Shown here piece by piece: positions 1 through 64,000 of a stretch of DNA of 64,000 nucleotides; the first letter of the stretch is position 1, and each line of letters opens with the position of its first letter. The notes below the pieces were generated by a model that was given only the letters and a program-made list of their open reading frames with translations, was not told the DNA's origin and searched no databases. A program made the translations under genes and the position numbers. Source of the stretch: a virus; IMG/VR virus record IMGVR_UViG_3300045994_000147, positions 2,909 to 66,908 of that record; one strand, given 5' to 3'.

Positions 1-105
1 AGGGTTCAGGAAGGTGCGTGGATTCAATCCATCACAATTAATGGCTGTCAACACCAACAAGGTAGAAGCAGCTCTTGAATCAAATACTCTCGCCCTGTAA
101 CTATT

Positions 106-279
106 ATGCATTACCTAAAGATATACTCTCTTCTTATTATTTTTATAGTACTACTAGGTGTCAATCAGTTCTTGCTTCTACCTTGGTGTATTAAAACATC
201 ATTGTGGTTAGGAGCATTAGACTTATTGCTAATACTCCCATTCATGTTTGTATATTGTAACTCTTTCTTCTTTAAATAA
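106..279 (+). CDS. small membrane protein (57 aa, not in ORF track)
   Basis: ATG106-TAA279 read manually; hydrophobic MHYLKIYSLLIIFIVLLGV... Confidence 0.5.
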   Translation: MHYLKIYSLLIIFIVLLGVNQFLLLPWCIKTSLWLGALDLLLILPFMFVYCNSFFFK

Positions 280-287
280 AAGCTATC

Positions 288-797
288 ATGAAAACTAAAA
301 CTAACGCCATTGCACTACTATCAGCAACACTCCTACTCTCTGCCTGCTCTGATGACCAACCAAGCGTCAATGATATTTGCTCCGATGATGAGCTGAGCGT
401 TGAATGCTTGCAAGGGCGGTTAAATGAACAACAGCAAGTAATCCTCCAGCAGCAACAGGTGCTAACTCAACAACCTCAACAAATCCAACAAGCTCAACAA
501 GAAGCGGCCCAAACACCCCCCAATTACCAGCAAGCTCCTCAACAGCCGGTGGTAGTACAAGTTCCACAGCATGATTCTACAATGCAAGATATGATGCTAG
601 GCGGGTTACTTGGTCATGCCTTAGCTGGTGACGGTGGTAGATCTAATAGTACAATCGTTAACAAGACCATTATCAATAAGGCTCCAGCTACTATACGACC
701 TCCAGCTCCAGTTGTCCGGTCTAATATCAAACCAATCCCACAGTTCCGTCAAGCTACCTCATCGCCACGGTCTTTCTCATCATCACGTAGAAGATAA
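288..797 (+). CDS. Q/P-rich lipoprotein
   Basis: Signal peptide with lipobox LLLSA-C; poly-Q stretch; MLGGLLGHAL glycine-zipper-like motif; S/R-rich tail. Confidence 0.7.
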   Translation: MKTKTNAIALLSATLLLSACSDDQPSVNDICSDDELSVECLQGRLNEQQQVILQQQQVLTQQPQQIQQAQQEAAQTPPNYQQAPQQPVVVQVPQHDSTMQDMMLGGLLGHALAGDGGRSNSTIVNKTIINKAPATIRPPAPVVRSNIKPIPQFRQATSSPRSFSSSRRR

Positions 798-809
798 TAG
801 GAGTATAAA

Positions 810-1247
810 ATGCAAGTAACACCTTGGAAAGAAGAAGAGAAGAAGAGTGATACGCTAGTCGGTGTATATGGCACCTTAAAGAGGGGTGAAGGCAATCATC
901 GTTTATTGTCTACATCCGAATTAGTAACTACATCCCTAACTCCACCTAACTACGGTCTAGTTGATTTAGGCGCATTCCCTGGTCTAATCCCAGGAGAGGA
1001 TAAGGTTGTCATTGAGGTATATAAGGTAAACAACCACACTCTATCTCGATTGGATTCATTGGAAGGTCATCCAACCTTCTATGAGAGGAAGGAGGTAGAT
1101 GTTGTTGTCAATGGCAACACAGAGAAGGTGTGGGTATATCATCTTAATCGGCATAAAGACCTGGCCCCGTGGAATCTACGGGATGTTGATGGCAATATAA
1201 CTTGGGGGAGACATACTCGTGATTTTTCTACAGAAATACAGGAATAG
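810..1247 (+). CDS. gamma-glutamylcyclotransferase (AIG2-like)
   Basis: VYGTLKRGEGNH, LGAFPGL and LDSLEGHPTFYER motifs. Confidence 0.9.
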   Translation: MQVTPWKEEEKKSDTLVGVYGTLKRGEGNHRLLSTSELVTTSLTPPNYGLVDLGAFPGLIPGEDKVVIEVYKVNNHTLSRLDSLEGHPTFYERKEVDVVVNGNTEKVWVYHLNRHKDLAPWNLRDVDGNITWGRHTRDFSTEIQE

Positions 1248-2001
1248 CACATCATCAGGTACTGATGTAGCTCAAGCTCTAGATCTACAAATCTATACCC
1301 CAAACATTGTGCCTTCTCGTAGAAAGGCCGGCCTTATAATCAATTGGGGCATTGGGCATGTACCTTGGCTATACTCTACATCTCAAGCTATCAATCACCC
1401 CAATTACGTAAAGGTAGCTGCTAATAAGCTAAGCACATTCGATGTATTGAACGATGCCTCAATAGATATACCAAGCTATACCACAGCCAAAGAAGTGGCC
1501 TTAGAATGGATTAGAGGGGGCTTTAAGGTCATGTGTCGAACACTACTATCAGCATCTGCAGGTAGGGGTATTGTGGTAGCTAAGGAGGAGGAGGCTATAA
1601 TTGATGCTCCTCTCTATGTCAAATATGTAGAGAAGCGTTATGAGTTCAGGGTGCATGTTGTCTTCAATAACGTAGTCAAAATACAACAAAAGCGTAGGCT
1701 CTCCTCTGAATCATTAGCTGAAAGGGGTATTGTAGAGCGTAATAAGTATATCCGTAACTTGGATAATGGTTATATTTTCTCTACTAATATTGATGAGGGT
1801 TTAGGCGGTTTTATTGAAGAGATGGGAGATATATCCATCAGAGCTATTGGAGAATTAAATTTAAACTTCGGTGCAGTAGATATAATCATTGGAAGGATAG
1901 ATGACAACCCCTATATCCTTGAGGTCAATACAGCCCCTGGGCTAGAGGGTAGTACTCTTCAGGCTTATGTAGATGCCTTTAGAGCCCACCTTTATAATTA
2001 G
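1219..2001 (+). CDS. ATP-grasp amidoligase (phiEco32-type)
   Basis: INWG, ANKL, GRGIV, EFRVHV, FGAVDII and LEVNTAPGL motifs. Confidence 0.9.
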   Translation: MIFLQKYRNSTSSGTDVAQALDLQIYTPNIVPSRRKAGLIINWGIGHVPWLYSTSQAINHPNYVKVAANKLSTFDVLNDASIDIPSYTTAKEVALEWIRGGFKVMCRTLLSASAGRGIVVAKEEEAIIDAPLYVKYVEKRYEFRVHVVFNNVVKIQQKRRLSSESLAERGIVERNKYIRNLDNGYIFSTNIDEGLGGFIEEMGDISIRAIGELNLNFGAVDIIIGRIDDNPYILEVNTAPGLEGSTLQAYVDAFRAHLYN

Positions 2002-2344
2002 GAGGATACCTTTGGACGACATAACTATAGCTAGGAGGTATGCAGCTAAAGCAGATCAGGCCAGAGACAATGGCCATGAGTTCCTTTTATCTTTCAATGA
2101 GTATAAGAGGTTAGTAAAAAGGAAGAAGTGCTACTACACCTCTATCCCTTTCTTACAAGGTGATAAACAACTTGGCCTGTCTCTAGATAGAATTGATAAC
2201 AGTAAAGGTTATGTCTCAGGTAATGTAGTAGCCTGTCTAAAAACCATTAACACAATTAAGAGTAGTCTTGAGAACCCAAGTAACCCAATAGGTGTGAAGC
2301 ACTTGAAGAGAATGTGTGATGCCCTCATTAAATTAGGAGTATAA
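1973..2344 (+). CDS. HNH-like endonuclease-fold protein
   Basis: CYYT...SLDRIDNSKGYVSGNVVAC...N motif. Confidence 0.6.
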   Translation: MPLEPTFIIRRIPLDDITIARRYAAKADQARDNGHEFLLSFNEYKRLVKRKKCYYTSIPFLQGDKQLGLSLDRIDNSKGYVSGNVVACLKTINTIKSSLENPSNPIGVKHLKRMCDALIKLGV

Positions 2345-2345
2345 G

Positions 2346-2687
2346 ATGTATAAAGCTAAAGTAGATCGTACTTGGATTGATAGCAGCGGGCTAGTGCTTG
2401 TACAGACTACGAAGGGCCCAGGATCCGAGCACCCTAAACCACACCCATTCGCTATTGTCAAGATTGGTGGTGTACAAGGATCCAATATTAAGTTCGAAGG
2501 TGTGAGGGAAGGTGATTTGTTAAGATGTGACTCCCTACCCTACATGTCCCGTCCTTCCCCTATTTACTCAAATGACTATAAGTACGAAACCTATACTAAA
2601 GCTGGACGTAAGTTCATGAGGTCTAAAGCCTTATACTGGCCAGTGAAGTTACCCAATGGCTTTTGGGTGCTGAGGGAACAGCGATGA
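2346..2687 (+). CDS. hypothetical protein
   Basis: GGAG RBS; abuts neighbouring ORFs. Confidence 0.55.
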   Translation: MYKAKVDRTWIDSSGLVLVQTTKGPGSEHPKPHPFAIVKIGGVQGSNIKFEGVREGDLLRCDSLPYMSRPSPIYSNDYKYETYTKAGRKFMRSKALYWPVKLPNGFWVLREQR

Positions 2688-2896
2688 ACATTATAGAAGC
2701 TTACCTTTTAATAGGGTTAATAGTTGTTGTTGTAGATTTGGTGGTGTACTTAATGAAAGGGAGGGGTTTAATGGTTGGTGATATAGCGACTTATGTTCTA
2801 GCTATCATTACATGGCCAGTATTTTTATTAGATTATTTAATTAAACTAATTAATGACAACAGGCACACAGTGGCGATCAAGGGGTGGAAGAAATGA
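2684..2896 (+). CDS. small membrane protein
   Basis: Likely start ATG2684 (ATGA overlap); two hydrophobic segments with WP motif. Confidence 0.6.
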   Translation: MNIIEAYLLIGLIVVVVDLVVYLMKGRGLMVGDIATYVLAIITWPVFLLDYLIKLINDNRHTVAIKGWKK

Positions 2897-3126
2897 ATCC
2901 TATTATAATCTATCTACTAATAGGGGCTGCATTAGCCACACTCCTCCAGTTGTACATAGGCGGCGGCTTAAAGGTTAAGGAGGTGTTTTTGTTTATTGCA
3001 TGCGCCCTCATTTGGCCTTTGCTGCTATTCGTTGCAGTCTATTTAGGAGTGTTTGAGGGTGTAATTTACCTTTATAATACTTACGGAAACGCCTACCTTA
3101 TCAACCCAAAAAAGGACGAAGAATGA
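2893..3126 (+). CDS. small membrane protein, paralog-like to upstream ORF
   Basis: YLLIG...WP pattern shared with 2684-2896; ATGA overlap. Confidence 0.6.
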   Translation: MNPIIIYLLIGAALATLLQLYIGGGLKVKEVFLFIACALIWPLLLFVAVYLGVFEGVIYLYNTYGNAYLINPKKDEE

Positions 3127-3272
3127 AGGTAATATCTTATTTACTATGGCTTTTACCGGGTATTTGGCTACAAAAGCACGGTATATCGGTACTATCATGG
3201 GACTATTGGTTATTGGTGCTACTGATAATCTTATTAACATCAACAGAAGTATACAGAACTCGCGGGTTCTGA
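3123..3272 (+). CDS. small membrane protein (49 aa, not in ORF track)
   Basis: ATGA overlap with previous stop; hydrophobic MKVISYLLWLLPGIWL... Confidence 0.5.
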   Translation: MKVISYLLWLLPGIWLQKHGISVLSWDYWLLVLLIILLTSTEVYRTRGF

Positions 3273-3311
3273 ATTTAATTTAAAGTATTTAAAATACTAG
3301 GGGTATATATT

Positions 3312-4124
3312 ATGAGCAATAAGTTTTTTATGGTTGGTTCAGATCCTGAGGGATTTCTGAGAGATAGAGAGAATAGATTGGTGAGTGCCATTGGAGTAGT
3401 ACCCGGTAGTAAGAGTGACCCATTTAAAACTAAACACGGCTCTATTCAGCACGATAATATTCTAGCTGAATTCAATAGCATCCCTGCTGCATCCCTTCAT
3501 GATTTCATCAACAATCATCGGTTAATCATAAGGGATTTGGAGGAGGTATTATCTCCATTAAACTTAAAGTTAGACTTCTCTGCAAGTGCTGTAGCAGATC
3601 AAGGACTACTATCAGATCCGTTGGCCATTAGAGCTGGGTGTGAGCCAGACTACAATGCATGGACTCTCTCTGAGAACATCCCACCAGATTACATCACAAC
3701 TAATACCAGAGCTGCTGGTGGCCACTTACACATCTCCTTCGATCAGGCCGTTAACTCTCCTGAAAATCGTGTAAAATTCGTTAAAGCTCTTGACTTGGTA
3801 TTAGGGGTTCCATCGGTTATTTTCGATGGAGACAAAGAACGACGTAAGTTATACGGTAAAGCTGGTGCCTTTCGTCCTAAAGATACCAACAATTCTGATC
3901 CTTATGATGGTGTCGAGTACCGTACTCTCTCCAACTTCTGGCTTCGTAGCAATGAACTGATGTCCTTTGTGTACCAAGGGGTTGAGGAGGTCTATAACAA
4001 CTTAGACTCCCTCTCTGATAAAGCTGAGTACTTCAAGGCAGATATCTTAAAGGCCATAGGTTCAGGGAGTAAAAACAAAGCCATTATCTTATGTAAAGAG
4101 GCAGGTATCAACTATGCGATTTGA
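3312..4124 (+). CDS. COOH-NH2 ligase type 2 (phiEco32-like)
   Basis: VGSDPE, DNILAEFN, GCEPDYNAW, RAAGGHLH, RRKLYGKAGAFR and GVEYRTLSNFW motifs. Confidence 0.92.
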   Translation: MSNKFFMVGSDPEGFLRDRENRLVSAIGVVPGSKSDPFKTKHGSIQHDNILAEFNSIPAASLHDFINNHRLIIRDLEEVLSPLNLKLDFSASAVADQGLLSDPLAIRAGCEPDYNAWTLSENIPPDYITTNTRAAGGHLHISFDQAVNSPENRVKFVKALDLVLGVPSVIFDGDKERRKLYGKAGAFRPKDTNNSDPYDGVEYRTLSNFWLRSNELMSFVYQGVEEVYNNLDSLSDKAEYFKADILKAIGSGSKNKAIILCKEAGINYAI

Positions 4125-5895
4125 TCAGATACGAGAACTTGAAGTCTCGGACTTTTCCCCACAGGATCTACGACTCTTCTCGAACCAGAGGGAACTAGAT
4201 CTTCGTAGGTACTTTAACTTTAACGATGAAGTTATCTCCGCTATTTCATCAGTAACTAGGCCGCAGGCAGTTGCTATGTCACATTTGGTTTGTGATATAA
4301 TTAACACAGCTTCCAGTCACTATAGGGCTTACTTAGGTAGTATAAACTACTCTAATGTTGATATTGTAAGAAGATTATTCATTAAGTTGGACAATATTGC
4401 CCGACCTGATGGGGTGATGTCTTTAAAGCGCAGTATCATGCAAAGTATGAGTGCTGATGGGATTCTATATGCTATCACTAGATACTCGCCTGTGGAATTA
4501 GTGATAATGGGTGTAGTTCCAATTGATATGATAACTTGTTTAAGACGCCAATTCAGAGGTGCATCGCCTAGAATTCAGCTTGAATATATGGATTCAATTG
4601 GATTCTTGGATCGACACTATCAATCTAGTGTAGAATCAACTGAACAGCAGCGTATGGTAGAATCATCACTCGGTGTATTGGATGAAGTAGAAGTAAGTGA
4701 TGTACTTGATTCATCTATATACTCAGTAAGATCGACGCCAAGGACATTTGATTGGGGCGATGCTCTTAGAAATGTATCTGTACAAGCTACAAGTGGCGGG
4801 CCTGATTCATTAATCCGACCACCCAATCCTGTCAGACTATCGCCCCAACCAGAAGACGTGGGCCCCATAAATCCTTGGATCCCTTGGAGTGGTGGTACTT
4901 GCCCAGTACCTGTGGGAATTATGATTGTCTATAAAATAAATGGTAGTGACAGGATTAACGGGCCTACTACCAGCGAAATTTTAAGATGGAGTCATACAGG
5001 CGGTGATGGGGATATTAACTCCTACAGTGTAGTAAGGAGGCCCACAGGAGGATGGATCCCTTGGGGCGGCGGGGCAAGACCAGTACCTGCTAACATCAAG
5101 GTGTACTATAAGACTGGTGCTGGAGGCATGCGTGGCCCAAGAGAAGCTAGAGGTCTACGTTGGGATCATGTTGGCTCTGATTCAGATATCTTAGAATACA
5201 AAGTATTCATAGAAGAATTAATCTCTCTAGCTGAAGCACCTGAGCCTTATACCAGAGAGTATACCGAAACACAAGATGATCTAATTAAGAAGTATTCAGA
5301 TTGTTTTGCTCGGTACAACGGTTACACCGTGAAGATCCTTGGGTTCACTAGAAGCAAACATGCAGAAGTGGCTAGACTGGATAGTGATGAGCCTATAATC
5401 ACTGTCTCCGACCTTAGCCTATTGGATCATACCTTCCCTAAGGTAGGATACATTAACAATGGTATGACAGCTACATTTGTACAGCGCCTCCATAAGAGAG
5501 GTAGTGACAGGTACAAGAAAGGAATTCATCCAAGCACATTCAAGTATACAGATACATGTGTGCTTGAGATGAGCAGGGCTCGATTGTCTTATGATAGACG
5601 GAGTATTATGCATAACCTCCTATATCCAGTGTTCCCTGAGTACAATGAGGCCATAGAGAGTCTGTTAGCGTATGAGAAGCTATCAATAGCCCTCTCCTCC
5701 TCTATCTGTATTAGTATATCAGCTCGATTGGGTAGGATTATTCTTGAGAAGAACTGTAAGATAATTGGGTACTACAACGTAAAGAAGAAATCGTTTATAA
5801 CCTATACCGACCTCTTTAATAAAGACTTGGACAAATTAGGTATTAAATACACATTCAAACAAATAAAGAAATTGGAGGGTTTATGTCAAGAGTAG
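4114..5895 (+). CDS. multidomain hypothetical protein of the ligase cluster, with a tandem WIPWxGG domain
   Basis: 593-aa ORF overlapping both neighbours; two internal copies of a ~60-aa unit. Confidence 0.7.
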   Translation: MRFDQIRELEVSDFSPQDLRLFSNQRELDLRRYFNFNDEVISAISSVTRPQAVAMSHLVCDIINTASSHYRAYLGSINYSNVDIVRRLFIKLDNIARPDGVMSLKRSIMQSMSADGILYAITRYSPVELVIMGVVPIDMITCLRRQFRGASPRIQLEYMDSIGFLDRHYQSSVESTEQQRMVESSLGVLDEVEVSDVLDSSIYSVRSTPRTFDWGDALRNVSVQATSGGPDSLIRPPNPVRLSPQPEDVGPINPWIPWSGGTCPVPVGIMIVYKINGSDRINGPTTSEILRWSHTGGDGDINSYSVVRRPTGGWIPWGGGARPVPANIKVYYKTGAGGMRGPREARGLRWDHVGSDSDILEYKVFIEELISLAEAPEPYTREYTETQDDLIKKYSDCFARYNGYTVKILGFTRSKHAEVARLDSDEPIITVSDLSLLDHTFPKVGYINNGMTATFVQRLHKRGSDRYKKGIHPSTFKYTDTCVLEMSRARLSYDRRSIMHNLLYPVFPEYNEAIESLLAYEKLSIALSSSICISISARLGRIILEKNCKIIGYYNVKKKSFITYTDLFNKDLDKLGIKYTFKQIKKLEGLCQE

Positions 5896-6794
5896 ACAAT
5901 TATGGCGTAGAAATAGAGGCCGAAGGTATTAGGTATGACTTCAATGATTCCAAAAACATCCACAATGGGCGGTTCTTTGAGTTAGATGTACCTGAAACCC
6001 AATCACTCTCTCATTGGTCTGCGGTTAAAGATGGATCATTGAGGAATGGGGTTGAGTTTATCTTTAAGGGGCCTAAGTCATACGCAGCTTCTATCAAGGC
6101 TTTAGAGCAGATACAGTCACTATTTGATCTAGCAGCCCAACAGGAAAAACCAATTATACTGAGCGATAGATGCAGTGTGCATGTTCACTTAGATTGCAGA
6201 GAGTTAACAAAAAATGAGGTAGTTAACTTTATATTCTGTTATCTACTAATTGAGAGAATACTCTTTAACTGTGTTGATATATTCCGTCAAAAGAATACCT
6301 ACTGTAGGCCATTGAATGATTCGGTATTTTCTGGCATCCTGATGGAGCTACTAAGGGTTAGTAGTGAAGAACAAAGATCCATCTATAACTATATCACTAG
6401 AAGTTGTGATAAGTACTCCGCCTTAAACCTATTACCTCTAACTTCATACGGTTCAATTGAGTTCAGGCACCATCAGGGCACAACCAATACCGCCGATATT
6501 ATTAAGTGGATTGATTTGATAAGGGCTTTGAAAGATACTGCCCTCTCATCAGATATACTTGACTTATTGAATATCTATGATACACTTGGTTACAGGTCAC
6601 TACTATCACACATTTTCCCTGATCGGCCGGACTTAATAGATTTACCTAACTCTTCGGACTTAGTGTATAGTGGGGTTGTTGGTGTCAGAGAGATACTGTT
6701 AGCTGATAAGTTAAGAGATATCAATTCAGTGGTTAGAAGAGATAATAAATCGGATATGTTTGAACAATTCTTAAAAGCTAAAGGGAGAGTATAA
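5883..6794 (+). CDS. putative amidoligase (Amidoligase_2, glutamine-synthetase-like fold)
   Basis: GVEIE, DGSL, CSVHVH, KYSALN and SIEFRHHQGT motifs. Confidence 0.88.
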   Translation: MSRVDNYGVEIEAEGIRYDFNDSKNIHNGRFFELDVPETQSLSHWSAVKDGSLRNGVEFIFKGPKSYAASIKALEQIQSLFDLAAQQEKPIILSDRCSVHVHLDCRELTKNEVVNFIFCYLLIERILFNCVDIFRQKNTYCRPLNDSVFSGILMELLRVSSEEQRSIYNYITRSCDKYSALNLLPLTSYGSIEFRHHQGTTNTADIIKWIDLIRALKDTALSSDILDLLNIYDTLGYRSLLSHIFPDRPDLIDLPNSSDLVYSGVVGVREILLADKLRDINSVVRRDNKSDMFEQFLKAKGRV

Positions 6795-6795
6795 A

Positions 6796-8082
6796 ATGTG
6801 TGGATTAGTCGGTGCAATAACCCGGTCAAACAAACGTGCTGATTTCGATCTGGTCAGTAAGTTTGTAGAACAAGCTCTATATTGTGATACCCTCCGGGGT
6901 GCTCATGGTACTGGTCTGCTATCAGTGACTACCCAAGGGGTTGTCGAGGTGCACAAGAGAGCTCTATCAGGCCCAGATTTTCTGGAGTTAAGTAAAACAA
7001 AGTCAATGTTGAATTCATTTTCTAATGATATTTTCATTGGTCACAATCGGTTTGCAACACAAGGAGCACGCTCAAATGAAAACAGTCATCCATTCTCGCA
7101 TGACCACATTCATCTATTCCATAACGGAACACTTAAATCGCATCGCACTCTATCTTCAAGAGTTTTTGATGTTGATTCAGAAGCTATAGCCCACCTACTA
7201 TCAGAATCCGACAATGTAAAAGCATCTTTAGAGAAGATAGAAGGTGCTTATTCTCTCGTTTGGTATAATGAAGAGGATGATACAATAAACTTTGCTAGAA
7301 ATGAAGAGAGGCCAATGTATTTTGGTGATATCGCGGATGGCAAGGGCTTATTATTCGCAAGCGAAGGCGGCATGGTATCTTGGTTAGCTAGTAGAAATGG
7401 AATTAAACTAGATAAGATATACGCCACTGAAGTAGGAAGTTGGATATCTATTAACTTAGATGCCTCTAAGAAAGCTAAGGTCACTAAATTCACTCCTAAA
7501 GAAGCAGTGAGCTATACCAACTTCTACAATAGAGGTACAGCTGCTACTGTACACAGAACAACCGAAGGCCCTTCCGATCCTATTATTGTAACGCCTACAG
7601 CATGGTTCCCTTATAACCCACAAGCAAACCATCCTTATGGTAAGCTGGTAGCAACTTATCTACACAAGGGTGTAGTATATGACGTGAACATTAGCGGTAT
7701 AGATCGAGAGGAAGCTAAGCAGTATATAGGTAAGAAGGTACGGGTCAAGATAGGCACTTGTTCTCTAAAGGAGATATATGGGCCTTTGGACAAGAATCAA
7801 GATAACTTAGAATCAACTGGGCTAGTGGTCGTTGAGACCGGAAAAAAGTCAGGGGTAAAAAGGCTAAAAAACGCTTTCGGTAAACCTGTAGATGCATGGG
7901 AATTTGGAAGGTTAGTTAAAAATGGGTGTAAAGTTTGTAGCGGTATTATTTTACCAGAAGATTATGATGACGTAATCTTCGATTTCAGCGGGGATCCTTT
8001 ATGTGAGGATTGCGCTAAGGATGAAGATAAAGCATTTGACGTAGCTTATTATCAAACAGTAACTAACCACGGATCACATTAA
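6796..8082 (+). CDS. class II (Ntn) glutamine amidotransferase
   Basis: MCGLVG start, RGAHGTG, GHNRFATQG, HPF, HNGTL, DVDSE; C-terminal CxxC...CxxC. Confidence 0.92.
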   Translation: MCGLVGAITRSNKRADFDLVSKFVEQALYCDTLRGAHGTGLLSVTTQGVVEVHKRALSGPDFLELSKTKSMLNSFSNDIFIGHNRFATQGARSNENSHPFSHDHIHLFHNGTLKSHRTLSSRVFDVDSEAIAHLLSESDNVKASLEKIEGAYSLVWYNEEDDTINFARNEERPMYFGDIADGKGLLFASEGGMVSWLASRNGIKLDKIYATEVGSWISINLDASKKAKVTKFTPKEAVSYTNFYNRGTAATVHRTTEGPSDPIIVTPTAWFPYNPQANHPYGKLVATYLHKGVVYDVNISGIDREEAKQYIGKKVRVKIGTCSLKEIYGPLDKNQDNLESTGLVVVETGKKSGVKRLKNAFGKPVDAWEFGRLVKNGCKVCSGIILPEDYDDVIFDFSGDPLCEDCAKDEDKAFDVAYYQTVTNHGSH

Positions 8083-8987
8083 TGCTAAAACAAGCGAATG
8101 TAGTAGTAAATTTAGGTAGCAACAACGCGTATTCTCAATACGGTCAAACAACTTCAGTAGAGTACTCATACCTAGAGGAGGTGGAGGGCGGTTATAAAGA
8201 GCGGTTTAGGGCAGTAAAGTGCAGAGAGTTGGCAGTTGATCCGATAACCTCAGCTCATGCTAAGATTCCGCTGTTTCTAGGGGGGCTTAGGGTTAACTTA
8301 GATAATGCTGTTAACCTAGATAAAATGTTGATGTCTATCCATATTACCAACCGAAAAGCACATATAGGCGGTGGAAAGGAGATGGATAATTTCATTGAGA
8401 ATATTCCAGTACTCCATGCTATTGAGAAGAAAGCTGGATTTAAAAGAACTACCTTTAAGGATGGTGGCTATAATTCGACCTTAGACTGTAATATAATCGT
8501 TGTTGAAGGCTCTAAGAGATGGTGCATGAATGCTACAATGGCTAGCATATATACTGCCCTACTACGGTTAATGGCTTACAAGGTCGATAATACTGGGCTC
8601 TTATGGGGCCTTAATACTAAAAGTGGTGTTGATACCACTGATGTGTCTATAGCAAAAATCTTAGGTGGTAATGCGTTCAAACTGGATATCTTATTGAAGA
8701 ACTGTGTGAAAGTTTTCGGAAAGAATAGGGTAACAGGTATTAATGATGAAGCGATACTAGGTGGAGTACCTGATAACTGCGACAACAACCAACTCTCGGT
8801 ACGCTACCCGTCAGGAGATGGGATTGGAAGCTGGAGTTTATCCTACGCTCATGGATCATTAGGTATGGGTAATTTATACTCAAACATCTCATCACTAAAT
8901 TATAATGCAAATTATTTTCAATGTATAGAGTTCGCTAAGAATTATATAAAAATAGAGGAAAAGGAGCTAAATGAAAGAATCCAATAG
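8082..8987 (+). CDS. hypothetical protein
   Basis: 301-aa ORF, TAATG-coupled to the amidotransferase. Confidence 0.65.
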   Translation: MLKQANVVVNLGSNNAYSQYGQTTSVEYSYLEEVEGGYKERFRAVKCRELAVDPITSAHAKIPLFLGGLRVNLDNAVNLDKMLMSIHITNRKAHIGGGKEMDNFIENIPVLHAIEKKAGFKRTTFKDGGYNSTLDCNIIVVEGSKRWCMNATMASIYTALLRLMAYKVDNTGLLWGLNTKSGVDTTDVSIAKILGGNAFKLDILLKNCVKVFGKNRVTGINDEAILGGVPDNCDNNQLSVRYPSGDGIGSWSLSYAHGSLGMGNLYSNISSLNYNANYFQCIEFAKNYIKIEEKELNERIQ

Positions 8988-10614
8988 CTATGTAGAAAAC
9001 ATAGGGTGTAGTGAATGCGGTAGTTCAGATGCAGTAGGGGTCTATCAACGACCAGATGGCTCCCACTTTGGCAAATGCTTTAAGTGTGAACATGTACACC
9101 ATGATCCATATGGTAACAGAGAAGAGGTAAGTGAGTTCAAAGAGATTAAAGTTGAAAGTGTATACCCTAAGGGCGGTGGTTCAATAAACCCATTGATCAC
9201 TAGGGGTATAAGTAGAGAGGTATGTGAGAAGTTTGGAGTTGAGAGTATACTTGATAATAAAGGTATAGATATAGTTCACTTATACCCTCATACCTCCAAA
9301 GAAGGGAAGAGCGTTTGTATAAGAACAGTAGAGGACAAGAAGTTCTCTTGGAAAGATGCCACTAAATCAACTGAATTCTTTGGTCAGAGTATAGCTGGTG
9401 ATGGTGGCAAGATGATTATAGTAACTGAGGGAGCATGTGATGCTCTCGCAGCTACTGAAATGCTAATAAAATCTGGTAAATCCTATAGAGTAGTATCTAT
9501 AGTTAATGGGGCATCAGCAGCTGTAAAAGACTTTAAGAATAACTATGAATGGATTAATGGTTTCGAGAGCATCTTTATAGCATTTGATCAAGATGAACCC
9601 GGACAAAAAGCTGCTCATAAAGTAGCTGATATGTTCCCTCCTAACAAAGTTAAGAACATTGTTTTCTCAGAGAAGGATCCCAATGATCTACTACTGTCAG
9701 GAAAGTACAAGGAATTTCTATCGGCCATATTTGCAGCTAAGGAGTCAAGGCCAGATGGCATTGTATCAGTAGATGATTTGTATGACGAGGCAATCACCCC
9801 CCCTGTAATGGGTAAGTCATTCCCTTGGGAATCACTGACTGAAGTTACCTATGGCTATAGAACAGGGGAACTGTGGGGTATAGGTGCTGGCTCTGGTTGT
9901 GGTAAGACCGAATGGTTCAAGGAGATGATTAATCACACCATCTACTTCCATAATGAAGTGGCAGGTGTCATATTCCTAGAGGAACCAGCAGCCAAGACTC
10001 TTAAGGTACTAGCAGGTAAGAGGGTCAATAAGCGATTCCATATCCCACAGGATAAAGGGGGCGATTGGACTGTTGAAGAGCTGGTAGATGGTATTAATGA
10101 TCTGAAGGGGAAAGTATATCTTTATAATCACTTTGGTAGTAAAGACTGGGAGTCTATTAAGTCTAAGATCAGGTACATGGTTGTTGTACTTGGTGTTAAG
10201 AGCATCTTTCTAGATCATTTAACGGCATTGGTAGCACAGGAAGACAATGAGTATAAAGCACTTAACAAACTTATGGAAGAAATGTCAAGCCTCTGTCAGG
10301 AGTTGGATTGTACTATCTTTTACATATCTCACTTACGGAAAGCATCTGGCACACCCCATGAGGAGGGAGGCAGAGTCACGGCAGACCAGTTTAAGGGATC
10401 TGGCGCTATTGTGTTCTGGAGCAATTTTCTAATCGGCCTTGAGAGAAATCAGCAAGCCGAAGACAATGATGAAAAGAATACAACTACTCTTAGAGTTCTC
10501 AAAGACAGGAATACTGGTATTGCTACTGGTACTACTTTCAAATTGAAGTATAATCATAATACAGGAAGATGGGGTGAATTAGATGGCGATGAGTTTGACG
10601 AAGATTGGAACTGA
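8971..10614 (+). CDS. T7 gp4-like DNA primase/helicase
   Basis: Zn finger CSECGSSD...CFKC; TOPRIM TEGACDA/FDQDEPG; Walker A GAGSGCGKT; IFLDHL; ISHLRK; FKGSGAI. Confidence 0.95.
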   Translation: MKESNSYVENIGCSECGSSDAVGVYQRPDGSHFGKCFKCEHVHHDPYGNREEVSEFKEIKVESVYPKGGGSINPLITRGISREVCEKFGVESILDNKGIDIVHLYPHTSKEGKSVCIRTVEDKKFSWKDATKSTEFFGQSIAGDGGKMIIVTEGACDALAATEMLIKSGKSYRVVSIVNGASAAVKDFKNNYEWINGFESIFIAFDQDEPGQKAAHKVADMFPPNKVKNIVFSEKDPNDLLLSGKYKEFLSAIFAAKESRPDGIVSVDDLYDEAITPPVMGKSFPWESLTEVTYGYRTGELWGIGAGSGCGKTEWFKEMINHTIYFHNEVAGVIFLEEPAAKTLKVLAGKRVNKRFHIPQDKGGDWTVEELVDGINDLKGKVYLYNHFGSKDWESIKSKIRYMVVVLGVKSIFLDHLTALVAQEDNEYKALNKLMEEMSSLCQELDCTIFYISHLRKASGTPHEEGGRVTADQFKGSGAIVFWSNFLIGLERNQQAEDNDEKNTTTLRVLKDRNTGIATGTTFKLKYNHNTGRWGELDGDEFDEDWN

Positions 10615-10825
10615 TTTAGAGCTAATAGAACATGTGTTACCTCAGAAGGCACATAATCATTACTCTATTGTTTTGTACCGAGGTGATACTGAGCTATTTA
10701 CCTTGATTGATTTATTGACAAGGTGTAAAGAATATATTACTGCAAATTTCCCAGATGCATATAATATATACTATGATAGAGATGAAGATCTTATATCCTT
10801 TGACTCACCGAAGGTAAACAAATGA
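10583..10825 (+). CDS. hypothetical protein
   Basis: Overlapping ORF in operon. Confidence 0.5.
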   Translation: MAMSLTKIGTDLELIEHVLPQKAHNHYSIVLYRGDTELFTLIDLLTRCKEYITANFPDAYNIYYDRDEDLISFDSPKVNK

Positions 10826-11028
10826 AAGAAACAACTATAGTAAGTGTAGCGGTTGAATTAGGAGAAGAGTATTTATACTTCACAAGCAAATCTGACTTTG
10901 TAACTAAGATGAAAGGGATGGCAGATTTGCTACCAGAAAGCGCACAGGGTATAGTCTTACGTATAGCTTATTCAGGTGGAATGTCCGATGAGATGTATTA
11001 TGATTATGAGAAGGAATCAAATGAGTGA
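10822..11028 (+). CDS. hypothetical protein
   Basis: ATGA overlap, AAGGT RBS. Confidence 0.55.
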   Translation: MKETTIVSVAVELGEEYLYFTSKSDFVTKMKGMADLLPESAQGIVLRIAYSGGMSDEMYYDYEKESNE

Positions 11029-11179
11029 CCTTGATGAGTGTAGGGCCCTATTGAAGCATATATACTACCAACTGCCATTAGTAGCTGATGTATATGAGTA
11101 CCGTAGGGTTAAAGAGTTGCGTGATAAAATAGATCTGCTATTAAACTCTTATAAAAATAAGGAATCAAATGACAATTAG
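11021..11179 (+). CDS. hypothetical protein
   Basis: Start re-called to ATG11021 after AAGGA RBS (MSDLDEC...). Confidence 0.5.
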   Translation: MSDLDECRALLKHIYYQLPLVADVYEYRRVKELRDKIDLLLNSYKNKESNDN

Positions 11180-11495
11180 AAATGATGGGATTATAGTACG
11201 GCAACTCTTCTTACTCATTGAGAAAGAGAAGTATGATAAGCGTCTATTGGATCTACTATCAGAAACTGTAGATAAATCTTGGTATCAAGACTCTTGTGGC
11301 GGAGGGGACACAAGTTTACACATACAATTCAAGAACGGTATACAAGCAGCCATCTTTAAGAACTTAGACCACAATAATCTATACCTATCCGATGAGTTAT
11401 TCTATATGGACAGTGAGACATCAGACTCTAAGATCTCTGATGATCGGCTGTTATTGTATCTTAATAATATAGGACAATATAAATATGGTCACTAA
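11169..11495 (+). CDS. hypothetical protein
   Basis: AAGGA RBS; coupled to next gene. Confidence 0.55.
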   Translation: MTIRNDGIIVRQLFLLIEKEKYDKRLLDLLSETVDKSWYQDSCGGGDTSLHIQFKNGIQAAIFKNLDHNNLYLSDELFYMDSETSDSKISDDRLLLYLNNIGQYKYGH

Positions 11496-12034
11496 TGTAC
11501 AAAAGTGAGGTGGTATGGGACTTAGAGGCTAATGGTCTCATAAAAGACTCAACTGAGGTCTGGTGTATATCTTTAAAAGATATAACAAATGGCCAGAAGT
11601 TTAATCTAAATGGTAGTAACCTTACTAGGAGAGAGGTACTACGCCATTTTGAAGGGGTTACCAATATCATAGGACACAATATCATAGCGTTCGATATACC
11701 AATGATTAAGAAGTTCTATGACATTGATTTAATTGAACTTTTAGGTAGAGATAAGATAACTGATACCCTCCTTTGGAGTCAAGTGCTCTACCCAGATCGA
11801 CCAATGCCAAGGGGCTGTCCTACTTCCATAACCAACCCAGTCACTAAGAAGTCCAAGAAGATTGGGCCTCATGGCTTGGAGGCATGGGGATATAGGGTCG
11901 GCCATAAGAAGATAGAGATACACGACTGGTTAACATACACACCTGATATATTAGATAGATGCGATGTTGACGTTGACATTAATGAATTAGTTTACTATGA
12001 GCTTCTAAAGGAAGCGGGGATAAGATGTGATTAA
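11495..12034 (+). CDS. 3'-5' exonuclease domain of a split family A DNA polymerase
   Basis: ExoI WDLEANGL, ExoII GHNIIAFDIP, DTL, HGLEAWGYRVG, ExoIII-like RCDVDV; T7 gp5 N-terminus-like. Confidence 0.9.
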   Translation: MYKSEVVWDLEANGLIKDSTEVWCISLKDITNGQKFNLNGSNLTRREVLRHFEGVTNIIGHNIIAFDIPMIKKFYDIDLIELLGRDKITDTLLWSQVLYPDRPMPRGCPTSITNPVTKKSKKIGPHGLEAWGYRVGHKKIEIHDWLTYTPDILDRCDVDVDINELVYYELLKEAGIRCD

Positions 12035-12860
12035 GATATATTACCCAAATGGGGAAGAGGAAGAGGTAGGTGGTACTACTTTCACAGGTGGTGAAGAGCA
12101 CATTAACCTAAAGAAGAGGGTACTTGTTAGCAACTGGCCTATACTGATAACAGCTAGAAGTGTGACATCCTCTGAGATAATTAGAATACTACTAGTAACT
12201 GATGCCCTTAGAAGGTACTACCCAAACGACATCAACCTCTCCTTACCTTACCTACCATATGCTCGTCAGGATAGAGCGTGTAATGAGGGTGATGCATTTA
12301 GCCTAGAGGTCTTCGCTAATATCATAAACTCACAGAACTATAAGACAATCTTTACTATAGATACCCATAGTCCTGTAGCCGCTAAGTTAATAAGAAACTT
12401 ACATGTTAACCCTGCTGATCAAAGCGTTGTATCTATACCTACTTATTATGATTACTTTGTAGCCCCAGATAAAGGTGCTGTAAGTAGAGTAGAGAGTTGT
12501 GCAGCCTTATGGAACTTACGGTATCATAATAACCCAGTGGGAATTGTTACTGGTACTAAAACTAGAGATGTTACCAATGGTAATTTAGTATATGACCCAT
12601 TAGTTTGCCCTGATCTAACCGGAAAGAAGTGCCTAATAGTTGACGATATTTGTGATGGAGGTATGACATTTATCCTATTGGCTAAAGAATTAAAGAGGAA
12701 GGGTGCAGAATCAATAGATCTGTATGTATCTCATGGTATATTTAGTAGAGGTACTGAAGTTCTATGGGAAGCTGGTATAGATAAGATATACACAACAGAC
12801 TCTATATACAATAGAGCTCGTCAACTTAACAATGTAACAGTAATAATAGCATCACTATGA
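12027..12860 (+). CDS. ribose-phosphate pyrophosphokinase-like protein (candidate Adps of NARP1)
   Basis: FTGGEEH, PYLPYARQDR, DTHS, APDKGA, IVDDICDGGMTF and VSHGIFS motifs. Confidence 0.9.
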   Translation: MIKIYYPNGEEEEVGGTTFTGGEEHINLKKRVLVSNWPILITARSVTSSEIIRILLVTDALRRYYPNDINLSLPYLPYARQDRACNEGDAFSLEVFANIINSQNYKTIFTIDTHSPVAAKLIRNLHVNPADQSVVSIPTYYDYFVAPDKGAVSRVESCAALWNLRYHNNPVGIVTGTKTRDVTNGNLVYDPLVCPDLTGKKCLIVDDICDGGMTFILLAKELKRKGAESIDLYVSHGIFSRGTEVLWEAGIDKIYTTDSIYNRARQLNNVTVIIASL

Positions 12861-14320
12861 GCCCAATAAACCACAAAGACGCATATAAAATCGGACACAT
12901 CAATCAATATCCTACTGGTACTACTGAAGTCTACTCTAACTTTACAGCACGATCAGGTAAGTTATCTAATGTACCTGGATCTACAGGTATCTATTTTGTA
13001 GGCTTACAACACTTCCTCAAATCCTATCTAATTGATGATTGGAATAATAACTTCTTCCTTAAACCTAAAGAGGAGGTATTACGGAAGTATAAGAGAAGAG
13101 TCTCCAATATCTTAGGGTACGATGTAAATGTAGATCACATTGGCTCCCTGCATGATTTAGGGTTCTTACCTGTAAGAATTAAATCATTACCAGAGGGCAC
13201 ATTCGTACCTTATGGCGTCCCTATGTTAACTATTAAGAACACTATCCCAGAGTTCTATTGGGTTACTAACATGTTAGAGAGTGTTCTTTCCTCTGAATTG
13301 TGGCAACCTATTACTTCAGCTACCACCTATATGGCTTACAGAAAGATCTGTGAGAAGTATGCTGATATGACAGGTGTTGATAGAGGGTTTGTAGGATATC
13401 AGACCCATGACTTCTCCTTTAGAGGTATGCCGGGTAAGGAGCCAGCAGCTAAGTCTGGGGCAGCTGTGTTAGCTATGGGTTGTTTAGGTACTGATTGTGT
13501 TAGTGCTATTGATCTATTGGAAGATTACTATGAAGCTGATTCAGATAAGGAAGTAATTGGACAATCAGTTAATGCCACCGAACATAGTGTAATGTGCTCA
13601 GGTGGTAAGGAAGAGGAGTTAGATACTTATAAGCGGCTATTGACAGAAGTGTATCCTAGTGGTATAGTGGCTATAGTTAGCGACACATGGGACTTCTGGA
13701 ATGTAGTAACTAATACCTTACCTGCCTTAAAAGATATCATCTTAGGTAGAGATGGCAAATTAGTTATTAGACCTGACTCCGGTAATCCAGTGGATATTGT
13801 TTGTGGTAGTGTAGATGCTGGTAGTGTAGCAGAAGCTAAGGGTCTTATCGAGTGTTTATGGGATACCTTTGGTGGTACTATAAATGATAAAGGTTATAAG
13901 GTTTTAGATAGTCACATTGGAGCTATCTATGGAGAAGCAATTACCCTCCAAAGGGCTGAAGAGATATTGAGTAAGCTTGAGGCTAAGGGCTTTGCCTCCT
14001 CTAATATCGTATTTGGTGTTGGTTCTTACACCTACCAAATGGTTACTCGTGATACTCACGGTATGGCTATGAAGAGTACTAATGTTGTAATCAATGGTAA
14101 GAGTACACCTATCTTTAAAGATCCTAAGACAGATGGCGGTTTAAAGAAGAGTGCTAAGGGGCTATTATATGTTACCTCAGAAAAGGGTGTACTGAAATTA
14201 GTGGATGAAGCTAGTAGACAAGAAGAGAAATACGGTTTACTCCAAACAACGTTTTGTAACAGCTTATTATTTAACGAAACAACTTTAAAAAGAATAAGAG
14301 GAGTAGTAAATGACCAATAA
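12857..14320 (+). CDS. nicotinamide phosphoribosyltransferase-like protein (candidate Namat of NARP1)
   Basis: DAYKIGH, HDFSFRG, ATEHSVMC, VSDTWD, IRPDSG, GVGSYTYQ and KKSAKG motifs. Confidence 0.92.
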   Translation: MSPINHKDAYKIGHINQYPTGTTEVYSNFTARSGKLSNVPGSTGIYFVGLQHFLKSYLIDDWNNNFFLKPKEEVLRKYKRRVSNILGYDVNVDHIGSLHDLGFLPVRIKSLPEGTFVPYGVPMLTIKNTIPEFYWVTNMLESVLSSELWQPITSATTYMAYRKICEKYADMTGVDRGFVGYQTHDFSFRGMPGKEPAAKSGAAVLAMGCLGTDCVSAIDLLEDYYEADSDKEVIGQSVNATEHSVMCSGGKEEELDTYKRLLTEVYPSGIVAIVSDTWDFWNVVTNTLPALKDIILGRDGKLVIRPDSGNPVDIVCGSVDAGSVAEAKGLIECLWDTFGGTINDKGYKVLDSHIGAIYGEAITLQRAEEILSKLEAKGFASSNIVFGVGSYTYQMVTRDTHGMAMKSTNVVINGKSTPIFKDPKTDGGLKKSAKGLLYVTSEKGVLKLVDEASRQEEKYGLLQTTFCNSLLFNETTLKRIRGVVNDQ

Positions 14321-15347
14321 ACATTACAGATACCACTCAATCAAACAGTTTAGAGAAGTATACAAGCAAGTACAGAAAGACACAGCATTCGTAGGGTTCG
14401 GTGATAATGGTGATCCAATAGAAGATTGGCATAAACCACTGCCAATATTAACTTTCACTGGATCTGAGAAGTTGCATGGGACTAATGCAGCCATCGGGAT
14501 TAATAGTGATGGAACCTTCTGGGTACAGAGTAGAGAGAGGATTATTACTCCAGAGTCAGATAATGCTGGATTCGCCCAGTGGGTGTATGGGAATACAGCT
14601 TTAGTTGTTAGTTTATATAATAGGTTATTTGATGCTTACCTTAAAAGCTCGGATGTTAAGGTTATAGTATACGGAGAGTGGTGTGGGGCTAACATACAAC
14701 CACAAGTGGCTTTATCTAAATTACCTAAAATGTTCGTAGTGTTCGATATTAAGTGGGTAGTTGGTGATGAGGAAGGTTGGGTGGGTCATGAAGAGATTAA
14801 AGGTGCCATGGCTGGATTATTACATACTGTCTATGATTTCCCTACATACTCAATCACCATCGACTTCGATAACCCCGATGATTCCGTTAATGAGCTTATT
14901 AGAATCACAGATAAAATTGAGTCTTGTAGCCCATTGGCTAAAGAATTGGGGGCATTGGGCATAGGGGAGGGAGCGGTATGGAAATGTGGTGATTACATCT
15001 TTAAGGTAAAAGGTAAGCTACACTCAGCATCACATACCAAACAATTAGTAGGTATTGATGTAGAGAGAGTAGCTACAATTAAGGAGTGTGTTGATAGGAT
15101 TGTTAGTGAGAACCGATTGAAGCAAGGGGTTGATGAACTAATAGCTAATGGCATCGCTATTGATAATAAGGCGATCAAACCATTCATCGACTGGGTTAAG
15201 AATGATTGTATCAAAGAGGAGATGGATGTAATAGTTGAATCAGGATTAGAAGTAAAGGATACTATTAAATTCATTAGTGACAGGGCTAAGACCTATTTTA
15301 TTGAAGAAGTATTGAGGAAATTAGATGACAAAAGTAAATTTATATGA
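14310..15347 (+). CDS. RNA ligase (Rnl2-like nucleotidyltransferase)
   Basis: Motif I EKLHGTN, QSR, YGEWCG, FDIK, GEGAVW and FKVKG. Confidence 0.8.
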   Translation: MTNKHYRYHSIKQFREVYKQVQKDTAFVGFGDNGDPIEDWHKPLPILTFTGSEKLHGTNAAIGINSDGTFWVQSRERIITPESDNAGFAQWVYGNTALVVSLYNRLFDAYLKSSDVKVIVYGEWCGANIQPQVALSKLPKMFVVFDIKWVVGDEEGWVGHEEIKGAMAGLLHTVYDFPTYSITIDFDNPDDSVNELIRITDKIESCSPLAKELGALGIGEGAVWKCGDYIFKVKGKLHSASHTKQLVGIDVERVATIKECVDRIVSENRLKQGVDELIANGIAIDNKAIKPFIDWVKNDCIKEEMDVIVESGLEVKDTIKFISDRAKTYFIEEVLRKLDDKSKFI

Positions 15348-15528
15348 TGTTCCAAGAAGATCTTTCATTAAAGTACAATGTGAGAATGGCGAGGCTGTCA
15401 TTAGGTTTAATAGATTAGATGGAGCCTACTCATATTGTGTTACTAAAGATGGAGGTGTACTACATCTAAGTGCATCCGCGCCAGTGGAAATTGTATCTAA
15501 ACCGGAGGATTGGGGTGACAATAATTGA
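15325..15528 (+). CDS. hypothetical protein
   Basis: GAGG RBS; LDGAYSYC motif. Confidence 0.55.
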   Translation: MTKVNLYDVPRRSFIKVQCENGEAVIRFNRLDGAYSYCVTKDGGVLHLSASAPVEIVSKPEDWGDNN

Positions 15529-15623
15529 TTTTTTACATATACATGCAGATGGTCTGGGGTTTCTAATAGCATTTGTAGCTACTATCAGATCCCTTCAGGC
15601 AGTATTTGTAACAGCTATTAATA

Positions 15624-16494
15624 GTGGCTAAGATAGAGTGGGTAGAGGCTTTAGAGCTGGAGAGAGATGTCTCTATCCTAATAAGAGAACAAGAGAGAAG
15701 TGGTATATACTTTGATCTAGGTAAAGCCCACTATTTCGTATCTCTCCTAGAGAGGATGAAGGCTGAGAAGTATGCTCTTATTAGGCCGCATTTAAACTAT
15801 GAAGTCATCATAAAAGAGAGTAAGGACAAGAGAGAAGACAGTGAAGATGAATACAATTTTGTTAGAAGCATTAGGCTTAAAAACGGTCAATACTCTGCTC
15901 CAGTTATTAATTGGTATACTGATCCTACAATCGTTGACGGGCCATTTAGTCGTATCACCATTGAGGAACCTTCGATCTCAAAGCGTGGCCTCATTATTAA
16001 CCAACTCCTAAAGTACGGATGGAAACCTGATCTATTTACTGAGAAAGGCTTCCCTAAGTTAACTGAGAAAGGAGAACCTGTAGATACCCTAGAGAAGGTA
16101 GGGGACTTTGGTAAAGACCTGAGCTTGTGGTATGTATATAACCATAGGCAATCACAGATCAAAGGGTTCCTGAAGCATGTTGATGGTAGAAGTAGAATAT
16201 CAGCACAGATGAATACCTGTGGTACCAATACCTTCAGGGCAGCCCATAAGGTTGTGGCTAATATACCTAGGCCAACATCAGTCTTCGGTAAGGAGATGAG
16301 GTCTCTTTTCTCTGTTGGCGAGGGTAGGAAGTTTGTTGGTGCTGATCTATCTGGTTTAGAATTGAGAATGTTGGCTCACCATATGAATGATGATGAGTAT
16401 ATAGAGCAGATTCTAACAAGTGATATACATCTCTACAACTTAAGTATGGGATCTCCTTTCTTAACTACCAGAGATCAAGCTAAGACATTCATCT
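15624..16494 (+). CDS. polA: family A DNA polymerase, polymerase domain, exon 1
   Basis: GTNTFRAAH, NIP, motif A GADLSGLELRMLAH, DIH; motif B RDQAKTFI broken at the intron. Confidence 0.92.
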
Positions 16495-16598
16495 GAACTA
16501 ACGGATGACTTGGGAGTAATCCCTCGATTAAAACTCATTGAATTCAGGGGAACTCTTTATAAGACAATCCTGAGCTAAGCTAAAAAGTTAATTAGACA

Positions 16599-16625
16599 TT
16601 CAGGTTTATAAGATTGTGCCGATAT
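16599..16625 (+). promoter_or_regulatory. weaker sigma-28-like promoter inside the intron, upstream of the homing endonuclease
   Basis: TTCAGGTT-N11-GCCGATAT, then AGGA RBS and ATG16657. Confidence 0.5.
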
Positions 16626-16656
16626 GTATTATGATTTTAATATAATTAGGAAAACT

Positions 16657-17160
16657 ATGGTAACTTATATATCTGGAAATAAACCACAATCTGAAATGAC
16701 ATCTACTCCAAGTAAATACCCACAAGGTTATTTCAAAGAGAAGCGTTGTAAAGAGTGTGGTAGCATTTTTAAACCTGAAGCCCCTAGCCACATCTATTGC
16801 TCTCAAGGGTGTGTAGATATAGGGACAACCTCTGCATACCTAAAGCGTAATTATAATATAGATAGCAAAGAGTATAATAGATTATACCATAATCAAAATG
16901 GATTGTGTGCTATTTGTAATGAACCTGGCTTTACTATGGCAAAACATCATAAAGTAAAGATAGTTGTGGATCACTGTCATACTACTGGTGCTATTAGGGG
17001 ATTACTATGTCATAATTGTAATAGAGCACTTGGGCTATTAAAAGATGATATTAATGTAATTAAAAATGCAATTAACTATTTAGAAAGTGCAACGACTATC
17101 CCTTCGGGGAGTACATCACAAGTTAATGGTGATGGAAGCGGTGAGCACCTAGGTAACTAG
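16657..17160 (+). CDS. intron-encoded homing endonuclease (Endo VII-like)
   Basis: CKEC...YCSQGC Zn motif; QNGLCAIC...VDHCHTTGAIRGLLCHNCNRALG; start re-called to ATG16657 after AGGA. Confidence 0.88.
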   Translation: MVTYISGNKPQSEMTSTPSKYPQGYFKEKRCKECGSIFKPEAPSHIYCSQGCVDIGTTSAYLKRNYNIDSKEYNRLYHNQNGLCAICNEPGFTMAKHHKVKIVVDHCHTTGAIRGLLCHNCNRALGLLKDDINVIKNAINYLESATTIPSGSTSQVNGDGSGEHLGN

Positions 17161-17247
17161 GTTGATGATATAGTCTATTCTGTATAGAGATATGCAGCAG
17201 TTCATAAGAGAACGGGTTATGCCTTACGAGCATGATTGAATATAAAG

Positions 17248-17738
17248 ATATGTTTGTATATGGAGGTGGAGATGAGAAAGCAGGTAAAGTTATCAATGGA
17301 AATAGATCCAAAGGTAAGTCCCTAAAAGAGAAGTTTTTATCCTCTCTACCAGCGTTAGACAAGCTTATTAACAAGTGTAAAGCCTTTGCTAAGAGTCATG
17401 GGTGGCTGCCTGCTATTGATGGTAGAAAGATCTATGTTCGATCGTTTGAAGGTAAGATACTAGAGCACACAGCCCTTAATTGTCTATTACAAGCTAATGG
17501 TTCCATAATAGCTAAGAGGGCTATGGTAATAGCTAATAGAGAAGTAAAGAAAAGAGGATTAGATGCCTTTCAGATCTTATTCTATCATGATGAGTTTGCT
17601 TATGATTCTGCCGAGTCTTGTGCAGAGGAAGTAGGGAATATTCTAATTGATTCTATGAAGCTGGCAGGTGAATATTATAACTTAAAGATACCTATCTCTG
17701 GAGAGTATGGTATTGGTAATGATTGGAGTATACATTAA
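17248..17738 (+). CDS. polA: family A DNA polymerase, exon 2
   Basis: YGGG, IDGRK, ALNCLLQANG and motif C YHDE. Confidence 0.92.
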
Positions 17739-17968
17739 TGATGGATCCTAGCATAAAAGTAACTAGGCTAAAGAAAGGGCTATATGGTATTAGGTGTTAC
17801 TCCCCGTCTGGAAACCTCTTTATGGAAACAACAGTAAAGAGTAAGATTGAAATATCTCCAGCGTGTAGAGATCTATTAAGATGGTGGGATAAGTCAGGAG
17901 GCTCATCGGTGTATGCATCTAAGTCCAGGCACAGGTTAACTTTAAAAGGTAATAAAAATGTATTGTAA
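17738..17968 (+). CDS. hypothetical protein
   Basis: TAATG-coupled to the polymerase stop. Confidence 0.55.
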   Translation: MMDPSIKVTRLKKGLYGIRCYSPSGNLFMETTVKSKIEISPACRDLLRWWDKSGGSSVYASKSRHRLTLKGNKNVL

Positions 17969-18156
17969 AGATTGTAAGATGTGGGGTCTAGAGGACGGTG
18001 ATTGTCTATTAGCTGAGTGGGAAAGATAAGAGGAATATCCCAAGGGGATCAGAACTTACTATTTATGCTGATGCTCATGATGATTCTGGTCTTTGTGCTG
18101 GAATTAGGACAGGGCCGCTGTTTGGATGTATTAGATTTGAGGCTAGAACTAAATGA
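17958..18156 (+). pseudogene. frameshifted small Cys-rich ORF
   Basis: MYCKDCKMW...EWER stops at TAA18027; the +1 frame continues DKRNIP...DDSGL...TGPLFGC to TGA18156, which overlaps the next ATG. Confidence 0.5.
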
Positions 18157-18266
18157 AACTAATAAAACTATTAGGTACTGTAATAGCTATAGTAACAATT
18201 AGTGTAGTTACAGGTATCCTTTGGCCAATTACACTATTACCTAACAATAGGGTTTGAATAAAACAC

Positions 18267-18294
18267 TTGACAAATGAGGAAAGTATGGTAGACT
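18267..18294 (+). promoter_or_regulatory. sigma-70 promoter
   Basis: TTGACA-N16-TAGACT with TG extension, upstream of the SSB gene. Confidence 0.65.
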
Positions 18295-18446
18295 ATGTAA
18301 AGTTGGATACGGAAGAGTTCCTTAGTAGGACTTCTTACCAAGCTTCAGTGGAAGATCTAGAGAACTCAGGGTCAGATATAGACTCATGGGATTATTGGGA
18401 CGACCAAGAAGATATTAATAATTTTTTAAATAAATAAGGAAAAATA

Positions 18447-18956
18447 ATGGCATTATTAGAAAATGTAATTGTAAACTGGGCAAGTGTACACACACCAAAC
18501 ACTCAGTTTGAACCAGCATGGGAAGTTCAAGCTACTTTCAACTCTGTAGCTCAAATGGAAGAGTTTGTAGAGGCATCAAAGAAAGTGGATCCTAAAGGTA
18601 AGGGTATTAAGGTCAAACAAGATGACCAAGGGAATAATATATTCAGATTTAAACGTCGAGTCGCTAGAGCCGATGGGAATGGTGAGAATAGTGCACCATT
18701 AGTATGTGGGATTGGTGGGCCAACAGATAAGTTTGATAAGTTAATTGGAAATGGGTCTACATGTACAATCCAATACGCTTTCTCTGCTTATGATAATAAG
18801 TTCGGTAGAGGGGTAACATCTGATCTCAAGGGAGTTATGGTTATTAATCACATCCCATTTGGTGTTCAAGATGGAGAAGAGTTTGAAGGCTTAGCTAAAC
18901 CTAAACCTGAGGCTAAAGTAGTAGATAATGAGTACAATGATGAAGACTTCAACTAA
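18447..18956 (+). CDS. ssDNA-binding protein (T7 gp2.5-like)
   Basis: WASVHTP, IGNGS and acidic C-terminal tail NEYNDEDFN. Confidence 0.8.
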   Translation: MALLENVIVNWASVHTPNTQFEPAWEVQATFNSVAQMEEFVEASKKVDPKGKGIKVKQDDQGNNIFRFKRRVARADGNGENSAPLVCGIGGPTDKFDKLIGNGSTCTIQYAFSAYDNKFGRGVTSDLKGVMVINHIPFGVQDGEEFEGLAKPKPEAKVVDNEYNDEDFN

Positions 18957-19010
18957 AATCATCTAATATAATAATAATAGAGCAGGGATGCTCGTCATAT
19001 AAGGAAAAAT

Positions 19011-19235
19011 ATGCCACAATCTATAAGAGAAACAGATAACTATAAACTAATCGTAGGTACTTCGGTTGAATCAGGTAACCCTTGCTATCAAGTAGTTCAT
19101 AAGAACTATGGGGTAGTGGAGATTGAAACCTACATCCTCCCTCAGGCTTACCAGTATATTAAAGATTTAGAGGGGGAGTTGTCCGGTAGAACTCAAGCCT
19201 CTATAGTACCTAAATCAACTCCTCGTTTAATGTAA
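19011..19235 (+). CDS. hypothetical protein
   Basis: AAGGA RBS. Confidence 0.6.
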   Translation: MPQSIRETDNYKLIVGTSVESGNPCYQVVHKNYGVVEIETYILPQAYQYIKDLEGELSGRTQASIVPKSTPRLM

Positions 19236-19243
19236 GGAATAAT

Positions 19244-19507
19244 ATGTCAGATAATAAATTAGTAGTAAACAAAGTAATTAAGTTACCACTGGGTTGGCAG
19301 GAGGATACCGAATCCCTCAATAACTATATTAAAGAGACTCTATCAGTATCCTCAGCTATCTCTAAGTTCTTATTAAACTCTAACTTAGAATTAGACTCTC
19401 TCACTCAAACAGTTGAGATTGTCCTCTCTGAGAAAGAAGTAGGAGCGAGGAATGAGTTAGACACTGAGTTCTGGGTGGATGTAGCCACTGGTGAGTATAA
19501 TGGCTAG
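19244..19507 (+). CDS. hypothetical protein
   Basis: AAGGA RBS. Confidence 0.6.
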   Translation: MSDNKLVVNKVIKLPLGWQEDTESLNNYIKETLSVSSAISKFLLNSNLELDSLTQTVEIVLSEKEVGARNELDTEFWVDVATGEYNG

Positions 19508-20357
19508 AATAGCCCTTATTGATGGGGATGAGGTAGCCTATAGGGTTGCCCTTTCCTATCAACAGAAGTACTATGAAGTCAGAAAAGATGGTAAGCTACT
19601 ATGGAAAATTAGGTACAAAGAGGATGCGGTAGAGTCAGTATTAAATAGAGATGATCTAGAAATTACTAGTGCAATTGAAGTACTAGACCCTAAGGGGTAT
19701 CAAGAAGATGTCTTACTAACTCTTTCCTCTATATTGTATAAAACTAACTCCACAGGGTTTAGATTGTATCTATCAGGTTCACATAACTTTAGGTATAAGT
19801 TAGCTACCCTCTTACCATACAAAGGTAACAGATCTGAAGAGAAACCAGCTCATTTAGAGTTAGTTCGAAACTACATGTTTGAGAGAGGCGCTGAGGCTAT
19901 AGATTTCTTAGAAGCTGATGACATGATGTCTGCTAATCATGAGATACTAGTAGACCAAGGGCATACACCCATCATTTGTTCTAGTGATAAGGATCTAAAG
20001 ACTGTACCATCATTAAATTATAACATCACTAAGAAAGTACTTCAGACAATAAGTGAGGAGCAAGCTTTAATGAACTTCTATTACCAGTTATTAATAGGTG
20101 ATGGAGTTGATAATATACCTTCCCCTTATGGCCTAGGGGAAACCAAAGCTCTCTCGTACCTTACTTATAAATATCCATTTGATAAGTTAAAGGCATTCTA
20201 CTCTGGTTTCTTAATGAGTAAAGATAAGAAGGGTGCATACAAAACTAAATGGTACGATGGTAGAGATGTAGATGAAGTTCTATGGGAAGTAGGTAACCTA
20301 CTACATATGCGTAGAACACTTGATCCTGACGAACGATGGGAGTTGCCTAGTGGCTAG
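19500..20357 (+). CDS. 5'-3' exonuclease (T7 gp6/FEN-like)
   Basis: LIDGD, NFRY...YKGNR, EADD, SSDKDL and GDGVDNIP...GLGE motifs. Confidence 0.9.
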   Translation: MARIALIDGDEVAYRVALSYQQKYYEVRKDGKLLWKIRYKEDAVESVLNRDDLEITSAIEVLDPKGYQEDVLLTLSSILYKTNSTGFRLYLSGSHNFRYKLATLLPYKGNRSEEKPAHLELVRNYMFERGAEAIDFLEADDMMSANHEILVDQGHTPIICSSDKDLKTVPSLNYNITKKVLQTISEEQALMNFYYQLLIGDGVDNIPSPYGLGETKALSYLTYKYPFDKLKAFYSGFLMSKDKKGAYKTKWYDGRDVDEVLWEVGNLLHMRRTLDPDERWELPSG

Positions 20358-20778
20358 ACGAAAAAGCACCAACCCTTTAAAACATACCAATTGGTCTAAT
20401 TGGAAAGCTACTCAAGTACGTAGCTCTTGGAGAGAAAGGGCTAAGAAGTTCGGATTAAACTTAAATGATGTGCCTACCAGAGCTGAGATACAAGACTGGC
20501 TAGAGGCTCAATCACCTATTAAATGTTATATAGAAGGTACTTTCATCTCTACTGAGGTAATGGAATTAGATCATAAGACTCCATTGAGTAGGGGCGGTAA
20601 GTTACATCTAGAGAATGTTGGATGCACATCTAGGTATTATAACAATATTAAGGGTACAATGACTGAAAAGGAGTTTAGACAACTATTGAGGTTAGTTAAA
20701 AAATGGGATGACAAAGGTGAATCTATATTCAAAAGACTTATGGCATCTAATCATATGTTTAGCAGGAGAAGAAGATGA
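20320..20778 (+). CDS. HNH endonuclease-like protein
   Basis: LDHKTPLSRGG...ENV...YNNIKG; true start possibly GTG near 20350. Confidence 0.7.
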   Translation: MILTNDGSCLVARRKSTNPLKHTNWSNWKATQVRSSWRERAKKFGLNLNDVPTRAEIQDWLEAQSPIKCYIEGTFISTEVMELDHKTPLSRGGKLHLENVGCTSRYYNNIKGTMTEKEFRQLLRLVKKWDDKGESIFKRLMASNHMFSRRRR

Positions 20779-20857
20779 TTGAAATACTAGTGGCAATACC
20801 ATATCTAATAGCTATTTGGGTTACTTTACAGGGTATATTCTATGATAGGCATGTTAA

Positions 20858-21109
20858 ATGAGTGAAGATAATATCTTTCAGTTAGTTACTAATAAGAAGG
20901 ATGAAGAAAAACCTGGGTACATTAAGGTGACCTATGCCTCCGGGGAGATTGAGATGATACAGGCAGACTCCTTTGGGGTTACACAAGAGATGCCAGAGTA
21001 CATTACGCTCTTCTCAGATAACCCAGATAAATTGGTAGGCTTTGTTAATAATAGGTACATAAAGAAACTGGAGATTATAGAAGACTATGATAACAGCGAA
21101 AGTAATTAA
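20858..21109 (+). CDS. hypothetical protein
   Basis: ORF in operon. Confidence 0.55.
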   Translation: MSEDNIFQLVTNKKDEEKPGYIKVTYASGEIEMIQADSFGVTQEMPEYITLFSDNPDKLVGFVNNRYIKKLEIIEDYDNSESN

Positions 21110-21869
21110 AGACTCTATTTCCAACCATAAAAAAAGGCTGACTACTTTAGAGTTAGAGTACCCTAGATACATTCACTCTGAGTTTATGACTCACCGTGTT
21201 TTCTCTAGGAACGCTCAGAGCTCTAGGGCTATACCTGTGGAAGTATCCATACAAAGAGTTATGGATAACCCTGTAATACCAATATTTATGCAGAATCAAA
21301 AGGGCATGCAAGCTGATGATCAACTCGACTATGAGAACTTAAAAGAAGCGCATAAAGAGTGGCTACAAGCTGCGAGTATGGCTGTAGACTCTGCAATTGA
21401 ACTTAAAATGCTAGGTGTTCATAAACAAGTAGTCAATAGACTATTAGAACCATTTTCAACTATTAAGGTCATTGTTACAGCAACTGAGTGGGATAACTTC
21501 TTCTCCCTCAGAATACATCCAGCAGCTCAACAAGAGATGCAGCTGTTAGCCATAGCAATCAAAGAAGCCAGAGATCAATCTACTCCAATTAAAATGGATG
21601 CAGGTGAATGGCACTTACCTTATATTTATAAGTACGAAGAAGTATTAGATCTGTCTGTTAGAAAGAAAGTTAGTGTTGCTCGTTGTGCTAGAGTCTCCTA
21701 TCTAAATCATGATAAACAATTAGATATTGATAAAGATATTAAATTCCATGATGATCTACTATCAGATAGACATGCATCCCCATTCGAGCATGTAGCAACC
21801 CCAGTACCATTCAACACAACTGCTAACTTTGTTGGATGGTCTCAATATAGGACATCGGTAGGATTATGA
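21087..21869 (+). CDS. thyX: FAD-dependent thymidylate synthase
   Basis: EFMTHRVFSRNAQSSRAIP, HKQVVNRLLEPF, ARCARVSY and HASPFEH motifs. Confidence 0.9.
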   Translation: MITAKVIKDSISNHKKRLTTLELEYPRYIHSEFMTHRVFSRNAQSSRAIPVEVSIQRVMDNPVIPIFMQNQKGMQADDQLDYENLKEAHKEWLQAASMAVDSAIELKMLGVHKQVVNRLLEPFSTIKVIVTATEWDNFFSLRIHPAAQQEMQLLAIAIKEARDQSTPIKMDAGEWHLPYIYKYEEVLDLSVRKKVSVARCARVSYLNHDKQLDIDKDIKFHDDLLSDRHASPFEHVATPVPFNTTANFVGWSQYRTSVGL

Positions 21870-21881
21870 TCTACTTCGGAG

Positions 21882-22079
21882 GTGAATAACATTATGAAAT
21901 TTATTAAACAAACAGTATTTATAATTGGTGTGGTTCTATTATGCGCTTTATTTTTAATACCAGCAGCGGTTACGTGTCTTATTGATTTTCTAGCCGATGG
22001 GTATACTCTATCAGAATCTAAATCTGACTTAGAAGACCTATTAAAATATACAAAGGAAACTTTCAATGAAATTAGATAA
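21882..22079 (+). CDS. small membrane protein
   Basis: Hydrophobic N-terminal segment. Confidence 0.5.
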   Translation: MNNIMKFIKQTVFIIGVVLLCALFLIPAAVTCLIDFLADGYTLSESKSDLEDLLKYTKETFNEIR

Positions 22080-22284
22080 TTGGTTTATAGTTAACAATAG
22101 AGCCTATGGTAATGTGTCAGGTAGCCATAGATTTGAGGAGGGTGAGTTTATAGCTACATCACCTATTGTTAAAAGGGAAGATAGGAGTAAGACTAGTAAT
22201 ATGATTATTACTACTAAATCAGGTAGTGTGTATGAATTAGGCCCAACATATGTTAACTATGAATCAGGAGAAGAAATTGAGTGA
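22066..22284 (+). CDS. hypothetical protein
   Basis: AAGGA RBS; G.V.G..RF.EG..I.TS...T.SGSVYELG pattern. Confidence 0.6.
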   Translation: MKLDNWFIVNNRAYGNVSGSHRFEEGEFIATSPIVKREDRSKTSNMIITTKSGSVYELGPTYVNYESGEEIE

Positions 22285-22654
22285 GGCAACTAAAGCGAAC
22301 ATAGAAGCACAATACGGATCCTTAGTCTCCACTCTAATTAAAGATGGGAAAGATATAGCCGATAATATAACTCCCTTAGAGGCAGACCTAATCCATAGTG
22401 TTTTAGGGATTGCTGGGGAAGCTGGGGAGCTATTAGATGCTATTAAGAAACATACTATCTACAAGAAAGAGTTAGACTTCGCTAATATTGTAGAGGAACT
22501 AGGGGATCTAGAGTTTTATATGGAGAATTTGAGAAAGGCTCTTAATATCTCTAGAGAGCTAGTGCTATTGACTAATATAGCCAAACTTACTAAGAGATAC
22601 CCTAAAGGTGCTTACTCCAACGAGGATGCTATCTTCAGAGCTGATAAGGCTTAA
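22250..22654 (+). CDS. MazG-like nucleotide pyrophosphohydrolase
   Basis: GIAGEAGELLDAIKK, EELGDLEFY and NIAKLTKRYP motifs. Confidence 0.88.
   Translation: MLTMNQEKKLSEATKANIEAQYGSLVSTLIKDGKDIADNITPLEADLIHSVLGIAGEAGELLDAIKKHTIYKKELDFANIVEELGDLEFYMENLRKALNISRELVLLTNIAKLTKRYPKGAYSNEDAIFRADKA
22339..22365 (+). promoter_or_regulatory. sigma-28 (FliA-type) promoter upstream of the phage sigma gene
   Basis: TAAAGATG-N11-GCCGATAA (equivalent to TAAA-N15-GCCGATAA). Confidence 0.75.
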
Positions 22655-22655
22655 T

Positions 22656-23327
22656 ATGACTAAAAGTGCTAATGAGCTGGTAAAAGAATACTCATCATTA
22701 GTTAAGCGTATTGCATATCATGTATCAACTAAACTCCCTGATTCAGTCTTGGTAGAGGATTTAATTCAATCTGGTATGATTGGGTTACTCGAAGCTCATA
22801 AGAGCTATAAGGACGATCAGGGAGCTTCATTTGATACCTTTGCTTCTATAAGGATTAGAGGGGCTATGATGGATGAGATACGGAGATGTGATTGGGTTCC
22901 TAGATCTGTATATAAGAAGTCAAGGGATGTTGCTAACGCTATCTATAAGATAGAGGCTGATACTCTCTCTGAAGCTAGACCGGCGGATATAATGCAATAT
23001 TTAGGGATTAGTTCTGAGGAGTATAATAAGATCCTTCATGACTCCTCTAAGACTAAGATAGTGTCTATAGATTCATTGTCTGATGATATGAGTGCAGATA
23101 TGAGTGATCCACCTTCCTCTCTTAACTTGAAAGAGTTTGAGAAGGAGCTATCTGAAGCTATAGAGACTTTGAGTGATAGAGAGAGATATGTTCTTCATCT
23201 GTACTATGATGAAGACTACAACCTTAGTAAGATAGGTGATATACTAAACATATCTGAATCAAGGGTATCTCAAATAAACTCTGAGATCGTCATTAAATTA
23301 CGTAAGAAACTAATAGGAAAAATATGA
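22656..23327 (+). CDS. fliA: FliA/WhiG-family (sigma-28) RNA polymerase sigma factor
   Basis: LVKRIAYH...LPDSVLVEDLIQSGMIGLLEA...GASFDTFASIRIRGAMMDEIRRCDWVPRSV; region 4 LSDRERYVLHLYY...IGDILNISESRVSQI; start re-called to ATG22656. Confidence 0.93.
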   Translation: MTKSANELVKEYSSLVKRIAYHVSTKLPDSVLVEDLIQSGMIGLLEAHKSYKDDQGASFDTFASIRIRGAMMDEIRRCDWVPRSVYKKSRDVANAIYKIEADTLSEARPADIMQYLGISSEEYNKILHDSSKTKIVSIDSLSDDMSADMSDPPSSLNLKEFEKELSEAIETLSDRERYVLHLYYDEDYNLSKIGDILNISESRVSQINSEIVIKLRKKLIGKI

Positions 23328-23629
23328 AAGCAGTAGATTTTCTGAAGAGATCACTAGATTTACTAGAACAAAGAGGGACGGAGTACTCCCAGGATGATTC
23401 AAAAGAAGAAAGAAGTTTCGCTTCAGTGGCTGCAATATTCAACGCTAAGACAGGTAAGAATATAACCCCTGCTGAAGTCTGCTTGCTTCTACAGGATCTA
23501 AAAGATGTTAGGCAATGGAGCCAAGATAGGTTACATCAAGACAGCGTAGAGGATTGTGTATCATACTCAGCACTTAAAGCTGAAGAGTTAATTAAACAAT
23601 ATAAAAGGAAAGAAGATGAAAAGAGATAA
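23324..23629 (+). CDS. DUF6378-like phage protein
   Basis: RGTEY...ERSF..VA..FN..TG...LK..R...H.DS.ED...Y.AL pattern. Confidence 0.65.
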   Translation: MKAVDFLKRSLDLLEQRGTEYSQDDSKEERSFASVAAIFNAKTGKNITPAEVCLLLQDLKDVRQWSQDRLHQDSVEDCVSYSALKAEELIKQYKRKEDEKR

Positions 23630-23674
23630 CTTAAGTTTGCTAAGGGAATTAGTAGGCAAGGATAATGATAGGTA

Positions 23675-24034
23675 GTGATTGCTTCAGCCGTTTTGTGCAT
23701 AGCTTTAAATATGTACATGGAGGCTAGAAGTGAACCAGTGGATGCTATGGTGGCAGTAGCTGCTATTACACTAAATAGGAGTAAAGATCAGGAGTATCCT
23801 AATTCTGTTTGTGAGGTAGTTTATATGCCATCAGCATTTACATGGACTAAACATAGAGTTAAAATAAAAGAGAAGGTAATGCTAGAAAGAACTAAACAGC
23901 TAGCGACTCTATATACTAAAGGTAGATTAAAGAATCCAATAGGTTCTAGAAAATTCTTTAATCACAAAAGGTTGGGTAAAAGGTTTAAGACGCCTTATAA
24001 GCCTATTGTTATTGGACAACTAATGTTTTATTAA
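23675..24034 (+). CDS. SleB-like cell wall hydrolase (Hydrolase_2)
   Basis: CIALNMYMEARSE, AVA..TLNR, YPNSVCEVVY, FTW and IGQLMFY motifs. Confidence 0.85.
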   Translation: MIASAVLCIALNMYMEARSEPVDAMVAVAAITLNRSKDQEYPNSVCEVVYMPSAFTWTKHRVKIKEKVMLERTKQLATLYTKGRLKNPIGSRKFFNHKRLGKRFKTPYKPIVIGQLMFY

Positions 24035-24035
24035 T

Positions 24036-24245
24036 ATGAAAATAGTTAAATTTAAAGATGGTAAATATGGTATTAGGCAGTGGAATTGGTTCTTTTTTAG
24101 GTACGAATTTAAAGATTTAGACCCAGATTGCCCTAGGTGGTTTGGGTTTTATTCTATTCGTTTTAAATATTGTAAGGGTACTCTACCAGCTGTTAAGAAA
24201 GCCTTAGCTAATTTAGATGATGTAGGCGAACCATTCTATGATTAA
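24036..24245 (+). CDS. hypothetical protein
   Basis: MKIVKFKDGKYGIR start, in operon. Confidence 0.55.
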   Translation: MKIVKFKDGKYGIRQWNWFFFRYEFKDLDPDCPRWFGFYSIRFKYCKGTLPAVKKALANLDDVGEPFYD

Positions 24246-25230
24246 ACTCTTAACCCCTAAGTCCACATATACAATAGATTACCCAACAGCTATTGAGTAT
24301 GCCAAGCAGCAAGCAGAGATCTTCTGGTTACCTGATGAGATTGAAGTAGAGAAGGATCTACATGATCTAAAGACTAACTTTACAGATGCTGAGTATCATG
24401 GGGTAGTTTCCACTCTCAAACTTTTTACTATATACGAATTATCAGTTGGTAGAGAGTATTGGTCTGGATATATCTCAGAGATCTTTCAGAGACCTGATAT
24501 ACAGAGAATGGCTAATTGCTTCTCATTCTTTGAGATCAATGTTCATGCACCATTCTACAATAAGTTAAATGAAGTTTTAGGTTTAGACACCGATGAGTTC
24601 TACAACTCCTATCTAGATGACCCTACCCTAAAGAATAGAATGGAGTGGATAGGTAAGAGAGTAGAGAAGAGAGCTACTCATTTTGATAAGTTAAAATCAA
24701 TAGCCTCCTTCTCTATGATCGAGGGAGCAGTCCTTTACTCCTCGTTTGCCTTCCTAAAGCACTTCCAATCCGAAGGTAAGAACAAACTAATGAATGTTAC
24801 AGCTGGTATTAACTTCTCTGTTAAAGATGAGAACATACATAGTGAAGCTGGAGCATGGTTGTTTAGGACGTATCTAAGGGAACTGATTGAAGATCTGGGA
24901 GTTAGTGATAGACAACTAAAGGAGATACAAGAAGACCTAATAGATGTTGCTAAAACAATAGAAGAACATGAAGCTATTATCATAGACAAGATCTTTGAGA
25001 ATGGTGATATTAAAGGTATTACCTCCATCCAGTTAAAAGAGTTTGTTAAAGAACGTCTTAACTTGTGCTTAGGGAACTTAGGCATTATTTCTTATAGATT
25101 TGAAGTAGAAGATGACTATGTGTCCTCATGGTTCTATAAGAACATCAACTCCTCTAAACTACATGACTTCTTTGCTAAACAGGGCTCAGAGTATAATAGA
25201 GCTTGGTCTGAATCTAAATTCACATGGTAA
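24238..25230 (+). CDS. nrdB: ribonucleotide reductase class I beta subunit
   Basis: FWLPDEI, EINVHAPFY, EGAVLYSSF, DENIH and DFF motifs. Confidence 0.92.
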   Translation: MIKLLTPKSTYTIDYPTAIEYAKQQAEIFWLPDEIEVEKDLHDLKTNFTDAEYHGVVSTLKLFTIYELSVGREYWSGYISEIFQRPDIQRMANCFSFFEINVHAPFYNKLNEVLGLDTDEFYNSYLDDPTLKNRMEWIGKRVEKRATHFDKLKSIASFSMIEGAVLYSSFAFLKHFQSEGKNKLMNVTAGINFSVKDENIHSEAGAWLFRTYLRELIEDLGVSDRQLKEIQEDLIDVAKTIEEHEAIIIDKIFENGDIKGITSIQLKEFVKERLNLCLGNLGIISYRFEVEDDYVSSWFYKNINSSKLHDFFAKQGSEYNRAWSESKFTW

Positions 25231-25234
25231 AATA

Positions 25235-25390
25235 ATGGAAGAAATAAGTATAATATCTTTGATTAAAGAGGCCTTTGAAGATGGGTATGGCGCTAGGGCT
25301 ACATATAACGATACTGAGATGTCAGATAGAGAAGAAGAGTGGAGTAATGTAGAAAGCTATTATAAACATAAGATACTGGAGTTAGATTGA
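25235..25390 (+). CDS. hypothetical protein
   Basis: MEEISII... part of the track ORF, filling the nrdB-nrdA gap. Confidence 0.4.
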   Translation: MEEISIISLIKEAFEDGYGARATYNDTEMSDREEEWSNVESYYKHKILELD

Positions 25391-27078
25391 GCATATATGC
25401 AGATTTAAGTAATGAAAGAAAGGGCTTGCAGGAGTCAGGGGAATTACCTAATTGGGTAACAACTAACTCCTATCAGATGTTAAAAGAAAAGTATTTAGAG
25501 CCAGGAGAAACTCTTAAGAATAGATTTAGAGCAATAGCTGTAACAGCATCAAGATACATGAAGACCCACTCCTACTGGGAGTCTATATTCTTTGATCTAT
25601 TATGGAATGGATGGTTAGCACCTTCAACCCCAGTACTAGCTAATATGGGCAGAGATAAAGGCTGCCCTGTCAGCTGTTCCGGGGGGTACATAGGAGATAG
25701 TGTATACGACTTCTATACAGGTCAGCTAGAGGTGGCAATGCTCTCTAAGAATGGATTTGGTACCTCAGGGTACTTAGGAGACATTAGACCCAGAGGAGCG
25801 CCTATTAACGGCATTAAAGGGGGAGCTAGCGGTATTGTACCTGTCTTCAAAGATTATGTACAGGTTGCTAGAGATATTAGTCAAGGAAGTAGTAGGAGAG
25901 GGGCTTGGGCTGGTTATGTCCCTATAGATCACGATGACTTCCAAGAGTTAATTAATCACATCTCTAAATTCCCAGATGATGCTAACATAGGTTGGATCGT
26001 TAGTAAGAAATTCATTGACCGATTAGACTCAGGGGATAAGGAAGCTTTAGATAGATATCAGAAGGCTTTAAAGCTTAAAATGATAACTGGTAAAGGTTAC
26101 TTCTTTTTTGTCGATAAGGTTAATGATCTGAATCCGCAGTGGTACAAGGACAAAGGGTTAAAAGTACTTGCATCTCAACTGTGCACTGAAATAGCTCTTT
26201 ACTCAAACGAATGGGAGACATATACTTGTGTCCTATCCTCTATGAACTTATCTAAGTTAGATGAATGGGAAGATACTGATGCTATTTTTAATTCCACCGT
26301 GTTCTTGCAGTGTGTTGCGCTCAACTTTATTTCAATTGGAGCAGAAATTAAAGGTCTTGAAAAAGCAGTTATGTTTACTGAAAATAATATGGCTCTCGGT
26401 CTCGGTACTCTTGGCTTCCACACTTATCTGCAAGATCACTCTATACCTTTTGAATCTATAGATGCTAACTACGCTAACTCACGCATATTTAAACTCATGG
26501 ATGACGAGAGTCTAAGAGCCTCTAAGTGGTTAGCGGAGGAATTTGGAGAGTGTAAAGTAACTAAGGGATATGGAGTAGCTAATACCCATAGACTGGCAGT
26601 AGCCCCTAACCTCTCCTCAGCTTTGATTTGTGGTGGAGTGTCTCAGGGTATAGAGCCAGTATATAAGAACGCTTATATCCAAGGCACATCGTCTGGAGAG
26701 ATGAATAGAGTGAACCCTTCCCTCCTTAAGATAATGAAAGAAAGGGGGATGGATACCCCAGAGGTTATTTCAGATATTATAAATAACAATGGATCCATTC
26801 AGCATGTAAACTGGTTAAGTGACCATGAGAAATTAGTATTTAAAACAGCATTTGAGATTGATCAGAAAGTAATCATACGCCTAGCATCTACTAGACAACG
26901 TTATATAGATCAAGCTCAATCCATTAATTTATTCTTCTCCGCAGATGAAGATGAATCCTATATTTCAGAGGTTCATCAGTTAGCATTTAAAGACCCATAT
27001 ATTAAGTCACTATATTATATTCGTAGTGAATCTGGTGTCATGGCATCTAAAGGGGAATGTACTTCGTGTGAAGGTTAA
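25387..27078 (+). CDS. nrdA: ribonucleotide reductase class I alpha subunit (no ATP cone)
   Basis: STPVLAN, PVSC, SQGSSRRGA, SQLCTEI, CVLSSMNL, APNLSS, DQAQSINL, SLYY and C-terminal CTSCEG. Confidence 0.93.
   Translation: MSIYADLSNERKGLQESGELPNWVTTNSYQMLKEKYLEPGETLKNRFRAIAVTASRYMKTHSYWESIFFDLLWNGWLAPSTPVLANMGRDKGCPVSCSGGYIGDSVYDFYTGQLEVAMLSKNGFGTSGYLGDIRPRGAPINGIKGGASGIVPVFKDYVQVARDISQGSSRRGAWAGYVPIDHDDFQELINHISKFPDDANIGWIVSKKFIDRLDSGDKEALDRYQKALKLKMITGKGYFFFVDKVNDLNPQWYKDKGLKVLASQLCTEIALYSNEWETYTCVLSSMNLSKLDEWEDTDAIFNSTVFLQCVALNFISIGAEIKGLEKAVMFTENNMALGLGTLGFHTYLQDHSIPFESIDANYANSRIFKLMDDESLRASKWLAEEFGECKVTKGYGVANTHRLAVAPNLSSALICGGVSQGIEPVYKNAYIQGTSSGEMNRVNPSLLKIMKERGMDTPEVISDIINNNGSIQHVNWLSDHEKLVFKTAFEIDQKVIIRLASTRQRYIDQAQSINLFFSADEDESYISEVHQLAFKDPYIKSLYYIRSESGVMASKGECTSCEG
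26091..26117 (+). promoter_or_regulatory. sigma-28-type promoter inside nrdA
   Basis: TAAAGGTT-N11-GTCGATAA. Confidence 0.6.
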
Positions 27079-27223
27079 TTATGAGAAGCATATTAATAGC
27101 AGTAATAGTTGTAATGGCGTATTTTTTAATTCAAGTAGAGATTGATGGTGCTCATCCATGTTCTGCTTTTTCTAGTAATCAACAGGATTGTAACTCTGAC
27201 AACCATAGATAAGGACTAATAAC

Positions 27224-27955
27224 TTGGCTAAGTATAGGAATAAAGAGAGAAAGGAACCAAGAAGATCTAGAACAAACAATAGTAGGGTAAATATCGTAGT
27301 AGAGCCTCAATATGTAGTTGAGGATACTCCTAAGAAGGTAGCTCCATTACGTGCCTTAAATGAGACTCAGTACAATTATATTAATCATATAAGAACTAAG
27401 ATAATTACCTTTGCCATTGGCTCCGCAGGATCTGGTAAAACCTATATAGCAGCGGCGATTGCAGCAGAACTCTTACAAAATAAAGATATATCTAAAATAG
27501 TTATTGTCCGCCCTAAGGTAACTGCAGGAGAAGACTTCGGCCATCTCCCAGGAGAGTTAGAGGATAAGTTCTTCCCTTATATTGAACCTTTTGTAGATGT
27601 GTTAAAGGAGAGGTTAGGTAGTTCTTTTGTAGATTACTTAGTAAAGAGTAAGAGAATAGTATTTAAACCACTGGCTTACATGAGAGGCACTACTCTAAAA
27701 GATTGTATGGTTGTGTTAGATGAAGCTCAGAATACAACCCCTGAGCAGATGAGGCTTTTCCTTACTCGTCTAGGACACAATTGTACAGCAATCATAGATG
27801 GGGATCTTAAACAAAAAGATATCAGAGGACTCTCTGGATTGGAGGACTCTATTAGAAGAATAGAGCATCTTCCAGATGTAGGTCTAGTAGAGTTCGATGA
27901 TGATGAATGTGTAAGGTCAGGTATAGCTAGAGATATATTATTTGCATATAGATAA
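27224..27955 (+). CDS. phoH: PhoH-family ATPase
   Basis: GSAGSGKT, RPKV, GHLPG, AYMRGTT, LDEAQN, GDLKQKD and VRSG motifs. Confidence 0.92.
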   Translation: MAKYRNKERKEPRRSRTNNSRVNIVVEPQYVVEDTPKKVAPLRALNETQYNYINHIRTKIITFAIGSAGSGKTYIAAAIAAELLQNKDISKIVIVRPKVTAGEDFGHLPGELEDKFFPYIEPFVDVLKERLGSSFVDYLVKSKRIVFKPLAYMRGTTLKDCMVVLDEAQNTTPEQMRLFLTRLGHNCTAIIDGDLKQKDIRGLSGLEDSIRRIEHLPDVGLVEFDDDECVRSGIARDILFAYR

Positions 27956-27957
27956 CC

Positions 27958-28590
27958 ATGGCTAGAGCTCGTTTTAAATTCAATAAGAAAACCCCCTGGT
28001 ACCTAAAGGAGCCAGAGGGGACTTTGGAAGAAAAGGTAAACTCATTTAATAGAATGGAAGAAGTACTTTATAAAATATTAGACTATGGTTTAAAGGATGA
28101 GATAATCCCACCGGAGGTATTGGAGGAGGAGAGGAGGATGTTAACTTTCTGTAAGTTAGGCCCTAGAGCCCATCACTTCACTCATAATCTCAAAGGTAAA
28201 CTTACCTCCTCTGATGTCCTTTATATGTTAACTTGTAATAGATCCTCAAAGATCCTAGGGGAAATGTTTGGGGTAGATGGCAGGAAAGTTAGAGCTATTA
28301 GAAACGGAGAGAAGGATGAGTGGTACTGGGAGTATTGTTTTGTTAGGAGAATAAAGAGTAGGTTAATGACTACTCTAAAAGCCTCACATATTTACGGTAC
28401 ATCCAAATTCTTTTACTCTCTATCTAAAGTAGTATCCCCAGAGAAAACTAAGATACTCCATTATACCTCCTCTCAAAGGAGAGCTAAGGCCCTTAGAAAA
28501 GATATTATTAACCCAAAGGATTACGATAAGATGATTAAAGATGGTACCCTAGATATTATATATCCAATAGAAAAGCTGGATATACTATGA
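27958..28590 (+). CDS. hypothetical protein, possible HTH
   Basis: SSKILGEMFGVDGRKVRAIRNG resembles a helix-turn-helix. Confidence 0.55.
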   Translation: MARARFKFNKKTPWYLKEPEGTLEEKVNSFNRMEEVLYKILDYGLKDEIIPPEVLEEERRMLTFCKLGPRAHHFTHNLKGKLTSSDVLYMLTCNRSSKILGEMFGVDGRKVRAIRNGEKDEWYWEYCFVRRIKSRLMTTLKASHIYGTSKFFYSLSKVVSPEKTKILHYTSSQRRAKALRKDIINPKDYDKMIKDGTLDIIYPIEKLDIL

Positions 28591-28772
28591 GTGTTAGTAG
28601 ATATGGTAGAGACTCTGATAACAATATGGATCTTCTAGATGATGGGATCTATGTATACTATCTAGACTATAGTAACTTAGAGGATAAAGTAAGTATATTA
28701 GAGGGAGATATAAAGGATTATAAAGAAAGGATAGATAATCTAGAGAGGCTAATGGAACTATTAGGTATATAA
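28587..28772 (+). CDS. small coiled-coil protein
   Basis: ATGA overlap; heptad pattern. Confidence 0.5.
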   Translation: MSVSRYGRDSDNNMDLLDDGIYVYYLDYSNLEDKVSILEGDIKDYKERIDNLERLMELLGI

Positions 28773-28801
28773 GACTTCTCAGTTCCCTTGGGAGTACGCC
28801 T

Positions 28802-28830
28802 ATTATATCATACCTTTCTTGATTTGTCAA
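28802..28830 (-). promoter_or_regulatory. perfect-consensus sigma-70 promoter, antisense to the + arm
   Basis: Minus strand reads TTGACA-N17-TATAAT with TG extension. Confidence 0.75.
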
Positions 28831-28847
28831 CCCATTATTTTAAGCAA

Positions 28848-28902
28848 ATAAAAACCCCCTAGTTCCAATGGTTTATCCAAAGGGACTAGGGGGTTTCTTT
28901 TT
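28848..28902. terminator. bidirectional intrinsic terminator between the two arms
   Basis: AAAAA-CCCCCTAGTTCC...GGGACTAGGGGG-TTTCTTTTT. Confidence 0.88.
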
Positions 28903-28911
28903 GTCTAAAAT

Positions 28912-31900
28912 TTACTCATTACCACTTAAAGCTTTCTGCATTTGCATCCTAACTAATTTAATCCTTTCATTTATACCTTTGATTTGATTAGCTCTCTCAG
29001 GCATAGGACTATTACGATCATGTGCAGCTCTGTACTTCATAGTATTTAACTCTTTGAGTTGCATATCGAATCCTACTTTCCTACCCTTCAGCCCAGACTT
29101 AAGATCTACCGATACTGGCCTGAACCCGGTTATATCCGAGACTGCCTGAGCTGGTGTGTACTTAAGAGAACCAAATGCAGTTACAGCTGGCTTACCTTCA
29201 TTACCTATACCAAAGGCTTCAGCCATCTTACCAAACCATCCATGAGATGATAGCCAAGCAGGAGTAACCATGTTATAAGCAAACAGCATAGACTCAGCTA
29301 ACTGTTGATTAGGAGAGGCTCCTGGAGTCATTATATCCTTACCAGTAAAACTATCTTTACCAGAGAGATAAGAAGCCATTGCTGTAGGAGCAGGGCCACC
29401 CAATACGCCGAAGTTGTTTGCTATAGTACCTATAGATTTAACAGATGTACCAAGTATATTCTGACCACCATCATTCTCAAAGTTCTCATAGACCTTCCTA
29501 GCTGCTGAAGACCATTGAGACCAAGGGATAATATAATCCAAGCTCATTATCTGAGGCCGTCCTAACTTATCTTTGAATGGTATGAAAGCTGTACCTGGAT
29601 TGTTACGGTAATAGTCAGATAGAGCAGCTTTATACTTACCCATGTCATCATCGTCCCAATCATTCACAGCAGCAGATATCATAGTCATAAGAGCTGGGAG
29701 AGTAGCATACTTAGCGAATTTTACAGGATGATTAACCATCGCTCTAACTGCAGCTGGCCCAGACTTATAGGCAAATGTTATGAAAGGAGAACCAAATGGT
29801 ATTCTTCTCAGAACCTTTACCATACTATTAACTTGGCTATAATCAAATATAGAGTCGTTGGCATGAGCAGCAGCCTTAGTGAATAGAACCTGCTGTTGCT
29901 CTGGACTAAGAGACTTATGACCTCCGGGAAACTCTTCTTTATTCTGAGTTTCCCATGTTTGAATGTAGTCTCTAAGAGCAACTGTCTTAAATGCACCTTC
30001 CAATAGAGAGAAGTACTTGGTAGTCTTATTATTGATCTTATGGTTAGCTATTCTCATAGTAGCCATAAATCTTTCATCTAAGAATGATAAATGTTTATCC
30101 CAAGGACTCTCTGTTCTCTTCTCGTACATCTTCTGAGCATTTACTAACTCATCCCCATAGCTATTGTAAACATCTTGTAGTTCTATAGCAGAGAAGGTAC
30201 TACCAAATAAACCATATTGGTTAGCTAGAGACCAAAAGTAACTTGGTTTACTAGATATACTACCAGTTATTTCTTGGTGTAACATTCCTATTAGTTTAGA
30301 TGTTGGAGTAGAAGTAGATAGATCTAGGAGGGATAAGTTACCTAATCCGTTCCTTACCCAGCTTCCCGGATTAAGAGCAACCATGTTTCTCTTCCAGAAG
30401 GTATTCAATCTCTCTAAGGTACCGCCTCTAGCAAACCACTTCTCTATGCTAGTCTTATTAGCTAGGTCATAGGCAGAGGTCATAGCATCCAAGTCATTAT
30501 AGATCTCTTTACGAACCCATTGATTCCTTAAGGCTCCAAATCTAGCATGATTAGGCATACGAGTGTAGTGGTTCTTTAAGAAAGCATCCTTATCTACTTG
30601 AGTAGTAGTACCAGTGGTAGTAGCGTGTTGAAAGGCTTGTTCTACTGCCTGATTCTCTAGTGCAGCTATGGCATCCTTTAACTTCTGTACATCACTAGAT
30701 AATGTAGTCCATCTCTCTCTACTGTTACCAAAGGTAGTTTGATTTCCTTTACTCCACTCATCTAACATGAAGGAGGTATCATTCAGGAGTTCATAAGCTC
30801 TATCTATAGTTACTTTTCTAGAAGACCAAGGTAGCTTAACCTTATCATTGTTTGTAAGAACCCAATGAAGGTTATTATCCACAGATGCTTTATTAAGAGT
30901 AGAGAACATATCCAATAGAACTTTATCTCTAGTAATAATACCAAGAGTCTCTGGGATCAAGAACTTAACATCCTTAATCTGACCCATAGCCATCCTTTCT
31001 CTCTCACTACGTCTGGTCTTCTTATTGTGCCAACCTAGGCCAGTCTTCTTACCAGACCCTCTATACTCATTGACATACTTCATGTAAGACACATGGAGGT
31101 AAGCGTCAGCATTAGCCTCGTATGTATCCTGAGGCACCATACCCAATTCATATAAAGACTTACCGATCTTATTAATAGAGTCTTTACTTCGTTGTAGAGT
31201 CTTTATTTGTAGAGGATTAAAATCAGAAGCTCTTAACTCAGCGCCCTTAGTAGTCATGTAATCAAATGCTAATTGGTTCTGTATAGGATTAAGACCATTA
31301 AGAACTAGAGCAATACTCTTAACATTCTCCTCAGCAGCCCCTACCTGGCCTTTAAATACATCTTGAATAGCAGTATAAGCCTTTTGGAATTGCATGCTAC
31401 CTAGAGCCTTCCAGGCAGCAAATACACTATTATCTAAACGGGTATTTAAGTTTTTCCAAGCTCTAGATCTAACATTATCAGAGAGATCGCCAAGGGTAGA
31501 ATTATGAAGATTAATAAAAGCATTGATATCCGCTATTGGAGCAAGCTCCATGTGGTGAGTGATCTCATCTTCTGAGAGTTGGGTTTGATCAAATGATATC
31601 TCACCAGCAGAGTAAGACTGCCTTTCAGCAGATACTCCAGAGACATCTATATCCTCTATCTCTTCTATAGTTATATGTGAATCTATAAATGGTTTAGATG
31701 AGACACTGGCAAAGTCAGGATTAACTGTTTCAAAGATTGTATCAGTGGATGATGCAATAATCTTAATTAAATCCTTTTTACTAATGGAGTCAGTATAATC
31801 GCCAAAGAAAGCTCTAAGATAGTGTTTAATTCTATTAATAAAATTATCAAGCCATTCAGCTCTTTTCTTTCTTAATAGGTTTCTTGCTGGACTGTCTTTT

Positions 31901-34900
31901 ATACCAAGTCCAACTTGAGTCTTTAAGAACTGCTCAGAGTTGAAAGAGTCTTTAGCTAACTCAGCCATGTACTCATCAGCTAATCTAGAAGCTACTGACG
32001 CAGGTAAATCAACATCAGTTATAATACCCTTAATAGGAACAGTAAACCTATACTTCTCATCAGAACCAAGAGTTTGCATATAGGCTTTATATGTTATCTC
32101 CCTCTCCCTCAAATAGTATGGAGTTAACTCTGGAGTAATATCTCTATATCCAGGGATATTATCCATCTTCCATCTATCCAAATAGGCGTGCCATCTAGGT
32201 AATAGTTTTAATATATCCCCTCTCATCTCTGCTGAACTATTAAGTAAGTTAGCTAAGAATGAATTGTACTTACTTTTACTACCAAAGAACTCAGATAAAC
32301 CAAAGTGGCCTATGACCTCATGAGCAAATGTTCCTACCATATCCTGTGGATTAGCGAACATAGAGCTGTTGATGTATATTCTAGTTTTGGGGTGTGACAT
32401 ATTAGGGGCTATATGCATACCACCAGCAGTCCTAGAAGCACTTCCTGGATTAACTTTATCCTCTACAGCCCAATCTCTTATAGCAAAGTCTTTAACAAAT
32501 ATAAAGTCTACTTTATCTTTAATGTTTTGTGAGATATTTTTAACTAGATATTCAAAAGCTCTCTCATTCTCTGCGTGATCTACATTAGAGGGAGTGGAGA
32601 GAGAAGCACTAAGGTCTATATCATCATCAAAGTGGAGGGATACATTATTCCCATAGTCATCTATAAACTCTTCATCATTATACCCTTTAGATACAGTTCT
32701 CTTTACCTCAGCAGATATAACAGGCCTAATTACTTTCAACCTGCCTCTTAGATCAGCTAGTTCCTCTGACTCAGCATCATAATCAACCCCATTAGATTTG
32801 AACTCTTTAACTAGATCAGTTAGTTCAGCTATCCTGCCCTTAATAGAATCTAGTTCTTCGTTCTCAGATGGGGAGAGAGTTAGTATCTCAGTGGATTTAG
32901 ATTTTAATTCTACTTTATTTAACTCATCTTCTGCAGAGTAGGCATCTTTATCGTCTATAGATTCTATAGAATCAATAGTCTCCACAGCTTCTTTGTTAGA
33001 TTGTAGAACCTTAGCTATCTCATTCTCTACTGGTTTAACACTAACATTGTTTATGGAGCTATTAGGCAGTCTAACCTGAACAAAACCATCAGATCCATCG
33101 CTATTCTTATATTGAATAGTTCCAGTTATAGCTGATGCAGTATGAGATACTACATGCAACTTAACATCTTTCTGTTGATCTGGTGGGATCTTTAGATCTA
33201 GTATACTCTTGAAGTTACGATCACGAGGAACATTAGTTAAGTCTATTGATGTCTCATCACCCTGTTTGTATTTAACTTTCTCTACTTTAGGTTTAGTAAC
33301 CTTAGCTGCTTTCTCTTTAACAACTTTAGGTTTAACTACCTTAGCCGCTTTAGCACTCTTAGCTTTAGAAGCAGCAGAGGTAATAATACTCATCTTATCT
33401 ACTGCAGGTACTTGGTGAGCTATTACTTCTTCAGTTGTTTTGGGGAGTGATTGTTCTTGTGGAGTAAGTTTATTATTTATTTCTGCTATTTCAGCAACTA
33501 TACCTTTACCTTCCTTTTTAGCCTCATCTACTGACAAGTCATCCCACTCCTCTGGGTTACTAAGGACATTATTAGTATGTTCTAACTGCCGTTTTAAGTA
33601 ATCTAATCTACCAGTTAATAAAGCCTTATTGGAGTCTTCAGAGGATCTAGGGGTTCCTTTTTTACTTAAATCCCTGCTCTCTCTAAAAGCCTGGCCCTCA
33701 TCAGATCTGTTTCCAGTTGAACTATCAAAAGGGGGCAAGATTCCTCCAGTACTCTCAGCTAGATCGTATAGGGCTGTAGCTAATCCTTTTCTTCTGTGAT
33801 TAGCCTGAACACGGACGGATGGCTCAGTATCATAATTACTAGTAGCGTATGATAAAGACCCCATGTAATTATTAGATTCATCGTAAGCCTCTATATGGCC
33901 TGAGTTTGGATCCTGCAAGTTTACTAGTTTAACTACTGACCCATCTTTAAGAGTTGTAGTTGTATAGTCGTTGTTGGATAAAGCTTCTTTAGTTAAACCA
34001 AGTATATTATCTTTAAATGTAACATCAGGTGCTGATACTACGTTATTATCTAACTTAACGTAGGACTTAGTAGGAGCCTCAGGGGTCACTGTAGCCTCTT
34101 GAGACACTTGTTCCTGTGGAGCTACTGTAGTCTCTTCTAGTCTAAGAGTATTAGCATCATACCACTCTTTCTTCCACGCCGCTTCTACTTCAGGGGGTAC
34201 ATTAAAATCATCTTCAGGAGCCACTTGTTCCTGTGGAGCTACTGGAGTCTCAGGGACTATTGGAGCTTCGGTAGGTGCTGGAGCTGGTTCAATCTGTGGA
34301 CTACTATCAGCAGTTTCAGCTTGAACTCCAGTAGAAGCTTTGGCAATGGCCTCATCCTCTTTCTTCATTCTATCTTCTTGATTTAGAGAGGAGGAGTGAG
34401 AATTATTTATAATATCTTTAATCTTCTCTGATACAATAGATTTAACACCATTATTCTTATCAGAGGTGGAGATAGCATTAAGATCATTAAGGATAGCATT
34501 ATAAGTGGATTGGTATTCCTCAGAGCTAGGACTCAATCCTGATTTCAGTAAATCTATATAATTATTGTAAGCCCTTGCTGCTGCTGGTATTCTTATAAGT
34601 TCTCCAGTAGGTAAGGTAGTTTCATTAGAAGGTTTAGCTTTAAGAGCTTCAGTAACTTTCTCTGATTCACCTTGTGCATACCGAGGTATAGGCTGATTAG
34701 TTGCAATAGCCCCTTGAGCATCACTGTACCAAGAGTCAGCGGTTTTAATACCAGCTGCCTTAGCATCCTTGTGGATCATATCAATTACAGCTTTCCGTTG
34801 ATCTGGAGTAGCTGCTGTAGGTTCATCTAGAGCCTTGGAGATTGCATTAGCCCTGACACTGTTCTTATAGTGCCCAACCAAGCCAAACGGTGAAAGCATA

Positions 34901-35736
34901 GCCCCCATCATACCACCAACACTACCACTCTCCTTAGCGATATCCCAGTTAGATTGAGTAGGTAATCCTTCACTTCTGCTCAATTCATTAGAAGCAATGT
35001 CCTGACCAGATTCAGTTATAGCTTCACCAGCTATAGTACCAACTACTCCTTTAACAAAAGGTTTAACTATTGAGGTGTTAGTTGCTGATGCAATCTTCTC
35101 AGATAGAGTAGCACCCTTAAGAGACTTACCAATAACACCAGCCATCTTAAGACCGGCATACTGCATAGCAGCGTCACCTACACCTTGTATTGCTCCTTCC
35201 TTCCATGCTTCCTTATTAGCTGATGCTTCATCCCAACCTTTATCTAATAGTGCATCTTTCTTCTCTTGAGCAGCACTACCACCAAACAAACCTAAGGCAG
35301 CGCCAGTACCTGCTACAGTACCAACAATAGGGCCTGCAGCAGCACCAGCTAAACCGGCAGCTATTGGTGCGAGAGTAAGAGGTAAAGCTCCAGATGCTTT
35401 AATGAATGTCTGTCCTAATACCCCTCTTCCTTCTAAATCTGGTTGGTAATCAGCATCTCTCTTAGATGCATCTTCAGCCATTTGTTTGCCATAGTTAGAT
35501 ATATCTTCATTACCTAAGAATTGCAAAGCTTTACCAGTAGCCTCTGGAACTTGAGAGACGGCATTGTGATAAAAGTTTCTACCAGCCTCTCCAAGAGTTG
35601 TCCTCTTTTTGGACGGAGCTGGAGACATGTTGTAGTAATCAACTTGCTGTGGAGTAGTAGGAGCAGGATCTTGGCTACCATTACCCAAGTAATCGCTAAT
35701 TATTTTATTATCGTCTATTTGTCCTAGAGTAGCCAT
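28912..35736 (-). CDS. large polyvalent internal virion (ejection) protein
   Basis: 2274 aa at the end of the late arm; Gly/Ala-rich hydrophobic N-terminus; GNAT-like RRKGLATALY; HEVIGH motif. Confidence 0.75.
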   Translation of the reverse strand: MATLGQIDDNKIISDYLGNGSQDPAPTTPQQVDYYNMSPAPSKKRTTLGEAGRNFYHNAVSQVPEATGKALQFLGNEDISNYGKQMAEDASKRDADYQPDLEGRGVLGQTFIKASGALPLTLAPIAAGLAGAAAGPIVGTVAGTGAALGLFGGSAAQEKKDALLDKGWDEASANKEAWKEGAIQGVGDAAMQYAGLKMAGVIGKSLKGATLSEKIASATNTSIVKPFVKGVVGTIAGEAITESGQDIASNELSRSEGLPTQSNWDIAKESGSVGGMMGAMLSPFGLVGHYKNSVRANAISKALDEPTAATPDQRKAVIDMIHKDAKAAGIKTADSWYSDAQGAIATNQPIPRYAQGESEKVTEALKAKPSNETTLPTGELIRIPAAARAYNNYIDLLKSGLSPSSEEYQSTYNAILNDLNAISTSDKNNGVKSIVSEKIKDIINNSHSSSLNQEDRMKKEDEAIAKASTGVQAETADSSPQIEPAPAPTEAPIVPETPVAPQEQVAPEDDFNVPPEVEAAWKKEWYDANTLRLEETTVAPQEQVSQEATVTPEAPTKSYVKLDNNVVSAPDVTFKDNILGLTKEALSNNDYTTTTLKDGSVVKLVNLQDPNSGHIEAYDESNNYMGSLSYATSNYDTEPSVRVQANHRRKGLATALYDLAESTGGILPPFDSSTGNRSDEGQAFRESRDLSKKGTPRSSEDSNKALLTGRLDYLKRQLEHTNNVLSNPEEWDDLSVDEAKKEGKGIVAEIAEINNKLTPQEQSLPKTTEEVIAHQVPAVDKMSIITSAASKAKSAKAAKVVKPKVVKEKAAKVTKPKVEKVKYKQGDETSIDLTNVPRDRNFKSILDLKIPPDQQKDVKLHVVSHTASAITGTIQYKNSDGSDGFVQVRLPNSSINNVSVKPVENEIAKVLQSNKEAVETIDSIESIDDKDAYSAEDELNKVELKSKSTEILTLSPSENEELDSIKGRIAELTDLVKEFKSNGVDYDAESEELADLRGRLKVIRPVISAEVKRTVSKGYNDEEFIDDYGNNVSLHFDDDIDLSASLSTPSNVDHAENERAFEYLVKNISQNIKDKVDFIFVKDFAIRDWAVEDKVNPGSASRTAGGMHIAPNMSHPKTRIYINSSMFANPQDMVGTFAHEVIGHFGLSEFFGSKSKYNSFLANLLNSSAEMRGDILKLLPRWHAYLDRWKMDNIPGYRDITPELTPYYLREREITYKAYMQTLGSDEKYRFTVPIKGIITDVDLPASVASRLADEYMAELAKDSFNSEQFLKTQVGLGIKDSPARNLLRKKRAEWLDNFINRIKHYLRAFFGDYTDSISKKDLIKIIASSTDTIFETVNPDFASVSSKPFIDSHITIEEIEDIDVSGVSAERQSYSAGEISFDQTQLSEDEITHHMELAPIADINAFINLHNSTLGDLSDNVRSRAWKNLNTRLDNSVFAAWKALGSMQFQKAYTAIQDVFKGQVGAAEENVKSIALVLNGLNPIQNQLAFDYMTTKGAELRASDFNPLQIKTLQRSKDSINKIGKSLYELGMVPQDTYEANADAYLHVSYMKYVNEYRGSGKKTGLGWHNKKTRRSERERMAMGQIKDVKFLIPETLGIITRDKVLLDMFSTLNKASVDNNLHWVLTNNDKVKLPWSSRKVTIDRAYELLNDTSFMLDEWSKGNQTTFGNSRERWTTLSSDVQKLKDAIAALENQAVEQAFQHATTTGTTTQVDKDAFLKNHYTRMPNHARFGALRNQWVRKEIYNDLDAMTSAYDLANKTSIEKWFARGGTLERLNTFWKRNMVALNPGSWVRNGLGNLSLLDLSTSTPTSKLIGMLHQEITGSISSKPSYFWSLANQYGLFGSTFSAIELQDVYNSYGDELVNAQKMYEKRTESPWDKHLSFLDERFMATMRIANHKINNKTTKYFSLLEGAFKTVALRDYIQTWETQNKEEFPGGHKSLSPEQQQVLFTKAAAHANDSIFDYSQVNSMVKVLRRIPFGSPFITFAYKSGPAAVRAMVNHPVKFAKYATLPALMTMISAAVNDWDDDDMGKYKAALSDYYRNNPGTAFIPFKDKLGRPQIMSLDYIIPWSQWSSAARKVYENFENDGGQNILGTSVKSIGTIANNFGVLGGPAPTAMASYLSGKDSFTGKDIMTPGASPNQQLAESMLFAYNMVTPAWLSSHGWFGKMAEAFGIGNEGKPAVTAFGSLKYTPAQAVSDITGFRPVSVDLKSGLKGRKVGFDMQLKELNTMKYRAAHDRNSPMPERANQIKGINERIKLVRMQMQKALSGNE

Positions 35737-35745
35737 ATTTTCCTA

Positions 35746-37401
35746 TTAATAACTGTTCATAATACTATTAACATCTTGCTCACCTAACTGTAAACTCTTT
35801 AGGTACTGAGCACGAGCAGGCTTATCAGCTAACTCATTGAATGCTTTTTGTTGTGATTCATCTAAGATTGTACCTAGATGGTTAATTGTTGGAGCTATAC
35901 CATGTGCCCTTAGGGTAGAAGTACCAGAGGCAGGGTTATAATTCATATCTTTCTTCTGAGCTTGAATATTATCTAAGGCGTTCTTAACGGTCAGTTCCTG
36001 AGCTTTCTTAACCTCTATGGCTTGATCTGTGCCTTTAAGTTGAGCTGTCTGTCCTAGTTTAGCAGCTTCAGTCTGTTGGTCATAGAGAGTCTTAGCTAAG
36101 TTAGTTTGATAACCTAATCGCTGAGAGTCAGCTTGTAACCTATCTCCAGCCATTCTAATATTACCATCTCTAGCAGCTATATCAGAGCGGGTAGCATTAT
36201 CAGCTGCATTCTGAGACTCAGCTCCTATCGCCTTTCTCTGATTAGAGAGAGCAGCAGCTAATTTAATATTACCAGAGTTAGCAGCAGAAGCTATCTTCCT
36301 ATCTAGATTCCCTAAGTACTGAGCTTGTTGATTAGACTCTTCTTCAGCATTAGCCCTATCGGCAGCAGCTACACTAGCATCAGCCCTACTATTCAAGAAG
36401 TTCTCTTGAGCTGCTTGTTCAGCTCCTACTTTAGAATTGTATCTATCAGAGCGTTCCTTAGTAATAGCGGCTTCTCTAGCAAACATCTCTTGAGCTCTAG
36501 GAGTAGCGTTATAGGAAATAGATTTGCTTAAATCATTTAGGGATTTAACAGTAGATCCTGAGCCAACTCTTCCACTTAGCCCCTGAGTATCTAATTGAGA
36601 TTGAGAGAGAGGCACACCTTGTCTATCAACCCTTTGCCCACCAATACTCAATCCAAAATCAGCTTCATTAGTGATACCACCACCTAGTCTAGCAGAGCTA
36701 CCAGACTTCCAAGATACAGATCCACCGGGAACATTAAGAGTATCTACACCACCACTGTTAGTCCTAGTAACAGAACCGTCGGTAGAGGAAACTGTATTAC
36801 CCCTCTCTGGTAGAGCTATTGTAGGAGTAACCTTTTGATCAGGTTGAGCAGGTACTGTTAGAGTACTATTCTGATCAGGAGCGCCTGTAGGCTGTAGAGT
36901 AGGATGAGTATCTGGAGTAGGATTAGATGTAGAAGACTCTGGTAAATATTGACCAGCACCTCCTTGACCAAATAATACTTTGTTACTAGCATCTATTGTA
37001 GCATTACCTATCCTAGTAGATAGAGTAGCAGCAGGTACTACCAAGTTATTATAAGTATCTTTAGCCCCTTGAGCTATACTTCCCACTATACCCTTCTGAG
37101 CAAAGTTATCTGCAGTATTGGACAGAGTAGAACCTATACCAGTAGCAGCAGAAGATAGACTGGAAGTAGTATTATCTAGTAACTCTCCTCCTACCTTCTT
37201 AGCATCACTAACAAATGAACCTACTCCACTAGCATCACCTGTAGCAGCACCAGCACCGCCAGAACCGCCTTGAGTCATTTGAGCTGGATCAGCTATTCCT
37301 TTCTTTTTCTTATCAGGTCTAGGCTGACCCGGCAGAGACATGGATGAAGAGTTATCCTGCCTCCAAGGTTGAGCCATAGAGTTTGTTTGTTCATATGCCA
37401 T
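35746..37401 (-). CDS. putative internal virion protein
   Basis: G/S/Q/A-rich low-complexity and helical sequence; position before the largest virion gene. Confidence 0.6.
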   Translation of the reverse strand: MAYEQTNSMAQPWRQDNSSSMSLPGQPRPDKKKKGIADPAQMTQGGSGGAGAATGDASGVGSFVSDAKKVGGELLDNTTSSLSSAATGIGSTLSNTADNFAQKGIVGSIAQGAKDTYNNLVVPAATLSTRIGNATIDASNKVLFGQGGAGQYLPESSTSNPTPDTHPTLQPTGAPDQNSTLTVPAQPDQKVTPTIALPERGNTVSSTDGSVTRTNSGGVDTLNVPGGSVSWKSGSSARLGGGITNEADFGLSIGGQRVDRQGVPLSQSQLDTQGLSGRVGSGSTVKSLNDLSKSISYNATPRAQEMFAREAAITKERSDRYNSKVGAEQAAQENFLNSRADASVAAADRANAEEESNQQAQYLGNLDRKIASAANSGNIKLAAALSNQRKAIGAESQNAADNATRSDIAARDGNIRMAGDRLQADSQRLGYQTNLAKTLYDQQTEAAKLGQTAQLKGTDQAIEVKKAQELTVKNALDNIQAQKKDMNYNPASGTSTLRAHGIAPTINHLGTILDESQQKAFNELADKPARAQYLKSLQLGEQDVNSIMNSY

Positions 37402-37418
37402 TATATTTCCTATTATAT

Positions 37419-39266
37419 TTATAAACTAACACTTTCGCTATAGCTATTAGAAGAACTATTACTAAATCCAGAACTAACAGAAGCAGATACATTCAGTGCT
37501 GACATTGAAGAAGCAGCTAATTGAGAGTAGATGGAGCCAGCAGCTTTCTGTGCTTCTAGAGTAGAACTATAACTCATTTGTAATGACTGTAAGTAGACCT
37601 TAGCATTCTCTATACCAATATCAGCTTTGTATTTATTTTGTGTTATTACATTCTCAGAGTTCTTTAATGCTAATTCTGATGCAGCCTTATTAGCCCCTAC
37701 TTGAGCTATATACATTTCAGCTTGCCCTTTATAGAGAGAGACGGCTGAGTCGTATATAGCTTGATCGGCTTTAACTTGATCTATGAATGCTTGTATATCA
37801 GCTTCATACTTCTTAACCTGTAGCCCACTAACTGCTATTTCAGTATCTGCTTTCTTAAGGGAAACATCAGATGATGCAGCATATGCTTGAACCTTAGAGG
37901 CAAAGGCTTTAACCTTACTCTCAAAGACGCTGACCTTAGCCAATTCACCTTTTATTTGTTCAGAGTACATACTATACTCTTCTGCTTTAGCTTTAACTTG
38001 AGTGGAGTAAGCTTCTATATCAGTTTTATATACTTCTATCTTAAGTGACTCAGCTTTAAGTTTCTCAGATACAGCACCTATCATAGATTTATAAATCTCT
38101 ACATTACTCTTAACACCTTCTAAAGTAGCTACATAGATTTTTATACTTTGTTCGTTGATATCGCCTTTTAGTTTCTCAGCATCTATCTGAGCTTTGAATA
38201 CTTCTATCTTAGATAACTCAGCTTGTACTCTAGCAGTATAGGCTACAGAGAAAGCTTTATAAGCCTCTACTTCACTGTTGTACTTATTAACGGCTATCTT
38301 AAAGATTTCTACAGCTATATCTTGTGTGTACTTAGCAACTTCAAATGCTCTTTGAGATATGTTGTTGTGTTCTCTGATCAAGATGTCTTCTAGAGCTATT
38401 GTTTGCTGGATAGATGTTTTGATATTCTCCTGTTCTAACTCAGCCTGCTTAATCATTATATCTCTAGATAAGCTTATGATCTTACCTTGAGTCTCTTGAA
38501 CTATATTGTCTAATGCAGACAGAGTAGATCCAGATGGTCTACTAAATCCTGAGGAAGCTCTATCCACTAATAGAGTTCTCTCAGCTAATAGAGCTGCTTG
38601 AGTTTCCCTGTCTCTACCTCTATTCCATATGGCTGCTTCTACCGCTGGGCTAAGTCCAGTACCACCAGACAACCTCTTCAATAACTCATCCTTTACTTTA
38701 GTTAATAGAGAGTCGGTGTATGCACTCTCACTAAAAGTAAATGTAATCCCCGGTATAACTAAAGTTGAAGTAGGGAATACCTGATCAAAGATAGGTAAGG
38801 CAACAGCTTCAGGAGTAGGTATGTTTAGAGAGAGTAAAGTAGGTACTGAAGGTAGAGCGGTATTAGGGGCTACAGGAAAGTCTAAGGTAGTATCAATTAT
38901 AAAATCTTTTACTGGAGCACTAATGTTTAAAGGATTAGGTACAGAGGGGAAGGATATAACTGGATCTGCATCTGTGAATGCTGGCCCAGTTCCTATAGAG
39001 ACAGTGGGTAAAGAGATAGATGGAGATGAAGGTAAAGTCTTAGTCCCTAAGGATATAGAGGGAGCTGCGGGAGCTGTGGGTATGTTTAAACCAACATTAG
39101 ATGTGGTGCTAGTAAAGGTAACATTTGGTGTGAATAGAGGAGCTGTGAAAGCTGTTAGTTTATCAGCAAATGCTCCAGCAGCTAGGAAGGAGGTATTAGC
39201 CCATTCCTCCACCCCATCTAAATAAGATCTAATAGGTACATTAGAGTCTATGATAGGCATTGTCAT
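37419..39266 (-). CDS. virion structural protein (Pro-rich N-terminus, long coiled coil)
   Basis: Repetitive Y/K/A helical heptads; late arm. Confidence 0.6.
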   Translation of the reverse strand: MTMPIIDSNVPIRSYLDGVEEWANTSFLAAGAFADKLTAFTAPLFTPNVTFTSTTSNVGLNIPTAPAAPSISLGTKTLPSSPSISLPTVSIGTGPAFTDADPVISFPSVPNPLNISAPVKDFIIDTTLDFPVAPNTALPSVPTLLSLNIPTPEAVALPIFDQVFPTSTLVIPGITFTFSESAYTDSLLTKVKDELLKRLSGGTGLSPAVEAAIWNRGRDRETQAALLAERTLLVDRASSGFSRPSGSTLSALDNIVQETQGKIISLSRDIMIKQAELEQENIKTSIQQTIALEDILIREHNNISQRAFEVAKYTQDIAVEIFKIAVNKYNSEVEAYKAFSVAYTARVQAELSKIEVFKAQIDAEKLKGDINEQSIKIYVATLEGVKSNVEIYKSMIGAVSEKLKAESLKIEVYKTDIEAYSTQVKAKAEEYSMYSEQIKGELAKVSVFESKVKAFASKVQAYAASSDVSLKKADTEIAVSGLQVKKYEADIQAFIDQVKADQAIYDSAVSLYKGQAEMYIAQVGANKAASELALKNSENVITQNKYKADIGIENAKVYLQSLQMSYSSTLEAQKAAGSIYSQLAASSMSALNVSASVSSGFSNSSSNSYSESVSL

Positions 39267-41062
39267 TATAATTTCCTTTTCAATTCAATTGGATAAAACT
39301 CTATAGATTCCATAGAGAATTCAGATGACTCGTTAATTAGTTCAAATTCAAAATACCTTCCAATTAAACCTTTACCTAAAGCTACCTTTTGAGTTTGTAG
39401 ATCGTTAGTATTTTTATTCAGTTTGTATAAAAACTCACCCTTACCGTCTACCTTTACTTTAAGATAACTGGGCCCAGAGGATGATTGACCTAAGTATATT
39501 GATGGTACTTGTTTTAAGTTTGATGTATTAAAATTGAAAGCCACAGTCTCTATCTCAGATCTAATTATAGTTCCATTATCTGTTGAGGATCCGTACTCAT
39601 ATAGCCCAGTAGAGTTATAGAATAAGTACTTATTAAACCCTTTAGCACACCCATCAAAATTATAGTTATTGTATGTAGATACACTATTAGTCTCAGGAGA
39701 CAGGAGGTATGCCAGATACTTATCTGTTCCTTTGCTACTAGATATATTTATTATAAAAGAATCTAATAACTTAGAGGATAGATCTGTAGTATTACTAACT
39801 ATAGAGGAATGTAATATAGTTTCGCTCAATCCAACAATACTAATATAACTATTAGATAATGAAGAAGAAGTAGTAATACTATCTAGTAAAGTCGATAATA
39901 GAACACTAAGCTCTAATGATGTGTGAGTTAAATTAACTACATCACTTATAGTTTTAAGTACACCATAATCTATAGAGTCTAATAGAGATATTGCATTACT
40001 TAAAGACTCTAATAGGATTGTCTTACTACTTAGAGAAGAGTTCTTTATTACGTAGTCTATTACATTTTCTATCTGTGTTATTAAAGAAGAGAAGGTAGAA
40101 GATGTTACAATACTCTCAGATATACTTCCGTATATAAGAAGAACTAATGAATCTAAGGTACTGATTACATCTACTAATACCTCTGAGGAATTTAAGGTAT
40201 CTACTGAAGTCAGTGATAAAACTAATGACTCTAATAAGTAAATTGTAGTAGAGAGAGACTCAGAGTGAGTTAATACTATACTCTCTGATAACAACTCTAT
40301 TTTAGATAAATAGTAATCTGGAACTGATAATGTTGAGATAGTTTCAGATACAGTATTAATATAATCAGCTAGATCAGATAACTCTGCTGCAGGGGCTGTA
40401 AAGTTTGCGGTATATCTATCAGCTCCATAGGTGACTCTAAAATCATCCATTTTACCGGGGAAGTAGATATTAGTGGCACCCCACCTGCCGTACCCTATAT
40501 AGAAGTTAGCAGGAGACTGACCAGCAGTTAAGAATGCTGAAGTAAGCCCTACAGATGTACCGTTAACATATATATAGGCCATACCAGTTTCTATATTTAT
40601 AACTATAGCTAGATGATACCATGTATTAATAGCTATAGTTGAAACAGGAGAGAATATTTGATTAATCATAGCTCCTGCAGTTGTACTACAGTATAGTTGT
40701 ACTGCACCTGTACTATATATACCGCATTGGATAATGCCATTACTAGATCCATCAGGGCCCATAAACCATATAGGGACAGCTGTACTAGCAGAGAGCGAAG
40801 TAGGGTATATCCATCCCTCTATAACCATAGATTGTGAGGCTTGGCTGAGCCCTGTGATCTGGAGTCTATGAGTGGTGCCATTGAATGAGCCACAAGCTGC
40901 TCCGTATTTAGGAGCAGTGGTTGTTAAAGGGACTCCTATAGTATTCACTATAGTTACTGTTGTGGAATACCCACCGTACCCGTTATTTGTGAATGTAGTA
41001 GAAGCATTAGCCCCATTCATGTGAAGAACTACTGGGACTTGATCCCTAAAAGTGTCTGCCAT
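39266..41062 (-). CDS. LamG/ConA-like domain tail protein
   Basis: LHMNG, IEGWIYP, TWYHLA, YVNG and GKMDDFRVT motifs; S/I/L-rich repeats. Confidence 0.75.
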   Translation of the reverse strand: MADTFRDQVPVVLHMNGANASTTFTNNGYGGYSTTVTIVNTIGVPLTTTAPKYGAACGSFNGTTHRLQITGLSQASQSMVIEGWIYPTSLSASTAVPIWFMGPDGSSNGIIQCGIYSTGAVQLYCSTTAGAMINQIFSPVSTIAINTWYHLAIVINIETGMAYIYVNGTSVGLTSAFLTAGQSPANFYIGYGRWGATNIYFPGKMDDFRVTYGADRYTANFTAPAAELSDLADYINTVSETISTLSVPDYYLSKIELLSESIVLTHSESLSTTIYLLESLVLSLTSVDTLNSSEVLVDVISTLDSLVLLIYGSISESIVTSSTFSSLITQIENVIDYVIKNSSLSSKTILLESLSNAISLLDSIDYGVLKTISDVVNLTHTSLELSVLLSTLLDSITTSSSLSNSYISIVGLSETILHSSIVSNTTDLSSKLLDSFIINISSSKGTDKYLAYLLSPETNSVSTYNNYNFDGCAKGFNKYLFYNSTGLYEYGSSTDNGTIIRSEIETVAFNFNTSNLKQVPSIYLGQSSSGPSYLKVKVDGKGEFLYKLNKNTNDLQTQKVALGKGLIGRYFEFELINESSEFSMESIEFYPIELKRKL

Positions 41063-41087
41063 TTTAATTCCTTATTAATTTAATCAT

Positions 41088-43373
41088 CTATGCCCATCCC
41101 ACGGGTGTTGAAAAGAGTGTATTACCGTTGGTAGGCCAAAGGTGATTACCACCAATACTTTGTGGCATTGACCACCTAACAGCTCCTGAGAAGCTAGACC
41201 TAATAGACAGCGGGTTATAGAAGAAAGGGTCTACATAAGTTACTCCTATTAAATCCCAAAGGTCAAAGTTGTATGCGGAGGTAGCTGCTGCACCTTTAGC
41301 TGATTTAGAGTAGATCTGTATGCCTTCAGGATAAAATGATGAGAATAAATAAAAATCTTCACTACGTGAATTGTCAGACTTATACTTATCTTTTAATGCT
41401 TGCAAGTCAGATGGTTGGTCTGGAGAGACTGCCCCCCAAAACGCTGGTCTACCACCTGCTAATACCTCACCAACGGCACTATCCCATCTAACCCCCCATC
41501 CAGCTCCATTAGGTGCAGGGTGGTATGACCAATACTCCTTTTTCCACCAGTTATAAGTTGCATAAGCATACTCTGTAGAGGTTTCACCAGATGAAATGGT
41601 ATAATCATCAGAACCTATGGCTACGGCTTCAGCATCATCGAAGGGTATTACCATACAAGTACTGTGTAGTCTGTAATAGCTTGCATACCTCACCATTACA
41701 TTAGTTGCCGGTGCAGAAGAAGCAGCTAATACATTATAATCATACCTAGCTGTTGGGTTTAAGTAGTCTATTAGTATTGCTGTATTATCTTTATTCTCAT
41801 TAAGAACTATTCTATACGACTGATACTCTTTATTAGTAGCTCTCTCTGAGTACCCTGTAAAGTTCATAGAGTTTATAAGTAGTCCAGAAGCATTGGTATC
41901 AGAAGAGGATGGAGTGTATTCTCTGTACCCAGGTTCTTGGAAATCCATTAATAAGTAAGAGCCTATTGAATCCCACCATCCTGGGAACCCTGTCTGAACA
42001 TCCTGAGTAGATTTAGTCTGTACACGCCCATTAACAGCAGTTATAATATTTAATATATCATCCCTATCATAAAAACAGTATATAGGGGCTGTGTAATCTC
42101 CTGATTTATTACCAGGAGGCCCTGAGGTCAAACACTGCATTATACTCAAAGAGTAGACTGGGCTAAATATCTTAGATTGCTGGTAAGGGAGATGATACCC
42201 TGTTTGTACATCTTCAGCAGATGATACATATGGGTGGTTTGTTAAAGTATCAAACCCAATAGATACTGTTACTAATTTAGTGAAGAACCCATAGGAAGTA
42301 GTAGCAGTATTGGTATTGTTATTATAAGTAGGAATGTTATTAACTTCATTCATAACTACTATTGATACCTTATCCCCAGTATTATTGAACTTCCATCCGT
42401 AGGCTATAGGATTAAATCCACTAGTATTACCTTGAGACCCTATTGGTATGTTATACCCTTTAGGTCTTAGGGTAGAGAGAAGATATGCCTCATCTAAGTT
42501 TTGTGTACCAGTTAAAACATCCACCTTACCTTTCTTATATACACTACCATCTTTAAGTGCTTTACTGGCCTTTTCAGAAGGAACCATCTTTCTAGCGTAT
42601 ATAGTTGCACCCATAGTTATTAGCCAATATTGACCATAAGGGTCTTTGTATAGTCCAGATGTATTTACTCCTGAATCTATCTTTACCGAGCGTAGATTAA
42701 AGTATGGATAAGACATAGGTGCACCCTCATCATAGGTATAATCAGATCTATTTGATCCATATATTGATTGCACCATTAGCCTGAGCTTACCTGTAAAGAT
42801 ACCGGGTGGGCACCTAGTTTGTACTAACTTCTTATCTCTCAGTCCAAAACAATAGGTAGGTACAGGTGATGTAAATACATAAGGATCACCAGTTATACCA
42901 CCGAACCCGGTGATCTCATATAACTTCTTCCCTGGACAGCCTACAGCCCAACTCTCAGCTCCATCGCTAATTATACGAGAAGGAGATGCGTTAATTAATA
43001 GGTCTGACGTATTTGTTGTAAAATCATTAAATCTAACTGTAGATGGTATATAACTAACTTCAGCCGCAGAGAAATTACTCTCATGAAATAAGAACCCAGA
43101 CTCCATATAGAAGTCATCAGCCTCTTTGATACTAGGCTCGTCTACACCAGTGATCTCTATTATACCAGTTCTCATCTTATACACATTATCTGCAGTAGTA
43201 CTTATCATTATATAAGTACCGTCTGGTAATAGTATTTTATCGTGTAAAAAAGAAATACCACCCCTATCAGCTTTAGAGGCTAATAGATTATATGATTGAA
43301 GGCTATATGATTTATATAACTTTGCATTATCTATGTTACCTCTAAACTTGATCGTGGGTGGTATTAGTTTCAT
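41088..43373 (-). CDS. putative tail/baseplate protein
   Basis: 761 aa, aromatic beta-rich; late arm. Confidence 0.55.
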   Translation of the reverse strand: MKLIPPTIKFRGNIDNAKLYKSYSLQSYNLLASKADRGGISFLHDKILLPDGTYIMISTTADNVYKMRTGIIEITGVDEPSIKEADDFYMESGFLFHESNFSAAEVSYIPSTVRFNDFTTNTSDLLINASPSRIISDGAESWAVGCPGKKLYEITGFGGITGDPYVFTSPVPTYCFGLRDKKLVQTRCPPGIFTGKLRLMVQSIYGSNRSDYTYDEGAPMSYPYFNLRSVKIDSGVNTSGLYKDPYGQYWLITMGATIYARKMVPSEKASKALKDGSVYKKGKVDVLTGTQNLDEAYLLSTLRPKGYNIPIGSQGNTSGFNPIAYGWKFNNTGDKVSIVVMNEVNNIPTYNNNTNTATTSYGFFTKLVTVSIGFDTLTNHPYVSSAEDVQTGYHLPYQQSKIFSPVYSLSIMQCLTSGPPGNKSGDYTAPIYCFYDRDDILNIITAVNGRVQTKSTQDVQTGFPGWWDSIGSYLLMDFQEPGYREYTPSSSDTNASGLLINSMNFTGYSERATNKEYQSYRIVLNENKDNTAILIDYLNPTARYDYNVLAASSAPATNVMVRYASYYRLHSTCMVIPFDDAEAVAIGSDDYTISSGETSTEYAYATYNWWKKEYWSYHPAPNGAGWGVRWDSAVGEVLAGGRPAFWGAVSPDQPSDLQALKDKYKSDNSRSEDFYLFSSFYPEGIQIYSKSAKGAAATSAYNFDLWDLIGVTYVDPFFYNPLSIRSSFSGAVRWSMPQSIGGNHLWPTNGNTLFSTPVGWA

Positions 43374-43389
43374 TTTATTATATTACTTA

Positions 43390-43899
43390 TTATACAGAAG
43401 AAATTACAAGAGTGTAAGTAACATTAAGCTTATCACCTGTTAACATCACCCTGCTAGATGAGAATTTAGATGCAGCAGCCAGAGTGCCTGTAGTCCCACC
43501 CTTAGTACTTGTATTAACTAAAAAAGCCCCATAGATAGTCACACCAGATGCAAAAGTAAATACAGCAGGGGAAGCAGTGTTTGTAATAGTTTTAGCTGTT
43601 ACTCCAGCTTCAACCCAAGAGGGTCTAGCAGCTTCTGAGTATTCACTTATAGCCTCAAGAGCAGCACCAACTCCGGGGAAAGTGGCAGCAGTATCAGCAG
43701 CGACTGGGGTATAGTTATTTTTAAAGATACCAATATACCAGTTGTTTAACTGAGTTCCGCCAGATAAGGCAGTATCTAGAATGTAAGTTAAACCTTGGTC
43801 GACTACCAGGTTAGGCTCCTTCCAAGTATCAATTACTTCCCCATCTCTAACGTGCTCGTAAGAGAAGATACCACCGATTTTTAAAGTTTGTTCGTTCAT
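43390..43899 (-). CDS. virion structural protein
   Basis: NLVVDQGL, YIGIF and GDKLNVTYT pattern typical of tail-associated proteins. Confidence 0.6.
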   Translation of the reverse strand: MNEQTLKIGGIFSYEHVRDGEVIDTWKEPNLVVDQGLTYILDTALSGGTQLNNWYIGIFKNNYTPVAADTAATFPGVGAALEAISEYSEAARPSWVEAGVTAKTITNTASPAVFTFASGVTIYGAFLVNTSTKGGTTGTLAAASKFSSSRVMLTGDKLNVTYTLVISSV

Positions 43900-43921
43900 T
43901 TATTTTCCTAGTTAAATTAAA

Positions 43922-45190
43922 TTAAGGTATGACAACGCCATTTCTTATAATAACAGATTCTACCATATCCCCTAGAACACTATTATTTGGATTCTCATTA
44001 GTTTTAAGTATAGACATATACTGGTTAGTACCAGAGTCCTGAAGAAACAGAGAAGTACCTAAATCAGCCTTTTCTAATTCTACGTTCTGAGATGTTAAGT
44101 TGATACACATTCCTTGATTAAAGAGTATGAATATACCCAAATCGCTAGACACAAGCCATTTGTACCCAGTGGGTGTGTTGTCCATGTGGATGTAGCTACC
44201 AGAGATAAGAGTACCAGTCCCCTTAATAATCTTAACTTTTTCCTTAAGTGATCTATTAAACTTCTCTGGCTCATTACCAGATAGATAATAAAGGTAATCA
44301 GAGGCTATCCACATACCATCCTCTACAGGCATGATCTCTAATATTTCACTAGGGAACTGATGGAAGTTAGTATCTAATCTATACCACTCATAACTATAAG
44401 GTTCAGAGTACCATAGTGTGCTCCCCTCAGCTATGTATAATCTACCTTTATAAAACTTAACTATCTGTCCGAGCGGAGCAGCATCAATGTTAAAAGTTCT
44501 TATAGGGTTTATTAGTTCAGCAGTTGAAGTTATGAAGTAGGATAACCCTAATGTCCCTATACCGGAGTAATAGAGTACTTCTCCATTCTGAGTAGAGCAA
44601 TAGACTCTGGCATATAAAATGGTAGGATCAGGATTATTAGGGATTGTAAAGGTTATGCCAGAACCTGACGGAACTGTAATAACAGAAGATCTAGATACAC
44701 CACTTTCTTTGTAATCAGAGTTTACATATGTGAAAGCTACTTGATAAGTACCTTCAGGTAATGCTCCAATCGTTTGAACTAGATTAGGATCTAATGGATT
44801 CTTTTGTATCCCAAAGGGCATTGGCCCATCAAGTGTTATAGTCCCATTGATTGTAGTTGAAGTATAGTATATAATATCATCTACTTCTTGAAAGGAGAGA
44901 GAGACATTACCTACACCAGCTCTAATTAGGGTAGTAGAGTAATCAGGGTTTACCATAACCAAATCACCGTTTCTTACTGCGTATGTACCTAAGCTGTCTG
45001 ATGTATATAGAGAGGAGTAATTAGCAGTGTCTACTTTAGTATAACCCTTTCTCTTATAGACATTCCCTGTCTTATCAATGTTTACATTAAGAGCTTTCTT
45101 CAGATAATTTAAATCCGTATTCTCAGGGGAGCTTACATTATTTAAACCTTTAAAGACAGTTAGGTTAACACCCTTACTATGATTAGGCAT
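43922..45190 (-). CDS. tail tubular/nozzle-like protein
   Basis: FKGLNN...ALNVNID..G...RKG start; YKGRLYIA...WYSEP; follows the adaptor. Confidence 0.65.
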   Translation of the reverse strand: MPNHSKGVNLTVFKGLNNVSSPENTDLNYLKKALNVNIDKTGNVYKRKGYTKVDTANYSSLYTSDSLGTYAVRNGDLVMVNPDYSTTLIRAGVGNVSLSFQEVDDIIYYTSTTINGTITLDGPMPFGIQKNPLDPNLVQTIGALPEGTYQVAFTYVNSDYKESGVSRSSVITVPSGSGITFTIPNNPDPTILYARVYCSTQNGEVLYYSGIGTLGLSYFITSTAELINPIRTFNIDAAPLGQIVKFYKGRLYIAEGSTLWYSEPYSYEWYRLDTNFHQFPSEILEIMPVEDGMWIASDYLYYLSGNEPEKFNRSLKEKVKIIKGTGTLISGSYIHMDNTPTGYKWLVSSDLGIFILFNQGMCINLTSQNVELEKADLGTSLFLQDSGTNQYMSILKTNENPNNSVLGDMVESVIIRNGVVIP

Positions 45191-45885
45191 TAAATACCTC
45201 CGTACTTAACAGTTCTATTAGATGTTCTTCTCTTCCTGATTGAACCATAAGAAGATACAAATGGGAACTCTCTATCGAACATAGCAGAGAAAGTGTCTGC
45301 CCTTTTAGGATCTAAAGTGTTTGCTTCATCTTTCATATAACATAAAAAAGCAGCATAAGATAGCATTGGTACTTGGAACTCTTCCTTTAACTCTGGAGAG
45401 GAATCAGGAAACTCCCAAGAGAGAGAGGTCTTAGGGTACCTGTAGATTAGGATATCTAACGTCTCATCTACCAAAGGCATTGGTGAGATTCTAAGAGTAT
45501 TATCTACATCATCTAATACATAGAATTGTATATCTCCTTGTCTGGTATTCATGTCCTTGAATTCCCATAGGTCACTTAAATCCCTTACTCTCAATCTAAC
45601 ACCATCACTACGTCTAACACCTTCAACCTTCATTACGTAATTAGGTAGAGAGTATAGATGGGAAGTAGTTGTTGCATTTAAAGTTATTAAATCTTTTACT
45701 GGATGAGTTCTTTTGTATACTTGTTTAATGGCTTCATTAATGTTAGCTGTTATTTCTTCATTCTTCCATCTTAGCTGTATGGAATCATAATCACTTTCAC
45801 TATAACCAGTCCAATCTACTCCAGTACCGCCAGTATCATCTAGAATGTTAACGCGTAAATAAGAGACTAATTCTAGTAAAGTCAT
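45190..45885 (-). CDS. head-tail adaptor-like protein
   Basis: MTLLEL..R..LDD, INEA and PEL.EEF...SYAA..CY.KD pattern. Confidence 0.65.
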   Translation of the reverse strand: MTLLELVSYLRVNILDDTGGTGVDWTGYSESDYDSIQLRWKNEEITANINEAIKQVYKRTHPVKDLITLNATTTSHLYSLPNYVMKVEGVRRSDGVRLRVRDLSDLWEFKDMNTRQGDIQFYVLDDVDNTLRISPMPLVDETLDILIYRYPKTSLSWEFPDSSPELKEEFQVPMLSYAAFLCYMKDEANTLDPKRADTFSAMFDREFPFVSSYGSIRKRRTSNRTVKYGGI

Positions 45886-45886
45886 A

Positions 45887-46276
45887 TTACTCTCCGGCTT
45901 CTTCGATTAACTCGTTCCAGATAGAATCTATGTAATCTTTCTTAACTGAGCGTTTAATAGCAGCGATAGCCTTCCTATGTATTAATCTGCCTTCTTTATC
46001 AACAGATCCCACTGGACTATTATATACCACCCTCAATGCTTCCTTATCTAATGCTCTTTGTGCTAATTCTTCTTGAAGCTTCTCAGCTTTCTTTTCTTCA
46101 ATGTAATCTTTCATTCCCTCAGTCTTCATTTCCTCTGAGAGTGCTCCAGCTGAATAGGCTTCTCGCCATAATACATCTGGTATAGAGATAAAGTCTTTTG
46201 TAATAACAGCCCCATGACCAGAGGTGGAACTAATAAAGATATCTTCACCTGGACTTCTAAAGTTTTTAAAATTCAT
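45887..46276 (-). CDS. hypothetical protein
   Basis: ORF in late operon. Confidence 0.6.
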   Translation of the reverse strand: MNFKNFRSPGEDIFISSTSGHGAVITKDFISIPDVLWREAYSAGALSEEMKTEGMKDYIEEKKAEKLQEELAQRALDKEALRVVYNSPVGSVDKEGRLIHRKAIAAIKRSVKKDYIDSIWNELIEEAGE

Positions 46277-46278
46277 AA

Positions 46279-46668
46279 TTAGAATAAGTTCTTTAATTTA
46301 TAGAGAGTAGAGTTATTTAAGTCTTGTAATTCATCTATTAGATTTTGAATCTCAGAGTACTGACTACAACTCTTTCTATTCTTATCTACCCAAGATCGTA
46401 CTTGTTCTACTAGTTTAATTGGATCAGAGGTTACTACGGAGACTTTAGGGTACTCCTCGATAATCCCTTCCCTACCTTGATATGCTTCGGCTAATGAATC
46501 AGCAGAATCTATTAATCCATCATAATAAGAATTAAGAGCCATATGTTGAGAGTAGCTCTTAGTTTGTAAGTGAAAGATATGCGCTTGAGTCCTTGCAGCG
46601 AATAGAATGGATATTAAAGTGGGCATTTTACCACTTGCTTTTGACGTAGTTTCCATAAGGCTCCTCAT
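46279..46668 (-). CDS. ferritin/Dps-like four-helix protein (DUF5856-like)
   Basis: HIFHLQTKSYSQHMALNSYYD...AEAYQG...QNLIDE...LYKL. Confidence 0.7.
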   Translation of the reverse strand: MRSLMETTSKASGKMPTLISILFAARTQAHIFHLQTKSYSQHMALNSYYDGLIDSADSLAEAYQGREGIIEEYPKVSVVTSDPIKLVEQVRSWVDKNRKSCSQYSEIQNLIDELQDLNNSTLYKLKNLF

Positions 46669-46670
46669 AC

Positions 46671-46729
46671 AAAAAAGCCACCCAGCTACAACTAACCAAG
46701 AATCCTCAGGAAGTAGTAGTGGGTGGGCG
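46671..46729 (-). terminator. probable imperfect intrinsic terminator
   Basis: GCCACCCAGCTAC...GTAGTGGGTGGGC hairpin followed by T6 on the minus strand. Confidence 0.5.
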
Positions 46730-46734
46730 TGTTA

Positions 46735-47139
46735 TTAGCCTTGTGAGAACTCTGCTCGGCCACTTACAACGTATTGTAATACGATTTCAGAAGCAGCAGC
46801 AATAACTGGAGTAGCGCCAGCCACAGTGATAAACAAAGTAGTTGGGGTAGTATGCTGATATCCAGGAGTTAACAAAGCAGTTTTAGCTACAGTAACTGCA
46901 GAGGTAGCAGCTAAGTAACGAGCAGCTGAACCTACGTCACCCAGAGCAACAGTAACACCTACAGTTGTACCAGTTTTTACGTTTAAATAACCACCAACAA
47001 CGATTGCGTTAGAAGGTAAATCAATTGCGTTGAAAGTGCCGATAGCATCGACTTCACCTTTGTTCGCAGTTGAGTCAAAGTTTAAAGGCTGAATAACAGT
47101 AATAACTGTTTGACGGCCTGGGTTTTTCTTAATTGCCAT
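46735..47139 (-). CDS. capsid decoration/minor capsid-like protein
   Basis: LPSNAIVVGG and LGD...ARYL motifs; directly after the capsid gene. Confidence 0.55.
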   Translation of the reverse strand: MAIKKNPGRQTVITVIQPLNFDSTANKGEVDAIGTFNAIDLPSNAIVVGGYLNVKTGTTVGVTVALGDVGSAARYLAATSAVTVAKTALLTPGYQHTTPTTLFITVAGATPVIAAASEIVLQYVVSGRAEFSQG

Positions 47140-47165
47140 TTATATATTTCCTATTGATATGTTGA

Positions 47166-47246
47166 TTAGCAGCCTTTCTTGCCTTTAGCCGGAGCTTTCT
47201 TGACAGGAAAAGGCATTTTGCTTGGTTTAGTTGGTTTAGTAGCCAT
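47166..47246 (-). CDS. 26-aa basic K/P-rich peptide (not in ORF track)
   Basis: GAGGG RBS; MATKPTKPSKMPFPVKKAPAKGKKGC. Confidence 0.55.
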   Translation of the reverse strand: MATKPTKPSKMPFPVKKAPAKGKKGC

Positions 47247-47314
47247 GATACCCTCTTAGGTAAGTAACCCCCAGTGGTGCGCTTCATAGAGAGGCGTAGG
47301 GGGTGTTGTTAGAT

Positions 47315-48415
47315 TTAGATAGCGTGGTCGATTGCTAATACACCGAAGTCTTCTGTGCTCTTATCATAGATAGAGTAGAATACTGGTTTCAAGAAACCGA
47401 ACATTTTATCAATGTTAATACCAGGAGAAGAATCATAGTTGAACCATTTTTCTGACCACTCAGGAGCACCTAAGTCAGCGAAGCCTAAGGCTTGTGAGCC
47501 ACAGACTAAAGCACGAGCACCATCAATAGTACCAAGAGCTCCCCATTTAGAGCCAGAAGCAGCGCCTTTAGTATTATAAACTAAACGATGTTCATGGAAC
47601 ACTAAACCATCAACAGTCAAGATTCCGCCTTCGAAGAAAGGGTTAGTCTTTCCACGATCAGCACCAGTCACAACAGCTCTTTGGTAATCTTGATCTTTCT
47701 TAAGTTGAGCTAAACCTTCTGGACGAATGAAGCAAACATAGTACTCTTTACCACCAGCATTCAAAGGTTTGATGTAATGGGTTTTAGCATAAACTACGAT
47801 ATCAACAATAGCTTTGTAGGTAAGAGTATCAGTAGCTAACATAGTAGAAGGGCTGCCTGCAATCAATGCGCCATTAGCACCATCCCAACGTCTCCATCTT
47901 TTAGTAGAAGGAGCAGTTACGCTAGAGGCGAATGCCAATGAAGCGAATGCACCAGAGGTACGAGGAGAACCATCGTTGTTGAAAGCGTAAGACACACCTG
48001 ACAAAGTTAAGAAAGCCAGTTGATCCATACGGTTTGCTAACCAGAAAGACAATCTTTCTTTAGCATTTTCACGGAAGGAAACAACAGTCTTTTGTTCTGC
48101 CAATTTACCTTTTTGACGTAGACCGTGAGAGATCAAGTCAATGGTAATCTTGGTGTTGTAAGTCTTCATTTCTTCTTCGTTGTTTTCGCGTTCGTTATCA
48201 CCAACGACACCATCTTCAACCAAGTCAGCTAACAGGTGCATGATAACCTGTTCGCCTTTTTCTGTTTTAGTTAACTCAGTGATACGTTGTACAACAGAAT
48301 CGCTTGAGCCTACGAATTTATTAATGAAAGTCAAGTCACGAGCTGCTTTCCACAGATCTTTTGACCAGACTAGTTTTTGATCTGCTGTTAAGGCAGCAAA
48401 GTTAGTTAATGCCAT
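47315..48415 (-). CDS. major capsid protein (N4 gp56/DUF4043-like)
   Basis: MALTNFAALT, ITELTKTEKG, DGVVGDN..E.NEE, FRENAK..L..W, NPFF.G and GSQAL; strongly biased codon usage. Confidence 0.88.
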   Translation of the reverse strand: MALTNFAALTADQKLVWSKDLWKAARDLTFINKFVGSSDSVVQRITELTKTEKGEQVIMHLLADLVEDGVVGDNERENNEEEMKTYNTKITIDLISHGLRQKGKLAEQKTVVSFRENAKERLSFWLANRMDQLAFLTLSGVSYAFNNDGSPRTSGAFASLAFASSVTAPSTKRWRRWDGANGALIAGSPSTMLATDTLTYKAIVDIVVYAKTHYIKPLNAGGKEYYVCFIRPEGLAQLKKDQDYQRAVVTGADRGKTNPFFEGGILTVDGLVFHEHRLVYNTKGAASGSKWGALGTIDGARALVCGSQALGFADLGAPEWSEKWFNYDSSPGINIDKMFGFLKPVFYSIYDKSTEDFGVLAIDHAI

Positions 48416-48536
48416 TTCTAAATATTTCCTATTAAATTAAAATTAAATTGATACTCATGTTAGACATTTCGGAGTCCTTGCCGACCTTTTATCGTGAAGG
48501 TAACACGAATATATGACTAGTGTTAGTAGCCGTATT

Positions 48537-48629
48537 TGGTGGGAGCACTTGGAGTCGAACCAAGAATGTTTACCCTGAGGGATCGGATTTACAGTCCGAT
48601 GTAGAACACGCCTTATCTACAATACTCTC
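48537..48629 (-). tRNA. tRNA-Tyr (GTA)
   Basis: Anticodon arm TCGGA-CTGTAAA-TCCGA; T arm CTTGG-TTCGACT-CCAAG; long variable arm; encoded ACCA end. Confidence 0.85.
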
Positions 48630-48683
48630 GTAATTTGTGTGTGGCTACTTATATAGCGAATTACCACACATACGCGTAAGGGG

Positions 48684-49610
48684 TTAATCCCCTCTCAGAA
48701 TACTTAATTCTTTCTTTGTTAACTTATTAAAATCCCTTTCACTCATCTTAGAGATGTCAACAGTCTCTGAATCAGCTGATTTAGTAGATGCAGATTTTAC
48801 TTTAGTTGGTTGGGAACTAGCAGCTTTAGCGGCCTTCTTACCAGCCTCTACTTTCCTCTTACCACCTAGAGATACCTTTATCTCTTTCTCTACACCCTTA
48901 TACAAAGGGACTACCTTACTAATAGCTAACTTTAATCCTTCAGTCTTTGTTTTACCTGAGGCAACATACCCAGCCAGTAAAGCATTAACAGTATCAACGG
49001 CTTCTTCATTATAATCTTTAGAGTTTGTATCTAAGAAACTATAAGTTGATTCAACAGTTGCAATGTAATTATTAAACCTTTCTGCTTCAATAGCAGCAGT
49101 AGATTCAGCTTTGGCTTCAGTGGAGGCAGTAGATTTAATTGTATTGATTAAACCCATTAACTCATTCTTTCTCTCTTTGTCAATCTGGTTCCGTAGGGCT
49201 GATGCCTTAGCTATTTCACCTTCAATGATTAGAGATACATATTGCTCTTCAGCGGCAGTGAAGTCATAAGTAGGAGCTTGTGGTGCTGCAGGAGTAGCTG
49301 CTGTTGGAGCGTTGGAGAGTGAGATAAGCTTTTCTAATTGAGCTTCTAACCATAGGTTTCGTTCCTTAGCATCTTCTCTTTGTTGAATTACTTCATCAAA
49401 ACGAGACTTAGGGATACGAGCTTCTTTCTTAGTCGGTACTTCTTCTTCCTCTACTTCATCTTCTTCTTCTTCCTGTTCTTCCTCATCTACTTCTTCGTCT
49501 TCCTGATCTTCTTCTATTTCTTCAAGATCCTCATCTTCCTCGTCTTCTAAAAAGTCATCCCCTCTATCCAATGTTTCGTCTTCTTGATCTTCTTCTGTAT
49601 ACTTAGCCAT
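48684..49610 (-). CDS. capsid scaffolding protein
   Basis: Highly acidic N-terminus, IPKSRFDEV, helical body; located between portal region and capsid. Confidence 0.8.
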   Translation of the reverse strand: MAKYTEEDQEDETLDRGDDFLEDEEDEDLEEIEEDQEDEEVDEEEQEEEEDEVEEEEVPTKKEARIPKSRFDEVIQQREDAKERNLWLEAQLEKLISLSNAPTAATPAAPQAPTYDFTAAEEQYVSLIIEGEIAKASALRNQIDKERKNELMGLINTIKSTASTEAKAESTAAIEAERFNNYIATVESTYSFLDTNSKDYNEEAVDTVNALLAGYVASGKTKTEGLKLAISKVVPLYKGVEKEIKVSLGGKRKVEAGKKAAKAASSQPTKVKSASTKSADSETVDISKMSERDFNKLTKKELSILRGD

Positions 49611-49683
49611 TTGTTTCCTTAGTTTCTATTTTATCGTTTTAGTACGAGATCACCTAATATGCCTAGGTGGTGCATTTCAAAGT

Positions 49684-50187
49684 TTACTTTAATAAAAGAT
49701 TATGAGCTATTCTTCTAGCCCACCCTTTACCTTGTGATTCCCATGCTGGTATCTCAGTAAAGAATAGGAGCCTATTAGCGTTATAGTACTGTTTAAGTAA
49801 TACAGGGTCTATAGAGCTAGCAGCCTTGAGTGTATTCTTTCCTATGATACCATCAGGTTCTGATCCAACAGAAGTCTGAAGGATCTTAATAGATCTAGTC
49901 ACACCACTATTTACAGCAGTATCAAATAGATCAAAACTGATCGAGGAAGGTAATTCATTTATCCTAAGTTTATTCCAATAATCCCTTAGATATATCTCTT
50001 TCGCCCTGTCAAGGCTAAGGTTCTGTATATCCTCATCAGGATAAGACATAGAAGAGATACCAAACATACTTCCTTTCAGTTCACCTACTCCTATTTTACC
50101 TGATGTCCAGTTGCCTCTGTCTCTCCGATCCATGGAGAGCTTACCCTCATTCCCTATTAATAATTTAAATGCATCATTGAAGTTCAT
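49684..50187 (-). CDS. endolysin, glycoside hydrolase family 108
   Basis: EG...D..DRG, FGIS, IY.RDYW, FDTAVNSG, DGIIG..T and GW.RR motifs. Confidence 0.88.
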   Translation of the reverse strand: MNFNDAFKLLIGNEGKLSMDRRDRGNWTSGKIGVGELKGSMFGISSMSYPDEDIQNLSLDRAKEIYLRDYWNKLRINELPSSISFDLFDTAVNSGVTRSIKILQTSVGSEPDGIIGKNTLKAASSIDPVLLKQYYNANRLLFFTEIPAWESQGKGWARRIAHNLLLK

Positions 50188-52240
50188 TAATGTTTCCTAG
50201 TTGCCTCGGAGTACTCGTATTATCGACAGGCATTGTAGAAACTTTAGGGGCTGTTTCAGGCATTTCCTGAGGTTCGCCTTGCTCTTCTTCATCTTTAGTT
50301 AAATGAGACTGTAGCGCGTCTATAATCAATGCTAATTTAGGGTTCTCAGAGATCATTACAGCTACATCTGCCACTTGTTTAAGAGTCTCGCCTTCTTTAG
50401 CCTTAGCCTTAGCTTCCAACTCTTCAATAGTCTTTTTCATAGTTTCTAATTGAAGCTGCATCTGTTGCTTCTCTTCGTCACTAGGGCCACCTTCAAGTTG
50501 TTGAGCGATCTCGTTCTTACGAGAGAGAGTACTCATCTTAATCATTTCAGCATCTGGTATCTGAACACCAAACTTACGCATTTCAATAGCTTGAGAGAAC
50601 TGAGCATTTTGGAAAGTGATTTGAGTAGGAACATCAGAGATAACTACATCATACTTACCCACTGTTACATCGTTAATGATAGATGTACCATCATCTTGAT
50701 TTATTGTAACAGGAACATTCTCTTGTTTACCATCTTTCTCTGGGCCAGTAATAATAAAGGTTCTTTCTTGAGTATAAAAACCTTGTATCAACTTCAATAA
50801 TCTATCAGCTATCATATTACGAGTCCTAAACAAATTATCAATAGGAGCTGCGAGTTGTATAGCTGATTGATGTACTCTTGATTGAATAGCTGTACCACTC
50901 ACCTCTGGGCCCTTACCTCCTTGAAAGGTTTCAGACACACCACTTATTAGCCTGATAAGATCTACACCTGAGGTTACTAGATCTTTAAGGCCCGTTGGCA
51001 CTTGGTTTGGCTCAATCTTCTGTGGGGCTGTTCTCCCTTGCTTATACTCTAATACTAATCCAGTTTGAGAACCTACTTGCTCTAGATCCTCTGTATCCAT
51101 ATTGACTAGAGTATTTTCCTCTATCATCCAACCTGAGTTAGCAGTAGTGTTCACTACGTGTAGTATTTGAGAGTAAACCTTATTTAACATCTCTTGGGTC
51201 TTAATAAGATTATCTACTAAACCTACAGTTACACCGCGCCTAAAGTAAGGAAAGTAAGGAACTACAGTAAAATGATCATAAGGACTCCATTCATCAAATA
51301 GAACAACATCTCTAGTAGATACTGTCCATCTAACTCTTTTAGCAGTTTTCTTAATTATTTCATATCCATTACCCTTGGCATACTTCTTCTTCTCAGCAGG
51401 TTTAGTGCCTTCTGGTACAGGGAATAAATCACCAGTACTAGGGTCAAAGTAGAACTCTCTATTATGTAGTTTCCAGTATTGTCTATTGATTAGACGGGCA
51501 TGAGGGACATCTGTAGTATCTGTGTAGAAGGCAGAGTAGTTGTTTACAGAACCAAACTTATTACGCTCTTCTTCAAATGTACCCCTACCAAAGTCAGGTT
51601 CATTAGATACTGCATTCTCTATAGCTCTCCATTTGGCTAGGCCATATGTTTCTTTAATATCATCAAAGGACATCCAAGAGAGGGTAATAACATCAGCCCA
51701 ATCATCTGGATCATAACTTTTAGAATCAGGGTCTGGTATTACATCTAATGGATCCAATACATCTATACTTACATCTCCATATACGTTATCATTAAAATCC
51801 ATCTTAATGTCAAAGTAACCACGTTGTTGTATTAAACCATCTGAGAATACTTGACTCTCTTTCCATGGGAACTTACTTTGATCTGTTAGGTACATAGAGA
51901 TCTTAGAGAGTATGTCTGAGATATTCTGATCATCCACTTCCCTAGGCTTATAAGCGATATCCATCCGGCTTTGGGTTTGGTAGCCTATTACAGTATTAAC
52001 TGTAGAGAAAATAATATTCTCTTCTAAGTAAGGTCTACCAGCATCCTCTAGTGACTTCTTGTCTTCAGCAGTCCATTGTCGTCCACCGCCTAAATAGAAA
52101 TCCTCACATAAACGAGCTTGGGATTGATAAATGTGATGGCCTCTATACAGGGCTGTTAGATACCTCTTCCACTGATTGTTAGCTAGTTGAGTATCTTTTA
52201 ATATATTTGTTGCCATTTTATTCCTTAAGCTGTTCGCCAA
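50174..52240 (-). CDS. portal protein (P22-like)
   Basis: DFY.G..QW...GRP.L..N.I, DPDS..YD..D, GLVDNL...Q...NK and G.YDV motifs; follows terminase. Confidence 0.88.
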   Translation of the reverse strand: MANSLRNKMATNILKDTQLANNQWKRYLTALYRGHHIYQSQARLCEDFYLGGGRQWTAEDKKSLEDAGRPYLEENIIFSTVNTVIGYQTQSRMDIAYKPREVDDQNISDILSKISMYLTDQSKFPWKESQVFSDGLIQQRGYFDIKMDFNDNVYGDVSIDVLDPLDVIPDPDSKSYDPDDWADVITLSWMSFDDIKETYGLAKWRAIENAVSNEPDFGRGTFEEERNKFGSVNNYSAFYTDTTDVPHARLINRQYWKLHNREFYFDPSTGDLFPVPEGTKPAEKKKYAKGNGYEIIKKTAKRVRWTVSTRDVVLFDEWSPYDHFTVVPYFPYFRRGVTVGLVDNLIKTQEMLNKVYSQILHVVNTTANSGWMIEENTLVNMDTEDLEQVGSQTGLVLEYKQGRTAPQKIEPNQVPTGLKDLVTSGVDLIRLISGVSETFQGGKGPEVSGTAIQSRVHQSAIQLAAPIDNLFRTRNMIADRLLKLIQGFYTQERTFIITGPEKDGKQENVPVTINQDDGTSIINDVTVGKYDVVISDVPTQITFQNAQFSQAIEMRKFGVQIPDAEMIKMSTLSRKNEIAQQLEGGPSDEEKQQMQLQLETMKKTIEELEAKAKAKEGETLKQVADVAVMISENPKLALIIDALQSHLTKDEEEQGEPQEMPETAPKVSTMPVDNTSTPRQLGNINELQ
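50220..50246 (-). promoter_or_regulatory. sigma-28-type promoter for endolysin-scaffold-capsid
   Basis: TAAAGTTT-N11-GTCGATAA, about 33 nt upstream of ATG50187. Confidence 0.8.
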
Positions 52241-53562
52241 TTCTTAGTGGAAATTCTTTTGGTAGTCGCTTTCATATAGTCATTTCTAAATGATTTAGAT
52301 TTGGGGAGGGTAATACCTATTGCCAAGTATCTAAAAGCATCTGCAGGATCTGAAGCCCAGTCATGAACATCATTATCCTTATATATTTGGTGCTTATCAT
52401 CCCACTCCTTCCTATAGTTCTTTAAGCCATCTAAACCAGCAGCACACTTCACTTTATCGAAGTAACACTGTGGTAATATGACTCTAACGGCATTTCTGCC
52501 TTCTTCTTTAGAAAGCTTAGAGATAATGTTTAGTCTAGTCCCTTTAAATAATTCTTCAGCCATTTCGTATCTAGTGCGACCAGAACCAAACTCTATATTA
52601 ACTATATCATGAGGAAAGTTATGAGATTTATATACATAGTTCTTAGATTGTAGAACTTTAGCATAATGATCTAAACCTTTATTATTAGAGGTGTAATAGT
52701 CAATAACATGTACCGATTTACCCATAGTCTGAGTGAACCATATACAGGTATAGTCACCTGCCCCTATATCCCACCAAGTTTCTACTGGTGCTGAAGAGTC
52801 TAAAGGTAACTTACAGATTTGTCCATTCTTTTCTATATCTTCTATGATTGTAAGGTAATAGAACCCTTCTGAGTTAGCAGTCCATGAGTTATAGAACTCT
52901 TGCTGTATTAACTCCTCGGACATACCAGATTCACGCTCTTCTTGTATAACCTCATCGGATACATATCTGTTACCATTCTCATCTAAGGTTTGAGTAACAT
53001 CTAGGTTCTGTACGAACCAATTGATATTCTTCTCGGCCATTTGGGTTAAATCATAGAAATGATTCTTGCCATTGGTAGAGGAGTTGAATGCGGCCCATCC
53101 ATTATTCTCTGCTAGAATAGGTCTAATAATGTTCCATGCTTTAGGGTTCTGGAAGGCAAACTCAGAGAATACACACCCTACTGGGTTAGCTCCACGAACC
53201 TTATCGAATTTGTCAGTACCCATTACTTGTATTACAGACCCAGTGGTTAAGTGGATCTTCATGTCAGTACTATTCTTAGATTGTACTAAGGAGGGAGGGA
53301 TGTGATCTAAGAACTTAAAACCTGAACCATCAATACCATCCCATATTACCCTTCGTCCTTGAGCGTACTCAGGAAAGAAATAGTAATATACACCTACCCT
53401 TTTAACGGACTCCCTAACCATTAAATTAAACATTGTTTTATCTTTTCCAGCCCTGCGGTGATAAATAGCTATTATTCTTTTATAGCCATTATCACGAGCA
53501 GCTAGAAGCTCCTTTTGATATGTTCTTGGAGTAAATTGATATGGTATTGTGATTACAGACAT
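52225..53562 (-). CDS. terL: terminase large subunit
   Basis: PRTYQ, HRRAGKD, VFSE, GKNHFY, QEF, WDIG..D and HDWASDPADAFRY motifs. Confidence 0.93.
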   Translation of the reverse strand: MSVITIPYQFTPRTYQKELLAARDNGYKRIIAIYHRRAGKDKTMFNLMVRESVKRVGVYYYFFPEYAQGRRVIWDGIDGSGFKFLDHIPPSLVQSKNSTDMKIHLTTGSVIQVMGTDKFDKVRGANPVGCVFSEFAFQNPKAWNIIRPILAENNGWAAFNSSTNGKNHFYDLTQMAEKNINWFVQNLDVTQTLDENGNRYVSDEVIQEERESGMSEELIQQEFYNSWTANSEGFYYLTIIEDIEKNGQICKLPLDSSAPVETWWDIGAGDYTCIWFTQTMGKSVHVIDYYTSNNKGLDHYAKVLQSKNYVYKSHNFPHDIVNIEFGSGRTRYEMAEELFKGTRLNIISKLSKEEGRNAVRVILPQCYFDKVKCAAGLDGLKNYRKEWDDKHQIYKDNDVHDWASDPADAFRYLAIGITLPKSKSFRNDYMKATTKRISTKNWRTA

Positions 53563-53565
53563 GTA

Positions 53566-54003
53566 TTACTTACCTACTCTCTTAGTTTCAGCCCCATTAG
53601 ACTTATCCCAACTACGGGCAATACCTAACCCTAACATACCACCTATTAACGTCTGTAATAGATTAATATCAATCCCTGGGAATACTGCTGGATACCCGAA
53701 TACTAAGAGCATACCATTAACCACTGGCATTAGTACTACTTGATAAGCTAAACCTGAGCCGCCTACCCAGCCTATGAATGGCCTCCATCCTGCTACAAAT
53801 ACAGAGGATGAAGAGGCTTCTGTGTTATTAACATTAACCTGAGCTAGTACAGAATTATATTCATTCTGCATTTCAGTTAAGGCTAATGTCATTCTATTTC
53901 GTTCTGCTAAATCTGCATCAGGAGCTACTTTATCTAATATCTTAGAGATAAGGTTAGAGCCTGCTTCTATAGCTGATGGTATATCGAACATATTGTTACC
54001 CAA
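53566..54003 (-). CDS. holin (3TM family)
   Basis: FVAGWRPFIGWV...MLGLG..RSWDK. Confidence 0.8.
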   Translation of the reverse strand: MGNNMFDIPSAIEAGSNLISKILDKVAPDADLAERNRMTLALTEMQNEYNSVLAQVNVNNTEASSSSVFVAGWRPFIGWVGGSGLAYQVVLMPVVNGMLLVFGYPAVFPGIDINLLQTLIGGMLGLGIARSWDKSNGAETKRVGK

Positions 54004-54205
54004 ATATTTTAGTTAAGAGAGGGATAGCTTTATCTCCTAAGACAGCTAGGAAGAATGCAGCAGTACCCCATGTTTTAAACCACGTCTTTATTTCTTTTAC
54101 TTCATCTAGCACTTCATCTAACCGTTGAGATATAGCTTCAACACGGACGTTTAATTTAACGTTATTAATTTCTAAATCTTTAAATTCCTCTTGATTCGGC
54201 ATCAT
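53996..54205 (-). CDS. small coiled-coil membrane protein (lysis-associated?)
   Basis: Coiled coil plus C-terminal transmembrane segment, next to the holin. Confidence 0.5.
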   Translation of the reverse strand: MMPNQEEFKDLEINNVKLNVRVEAISQRLDEVLDEVKEIKTWFKTWGTAAFFLAVLGDKAIPLLTKIFG

Positions 54206-54217
54206 AGTCAGTCCTGA

Positions 54218-54736
54218 TTATAAAGTGCCAACTGTTACAACTAAACTCTTTATACGTTCCTCTATTCTACCAGAGGATCTTAAGATAGTTATGGTATTTG
54301 TTAGGGTGAACTTCTTTAATAATGGATCCACTAATGTTACCTTTATTCCAGTAGTCTTAGTATCTAATATTACTGGTAATTCAGTAGTAACACCAACAGT
54401 TGATGTCCATGTAGAAGTTGTTATAGCATCCCCAGTTAATAGGCGAGTAGTTGCTGGTAGACACTTCCACCTTACAGTCCCATCATCTGTAGTCTTACCT
54501 TCTGTAGTATCAAATACTGGTTCTACTGATGCAGAGATACCACCTGAGATACACTCATACATGCATCCATTAGCTGTGGTAGGGACAATGACATCTAAGC
54601 CTTTTATATACTCCTTACTTGAAACTCTAGTAGGTGGCCTATAATCTATATAGTAGTACTTCTTTGAAGAAGGGTCATGCAAATCCGCGTCAGGCCATAT
54701 AACCTGACCAGAGTCATCTGAGTAAATAATTGACAT
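54218..54736 (-). CDS. tail/appendage-associated protein
   Basis: HDPS....Y.ID, YEC..GG.S..EP and DGTVRW motifs. Confidence 0.55.
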   Translation of the reverse strand: MSIIYSDDSGQVIWPDADLHDPSSKKYYYIDYRPPTRVSSKEYIKGLDVIVPTTANGCMYECISGGISASVEPVFDTTEGKTTDDGTVRWKCLPATTRLLTGDAITTSTWTSTVGVTTELPVILDTKTTGIKVTLVDPLLKKFTLTNTITILRSSGRIEERIKSLVVTVGTL

Positions 54737-54769
54737 TTTTAGCCTTGTATGTTATTAGTAAGTTTTATA

Positions 54770-56449
54770 TTATCCATTGGCAGCCCCAACACTATTAGTA
54801 GTTACTACCTTACTACCACCTATAGATATCGTCCTATTTCCATCCATAGCTAATACTCTTATTGATAAAGATATAGGGGCTATAACGCTAGTTCCGTATA
54901 GAGCAATATTACCGAGGTAGCTATAATAACCTATAGATCCCTGTAAGCTATAAAGTCTTTTAGAGGTTGCAGGGTAAGTTGTATAAGCGTAGACCCCTTT
55001 AGATCCAAATAGAACTCTACTTTTAGTTAGAGCAGCTTGATTACCTGTATAACCATATAATCCAATAGAACCTTGAAGGCTATGGGTATTTTTAAATAAT
55101 CCAGATAGGCCTGTGCTGGTGTAAGTGCCTTTAACCCCAGAGAGGGTGTATCTTTTAACTAAAGTTGCTGTATTACCTAATAAGGTATAAACACCTAAAG
55201 CACCTAATAGGGTATAGTGATTAGTAACTGCATTGGATGTGTAAGTTAATGTACCCGAAGTCCCTAAATAACTATAAGATCCAGATGTGCTGTTTAATAA
55301 TCTATTAGTCTTAAAGGTTGATGTTCTACCTGTTAAAGAGTGAGAGCCTATAGCCCCACTTAGTACTCTATTACTTCTAAAGGTTGATGTATTACCTGTT
55401 AGAGAATAAGAACCAATAGCACCTAAAAGAGTGTAGTGATTAGTAACTGCATTGGAGGTATATGTTAATGTACCTGCACTTCCAGTTAAACTGTAACTTC
55501 CAATCACCCCTAAGAGAGTGTGATTACTTCTAAAGGCTGATGTCTTGCCTGAAAAGGCAAGTGAACCAACGGCACCATTTAATAATCTATTAACCTTAAA
55601 GGTTGCTGCATTGCCTGTTAGACTATAAGATCCAGCGGTACCTGATAGAGTGTAGTTAACTACTCCACTAGATAAGGTTAGGAATTGCGGTATAGATGGG
55701 CTTTTTAAGAGCTGCCAGAAGTTTTGCGTTAATCGAACAGCCTCTGCATTAGTCAGTACTCTGTCGTAAAACCCAAAAACCTGAATCATACCTCCGTTTG
55801 CCATTATTTCAGTAGCGTAATGAGCACCAAGCGCATACTGCCTATTTAGCGTAAACGTTTGAACGAAAGCGAATTGGCCAATAGAAACACCATTAACGTA
55901 AAATGAGACCGTTGCACCATTATAGGTAACTGCAATATTATAAAACTGACCAGCTGTAACGGCACCAGCAGCCGATGCAACACCTGCAACACCTGACTTA
56001 AGAAGTCCTATTGCGCCTGCGGCGTCAATTCTGAGCTGAATGGAACCAGACCCAGTTGCAGATGAATAGATTGATTGATTAGATAAGCTGGCAAAATTAA
56101 CCCTCGCAAAGAGCGTAAAACTACCACTTGTTTTCGGCGCTCCCGTGCCTGTGGCATCTCCTAGATTAAGATTTATAGATGACGCAGTACCAGTACCAAC
56201 TGAATTAAAGTTAACTGCATACCCCGATGAAGTAACCAGCCATTTATTTCCGCTTACCGTAGAAGGTATGCCAACCCCAAATTTACCGTTCAACCCAGAG
56301 ACGGAATCAGTTATTGAGTTATTACCAGACTGATTAAGGCCCCAGAAGTGAGATAGGCCTTTAGACAGGGGGTTACTTAGGTCTATACCTGTGTTGCTTT
56401 GCGGCTGAGTAGTGCTTACCTTTTTGGTTAACCTAAGAATATCAGCCAT
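54770..56449 (-). CDS. LamG-domain fibre protein with G(S/T)Y.LTG repeats
   Basis: YNIAVTYNG..V.FYVNG and YDRVLT; ~23-aa repeats in the C-terminal half. Confidence 0.7.
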   Translation of the reverse strand: MADILRLTKKVSTTQPQSNTGIDLSNPLSKGLSHFWGLNQSGNNSITDSVSGLNGKFGVGIPSTVSGNKWLVTSSGYAVNFNSVGTGTASSINLNLGDATGTGAPKTSGSFTLFARVNFASLSNQSIYSSATGSGSIQLRIDAAGAIGLLKSGVAGVASAAGAVTAGQFYNIAVTYNGATVSFYVNGVSIGQFAFVQTFTLNRQYALGAHYATEIMANGGMIQVFGFYDRVLTNAEAVRLTQNFWQLLKSPSIPQFLTLSSGVVNYTLSGTAGSYSLTGNAATFKVNRLLNGAVGSLAFSGKTSAFRSNHTLLGVIGSYSLTGSAGTLTYTSNAVTNHYTLLGAIGSYSLTGNTSTFRSNRVLSGAIGSHSLTGRTSTFKTNRLLNSTSGSYSYLGTSGTLTYTSNAVTNHYTLLGALGVYTLLGNTATLVKRYTLSGVKGTYTSTGLSGLFKNTHSLQGSIGLYGYTGNQAALTKSRVLFGSKGVYAYTTYPATSKRLYSLQGSIGYYSYLGNIALYGTSVIAPISLSIRVLAMDGNRTISIGGSKVVTTNSVGAANG

Positions 56450-56452
56450 AGG

Positions 56453-56950
56453 TTAACCTAAAGTATAACCCTGGTACTTAATTACATTACCAGTTGATAG
56501 TGCAGCCCCTGAGTAATTAACTAGAGCAATACCCCAGTATGAAGGCAACACACCTCCGAAAGCTTGAGCAATGCTAAATATAGCTTCTTGTGTGTTACTA
56601 GCGAAGTTAGCAGGGTATTGAATTGAACCAACAAGCTTTAAGTTATTTGGTAATGTAGAGATATCAGGGAATGTTAAGGCCCCAACAGTTCCAGCAGCTC
56701 CGCCTGTTGTTGCCCCTGTTGTCCCTAGGTCTGTGATGTTATTCCCACCAAAGGCAAAGATGCTAATACATTTATTATTAGCTGGGACTGTGTTGGCTAT
56801 TGTTATTAGAAAGTTTACATAGACATCAATAAATTTATTAGTTGTATTATCAATGTATCCGCTCCCCCACCCAGCCGTAGCACTGTTAGCTAGAGAGTCT
56901 AGGGATGTAGTTGTTACTGTAGTCTCTGTTCCGTAAATTGGGCCTGCCAT
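56453..56950 (-). CDS. virion appendage protein
   Basis: T/G/N-rich beta protein in the late arm. Confidence 0.55.
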   Translation of the reverse strand: MAGPIYGTETTVTTTSLDSLANSATAGWGSGYIDNTTNKFIDVYVNFLITIANTVPANNKCISIFAFGGNNITDLGTTGATTGGAAGTVGALTFPDISTLPNNLKLVGSIQYPANFASNTQEAIFSIAQAFGGVLPSYWGIALVNYSGAALSTGNVIKYQGYTLG

Positions 56951-57402
56951 TATAATACCTCATGTATTGCGTTAGATATATCATTCTCATTAATAGCTAA
57001 CCCAAGCTGTTCAGCGCGGCTGATCATCTTCTTACCAAATGACAATATAGTTAATTTATTAGTTTCAGTAAAATCAGGAATAAGAGGCTCGGCTACCACT
57101 GCATCTAATGTAGCTGTTATTTTACCGAGAATGATTGGATTACTCAGATCAAATCCACTCTCAGTAAAATCTGCTAGAGCCATGTTAAACTCACGGCATG
57201 ATAGAGTTGTGCTATCTAGCATTGGTAGCCTTAATCCTAATAAGGAGATGTATTGTTTTACATCATGTACAGTAAGTTTACCATACACCTCTATATCCTT
57301 ACGATTTAAAGCGTTAGCTATTGTAGAGAAGTCGTGATTAATTACAGATGGCCCAAGTTCTACGGCCAATGGGCCTGTTGTTATTTCTGTATATATACTC
57401 AT
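56950..57402 (-). CDS. hypothetical protein
   Basis: IANALN and ISRAEQLGL motifs; coupled to neighbours. Confidence 0.6.
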   Translation of the reverse strand: MSIYTEITTGPLAVELGPSVINHDFSTIANALNRKDIEVYGKLTVHDVKQYISLLGLRLPMLDSTTLSCREFNMALADFTESGFDLSNPIILGKITATLDAVVAEPLIPDFTETNKLTILSFGKKMISRAEQLGLAINENDISNAIHEVL

Positions 57403-57404
57403 GA

Positions 57405-57818
57405 TTATGCAATAGACAACACGCCATTTACAGCGTCTGGAGTGAAGACGAAGGTATCAGCATTAGTTCCATTCATTACAATAGATGAACCATTATCCCA
57501 ATATCCCACTTGAATGTTTCCAGTCTTATTTACTAGGGCTACATATCGAAATGTAAAGCCTGCACCTGATGCAGTCCATGTAGCAGGGGCTGCCAAAACT
57601 AATTTGTATGTTCCAGTAGCTTCTGCTGATGTAATTGTAGCTACGTTAGCCCCACCTTGAGTATAACCACCACCTGTAACAAGATCAGAGGTTCCAGCAA
57701 CAAATGCTGTTCCTGATGGAGCTGTATTGGTAAGAGTAAATGCCCATTGATCTGTGCCAGCATTTAAACTCTCAACTAAAAGTTCAATTGCTCCAGCTAT
57801 TTTATTGTATACTGCCAT
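57405..57818 (-). CDS. virion structural protein
   Basis: GGGYTQGG, WTASG..F.FRY and GYWD.G motifs; AGGA RBS. Confidence 0.6.
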   Translation of the reverse strand: MAVYNKIAGAIELLVESLNAGTDQWAFTLTNTAPSGTAFVAGTSDLVTGGGYTQGGANVATITSAEATGTYKLVLAAPATWTASGAGFTFRYVALVNKTGNIQVGYWDNGSSIVMNGTNADTFVFTPDAVNGVLSIA

Positions 57819-57831
57819 TTTATTTCCTATT

Positions 57832-58077
57832 TTAGTTTATCTGAATGTTGTGTATATCGGCAGAGCTAGTGCAAACTGTAGCTCCATTATCTATTACAAT
57901 TAAGGATTTACTCTTATTATCTACTCCAATCGGTGGTGAAGTAGGGCAAGTAGCTAATAACCTAACCCTATACTTATTATCTAATCTATTCATCATGTCA
58001 TTTAGTAAGCCTATAGTAGCCATTGATTTAGTTACAGACAATAGGCCTAGAGTTACTACATTTAATGAAGCTGGCAT
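57832..58077 (-). CDS. hypothetical protein
   Basis: TAATG-coupled to the upstream gene; co-directional with the late arm. Confidence 0.45.
   Translation of the reverse strand: MPASLNVVTLGLLSVTKSMATIGLLNDMMNRLDNKYRVRLLATCPTSPPIGVDNKSKSLIVIDNGATVCTSSADIHNIQIN
57854..57880 (-). promoter_or_regulatory. sigma-28-type promoter
   Basis: TACAGTTT-N11-GCCGATAT, about 36 nt upstream of ATG57818. Confidence 0.78.
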
Positions 58078-61016
58078 TATAACCTCGTAGAAATTACTGA
58101 ATTATTTATCTCTTCCATCTGTATTACAGTAGAACCAAAGGATATTTGTGTTGGAGAGGTGACCATTGCTATACCTTTACTCAACCCTAATCTCCCATGG
58201 ATCTCATTTAGCTGGGAAGAAGCTGCTAGATAAGCTTTGCTGGGTTCTAGCTGTATTGGCCCGTTACCAGCTATAAATACAGATAAATTATCAGATCTAT
58301 ATAACCTAGCCCCTTCTATAATAACTGGTTGAGTGCTTAAATTCTTTATCTTAAGATTAACAACATCAGCATTTATCCTATAGTTAAATAAATCTTCAGC
58401 AACAACAGCCCCATAGTACCCAGAGATGCCAGAGGGGAGATTGGTAGCATATACATAGAAGGCATATAGCCTCTGAATACTAGTAATACCATCTGGATCT
58501 GTTACATCTACTAGAACATTAGTGAAATTAGCAGTGAATTCTGTACAAGTAGCTCCATCTATAGCATTAGTATTATAGGTAGTGTCTAGTTCCTGGTTTA
58601 ATTGAGTGCTAAAGCCAGAGGAAGTAAAAGTACCTGTAGATTGGTAAGGTAAATGGCTTAAAAGAGGAGAGTAGTGCGTAGCCCTTACTCTAACAGCATA
58701 ATCTGTAGACCAATTGCTTGTTAGGGAGAGAGTGGAAGAAAGGACAATATCATTATATAACTCAGCATTGGAAGTAGTATTAACTACTTGAACCCTGGAA
58801 TTAGGGATGATATTACTAATCTTAATGAGCTGGTAGATACCAGCGGAATGGGTGATTGGGAGAGATGAAGAGCCACTTATAGTTAAGGTGTTTACCGTTA
58901 AACTACCAGAGCCTGTTAAACTACCTGTTATTGTTAAGTTAGATGATAAAATAAAATTGATACCATCTGTACCTGTGATTATTGGCTCTATTCTATTTTG
59001 AGTTTCATACCACTTCAACCAATCATATACCTCTCTAATAAAGAGAGCGCCACTTATACTCAGTGTTCCTGCAGAATAACTGATACCTGATAGAGCACCA
59101 GCAGCTGATTCTGATAATTGAACTACAGTATCAATTGTTTGAATGGTAGATGACGGATTGTATTTGTAACCGTATTGATATATCCAATCAACATAAGGTG
59201 CGACAAAGAAGCCACTAACCCAGAATTTACCAAGGACAGACGGTGATTGTCCAGACACGGTAATCGTTAATTCACCTGATGTTACCGGGGTGACAAACAG
59301 GGACTGATAATAATCAGTATTAACTGATCCTCCAGCTGTGAATACCTGGGGCGTGATACCCAAACCAGAAACGGTTACTGTTGGTGGGTTAGTTACACCA
59401 TAGGTGGTGTCATACCTTAAACCAAACCTGAAGGCCGAGGGTACACCTGCTGAGGCAGCCACATAATAGGAATATGCGTGAGGTGTATTAGCTACAATAG
59501 GCTCGAATCGGATTGATGACCTGCTGTTTGAAAATAACTGTGCATTATCCCTGTAGATCACACCCGTCTTTATCCACTTTTCTTGGACTAGAGGATCGGC
59601 ATTTCTATTAATCACATTGACTTCACTACCATTACTGGATTCTTGTATTTTTGAGGCAAGTACTGCTATGTCGAATGCCTTCATTGCCGGTGGCATCTGA
59701 CAATTCTTGAAAGTGACATTAAAACTTGCTTCAAGCCCCCCTGAGAGTAGATAGGATTGAACAAACGGTATAGTCACCCCAAGATCACATTCTTCAAATA
59801 TACAACCAGGTACTGCACCCATATTAGCTAGTCGTGCTGAATTACCGATAGTTACACGGTAATAATAGGGTGAAATAGACACACTATTACTGAGTGACGT
59901 ACTGTTTACTCCAATAAACCAGCCCCCAATCCACCTACAGGCCTGGCCACCTTGTGAGTTAGACGAAACGTTAGCACTACCATAAGTGAACCCACAATTT
60001 ACAAAATCTGCGGTCACCCCACCACCAAAATATGAACAGGTTTGGTTAGCGCTTGCGACTGTAAAACAGTCTGTCAATATAGCTCTGGGTCTGAAAGAAA
60101 AAGTTTGTAAACCAGTCCCTAATGTATTTCCAAAATTATCAAATGTCATACCTTTGATATTAACCGGGCTGACGCCATAGACTATTGAGTTTGAACAATT
60201 AAGTCCGAACGTTGAATTCTTTTGGGATGTAGCATTAGCCGTCTGACCAATGTTTTTGAATACAGCGTAGCTATAGTCATGTTGTAAAAGTGGAGTAGTG
60301 GTATTACAAATATGCCATTGATACCCAGGGAATGAAGCACTAAAGCTAGTGAACGTAACATTGCTTGTGCCGTTACCCACACCCCCTCCGGCTAGGTGAG
60401 CTTTGGGCACTGCTGTAACTGGCACGATATAAGCGCCGGCTGAACCAGTGATAGCCCCGTTGATGGTTACAACAGAGGGGACATAGCTAGCTGAACTGGT
60501 AGCTGTGATGTATAGGGTATCACCAACATTCCACCCAACCACTTGATCGACTTGTATGGAGGTAGCACTAATGGCAACAGCTGCTGTTAAACGAGCTACT
60601 GGAACCCGAGTAGCGCCTGCAACAAAGAACTTTGAGGTGGCGAAGGTAGTGATCCCGTACTTACAGATAGCCATTGTTAGTGATTGATTGAGGATAAGGG
60701 TAGCAGTAATACCTAGAGGTATCTGATCATTTACTCCAGAACCTGCAGTAGTCTTTCCGAAATCGAATTCACCACCTGCTGAAATTACTAACTCGCCATA
60801 ACAAGTAAGGGAACTATTGACAGTTCTACTTGCTTTGAGTATACCATTTACAGTGATACCTGTGATTGTATCATCTCCCCAGGTATGAGTAGAGGAGAGA
60901 GTAACTGTATGTCCTAAGGCAATGGTAACCTTATCCCCTTGTACTGGGACAACCCCACCAACCCATGTAGTTGTAGCTGTAGATAACCCAGAGGTTGCTG
61001 AAGTTATAGCTGCCAT
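58077..61016 (-). CDS. tail spike/appendage protein (G8-like N-terminus, beta-helix-like middle)
   Basis: SG....TTWVGGVVP..GDKVTI..GHTVT; repetitive beta-rich body. Confidence 0.65.
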   Translation of the reverse strand: MAAITSATSGLSTATTTWVGGVVPVQGDKVTIALGHTVTLSSTHTWGDDTITGITVNGILKASRTVNSSLTCYGELVISAGGEFDFGKTTAGSGVNDQIPLGITATLILNQSLTMAICKYGITTFATSKFFVAGATRVPVARLTAAVAISATSIQVDQVVGWNVGDTLYITATSSASYVPSVVTINGAITGSAGAYIVPVTAVPKAHLAGGGVGNGTSNVTFTSFSASFPGYQWHICNTTTPLLQHDYSYAVFKNIGQTANATSQKNSTFGLNCSNSIVYGVSPVNIKGMTFDNFGNTLGTGLQTFSFRPRAILTDCFTVASANQTCSYFGGGVTADFVNCGFTYGSANVSSNSQGGQACRWIGGWFIGVNSTSLSNSVSISPYYYRVTIGNSARLANMGAVPGCIFEECDLGVTIPFVQSYLLSGGLEASFNVTFKNCQMPPAMKAFDIAVLASKIQESSNGSEVNVINRNADPLVQEKWIKTGVIYRDNAQLFSNSRSSIRFEPIVANTPHAYSYYVAASAGVPSAFRFGLRYDTTYGVTNPPTVTVSGLGITPQVFTAGGSVNTDYYQSLFVTPVTSGELTITVSGQSPSVLGKFWVSGFFVAPYVDWIYQYGYKYNPSSTIQTIDTVVQLSESAAGALSGISYSAGTLSISGALFIREVYDWLKWYETQNRIEPIITGTDGINFILSSNLTITGSLTGSGSLTVNTLTISGSSSLPITHSAGIYQLIKISNIIPNSRVQVVNTTSNAELYNDIVLSSTLSLTSNWSTDYAVRVRATHYSPLLSHLPYQSTGTFTSSGFSTQLNQELDTTYNTNAIDGATCTEFTANFTNVLVDVTDPDGITSIQRLYAFYVYATNLPSGISGYYGAVVAEDLFNYRINADVVNLKIKNLSTQPVIIEGARLYRSDNLSVFIAGNGPIQLEPSKAYLAASSQLNEIHGRLGLSKGIAMVTSPTQISFGSTVIQMEEINNSVISTRL

Positions 61017-61029
61017 AAATATCCTTTAA

Positions 61030-61191
61030 TTATTTTGTAAACCATTCACTCTTTAGTTTATCAGAGTACTCGTTTAGTATTAGCAGAAAGTATTCCCTTT
61101 CTCTCCTATATACTTCTAGCATTTGTTTATGCCTTATCAGTGAAGCTTCCAGCCTCTCAATCTCACTTAATAATTCACTCGTCGTTCTCAT
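61030..61191 (-). CDS. small coiled-coil protein (53 aa, not in ORF track)
   Basis: MRTTSELLSEIERLEASL... fills the gap. Confidence 0.4.
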   Translation of the reverse strand: MRTTSELLSEIERLEASLIRHKQMLEVYRREREYFLLILNEYSDKLKSEWFTK

Positions 61192-61684
61192 ATGTAGTTA
61201 TTACTATACCTTCCAAAGTTCCCTGGGCCTCCTCAGGATCTATTAGAATCTTCTCATCTAATTGTGGGAGAGAGGGAGAGTTATAATTAACAATGTTAAA
61301 CACTTGATTATTATCTTCCCTCTTCTCTTGAAAGAGACCAAAGTGTTTACCTAGTTGTGTTAGTGCTTGTATTCGGGCAGCATGATTGGATCCAGATCCT
61401 TCTCTAGTCCCCTCTTTCCATAGTTTCTCTATGATTAACTCAGGAGAGATCATAAGGGAATCTGCTTTATCTTGTAAAGCAGAGGAGATGTGAAATTGTA
61501 CAGATTCTTTACGAGAGAAGGGGTTGTCAGAATGATGCTGTTTAAGATTGGGAGCTACTGTCCTATGGGCCTCTATGTGAGAGAGAGAAGAGAGGTATGC
61601 TCTTACATACAATCTATCCAGTGGCTCTAGCCTAGGGGTTCTAATAGAGACTGTTTTACCTTCTTCCTCTTCTTTATTACTCAT
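61175..61684 (-). CDS. terminase small subunit-like protein
   Basis: YVRAYL...EA and ARIQALTQLGKHFGLF motifs; start re-called to ATG61684. Confidence 0.7.
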   Translation of the reverse strand: MSNKEEEEGKTVSIRTPRLEPLDRLYVRAYLSSLSHIEAHRTVAPNLKQHHSDNPFSRKESVQFHISSALQDKADSLMISPELIIEKLWKEGTREGSGSNHAARIQALTQLGKHFGLFQEKREDNNQVFNIVNYNSPSLPQLDEKILIDPEEAQGTLEGIVITTYENDE

Positions 61685-61826
61685 CTTCATCGTCCATATC
61701 AAAGTCAGCGAAGGCCATGTCTATAGGCCCCCATGTAAACTCCCATCCATTATAGCCTGTATGTATCCAAGGGATTAAAGTCCAGTATCTAATATGAGGG
61801 AGGGAGAGGTGTAGTTGTTTATTCAT
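61677..61826 (-). CDS. small Trp-rich protein (49 aa, not in ORF track)
   Basis: Overlaps both neighbours; acidic tail. Confidence 0.4.
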   Translation of the reverse strand: MNKQLHLSLPHIRYWTLIPWIHTGYNGWEFTWGPIDMAFADFDMDDEDE

Positions 61827-62799
61827 TGTTCCCTTTCTTTTTAGAAAGTTTAATCATAGTTGCTTTTACTTGTGGTAGAGTACCAAATATCCCGTGGCAA
61901 TCAAAACTTCTAGGATTTCTACCTGGATTCTTTACACGAAAGACACAATTAATCTTGTTGTAGAAGTCAGAGTCTAAACCATCTCCAATAAATACTCCAT
62001 AACCTACTAGGTCTGGGCCATATAGCTCAGGAAGATCTGGGGAATATAAGCCTACACATCGCTTAGAGTCAAACGAACATAGAATTGGAGGGTACTTTTG
62101 TTCTCCAGAACTCTTCGGGGCTTCATATTCTTTATTAGTTACAGGGTCAAAGACATGTGGAGTATGTAGATGCCAGTGAGCGTAGATAGTCGCTGCTTCG
62201 AATGTTGCACTCTCATAGTCCTCATTAGGTGTAAAAGTAATATGTTGATATATTACATTATCTTCAATGGTGGTTATTTTATCTAAGAAAGTTTGGCTTC
62301 TTAGTTCGGTGTTAACTGCTGAATACCTAGTAGTTCCACCACATCCAGAAGGATACTGAGCCTTTGGATTTAACCAGTACCCCATTTGTGATGATGTATG
62401 TACTTGATTATAAATAGAGGACTTAACTTTTGGTGCAAGACGCACAAGTGTACTGTGCCAGAGTTTTGAAGTTACTTGCTTACCTTTTGGTACGTTCTGA
62501 GACCCTGCTTCCGTAGGGTTAAGGCATTCACCTAACCCATTATAGCTTACAGCGGTTTGATATTCGCGCCCATGGTCATTGTACATTTCGTTTCCAAGGA
62601 CTTGTATAGGCCCATTGATGTATTCATTTCCTTTAGAATCCTTTACAGATATAATTGCACTAGCGTAGTTTACTGGGTCGAAGATAGCCTTAAGTTCAGG
62701 GTTTGTTCCAGTATGGTTGTAAGTTTGGATGGTGAATTTTGCTTGCACTGAAAAGGCCGTACAAAGCATAAGTACTAATATTAATTTATTCATTGGCAA
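61819..62799 (-). CDS. exported protein of unknown function
   Basis: Sec signal MNKLILVLMLCTAFSVQA-K; DHGREYQ and NPTEAGS motifs. Confidence 0.65.
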   Translation of the reverse strand: MPMNKLILVLMLCTAFSVQAKFTIQTYNHTGTNPELKAIFDPVNYASAIISVKDSKGNEYINGPIQVLGNEMYNDHGREYQTAVSYNGLGECLNPTEAGSQNVPKGKQVTSKLWHSTLVRLAPKVKSSIYNQVHTSSQMGYWLNPKAQYPSGCGGTTRYSAVNTELRSQTFLDKITTIEDNVIYQHITFTPNEDYESATFEAATIYAHWHLHTPHVFDPVTNKEYEAPKSSGEQKYPPILCSFDSKRCVGLYSPDLPELYGPDLVGYGVFIGDGLDSDFYNKINCVFRVKNPGRNPRSFDCHGIFGTLPQVKATMIKLSKKKGNNE

Positions 62800-62841
62800 A
62801 GGAGGAGAGTGTAGATAATAGAAGGATGGTAGCTAGTTTCT

Positions 62842-63105
62842 TCATGCTTTTCCTGCGTTCTTATTTCGTTTATAGGATCTATTGGCTGAGGCTGATTGAA
62901 CCCTTAGGTTCTTAGGGGAGTTGTTATTGGCATTGGTATCTTTATGATCTACATCCAATCCATCCCCTACTCTTACTCTCCCTTTCTTTTGGAGGGAGTA
63001 TCTAGCTCTTCCTCTACTGGCTCTCTTTTTCTTTTGGGAAGGAGTTCCTTGGTAGTTAGCATATTCTTGTTTGTAATCTCTTTTATATCCTGGAGATGAA
63101 GGCAT
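62842..63105 (-). CDS. small HNH-motif protein, first gene of the late arm
   Basis: RDYKQEY, GDGLDVDHKD...N...NLRV....NRS; AGGAG RBS. Confidence 0.75.
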   Translation of the reverse strand: MPSSPGYKRDYKQEYANYQGTPSQKKKRASRGRARYSLQKKGRVRVGDGLDVDHKDTNANNNSPKNLRVQSASANRSYKRNKNAGKA

Positions 63106-63269
63106 TGGTTTCTCCTATTAGTACTAATAGATCTATTAGGATCATTAGAATCATTATAAATTTATATTGTTTATTAAATATTTAATTAAATAATAATAAG
63201 TTCATTATTCCCTTAGGATCTAAGAGAACTTATAGTACTACTAGTTCCCTAACCCCCCTATATCCCCCC

Positions 63270-63296
63270 ATATCGGCAGGAAGATTGATAACTTTA
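63270..63296 (-). promoter_or_regulatory. sigma-28-type promoter heading the late arm
   Basis: TAAAGTTA-N11-GCCGATAT in intergenic DNA, with an AT-rich upstream region. Confidence 0.82.
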
Positions 63297-63464
63297 ATTC
63301 CTTTATAATTTATGTATTTTATTTTTATTATTTTATTTATCAATAATTCCATTGGCCCCAAAAAGAGAACATTTGTTCTTATGGTACTAATAGTACTATA
63401 TGGTTTATTAATTTTGTTAGTGATGTTAGATCTCTTTCCCTCTGCCTAGGATAAGTGTTGCCGT

Positions 63465-63697
63465 GGGACTGAGGGAACTATTGGTTCTCCTGGAACTTCA
63501 TCTACTATTTTAAACTAGAGGGACTGTGGGAACTAGTGGAAACTCTTCTACCATTAATAACTAGAGAGACTGTGGGATGGATCATATAGTACCCATAGTC
63601 CCAAGGTACCCACATCCTAACCAGCCCCCCTTGAATCTGGTAGAATCCGGTATCTAATAGCGATTCGACATGGGATTTGACAGTACTGTGGGAACTA
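63465..63697 (+). repeat. short direct repeats ACTG(T/A)GGGA(ACTA), four copies
   Basis: Copies at about 63465, 63513, 63559 and 63685. Confidence 0.7.
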
Positions 63698-63765
63698 TGG
63701 TAACCTAAAGGGTTTGGGGTTTATATACCCAGAGCCCACGACTCCTTATATATAGCACTGCACTA

Positions 63766-63794
63766 TTGACATTCTCTGCCATTCAGCGTAGACT
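63766..63794 (+). promoter_or_regulatory. early sigma-70 promoter 1
   Basis: TTGACA-N17-TAGACT. Confidence 0.75.
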
Positions 63795-63844
63795 TGAAAT
63801 CAGTCGAAAGGCAAGGACGAAACAACAACATGGATAGAGTGAGA

Positions 63845-63873
63845 TTGACAAGCCTCACCGTTCAGAGTAGAAT
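63845..63873 (+). promoter_or_regulatory. early sigma-70 promoter 2
   Basis: TTGACA-N17-TAGAAT. Confidence 0.82.
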
Positions 63874-63921
63874 TGAAAACAGTCGGCAAGGGTGCCATGC
63901 AGTAACAAGGATAGAGTGGGA

Positions 63922-63950
63922 TTGACAAGCCCCATCAGTTCGAGTAGAAT
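63922..63950 (+). promoter_or_regulatory. early sigma-70 promoter 3
   Basis: TTGACA-N17-TAGAAT. Confidence 0.82.
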
Positions 63951-64000
63951 GATTACCAGTTGAGGGAACAACCATAGCTGACAAGCTATTGGCTCTTGAC

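Follow-up and report, generated by a model that had tools for sequence, protein, structure and literature searches.

A phage genome encodes a flagellar-type sigma factor and carries sigma-28-type sites ahead of its late genes, a probable late-gene switch

Phage sigma factors for middle or late genes include phiEco32 gp36, SPO1 gp28 and gp33/34, and T4 gp55. The sigmas of phiEco32, SPO1 and T4 are highly divergent or ECF-like, with phage-specific motifs. Phage-encoded late sigmas are thus already known, and the novelty here is a FliA-type sigma with sigma-28-type promoters. Bacillus phages carry host-derived, sporulation-type SigF/SigG-like sigmas, for which a role in altering host dormancy is proposed (Schwartz et al., mSphere 2022, PMC9429907); the terms FliA, SigD, flagell-, motility and WhiG do not occur in the main text of that paper. 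Streptomyces WhiG and chlamydial sigma-28, which belong to the sigma-28 family but are not flagellar, serve late developmental genes (for WhiG, see preprint PMC12871210). In the literature searched we found no phage FliA described in the role of late sigma, which agrees with a preliminary description of this genome, made without database searches, whose author knew of none.

The phage, recovered from river metagenomes (IMG/VR record IMGVR_UViG_3300045994_000147), is complete at 66,908 b (~67 kb) with 127-b direct terminal repeats, and we infer a lytic, podovirus-like phage. Coordinates below refer to the window, the 64,000-nucleotide stretch analysed (positions 2,909 to 66,908 of the record), whose main elements are as follows.

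28912–63105, minus strand: late arm with 28 ORFs of 60 aa or longer and three ORFs of 52–53 aa
21882–23629, plus strand: phage-specific block of a 65-aa ORF, a 72-aa ORF, MazG, sigma and a 101-aa ORF
22656–23327, plus strand: FliA-family sigma gene (P0001), 223 aa, no internal stops

The late arm carries packaging, lysis, head and tail genes and a gene for a 2274-aa protein, while the sigma gene lies among replication and nucleotide-metabolism genes of the plus-strand arm. The block containing it is flanked by a conserved thymidylate synthase gene and a gene for a 119-aa hydrolase-like protein; its specificity rests on tblastn of all phage ORFs against MW202615.1 and the relative G003, and other small genes occupy its position in relatives. 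A PHROGs scan of 51 ORFs, among them all those of at least 400 aa, gave no match to an RNA polymerase family and no flagellar or chemotaxis gene, so that the earlier claim that the window lacks a phage RNA polymerase holds for these ORFs. A PF00940 search provides no information on RNA polymerase, since its control was unmatched anywhere.

The product of P0001 is a true flagellar-type (FliA) sigma, as shown by curated cut-offs and kept DNA-contact residues. Specifically, it scores 249.2 bits against NCBIfam NF005413 (curated cut-off 201) and 232.3 bits against TIGR02479 (curated cut-off 189.6), and it carries IRIRGAMMDEIRRCDWVPRSV and SESRVSQI, the segments by which it had been called a complete FliA-like sigma; the 223-aa translation and the cut-offs passed uphold that call. 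It has the group-3 architecture (regions 2, 3 and 4, no region 1.1 or 1.2), with Pfam Sigma70_r2 (residues 8–80, 60.8 bits) and r4 (residues 168–217, 57.6 bits) over their cut-offs and r3 (residues 88–144, 20.5 bits) under its cut-off of 25.3. FliA chains in the PDB match at 3e-57 and 6e-43, with a full-length alignment spanning residues 4–219. The closest relatives are cellular FliA proteins (49–56% identity), and the phage protein begins ~10 residues later than these homologs. In P. aeruginosa FliA, R80, D87 and R97 contact bases of the −10 and extended −10 elements, and S224 and Q228 contact the −35 element (PMC12784957). All five residues are invariant in 119 of 119 cellular homologs and identical in the phage protein (R66, D73, R83, S202 and Q206). 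In addition, Y76 is replaced by F and H100 by Y, the latter residue being present in 35 of 119 homologs. Of 119 columns with at least 90% conservation among cellular FliA proteins, the phage protein deviates at 30, and some sigma function could possibly be altered.

The sigma gene is a long resident of the phage rather than a recent capture, because it has a very long branch (length 2.75, median 0.15), a phage-like GC content (36.6%), a GC3 of 32% as in its neighbours (cellular fliA median 60%), and ends coupled to the adjacent genes, with a TAATATG junction to upstream mazG and an ATGA overlap with the downstream gene. The 'capture' reading of the preliminary description is trimmed to this extent, in that the capture is not recent. 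These features also bear on the possibility that bacterial DNA misassembled into a phage contig supplies the gene. In favour of misassembly, the record is a metagenome assembly, and GenBank 'phage' records matching FliA proved to be bacterial flagellar operons. Against it, the genome ends in terminal repeats and the record has a rating of complete; the gene, whose GC and GC3 resemble those of the phage, overlaps the adjacent genes; flagellar genes are absent nearby; and cognate promoters are distributed across 41 kb of the same genome. Misassembly is all but excluded.

The sigma-28 consensus is TAAAGTTT-N11-GCCGATAA (PMC2859248). The whole 66,908-b genome contains five sites with at most 2 mismatches in 16 positions, all five with an 11-nt spacer and all five co-oriented with the local genes. 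These five, and a sixth match to a relaxed pattern, are listed here.

63270–63296, minus strand: putative sigma-28-type promoter heading the late arm, TAAAGTTA-N11-GCCGATAT, intergenic
57854–57880, minus strand: putative sigma-28-type promoter, TACAGTTT-N11-GCCGATAT, in the last codons of an 81-aa ORF
50220–50246, minus strand: putative sigma-28-type promoter, TAAAGTTT-N11-GTCGATAA, within the portal gene at its variable 3′ end
22339–22365, plus strand: sigma-28-type site, TAAAGATG-N11-GCCGATAA, inside mazG
26091–26117, plus strand: doubtful sigma-28-like site inside nrdA
4019–4045, plus strand: sixth match to the relaxed pattern, GCAGATAT

In 100 Markov shuffles, sites with at most 2 mismatches numbered 0.05 on average, with a maximum of 2. 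The relaxed pattern, TAAAG-N14-GYCGATAW with at most one mismatch, gives 6 matches, compared with a mean of 0.31 in dinucleotide shuffles, none of 100 of which reaches 6. Nine GYCGATAW boxes occur in the window, and TAAAG or TACAG is correctly spaced from five of them. Sites are ~12 times as dense as in the 496 kb surrounding 80 cellular fliA genes, where 3 occur. Three of the five lie upstream of late gene starts, at distances of 32, 35 and ~165 nt. The sites themselves are shown, by count, spacing, strand and position; their use as promoters is inferred, without transcript data.

The preliminary description had reported the five sites, and their coordinates, strands, letters, exact 11-nt spacer and shared orientation with local genes all hold, as do its estimate of well under one chance match in 64 kb (shuffle means 0.31 and 0.05) and its statement that two sites lie about 35 nt ahead of a start codon (35 nt to ATG 57818 and 32 nt to ATG 50187). 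Motif counts far above shuffles, on consistent strands, count in its favour. Its placement of the sites needed correction, in that 57854 lies in the 3′ end of the 81-aa ORF, 50220 in the portal 3′ end, 22339 inside mazG and 26091 inside nrdA. Its view of the sites as a late regulon holds only in part, as three of the five serve the late arm.

Site 63270 lies ahead (~165 nt) of an 87-aa HNH-like gene, followed by a small-terminase-like gene and others. Site 57854, whose −10 box ends 35 nt upstream of its ATG with a GGAA Shine-Dalgarno sequence, heads a tail-like module followed by holin, large terminase and portal genes. This module is absent from MW202615.1 and G003 by tblastn of all ORFs, and two of its genes occur in the relative L002 at 41–42% identity. 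The site has a mismatch, C, at −35 position 3; at the E. coli aer promoter, an A-to-T change at this position lowered activity about ninefold (PMC2859248). Site 50220 is the best match of the five (15/16), and its −10 box ends 32 nt upstream of the endolysin ATG, again with a GGAA Shine-Dalgarno sequence; the endolysin gene is followed by a 308-aa gene, tRNA-Tyr, and the genes for the major capsid protein and the tail. The mazG site, 290 nt ahead of the sigma ATG, has a perfect −10 box and the weakest −35 box of the five. It has no ortholog for comparison in MW202615.1 or G003 (tblastn), and we infer only tentatively that it may be a self-amplifying promoter of the sigma gene. The nrdA site is probably for the most part a by-product of conserved GKGYFFFVDK codons: the nrdA ortholog of G003, a relative without the sigma, has TAAAGGTT-N11-ACAGATAA at the same place, and PhoH, downstream of the site, is not an evident late gene. 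Its earlier inclusion in the regulon is therefore doubtful.

Matches to sigma-70 promoters between 44 and 64 kb are at chance level (59 found, 58.8 expected). The best on the late strand, TTGATA-16-TAAAAT at 63343–63316, scores 10 of 12 and lies just upstream of sigma-28 site 63270, so the earlier statement that no good sigma-70 promoter serves the late arm stands apart from this one match. Further candidates point the other way.

63766–63950, plus strand: three tandem sigma-70-type promoters, TTGACA-17-TAGACT and then TTGACA-17-TAGAAT twice

They score 10, 11 and 11 of 12, are directed into the terminal repeat and early genes, and are inferred to be early promoters.

In relatives of the phage, a different class of promoter occupies these positions. 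In 24 non-redundant relative sequences (281,727 b, one complete genome), no sigma-28 site was found, while 14 RpoE-like TGAACTT-N14-15-TGTCTAA sites were, all 14 on the late strand (null 0.35); the RpoE-like pattern has no match in this phage. Nor was a sigma gene found in the seven relative records searched (portal relatives), for which the sigma protein was compared with G001–G005, the phage collection was searched by tblastn for MW202615.1, and sigma family models were searched against MW202615.1, G001, G003 and G005. Specifically, in L002 and L003 a TTGAACT...GTCTAAG promoter sits between the same sequence anchors that flank sigma-28 site 63270. Beside that site the phage retains a decayed version.

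63174–63204 (genome 66082–66112), minus strand: decayed remnant of the late promoter seen in relatives, with TGAACTT retained, −10 box TATTTAA instead of TGTCTAA, spacer 17

The reciprocal pattern, with only RpoE-like sites in relatives and only sigma-28 sites in the phage, is new, and it indicates that the late promoter class changed along with the gain of the sigma, a co-occurrence that rests on a single sigma-bearing genome. The conservation check suggested in the preliminary description (sigma-28 sites in 0 of 24 sequences, sigma gene in 0 of 7 records) is thus in its favour.

More divergent FliA/WhiG-like sigmas occur in other viral contigs of IMG/VR (L119–L153). FliA_WhiG or WhiG is the best NCBIfam model for 10 of 10 scanned, one of the 10 reaches the TIGR02479 cut-off (190.3, cut-off 189.6), and none reaches the FliA cut-off of 201. 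Their best-segment identity to the phage sigma is 21–37% over most of the protein and up to 50% over short partial matches. Genes that neighbour cellular fliA lie near none of the 35 loci, and the 518,599 b of flanks hold only one site with at most 2 mismatches, with a spacer of 10 and a poor −10 box.

Since the phage has both the sigma and the sites and its relatives have neither, the phage has likely co-opted the motility regulator FliA to turn on its late genes, an inference from the sequence alone without transcript data. The layout fits a late sigma, with the gene in the early/middle arm and three sites preceding late genes. In the proposed mechanism, host sigma-70 polymerase would start at the tandem promoters near the end of the genome and transcribe the rightward arm, including the sigma gene. 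The phage sigma would then bind host core RNA polymerase and direct it to the three leftward-arm promoters (63296, 57880 and 50246), which would activate the genes for packaging, lysis, head and tail; the fourth site, in mazG, may give feedback on the sigma gene. It is likewise an inference that the sites are read by the phage sigma and not by host FliA, and so is the timing of expression. The earlier inference of a motility sigma domesticated as late switch is supported by the in-silico tests run, with late expression itself inferred.

Several points weigh against a late switch. Only one genome has the sigma (n = 1 for sigma-site co-occurrence); two of five sites lie inside nucleotide-metabolism genes, and for one of these sites, 26091, coding constraint yields nearly the same sequence in a sigma-less relative; at −35 position 3, site 57854 carries a C; 30 of 119 conserved FliA columns differ; and a 10/12 sigma-70-like match lies just upstream of the first late site. 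Three promoters are few for 34 kb, and unrecognised late promoters may exist. Finally, in a flagellated host the cellular FliA would recognise these sites too, and the phage copy is therefore not necessarily the reader.

The last point can be extended to a rival in which host FliA mainly reads the sites, late expression tracks the host's motile state, and the phage copy boosts it or titrates FlgM, freeing host FliA. For it, the sites fit the general consensus and are readable by any FliA, and relatives seem to use a host-type (RpoE-like) promoter without any detectable sigma of their own, so that reliance on host alternative sigmas may be a habit of the lineage. Moreover, of the 12 FlgM-interface residues of FliA listed in PMC12784957, the phage sigma has 7 identical, and R40 is replaced by K, as in 67 of 119 homologs. 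Against it, the other four, L200Y, A203H, E209D and L210Y (P. aeruginosa numbering), lie in sigma-4 at columns that are 82–100% one residue in cellular homologs, and poorly fit a decoy; given the conserved columns that differ overall, there is no clear enrichment of changes at this interface. In addition, dependence on host FliA would block the phage in non-motile cells, the intact DNA contacts and phage-adapted base composition suggest direct use, and sigma-less relatives lack the sites too. We consider this rival unlikely.

A second rival holds that the sigma manipulates host motility or chemotaxis, that the phage sites are secondary or non-functional, and that late genes use unrecognised promoters. 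In its favour are the cellular FliA proteins as closest relatives (49–56% identity), two intragenic sites of five, one explained by codons, and only three late sites across 34 kb. Against it are five co-oriented consensus sites where 0.05 are expected, three of them directly ahead of late gene starts, and the loss of the relatives' late promoter class from exactly this genome. We regard it as very unlikely, and the earlier idea that host flagellar genes may be perturbed remains speculative, with no data on host genes.

A bolder reading is that the lineage normally has RpoE-type late promoters read by the host envelope-stress sigma, and that one member swapped the whole set for sigma-28 promoters and its own FliA, with a FlgM interface reshaped to escape the host anti-sigma, late transcription independent of host state, and host late flagellar and chemotaxis genes fired. 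Jointly these parts are unlikely; if true, infected cells would swim on, taking the phage to new hosts.

The preferred reading, FliA co-opted as a late-gene switch, can be set beside known systems. The cellular system of FliA, class-3 flagellar promoters and the anti-sigma FlgM (E. coli, P. aeruginosa; PDB 6pmi, 9wsf) shares family, DNA contacts, consensus and 11-nt spacer with the phage system. In contrast to cellular FliA, the phage sigma is encoded by a lytic phage with no flagellar or chemotaxis genes among 51 ORFs; its branch is very long, four of its FlgM-interface positions show bulky substitutions, and its presumed targets, inferred from sequence alone, are virion, packaging and lysis genes. 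As in phiEco32, SPO1 and T4, the gene lies among early/middle replication genes; those sigmas redirect host core polymerase to phage promoters, whereas here this is only inferred. Unlike them, this sigma is an ordinary-looking FliA with an apparently standard bacterial sigma-28 promoter. An amidoligase/COOH-NH2 ligase cluster of phiEco32 type is also present in this phage. The Bacillus phage sigmas (PMC9429907) are likewise group-3 bacterial sigmas captured by phages, but here the cognate promoters sit in the phage genome itself. Streptomyces WhiG and chlamydial sigma-28 are similarly sigma-28-family factors reused as a 'late stage' switch outside motility; they act in cellular developmental programmes with their own anti-sigmas, whereas here the programme would be the late phase of a virus.

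The ORF at 22656-23327 (+) encodes a 223-aa protein that contains the motifs quoted in the preliminary description, whose claim of a complete FliA-like sigma factor held. Its membership of the family is shown by curated models, with 249.2 bits against NCBIfam FliA (cut-off 201) and 232.3 bits against FliA/WhiG (cut-off 189.6); in Pfam, the match is clear for regions 2 and 4 and slightly below threshold for region 3. Residues 4-219 align with the solved FliA chains of P. aeruginosa (3e-57) and E. coli (6e-43), and the printed alignment was mapped onto the residue numbering of PMC12784957. The base-contacting residues of FliA given there, R80, D87, R97, S224 and Q228, each occur unchanged in the phage sigma and are invariant across its 119 best cellular homologs, which share 49-56% identity with it, the named members being Methylococcales, Methylobacter and Methylomarinum FliA.

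The sigma gene starts two bases past the mazG stop codon, and its own stop codon overlaps the start of the next gene. Its GC content (36.6%) and GC3 (32%) are like those of neighbouring phage genes, the medians of 80 cellular fliA genes being 55% and 60%, respectively. The phylogeny that the preliminary description had proposed as a check was run against FliA, as a quick IQ-TREE analysis of the phage sigma and 80 named gammaproteobacterial FliA (all rows kept, support by SH-aLRT only); the sigma lies on a very long branch, 2.75 changes per site versus a median of 0.15, and its placement has no support. Because of this branch length, the phage-like GC and GC3, and the coupling to neighbouring genes, we conclude that the sigma has long resided in the phage genome and is fully adapted to it; it is not contamination, nor was it captured recently. 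The Methylococcales signal consists of top identity only (52-56%), and we claim no donor and no host. The 90% cluster of the sigma has three contigs on record, and peptide-pattern scans with the single sigma protein found no close relative in IMG/VR or JGI metagenomes. In the same tree, the gammaproteobacterial-type FliA of a MAG contig labelled 'Halobacteria archaeon' (JABDRC010000256.1) nests among Gammaproteobacteria, and that contig is probably mis-binned.

The window covers bases 2909-66908 of an IMG/VR virus record of 66,908 b, which is rated complete and carries a direct terminal repeat of 127 b. Its genes form a rightward arm and a leftward late arm.

Layout of the genome
Window left end to ~28.8 kb (+): rightward arm, with small early ORFs, amidoligase cluster, primase-helicase, NAD-salvage pair, split DNA polymerase, thymidylate synthase, MazG, sigma, class I ribonucleotide reductase and PhoH
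63.1 kb down to 28.9 kb (-): late arm, with HNH-like gene, small-terminase-like gene, a module that the two best-covered relatives lack, holin, large terminase, portal, endolysin, tRNA-Tyr, major capsid, head-closure and tail proteins and a 2274-aa protein
63766-63950 (+): three tandem near-consensus sigma-70 promoters, directed into the terminal repeat and early genes

The sigma-28 consensus is printed as TAAAGTTT-n11-GCCGATAA (PMC2859248). The whole genome contains five sites with at most 2 mismatches in 16 positions, all with a spacer of 11.

Sigma-28 sites
63270-63296 (-): sigma-28 site, intergenic, heading the late arm
57854-57880 (-): sigma-28 site within the final codons of an 81-aa ORF, ending 35 nt upstream of the next ATG
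50220-50246 (-): sigma-28 site 32 nt upstream of the endolysin ATG, where the portal gene has its variable C-terminal tail
22339-22365 (+): sigma-28 site within mazG, 290 nt upstream of the sigma gene
26091-26117 (+): sigma-28-like site within nrdA, on conserved GKGYFFFVDK codons

The excess of these sites is shown by comparison with 100 Markov shuffles, in which spacer-11 sites have a mean of 0.05 and a maximum of 2; the 496 kb surrounding 80 cellular fliA genes contain only three such sites. The preliminary description had claimed more motifs than expected by chance, co-orientation with local genes, and a regulon of five sites. The first two claims held, with six matches to a looser pattern versus 0.31 expected in shuffles and with 5/5 sites running in the direction of local genes. 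The third held in part: three sites head late genes, and the site at 26091 is set aside. At the matching place, nrdA of the sigma-less relative G003 has the nearly identical TAAAGGTT-N11-ACAGATAA, and the fifth site is therefore treated as probably incidental. The 81-aa ORF over site 57854 is likely to be real: it has an RBS, it overlaps the upstream gene at TAATG, and its coding score is comparable to those of other small genes. Three weaker sites (24570+, 33302- and 48994-, 3 mismatches each) were not counted; the expectation for all sites with up to 3 mismatches is 0.88.

Relatives of the phage, gathered by portal and terminase searches, comprise one complete GenBank genome, MW202615.1 (65 kb, 76% portal identity), eight close IMG/VR contigs (G003 being 81% complete) and 17 metagenome loci, and their gene order agrees with that of this phage. 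The block 21882-23629, which contains two small ORFs, MazG, the sigma and a 101-aa ORF, is missing from MW202615.1 and G003, both of which carry different small genes between the flanking genes. Protein searches or the Pfam r2, Pfam r4 and NCBIfam ECF models, applied to seven relative records in all, turned up no sigma; the models have no match in MW202615.1, G003, G001 and G005, the last two being further relative contigs. The seven MW202615.1 ORFs without a counterpart in this phage likewise have no sigma-like Pfam match at E up to 0.1. A hidden sigma in the relatives that were searched is ruled against by these empty family-model and Pfam searches.

The promoters of the relatives show the reciprocal pattern. 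Across 24 relative sequences (281,727 b, two duplicate loci removed) there are zero sigma-28 sites with at most 2 mismatches (null 0.5), so the conservation check in related phages proposed earlier finds the sites absent from all 24. The relatives contain 14 TGAACTT-N14-15-TGTCTAA sites (at most 1 mismatch), 14/14 on the late-gene strand, where 20 shuffles give a mean of 0.35 and a maximum of 2. This genome contains none of these and five sigma-28 sites.

Positions of the relatives' motif
Position 1, late-arm head (late strand): one or two copies
Position 2: before the large terminase
Position 3: before the portal
Position 4, portal 3' end, ~85 nt before the endolysin: a weaker GGAACTA-N15-TGTCTAAG with 2 mismatches, in loci L002, L003 and L108

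Sites of the relatives' motif, in the form TGAACTT-N14-15-TGTCTAA(G), by relative sequence
L002: 2666-2863
L003: 2662-2845
L108: 2257-2456 and 11344-11372
L109: 1153-1180
L116: 2040-2068
G003 (L015): 10093-10311
MW202615.1: 62015-62043

The weaker motif in the portal 3' end lies at the same position as site 50220 of this phage. At the late-arm head, common anchors, GGGGCCAA upstream and TTAGATCCTAAGG downstream, flank the sigma-28 site in this phage and, in L002 and L003, the relatives' motif. A second copy of that motif persists in this phage as TGAACTT-N17-TATTTAA with its -10 box lost. Within a phage family that is otherwise syntenic, the sigma and the sigma-28 promoters appear to have taken the place of a different promoter class at the same positions.

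The motif of the relatives is similar to E. coli RpoE promoters, described by 'GGAACTT' and 'GTC' (PMC6648896); this RpoE/AlgU-like character is a likeness in sequence, and the factor that reads the motif is unidentified. Because no sigma gene is detectable in the genomes of the relatives, their late genes could possibly be read by a host stress sigma (RpoE-like) or by an unrecognised factor; we know of no description of such late-gene use of a host stress sigma by sigma-less relatives. Neither promoter class was found in KPP25 (37% portal identity), and the RpoE-like class is therefore limited to closer relatives.

Several other features of the two arms were observed. In the gap where the arms converge, at 28802-28830 (-), there is a perfect sigma-70 promoter (TTGACA-17-TATAAT with TG), which is aimed back at the 3' end of the rightward arm; no ORF lies behind it. 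An endonuclease VII-like ORF (16624-17160) divides the DNA polymerase at 15624-17738 (+) into ORFs of 290 and 168 aa, and MW202615.1 has a single uninterrupted 448-aa ORF in its place; a GCCGATAT box with a poor -35 box (3 mismatches) overlaps the start codon of the endonuclease VII-like ORF. The ribose-phosphate pyrophosphokinase-like, nicotinamide phosphoribosyltransferase-like and RNA ligase-like genes at 12027-15347 (+) have no tblastn counterpart in MW202615.1, and none in G003, but G003 lacks that whole part of the arm. The late-arm module at 54770-61016 (-), composed of 979-, 81-, 137-, 150-, 165- and 559-aa ORFs, is absent from MW202615.1 and G003 and carries its own sigma-28 site; the 559-aa ORF has a concanavalin-like lectin domain, L002 has both the 137- and 150-aa genes (41-42% identity), and the module products are probably host-recognition proteins. 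The 2274-aa protein that closes the late arm (28912-35736, -) has no PHROG family at 1e-5; over about 1300-1400 aa it is 46% identical to its giant homologs in MW202615.1 and G003. In a PF00940 search for a T7-type polymerase, the control matched nowhere.

In the proposed mechanism, the sigma-70 early promoters would drive the rightward arm, the sigma gene included; the sigma would then bring the host core polymerase to the three leftward promoters, and the mazG site may boost sigma expression. Which sigma reads the sites, and when, is inferred. In the main competing explanation, which we consider unlikely, the sites are read by host FliA, and the phage copy merely boosts host FliA or titrates FlgM. 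Against it, four sigma-4 residues at the FlgM interface are altered at otherwise conserved columns (L200Y, A203H, E209D and L210Y). These changes are no more than a hint, because 30/119 conserved columns differ in the phage sigma overall; escape from FlgM was thus set aside, the changes being suggestive, yet not enriched over general divergence. The late programme driven by the phage sigma remains, as a whole, the likely reading, although the case for the sigma and its sites rests on one genome, with no RNA data and no identified host. A sequencing-run search returned five river-metagenome DNA runs, all possible sources of this DNA, and no RNA run.

A tblastn search of the sigma against 50,697 phage records gave 10 matches, the best five being unannotated 'UNVERIFIED Bacteriophage sp.' scaffolds, and the match in Bacillus phage G is confined to region 2. 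Two GenBank records filed under that name, MT835480.1 and MT835847.1, have FlhB/FlhA/rod or CheB/CheA/CheC genes around FliA-like genes; they were rejected as FliA-bearing phages, since ORF scans of both reveal flagellar/chemotaxis genes and they look like bacterial flagellar operons. An alignment-based IMG/VR scan found 35 contigs with sigma genes (21-37% best-segment identity to the phage sigma for near-full-length matches), several of them jumbo-size, such as those of 331 kb (L119) and 461 kb (L122). The best curated model is FliA/WhiG or WhiG in 10/10 of those scanned, with only one barely at the cut-off, showing for these 10 of the 35 contigs that divergent FliA/WhiG-like viral sigmas exist. 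No flagellar neighbours were found at any of the 35 loci, and 519 kb of their flanks contain one poor sigma-28-like site.

Phage-encoded sigma factors are a classic means of timing late genes. This phage and its relatives offer a natural before-and-after pair for how a virus rewires a whole late programme by a joint swap of sigma and promoters, and the system is amenable to standard tools, with E. coli or Pseudomonas core polymerase, fliA-null strains and FlgM all available. Conceivably, the phage sigma could also cross-activate host flagellar genes, for which there are no expression data.

Schwartz et al. (mSphere 2022, PMC9429907) described sporulation-type sigmas captured by Bacillus phages, in a paper whose main text is silent on FliA and motility. 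The literature searched contains no report of a phage FliA serving as late sigma, in agreement with the preliminary description. Divergent viral FliA/WhiG-like sigmas already exist; what is new is a near-canonical FliA together with canonical promoters, in place of another promoter class. Phage late sigmas are well known (phiEco32 gp36, SPO1, T4), and those known are highly diverged and use private promoters, whereas this phage has a nearly ordinary bacterial motility sigma and textbook sigma-28 promoters.
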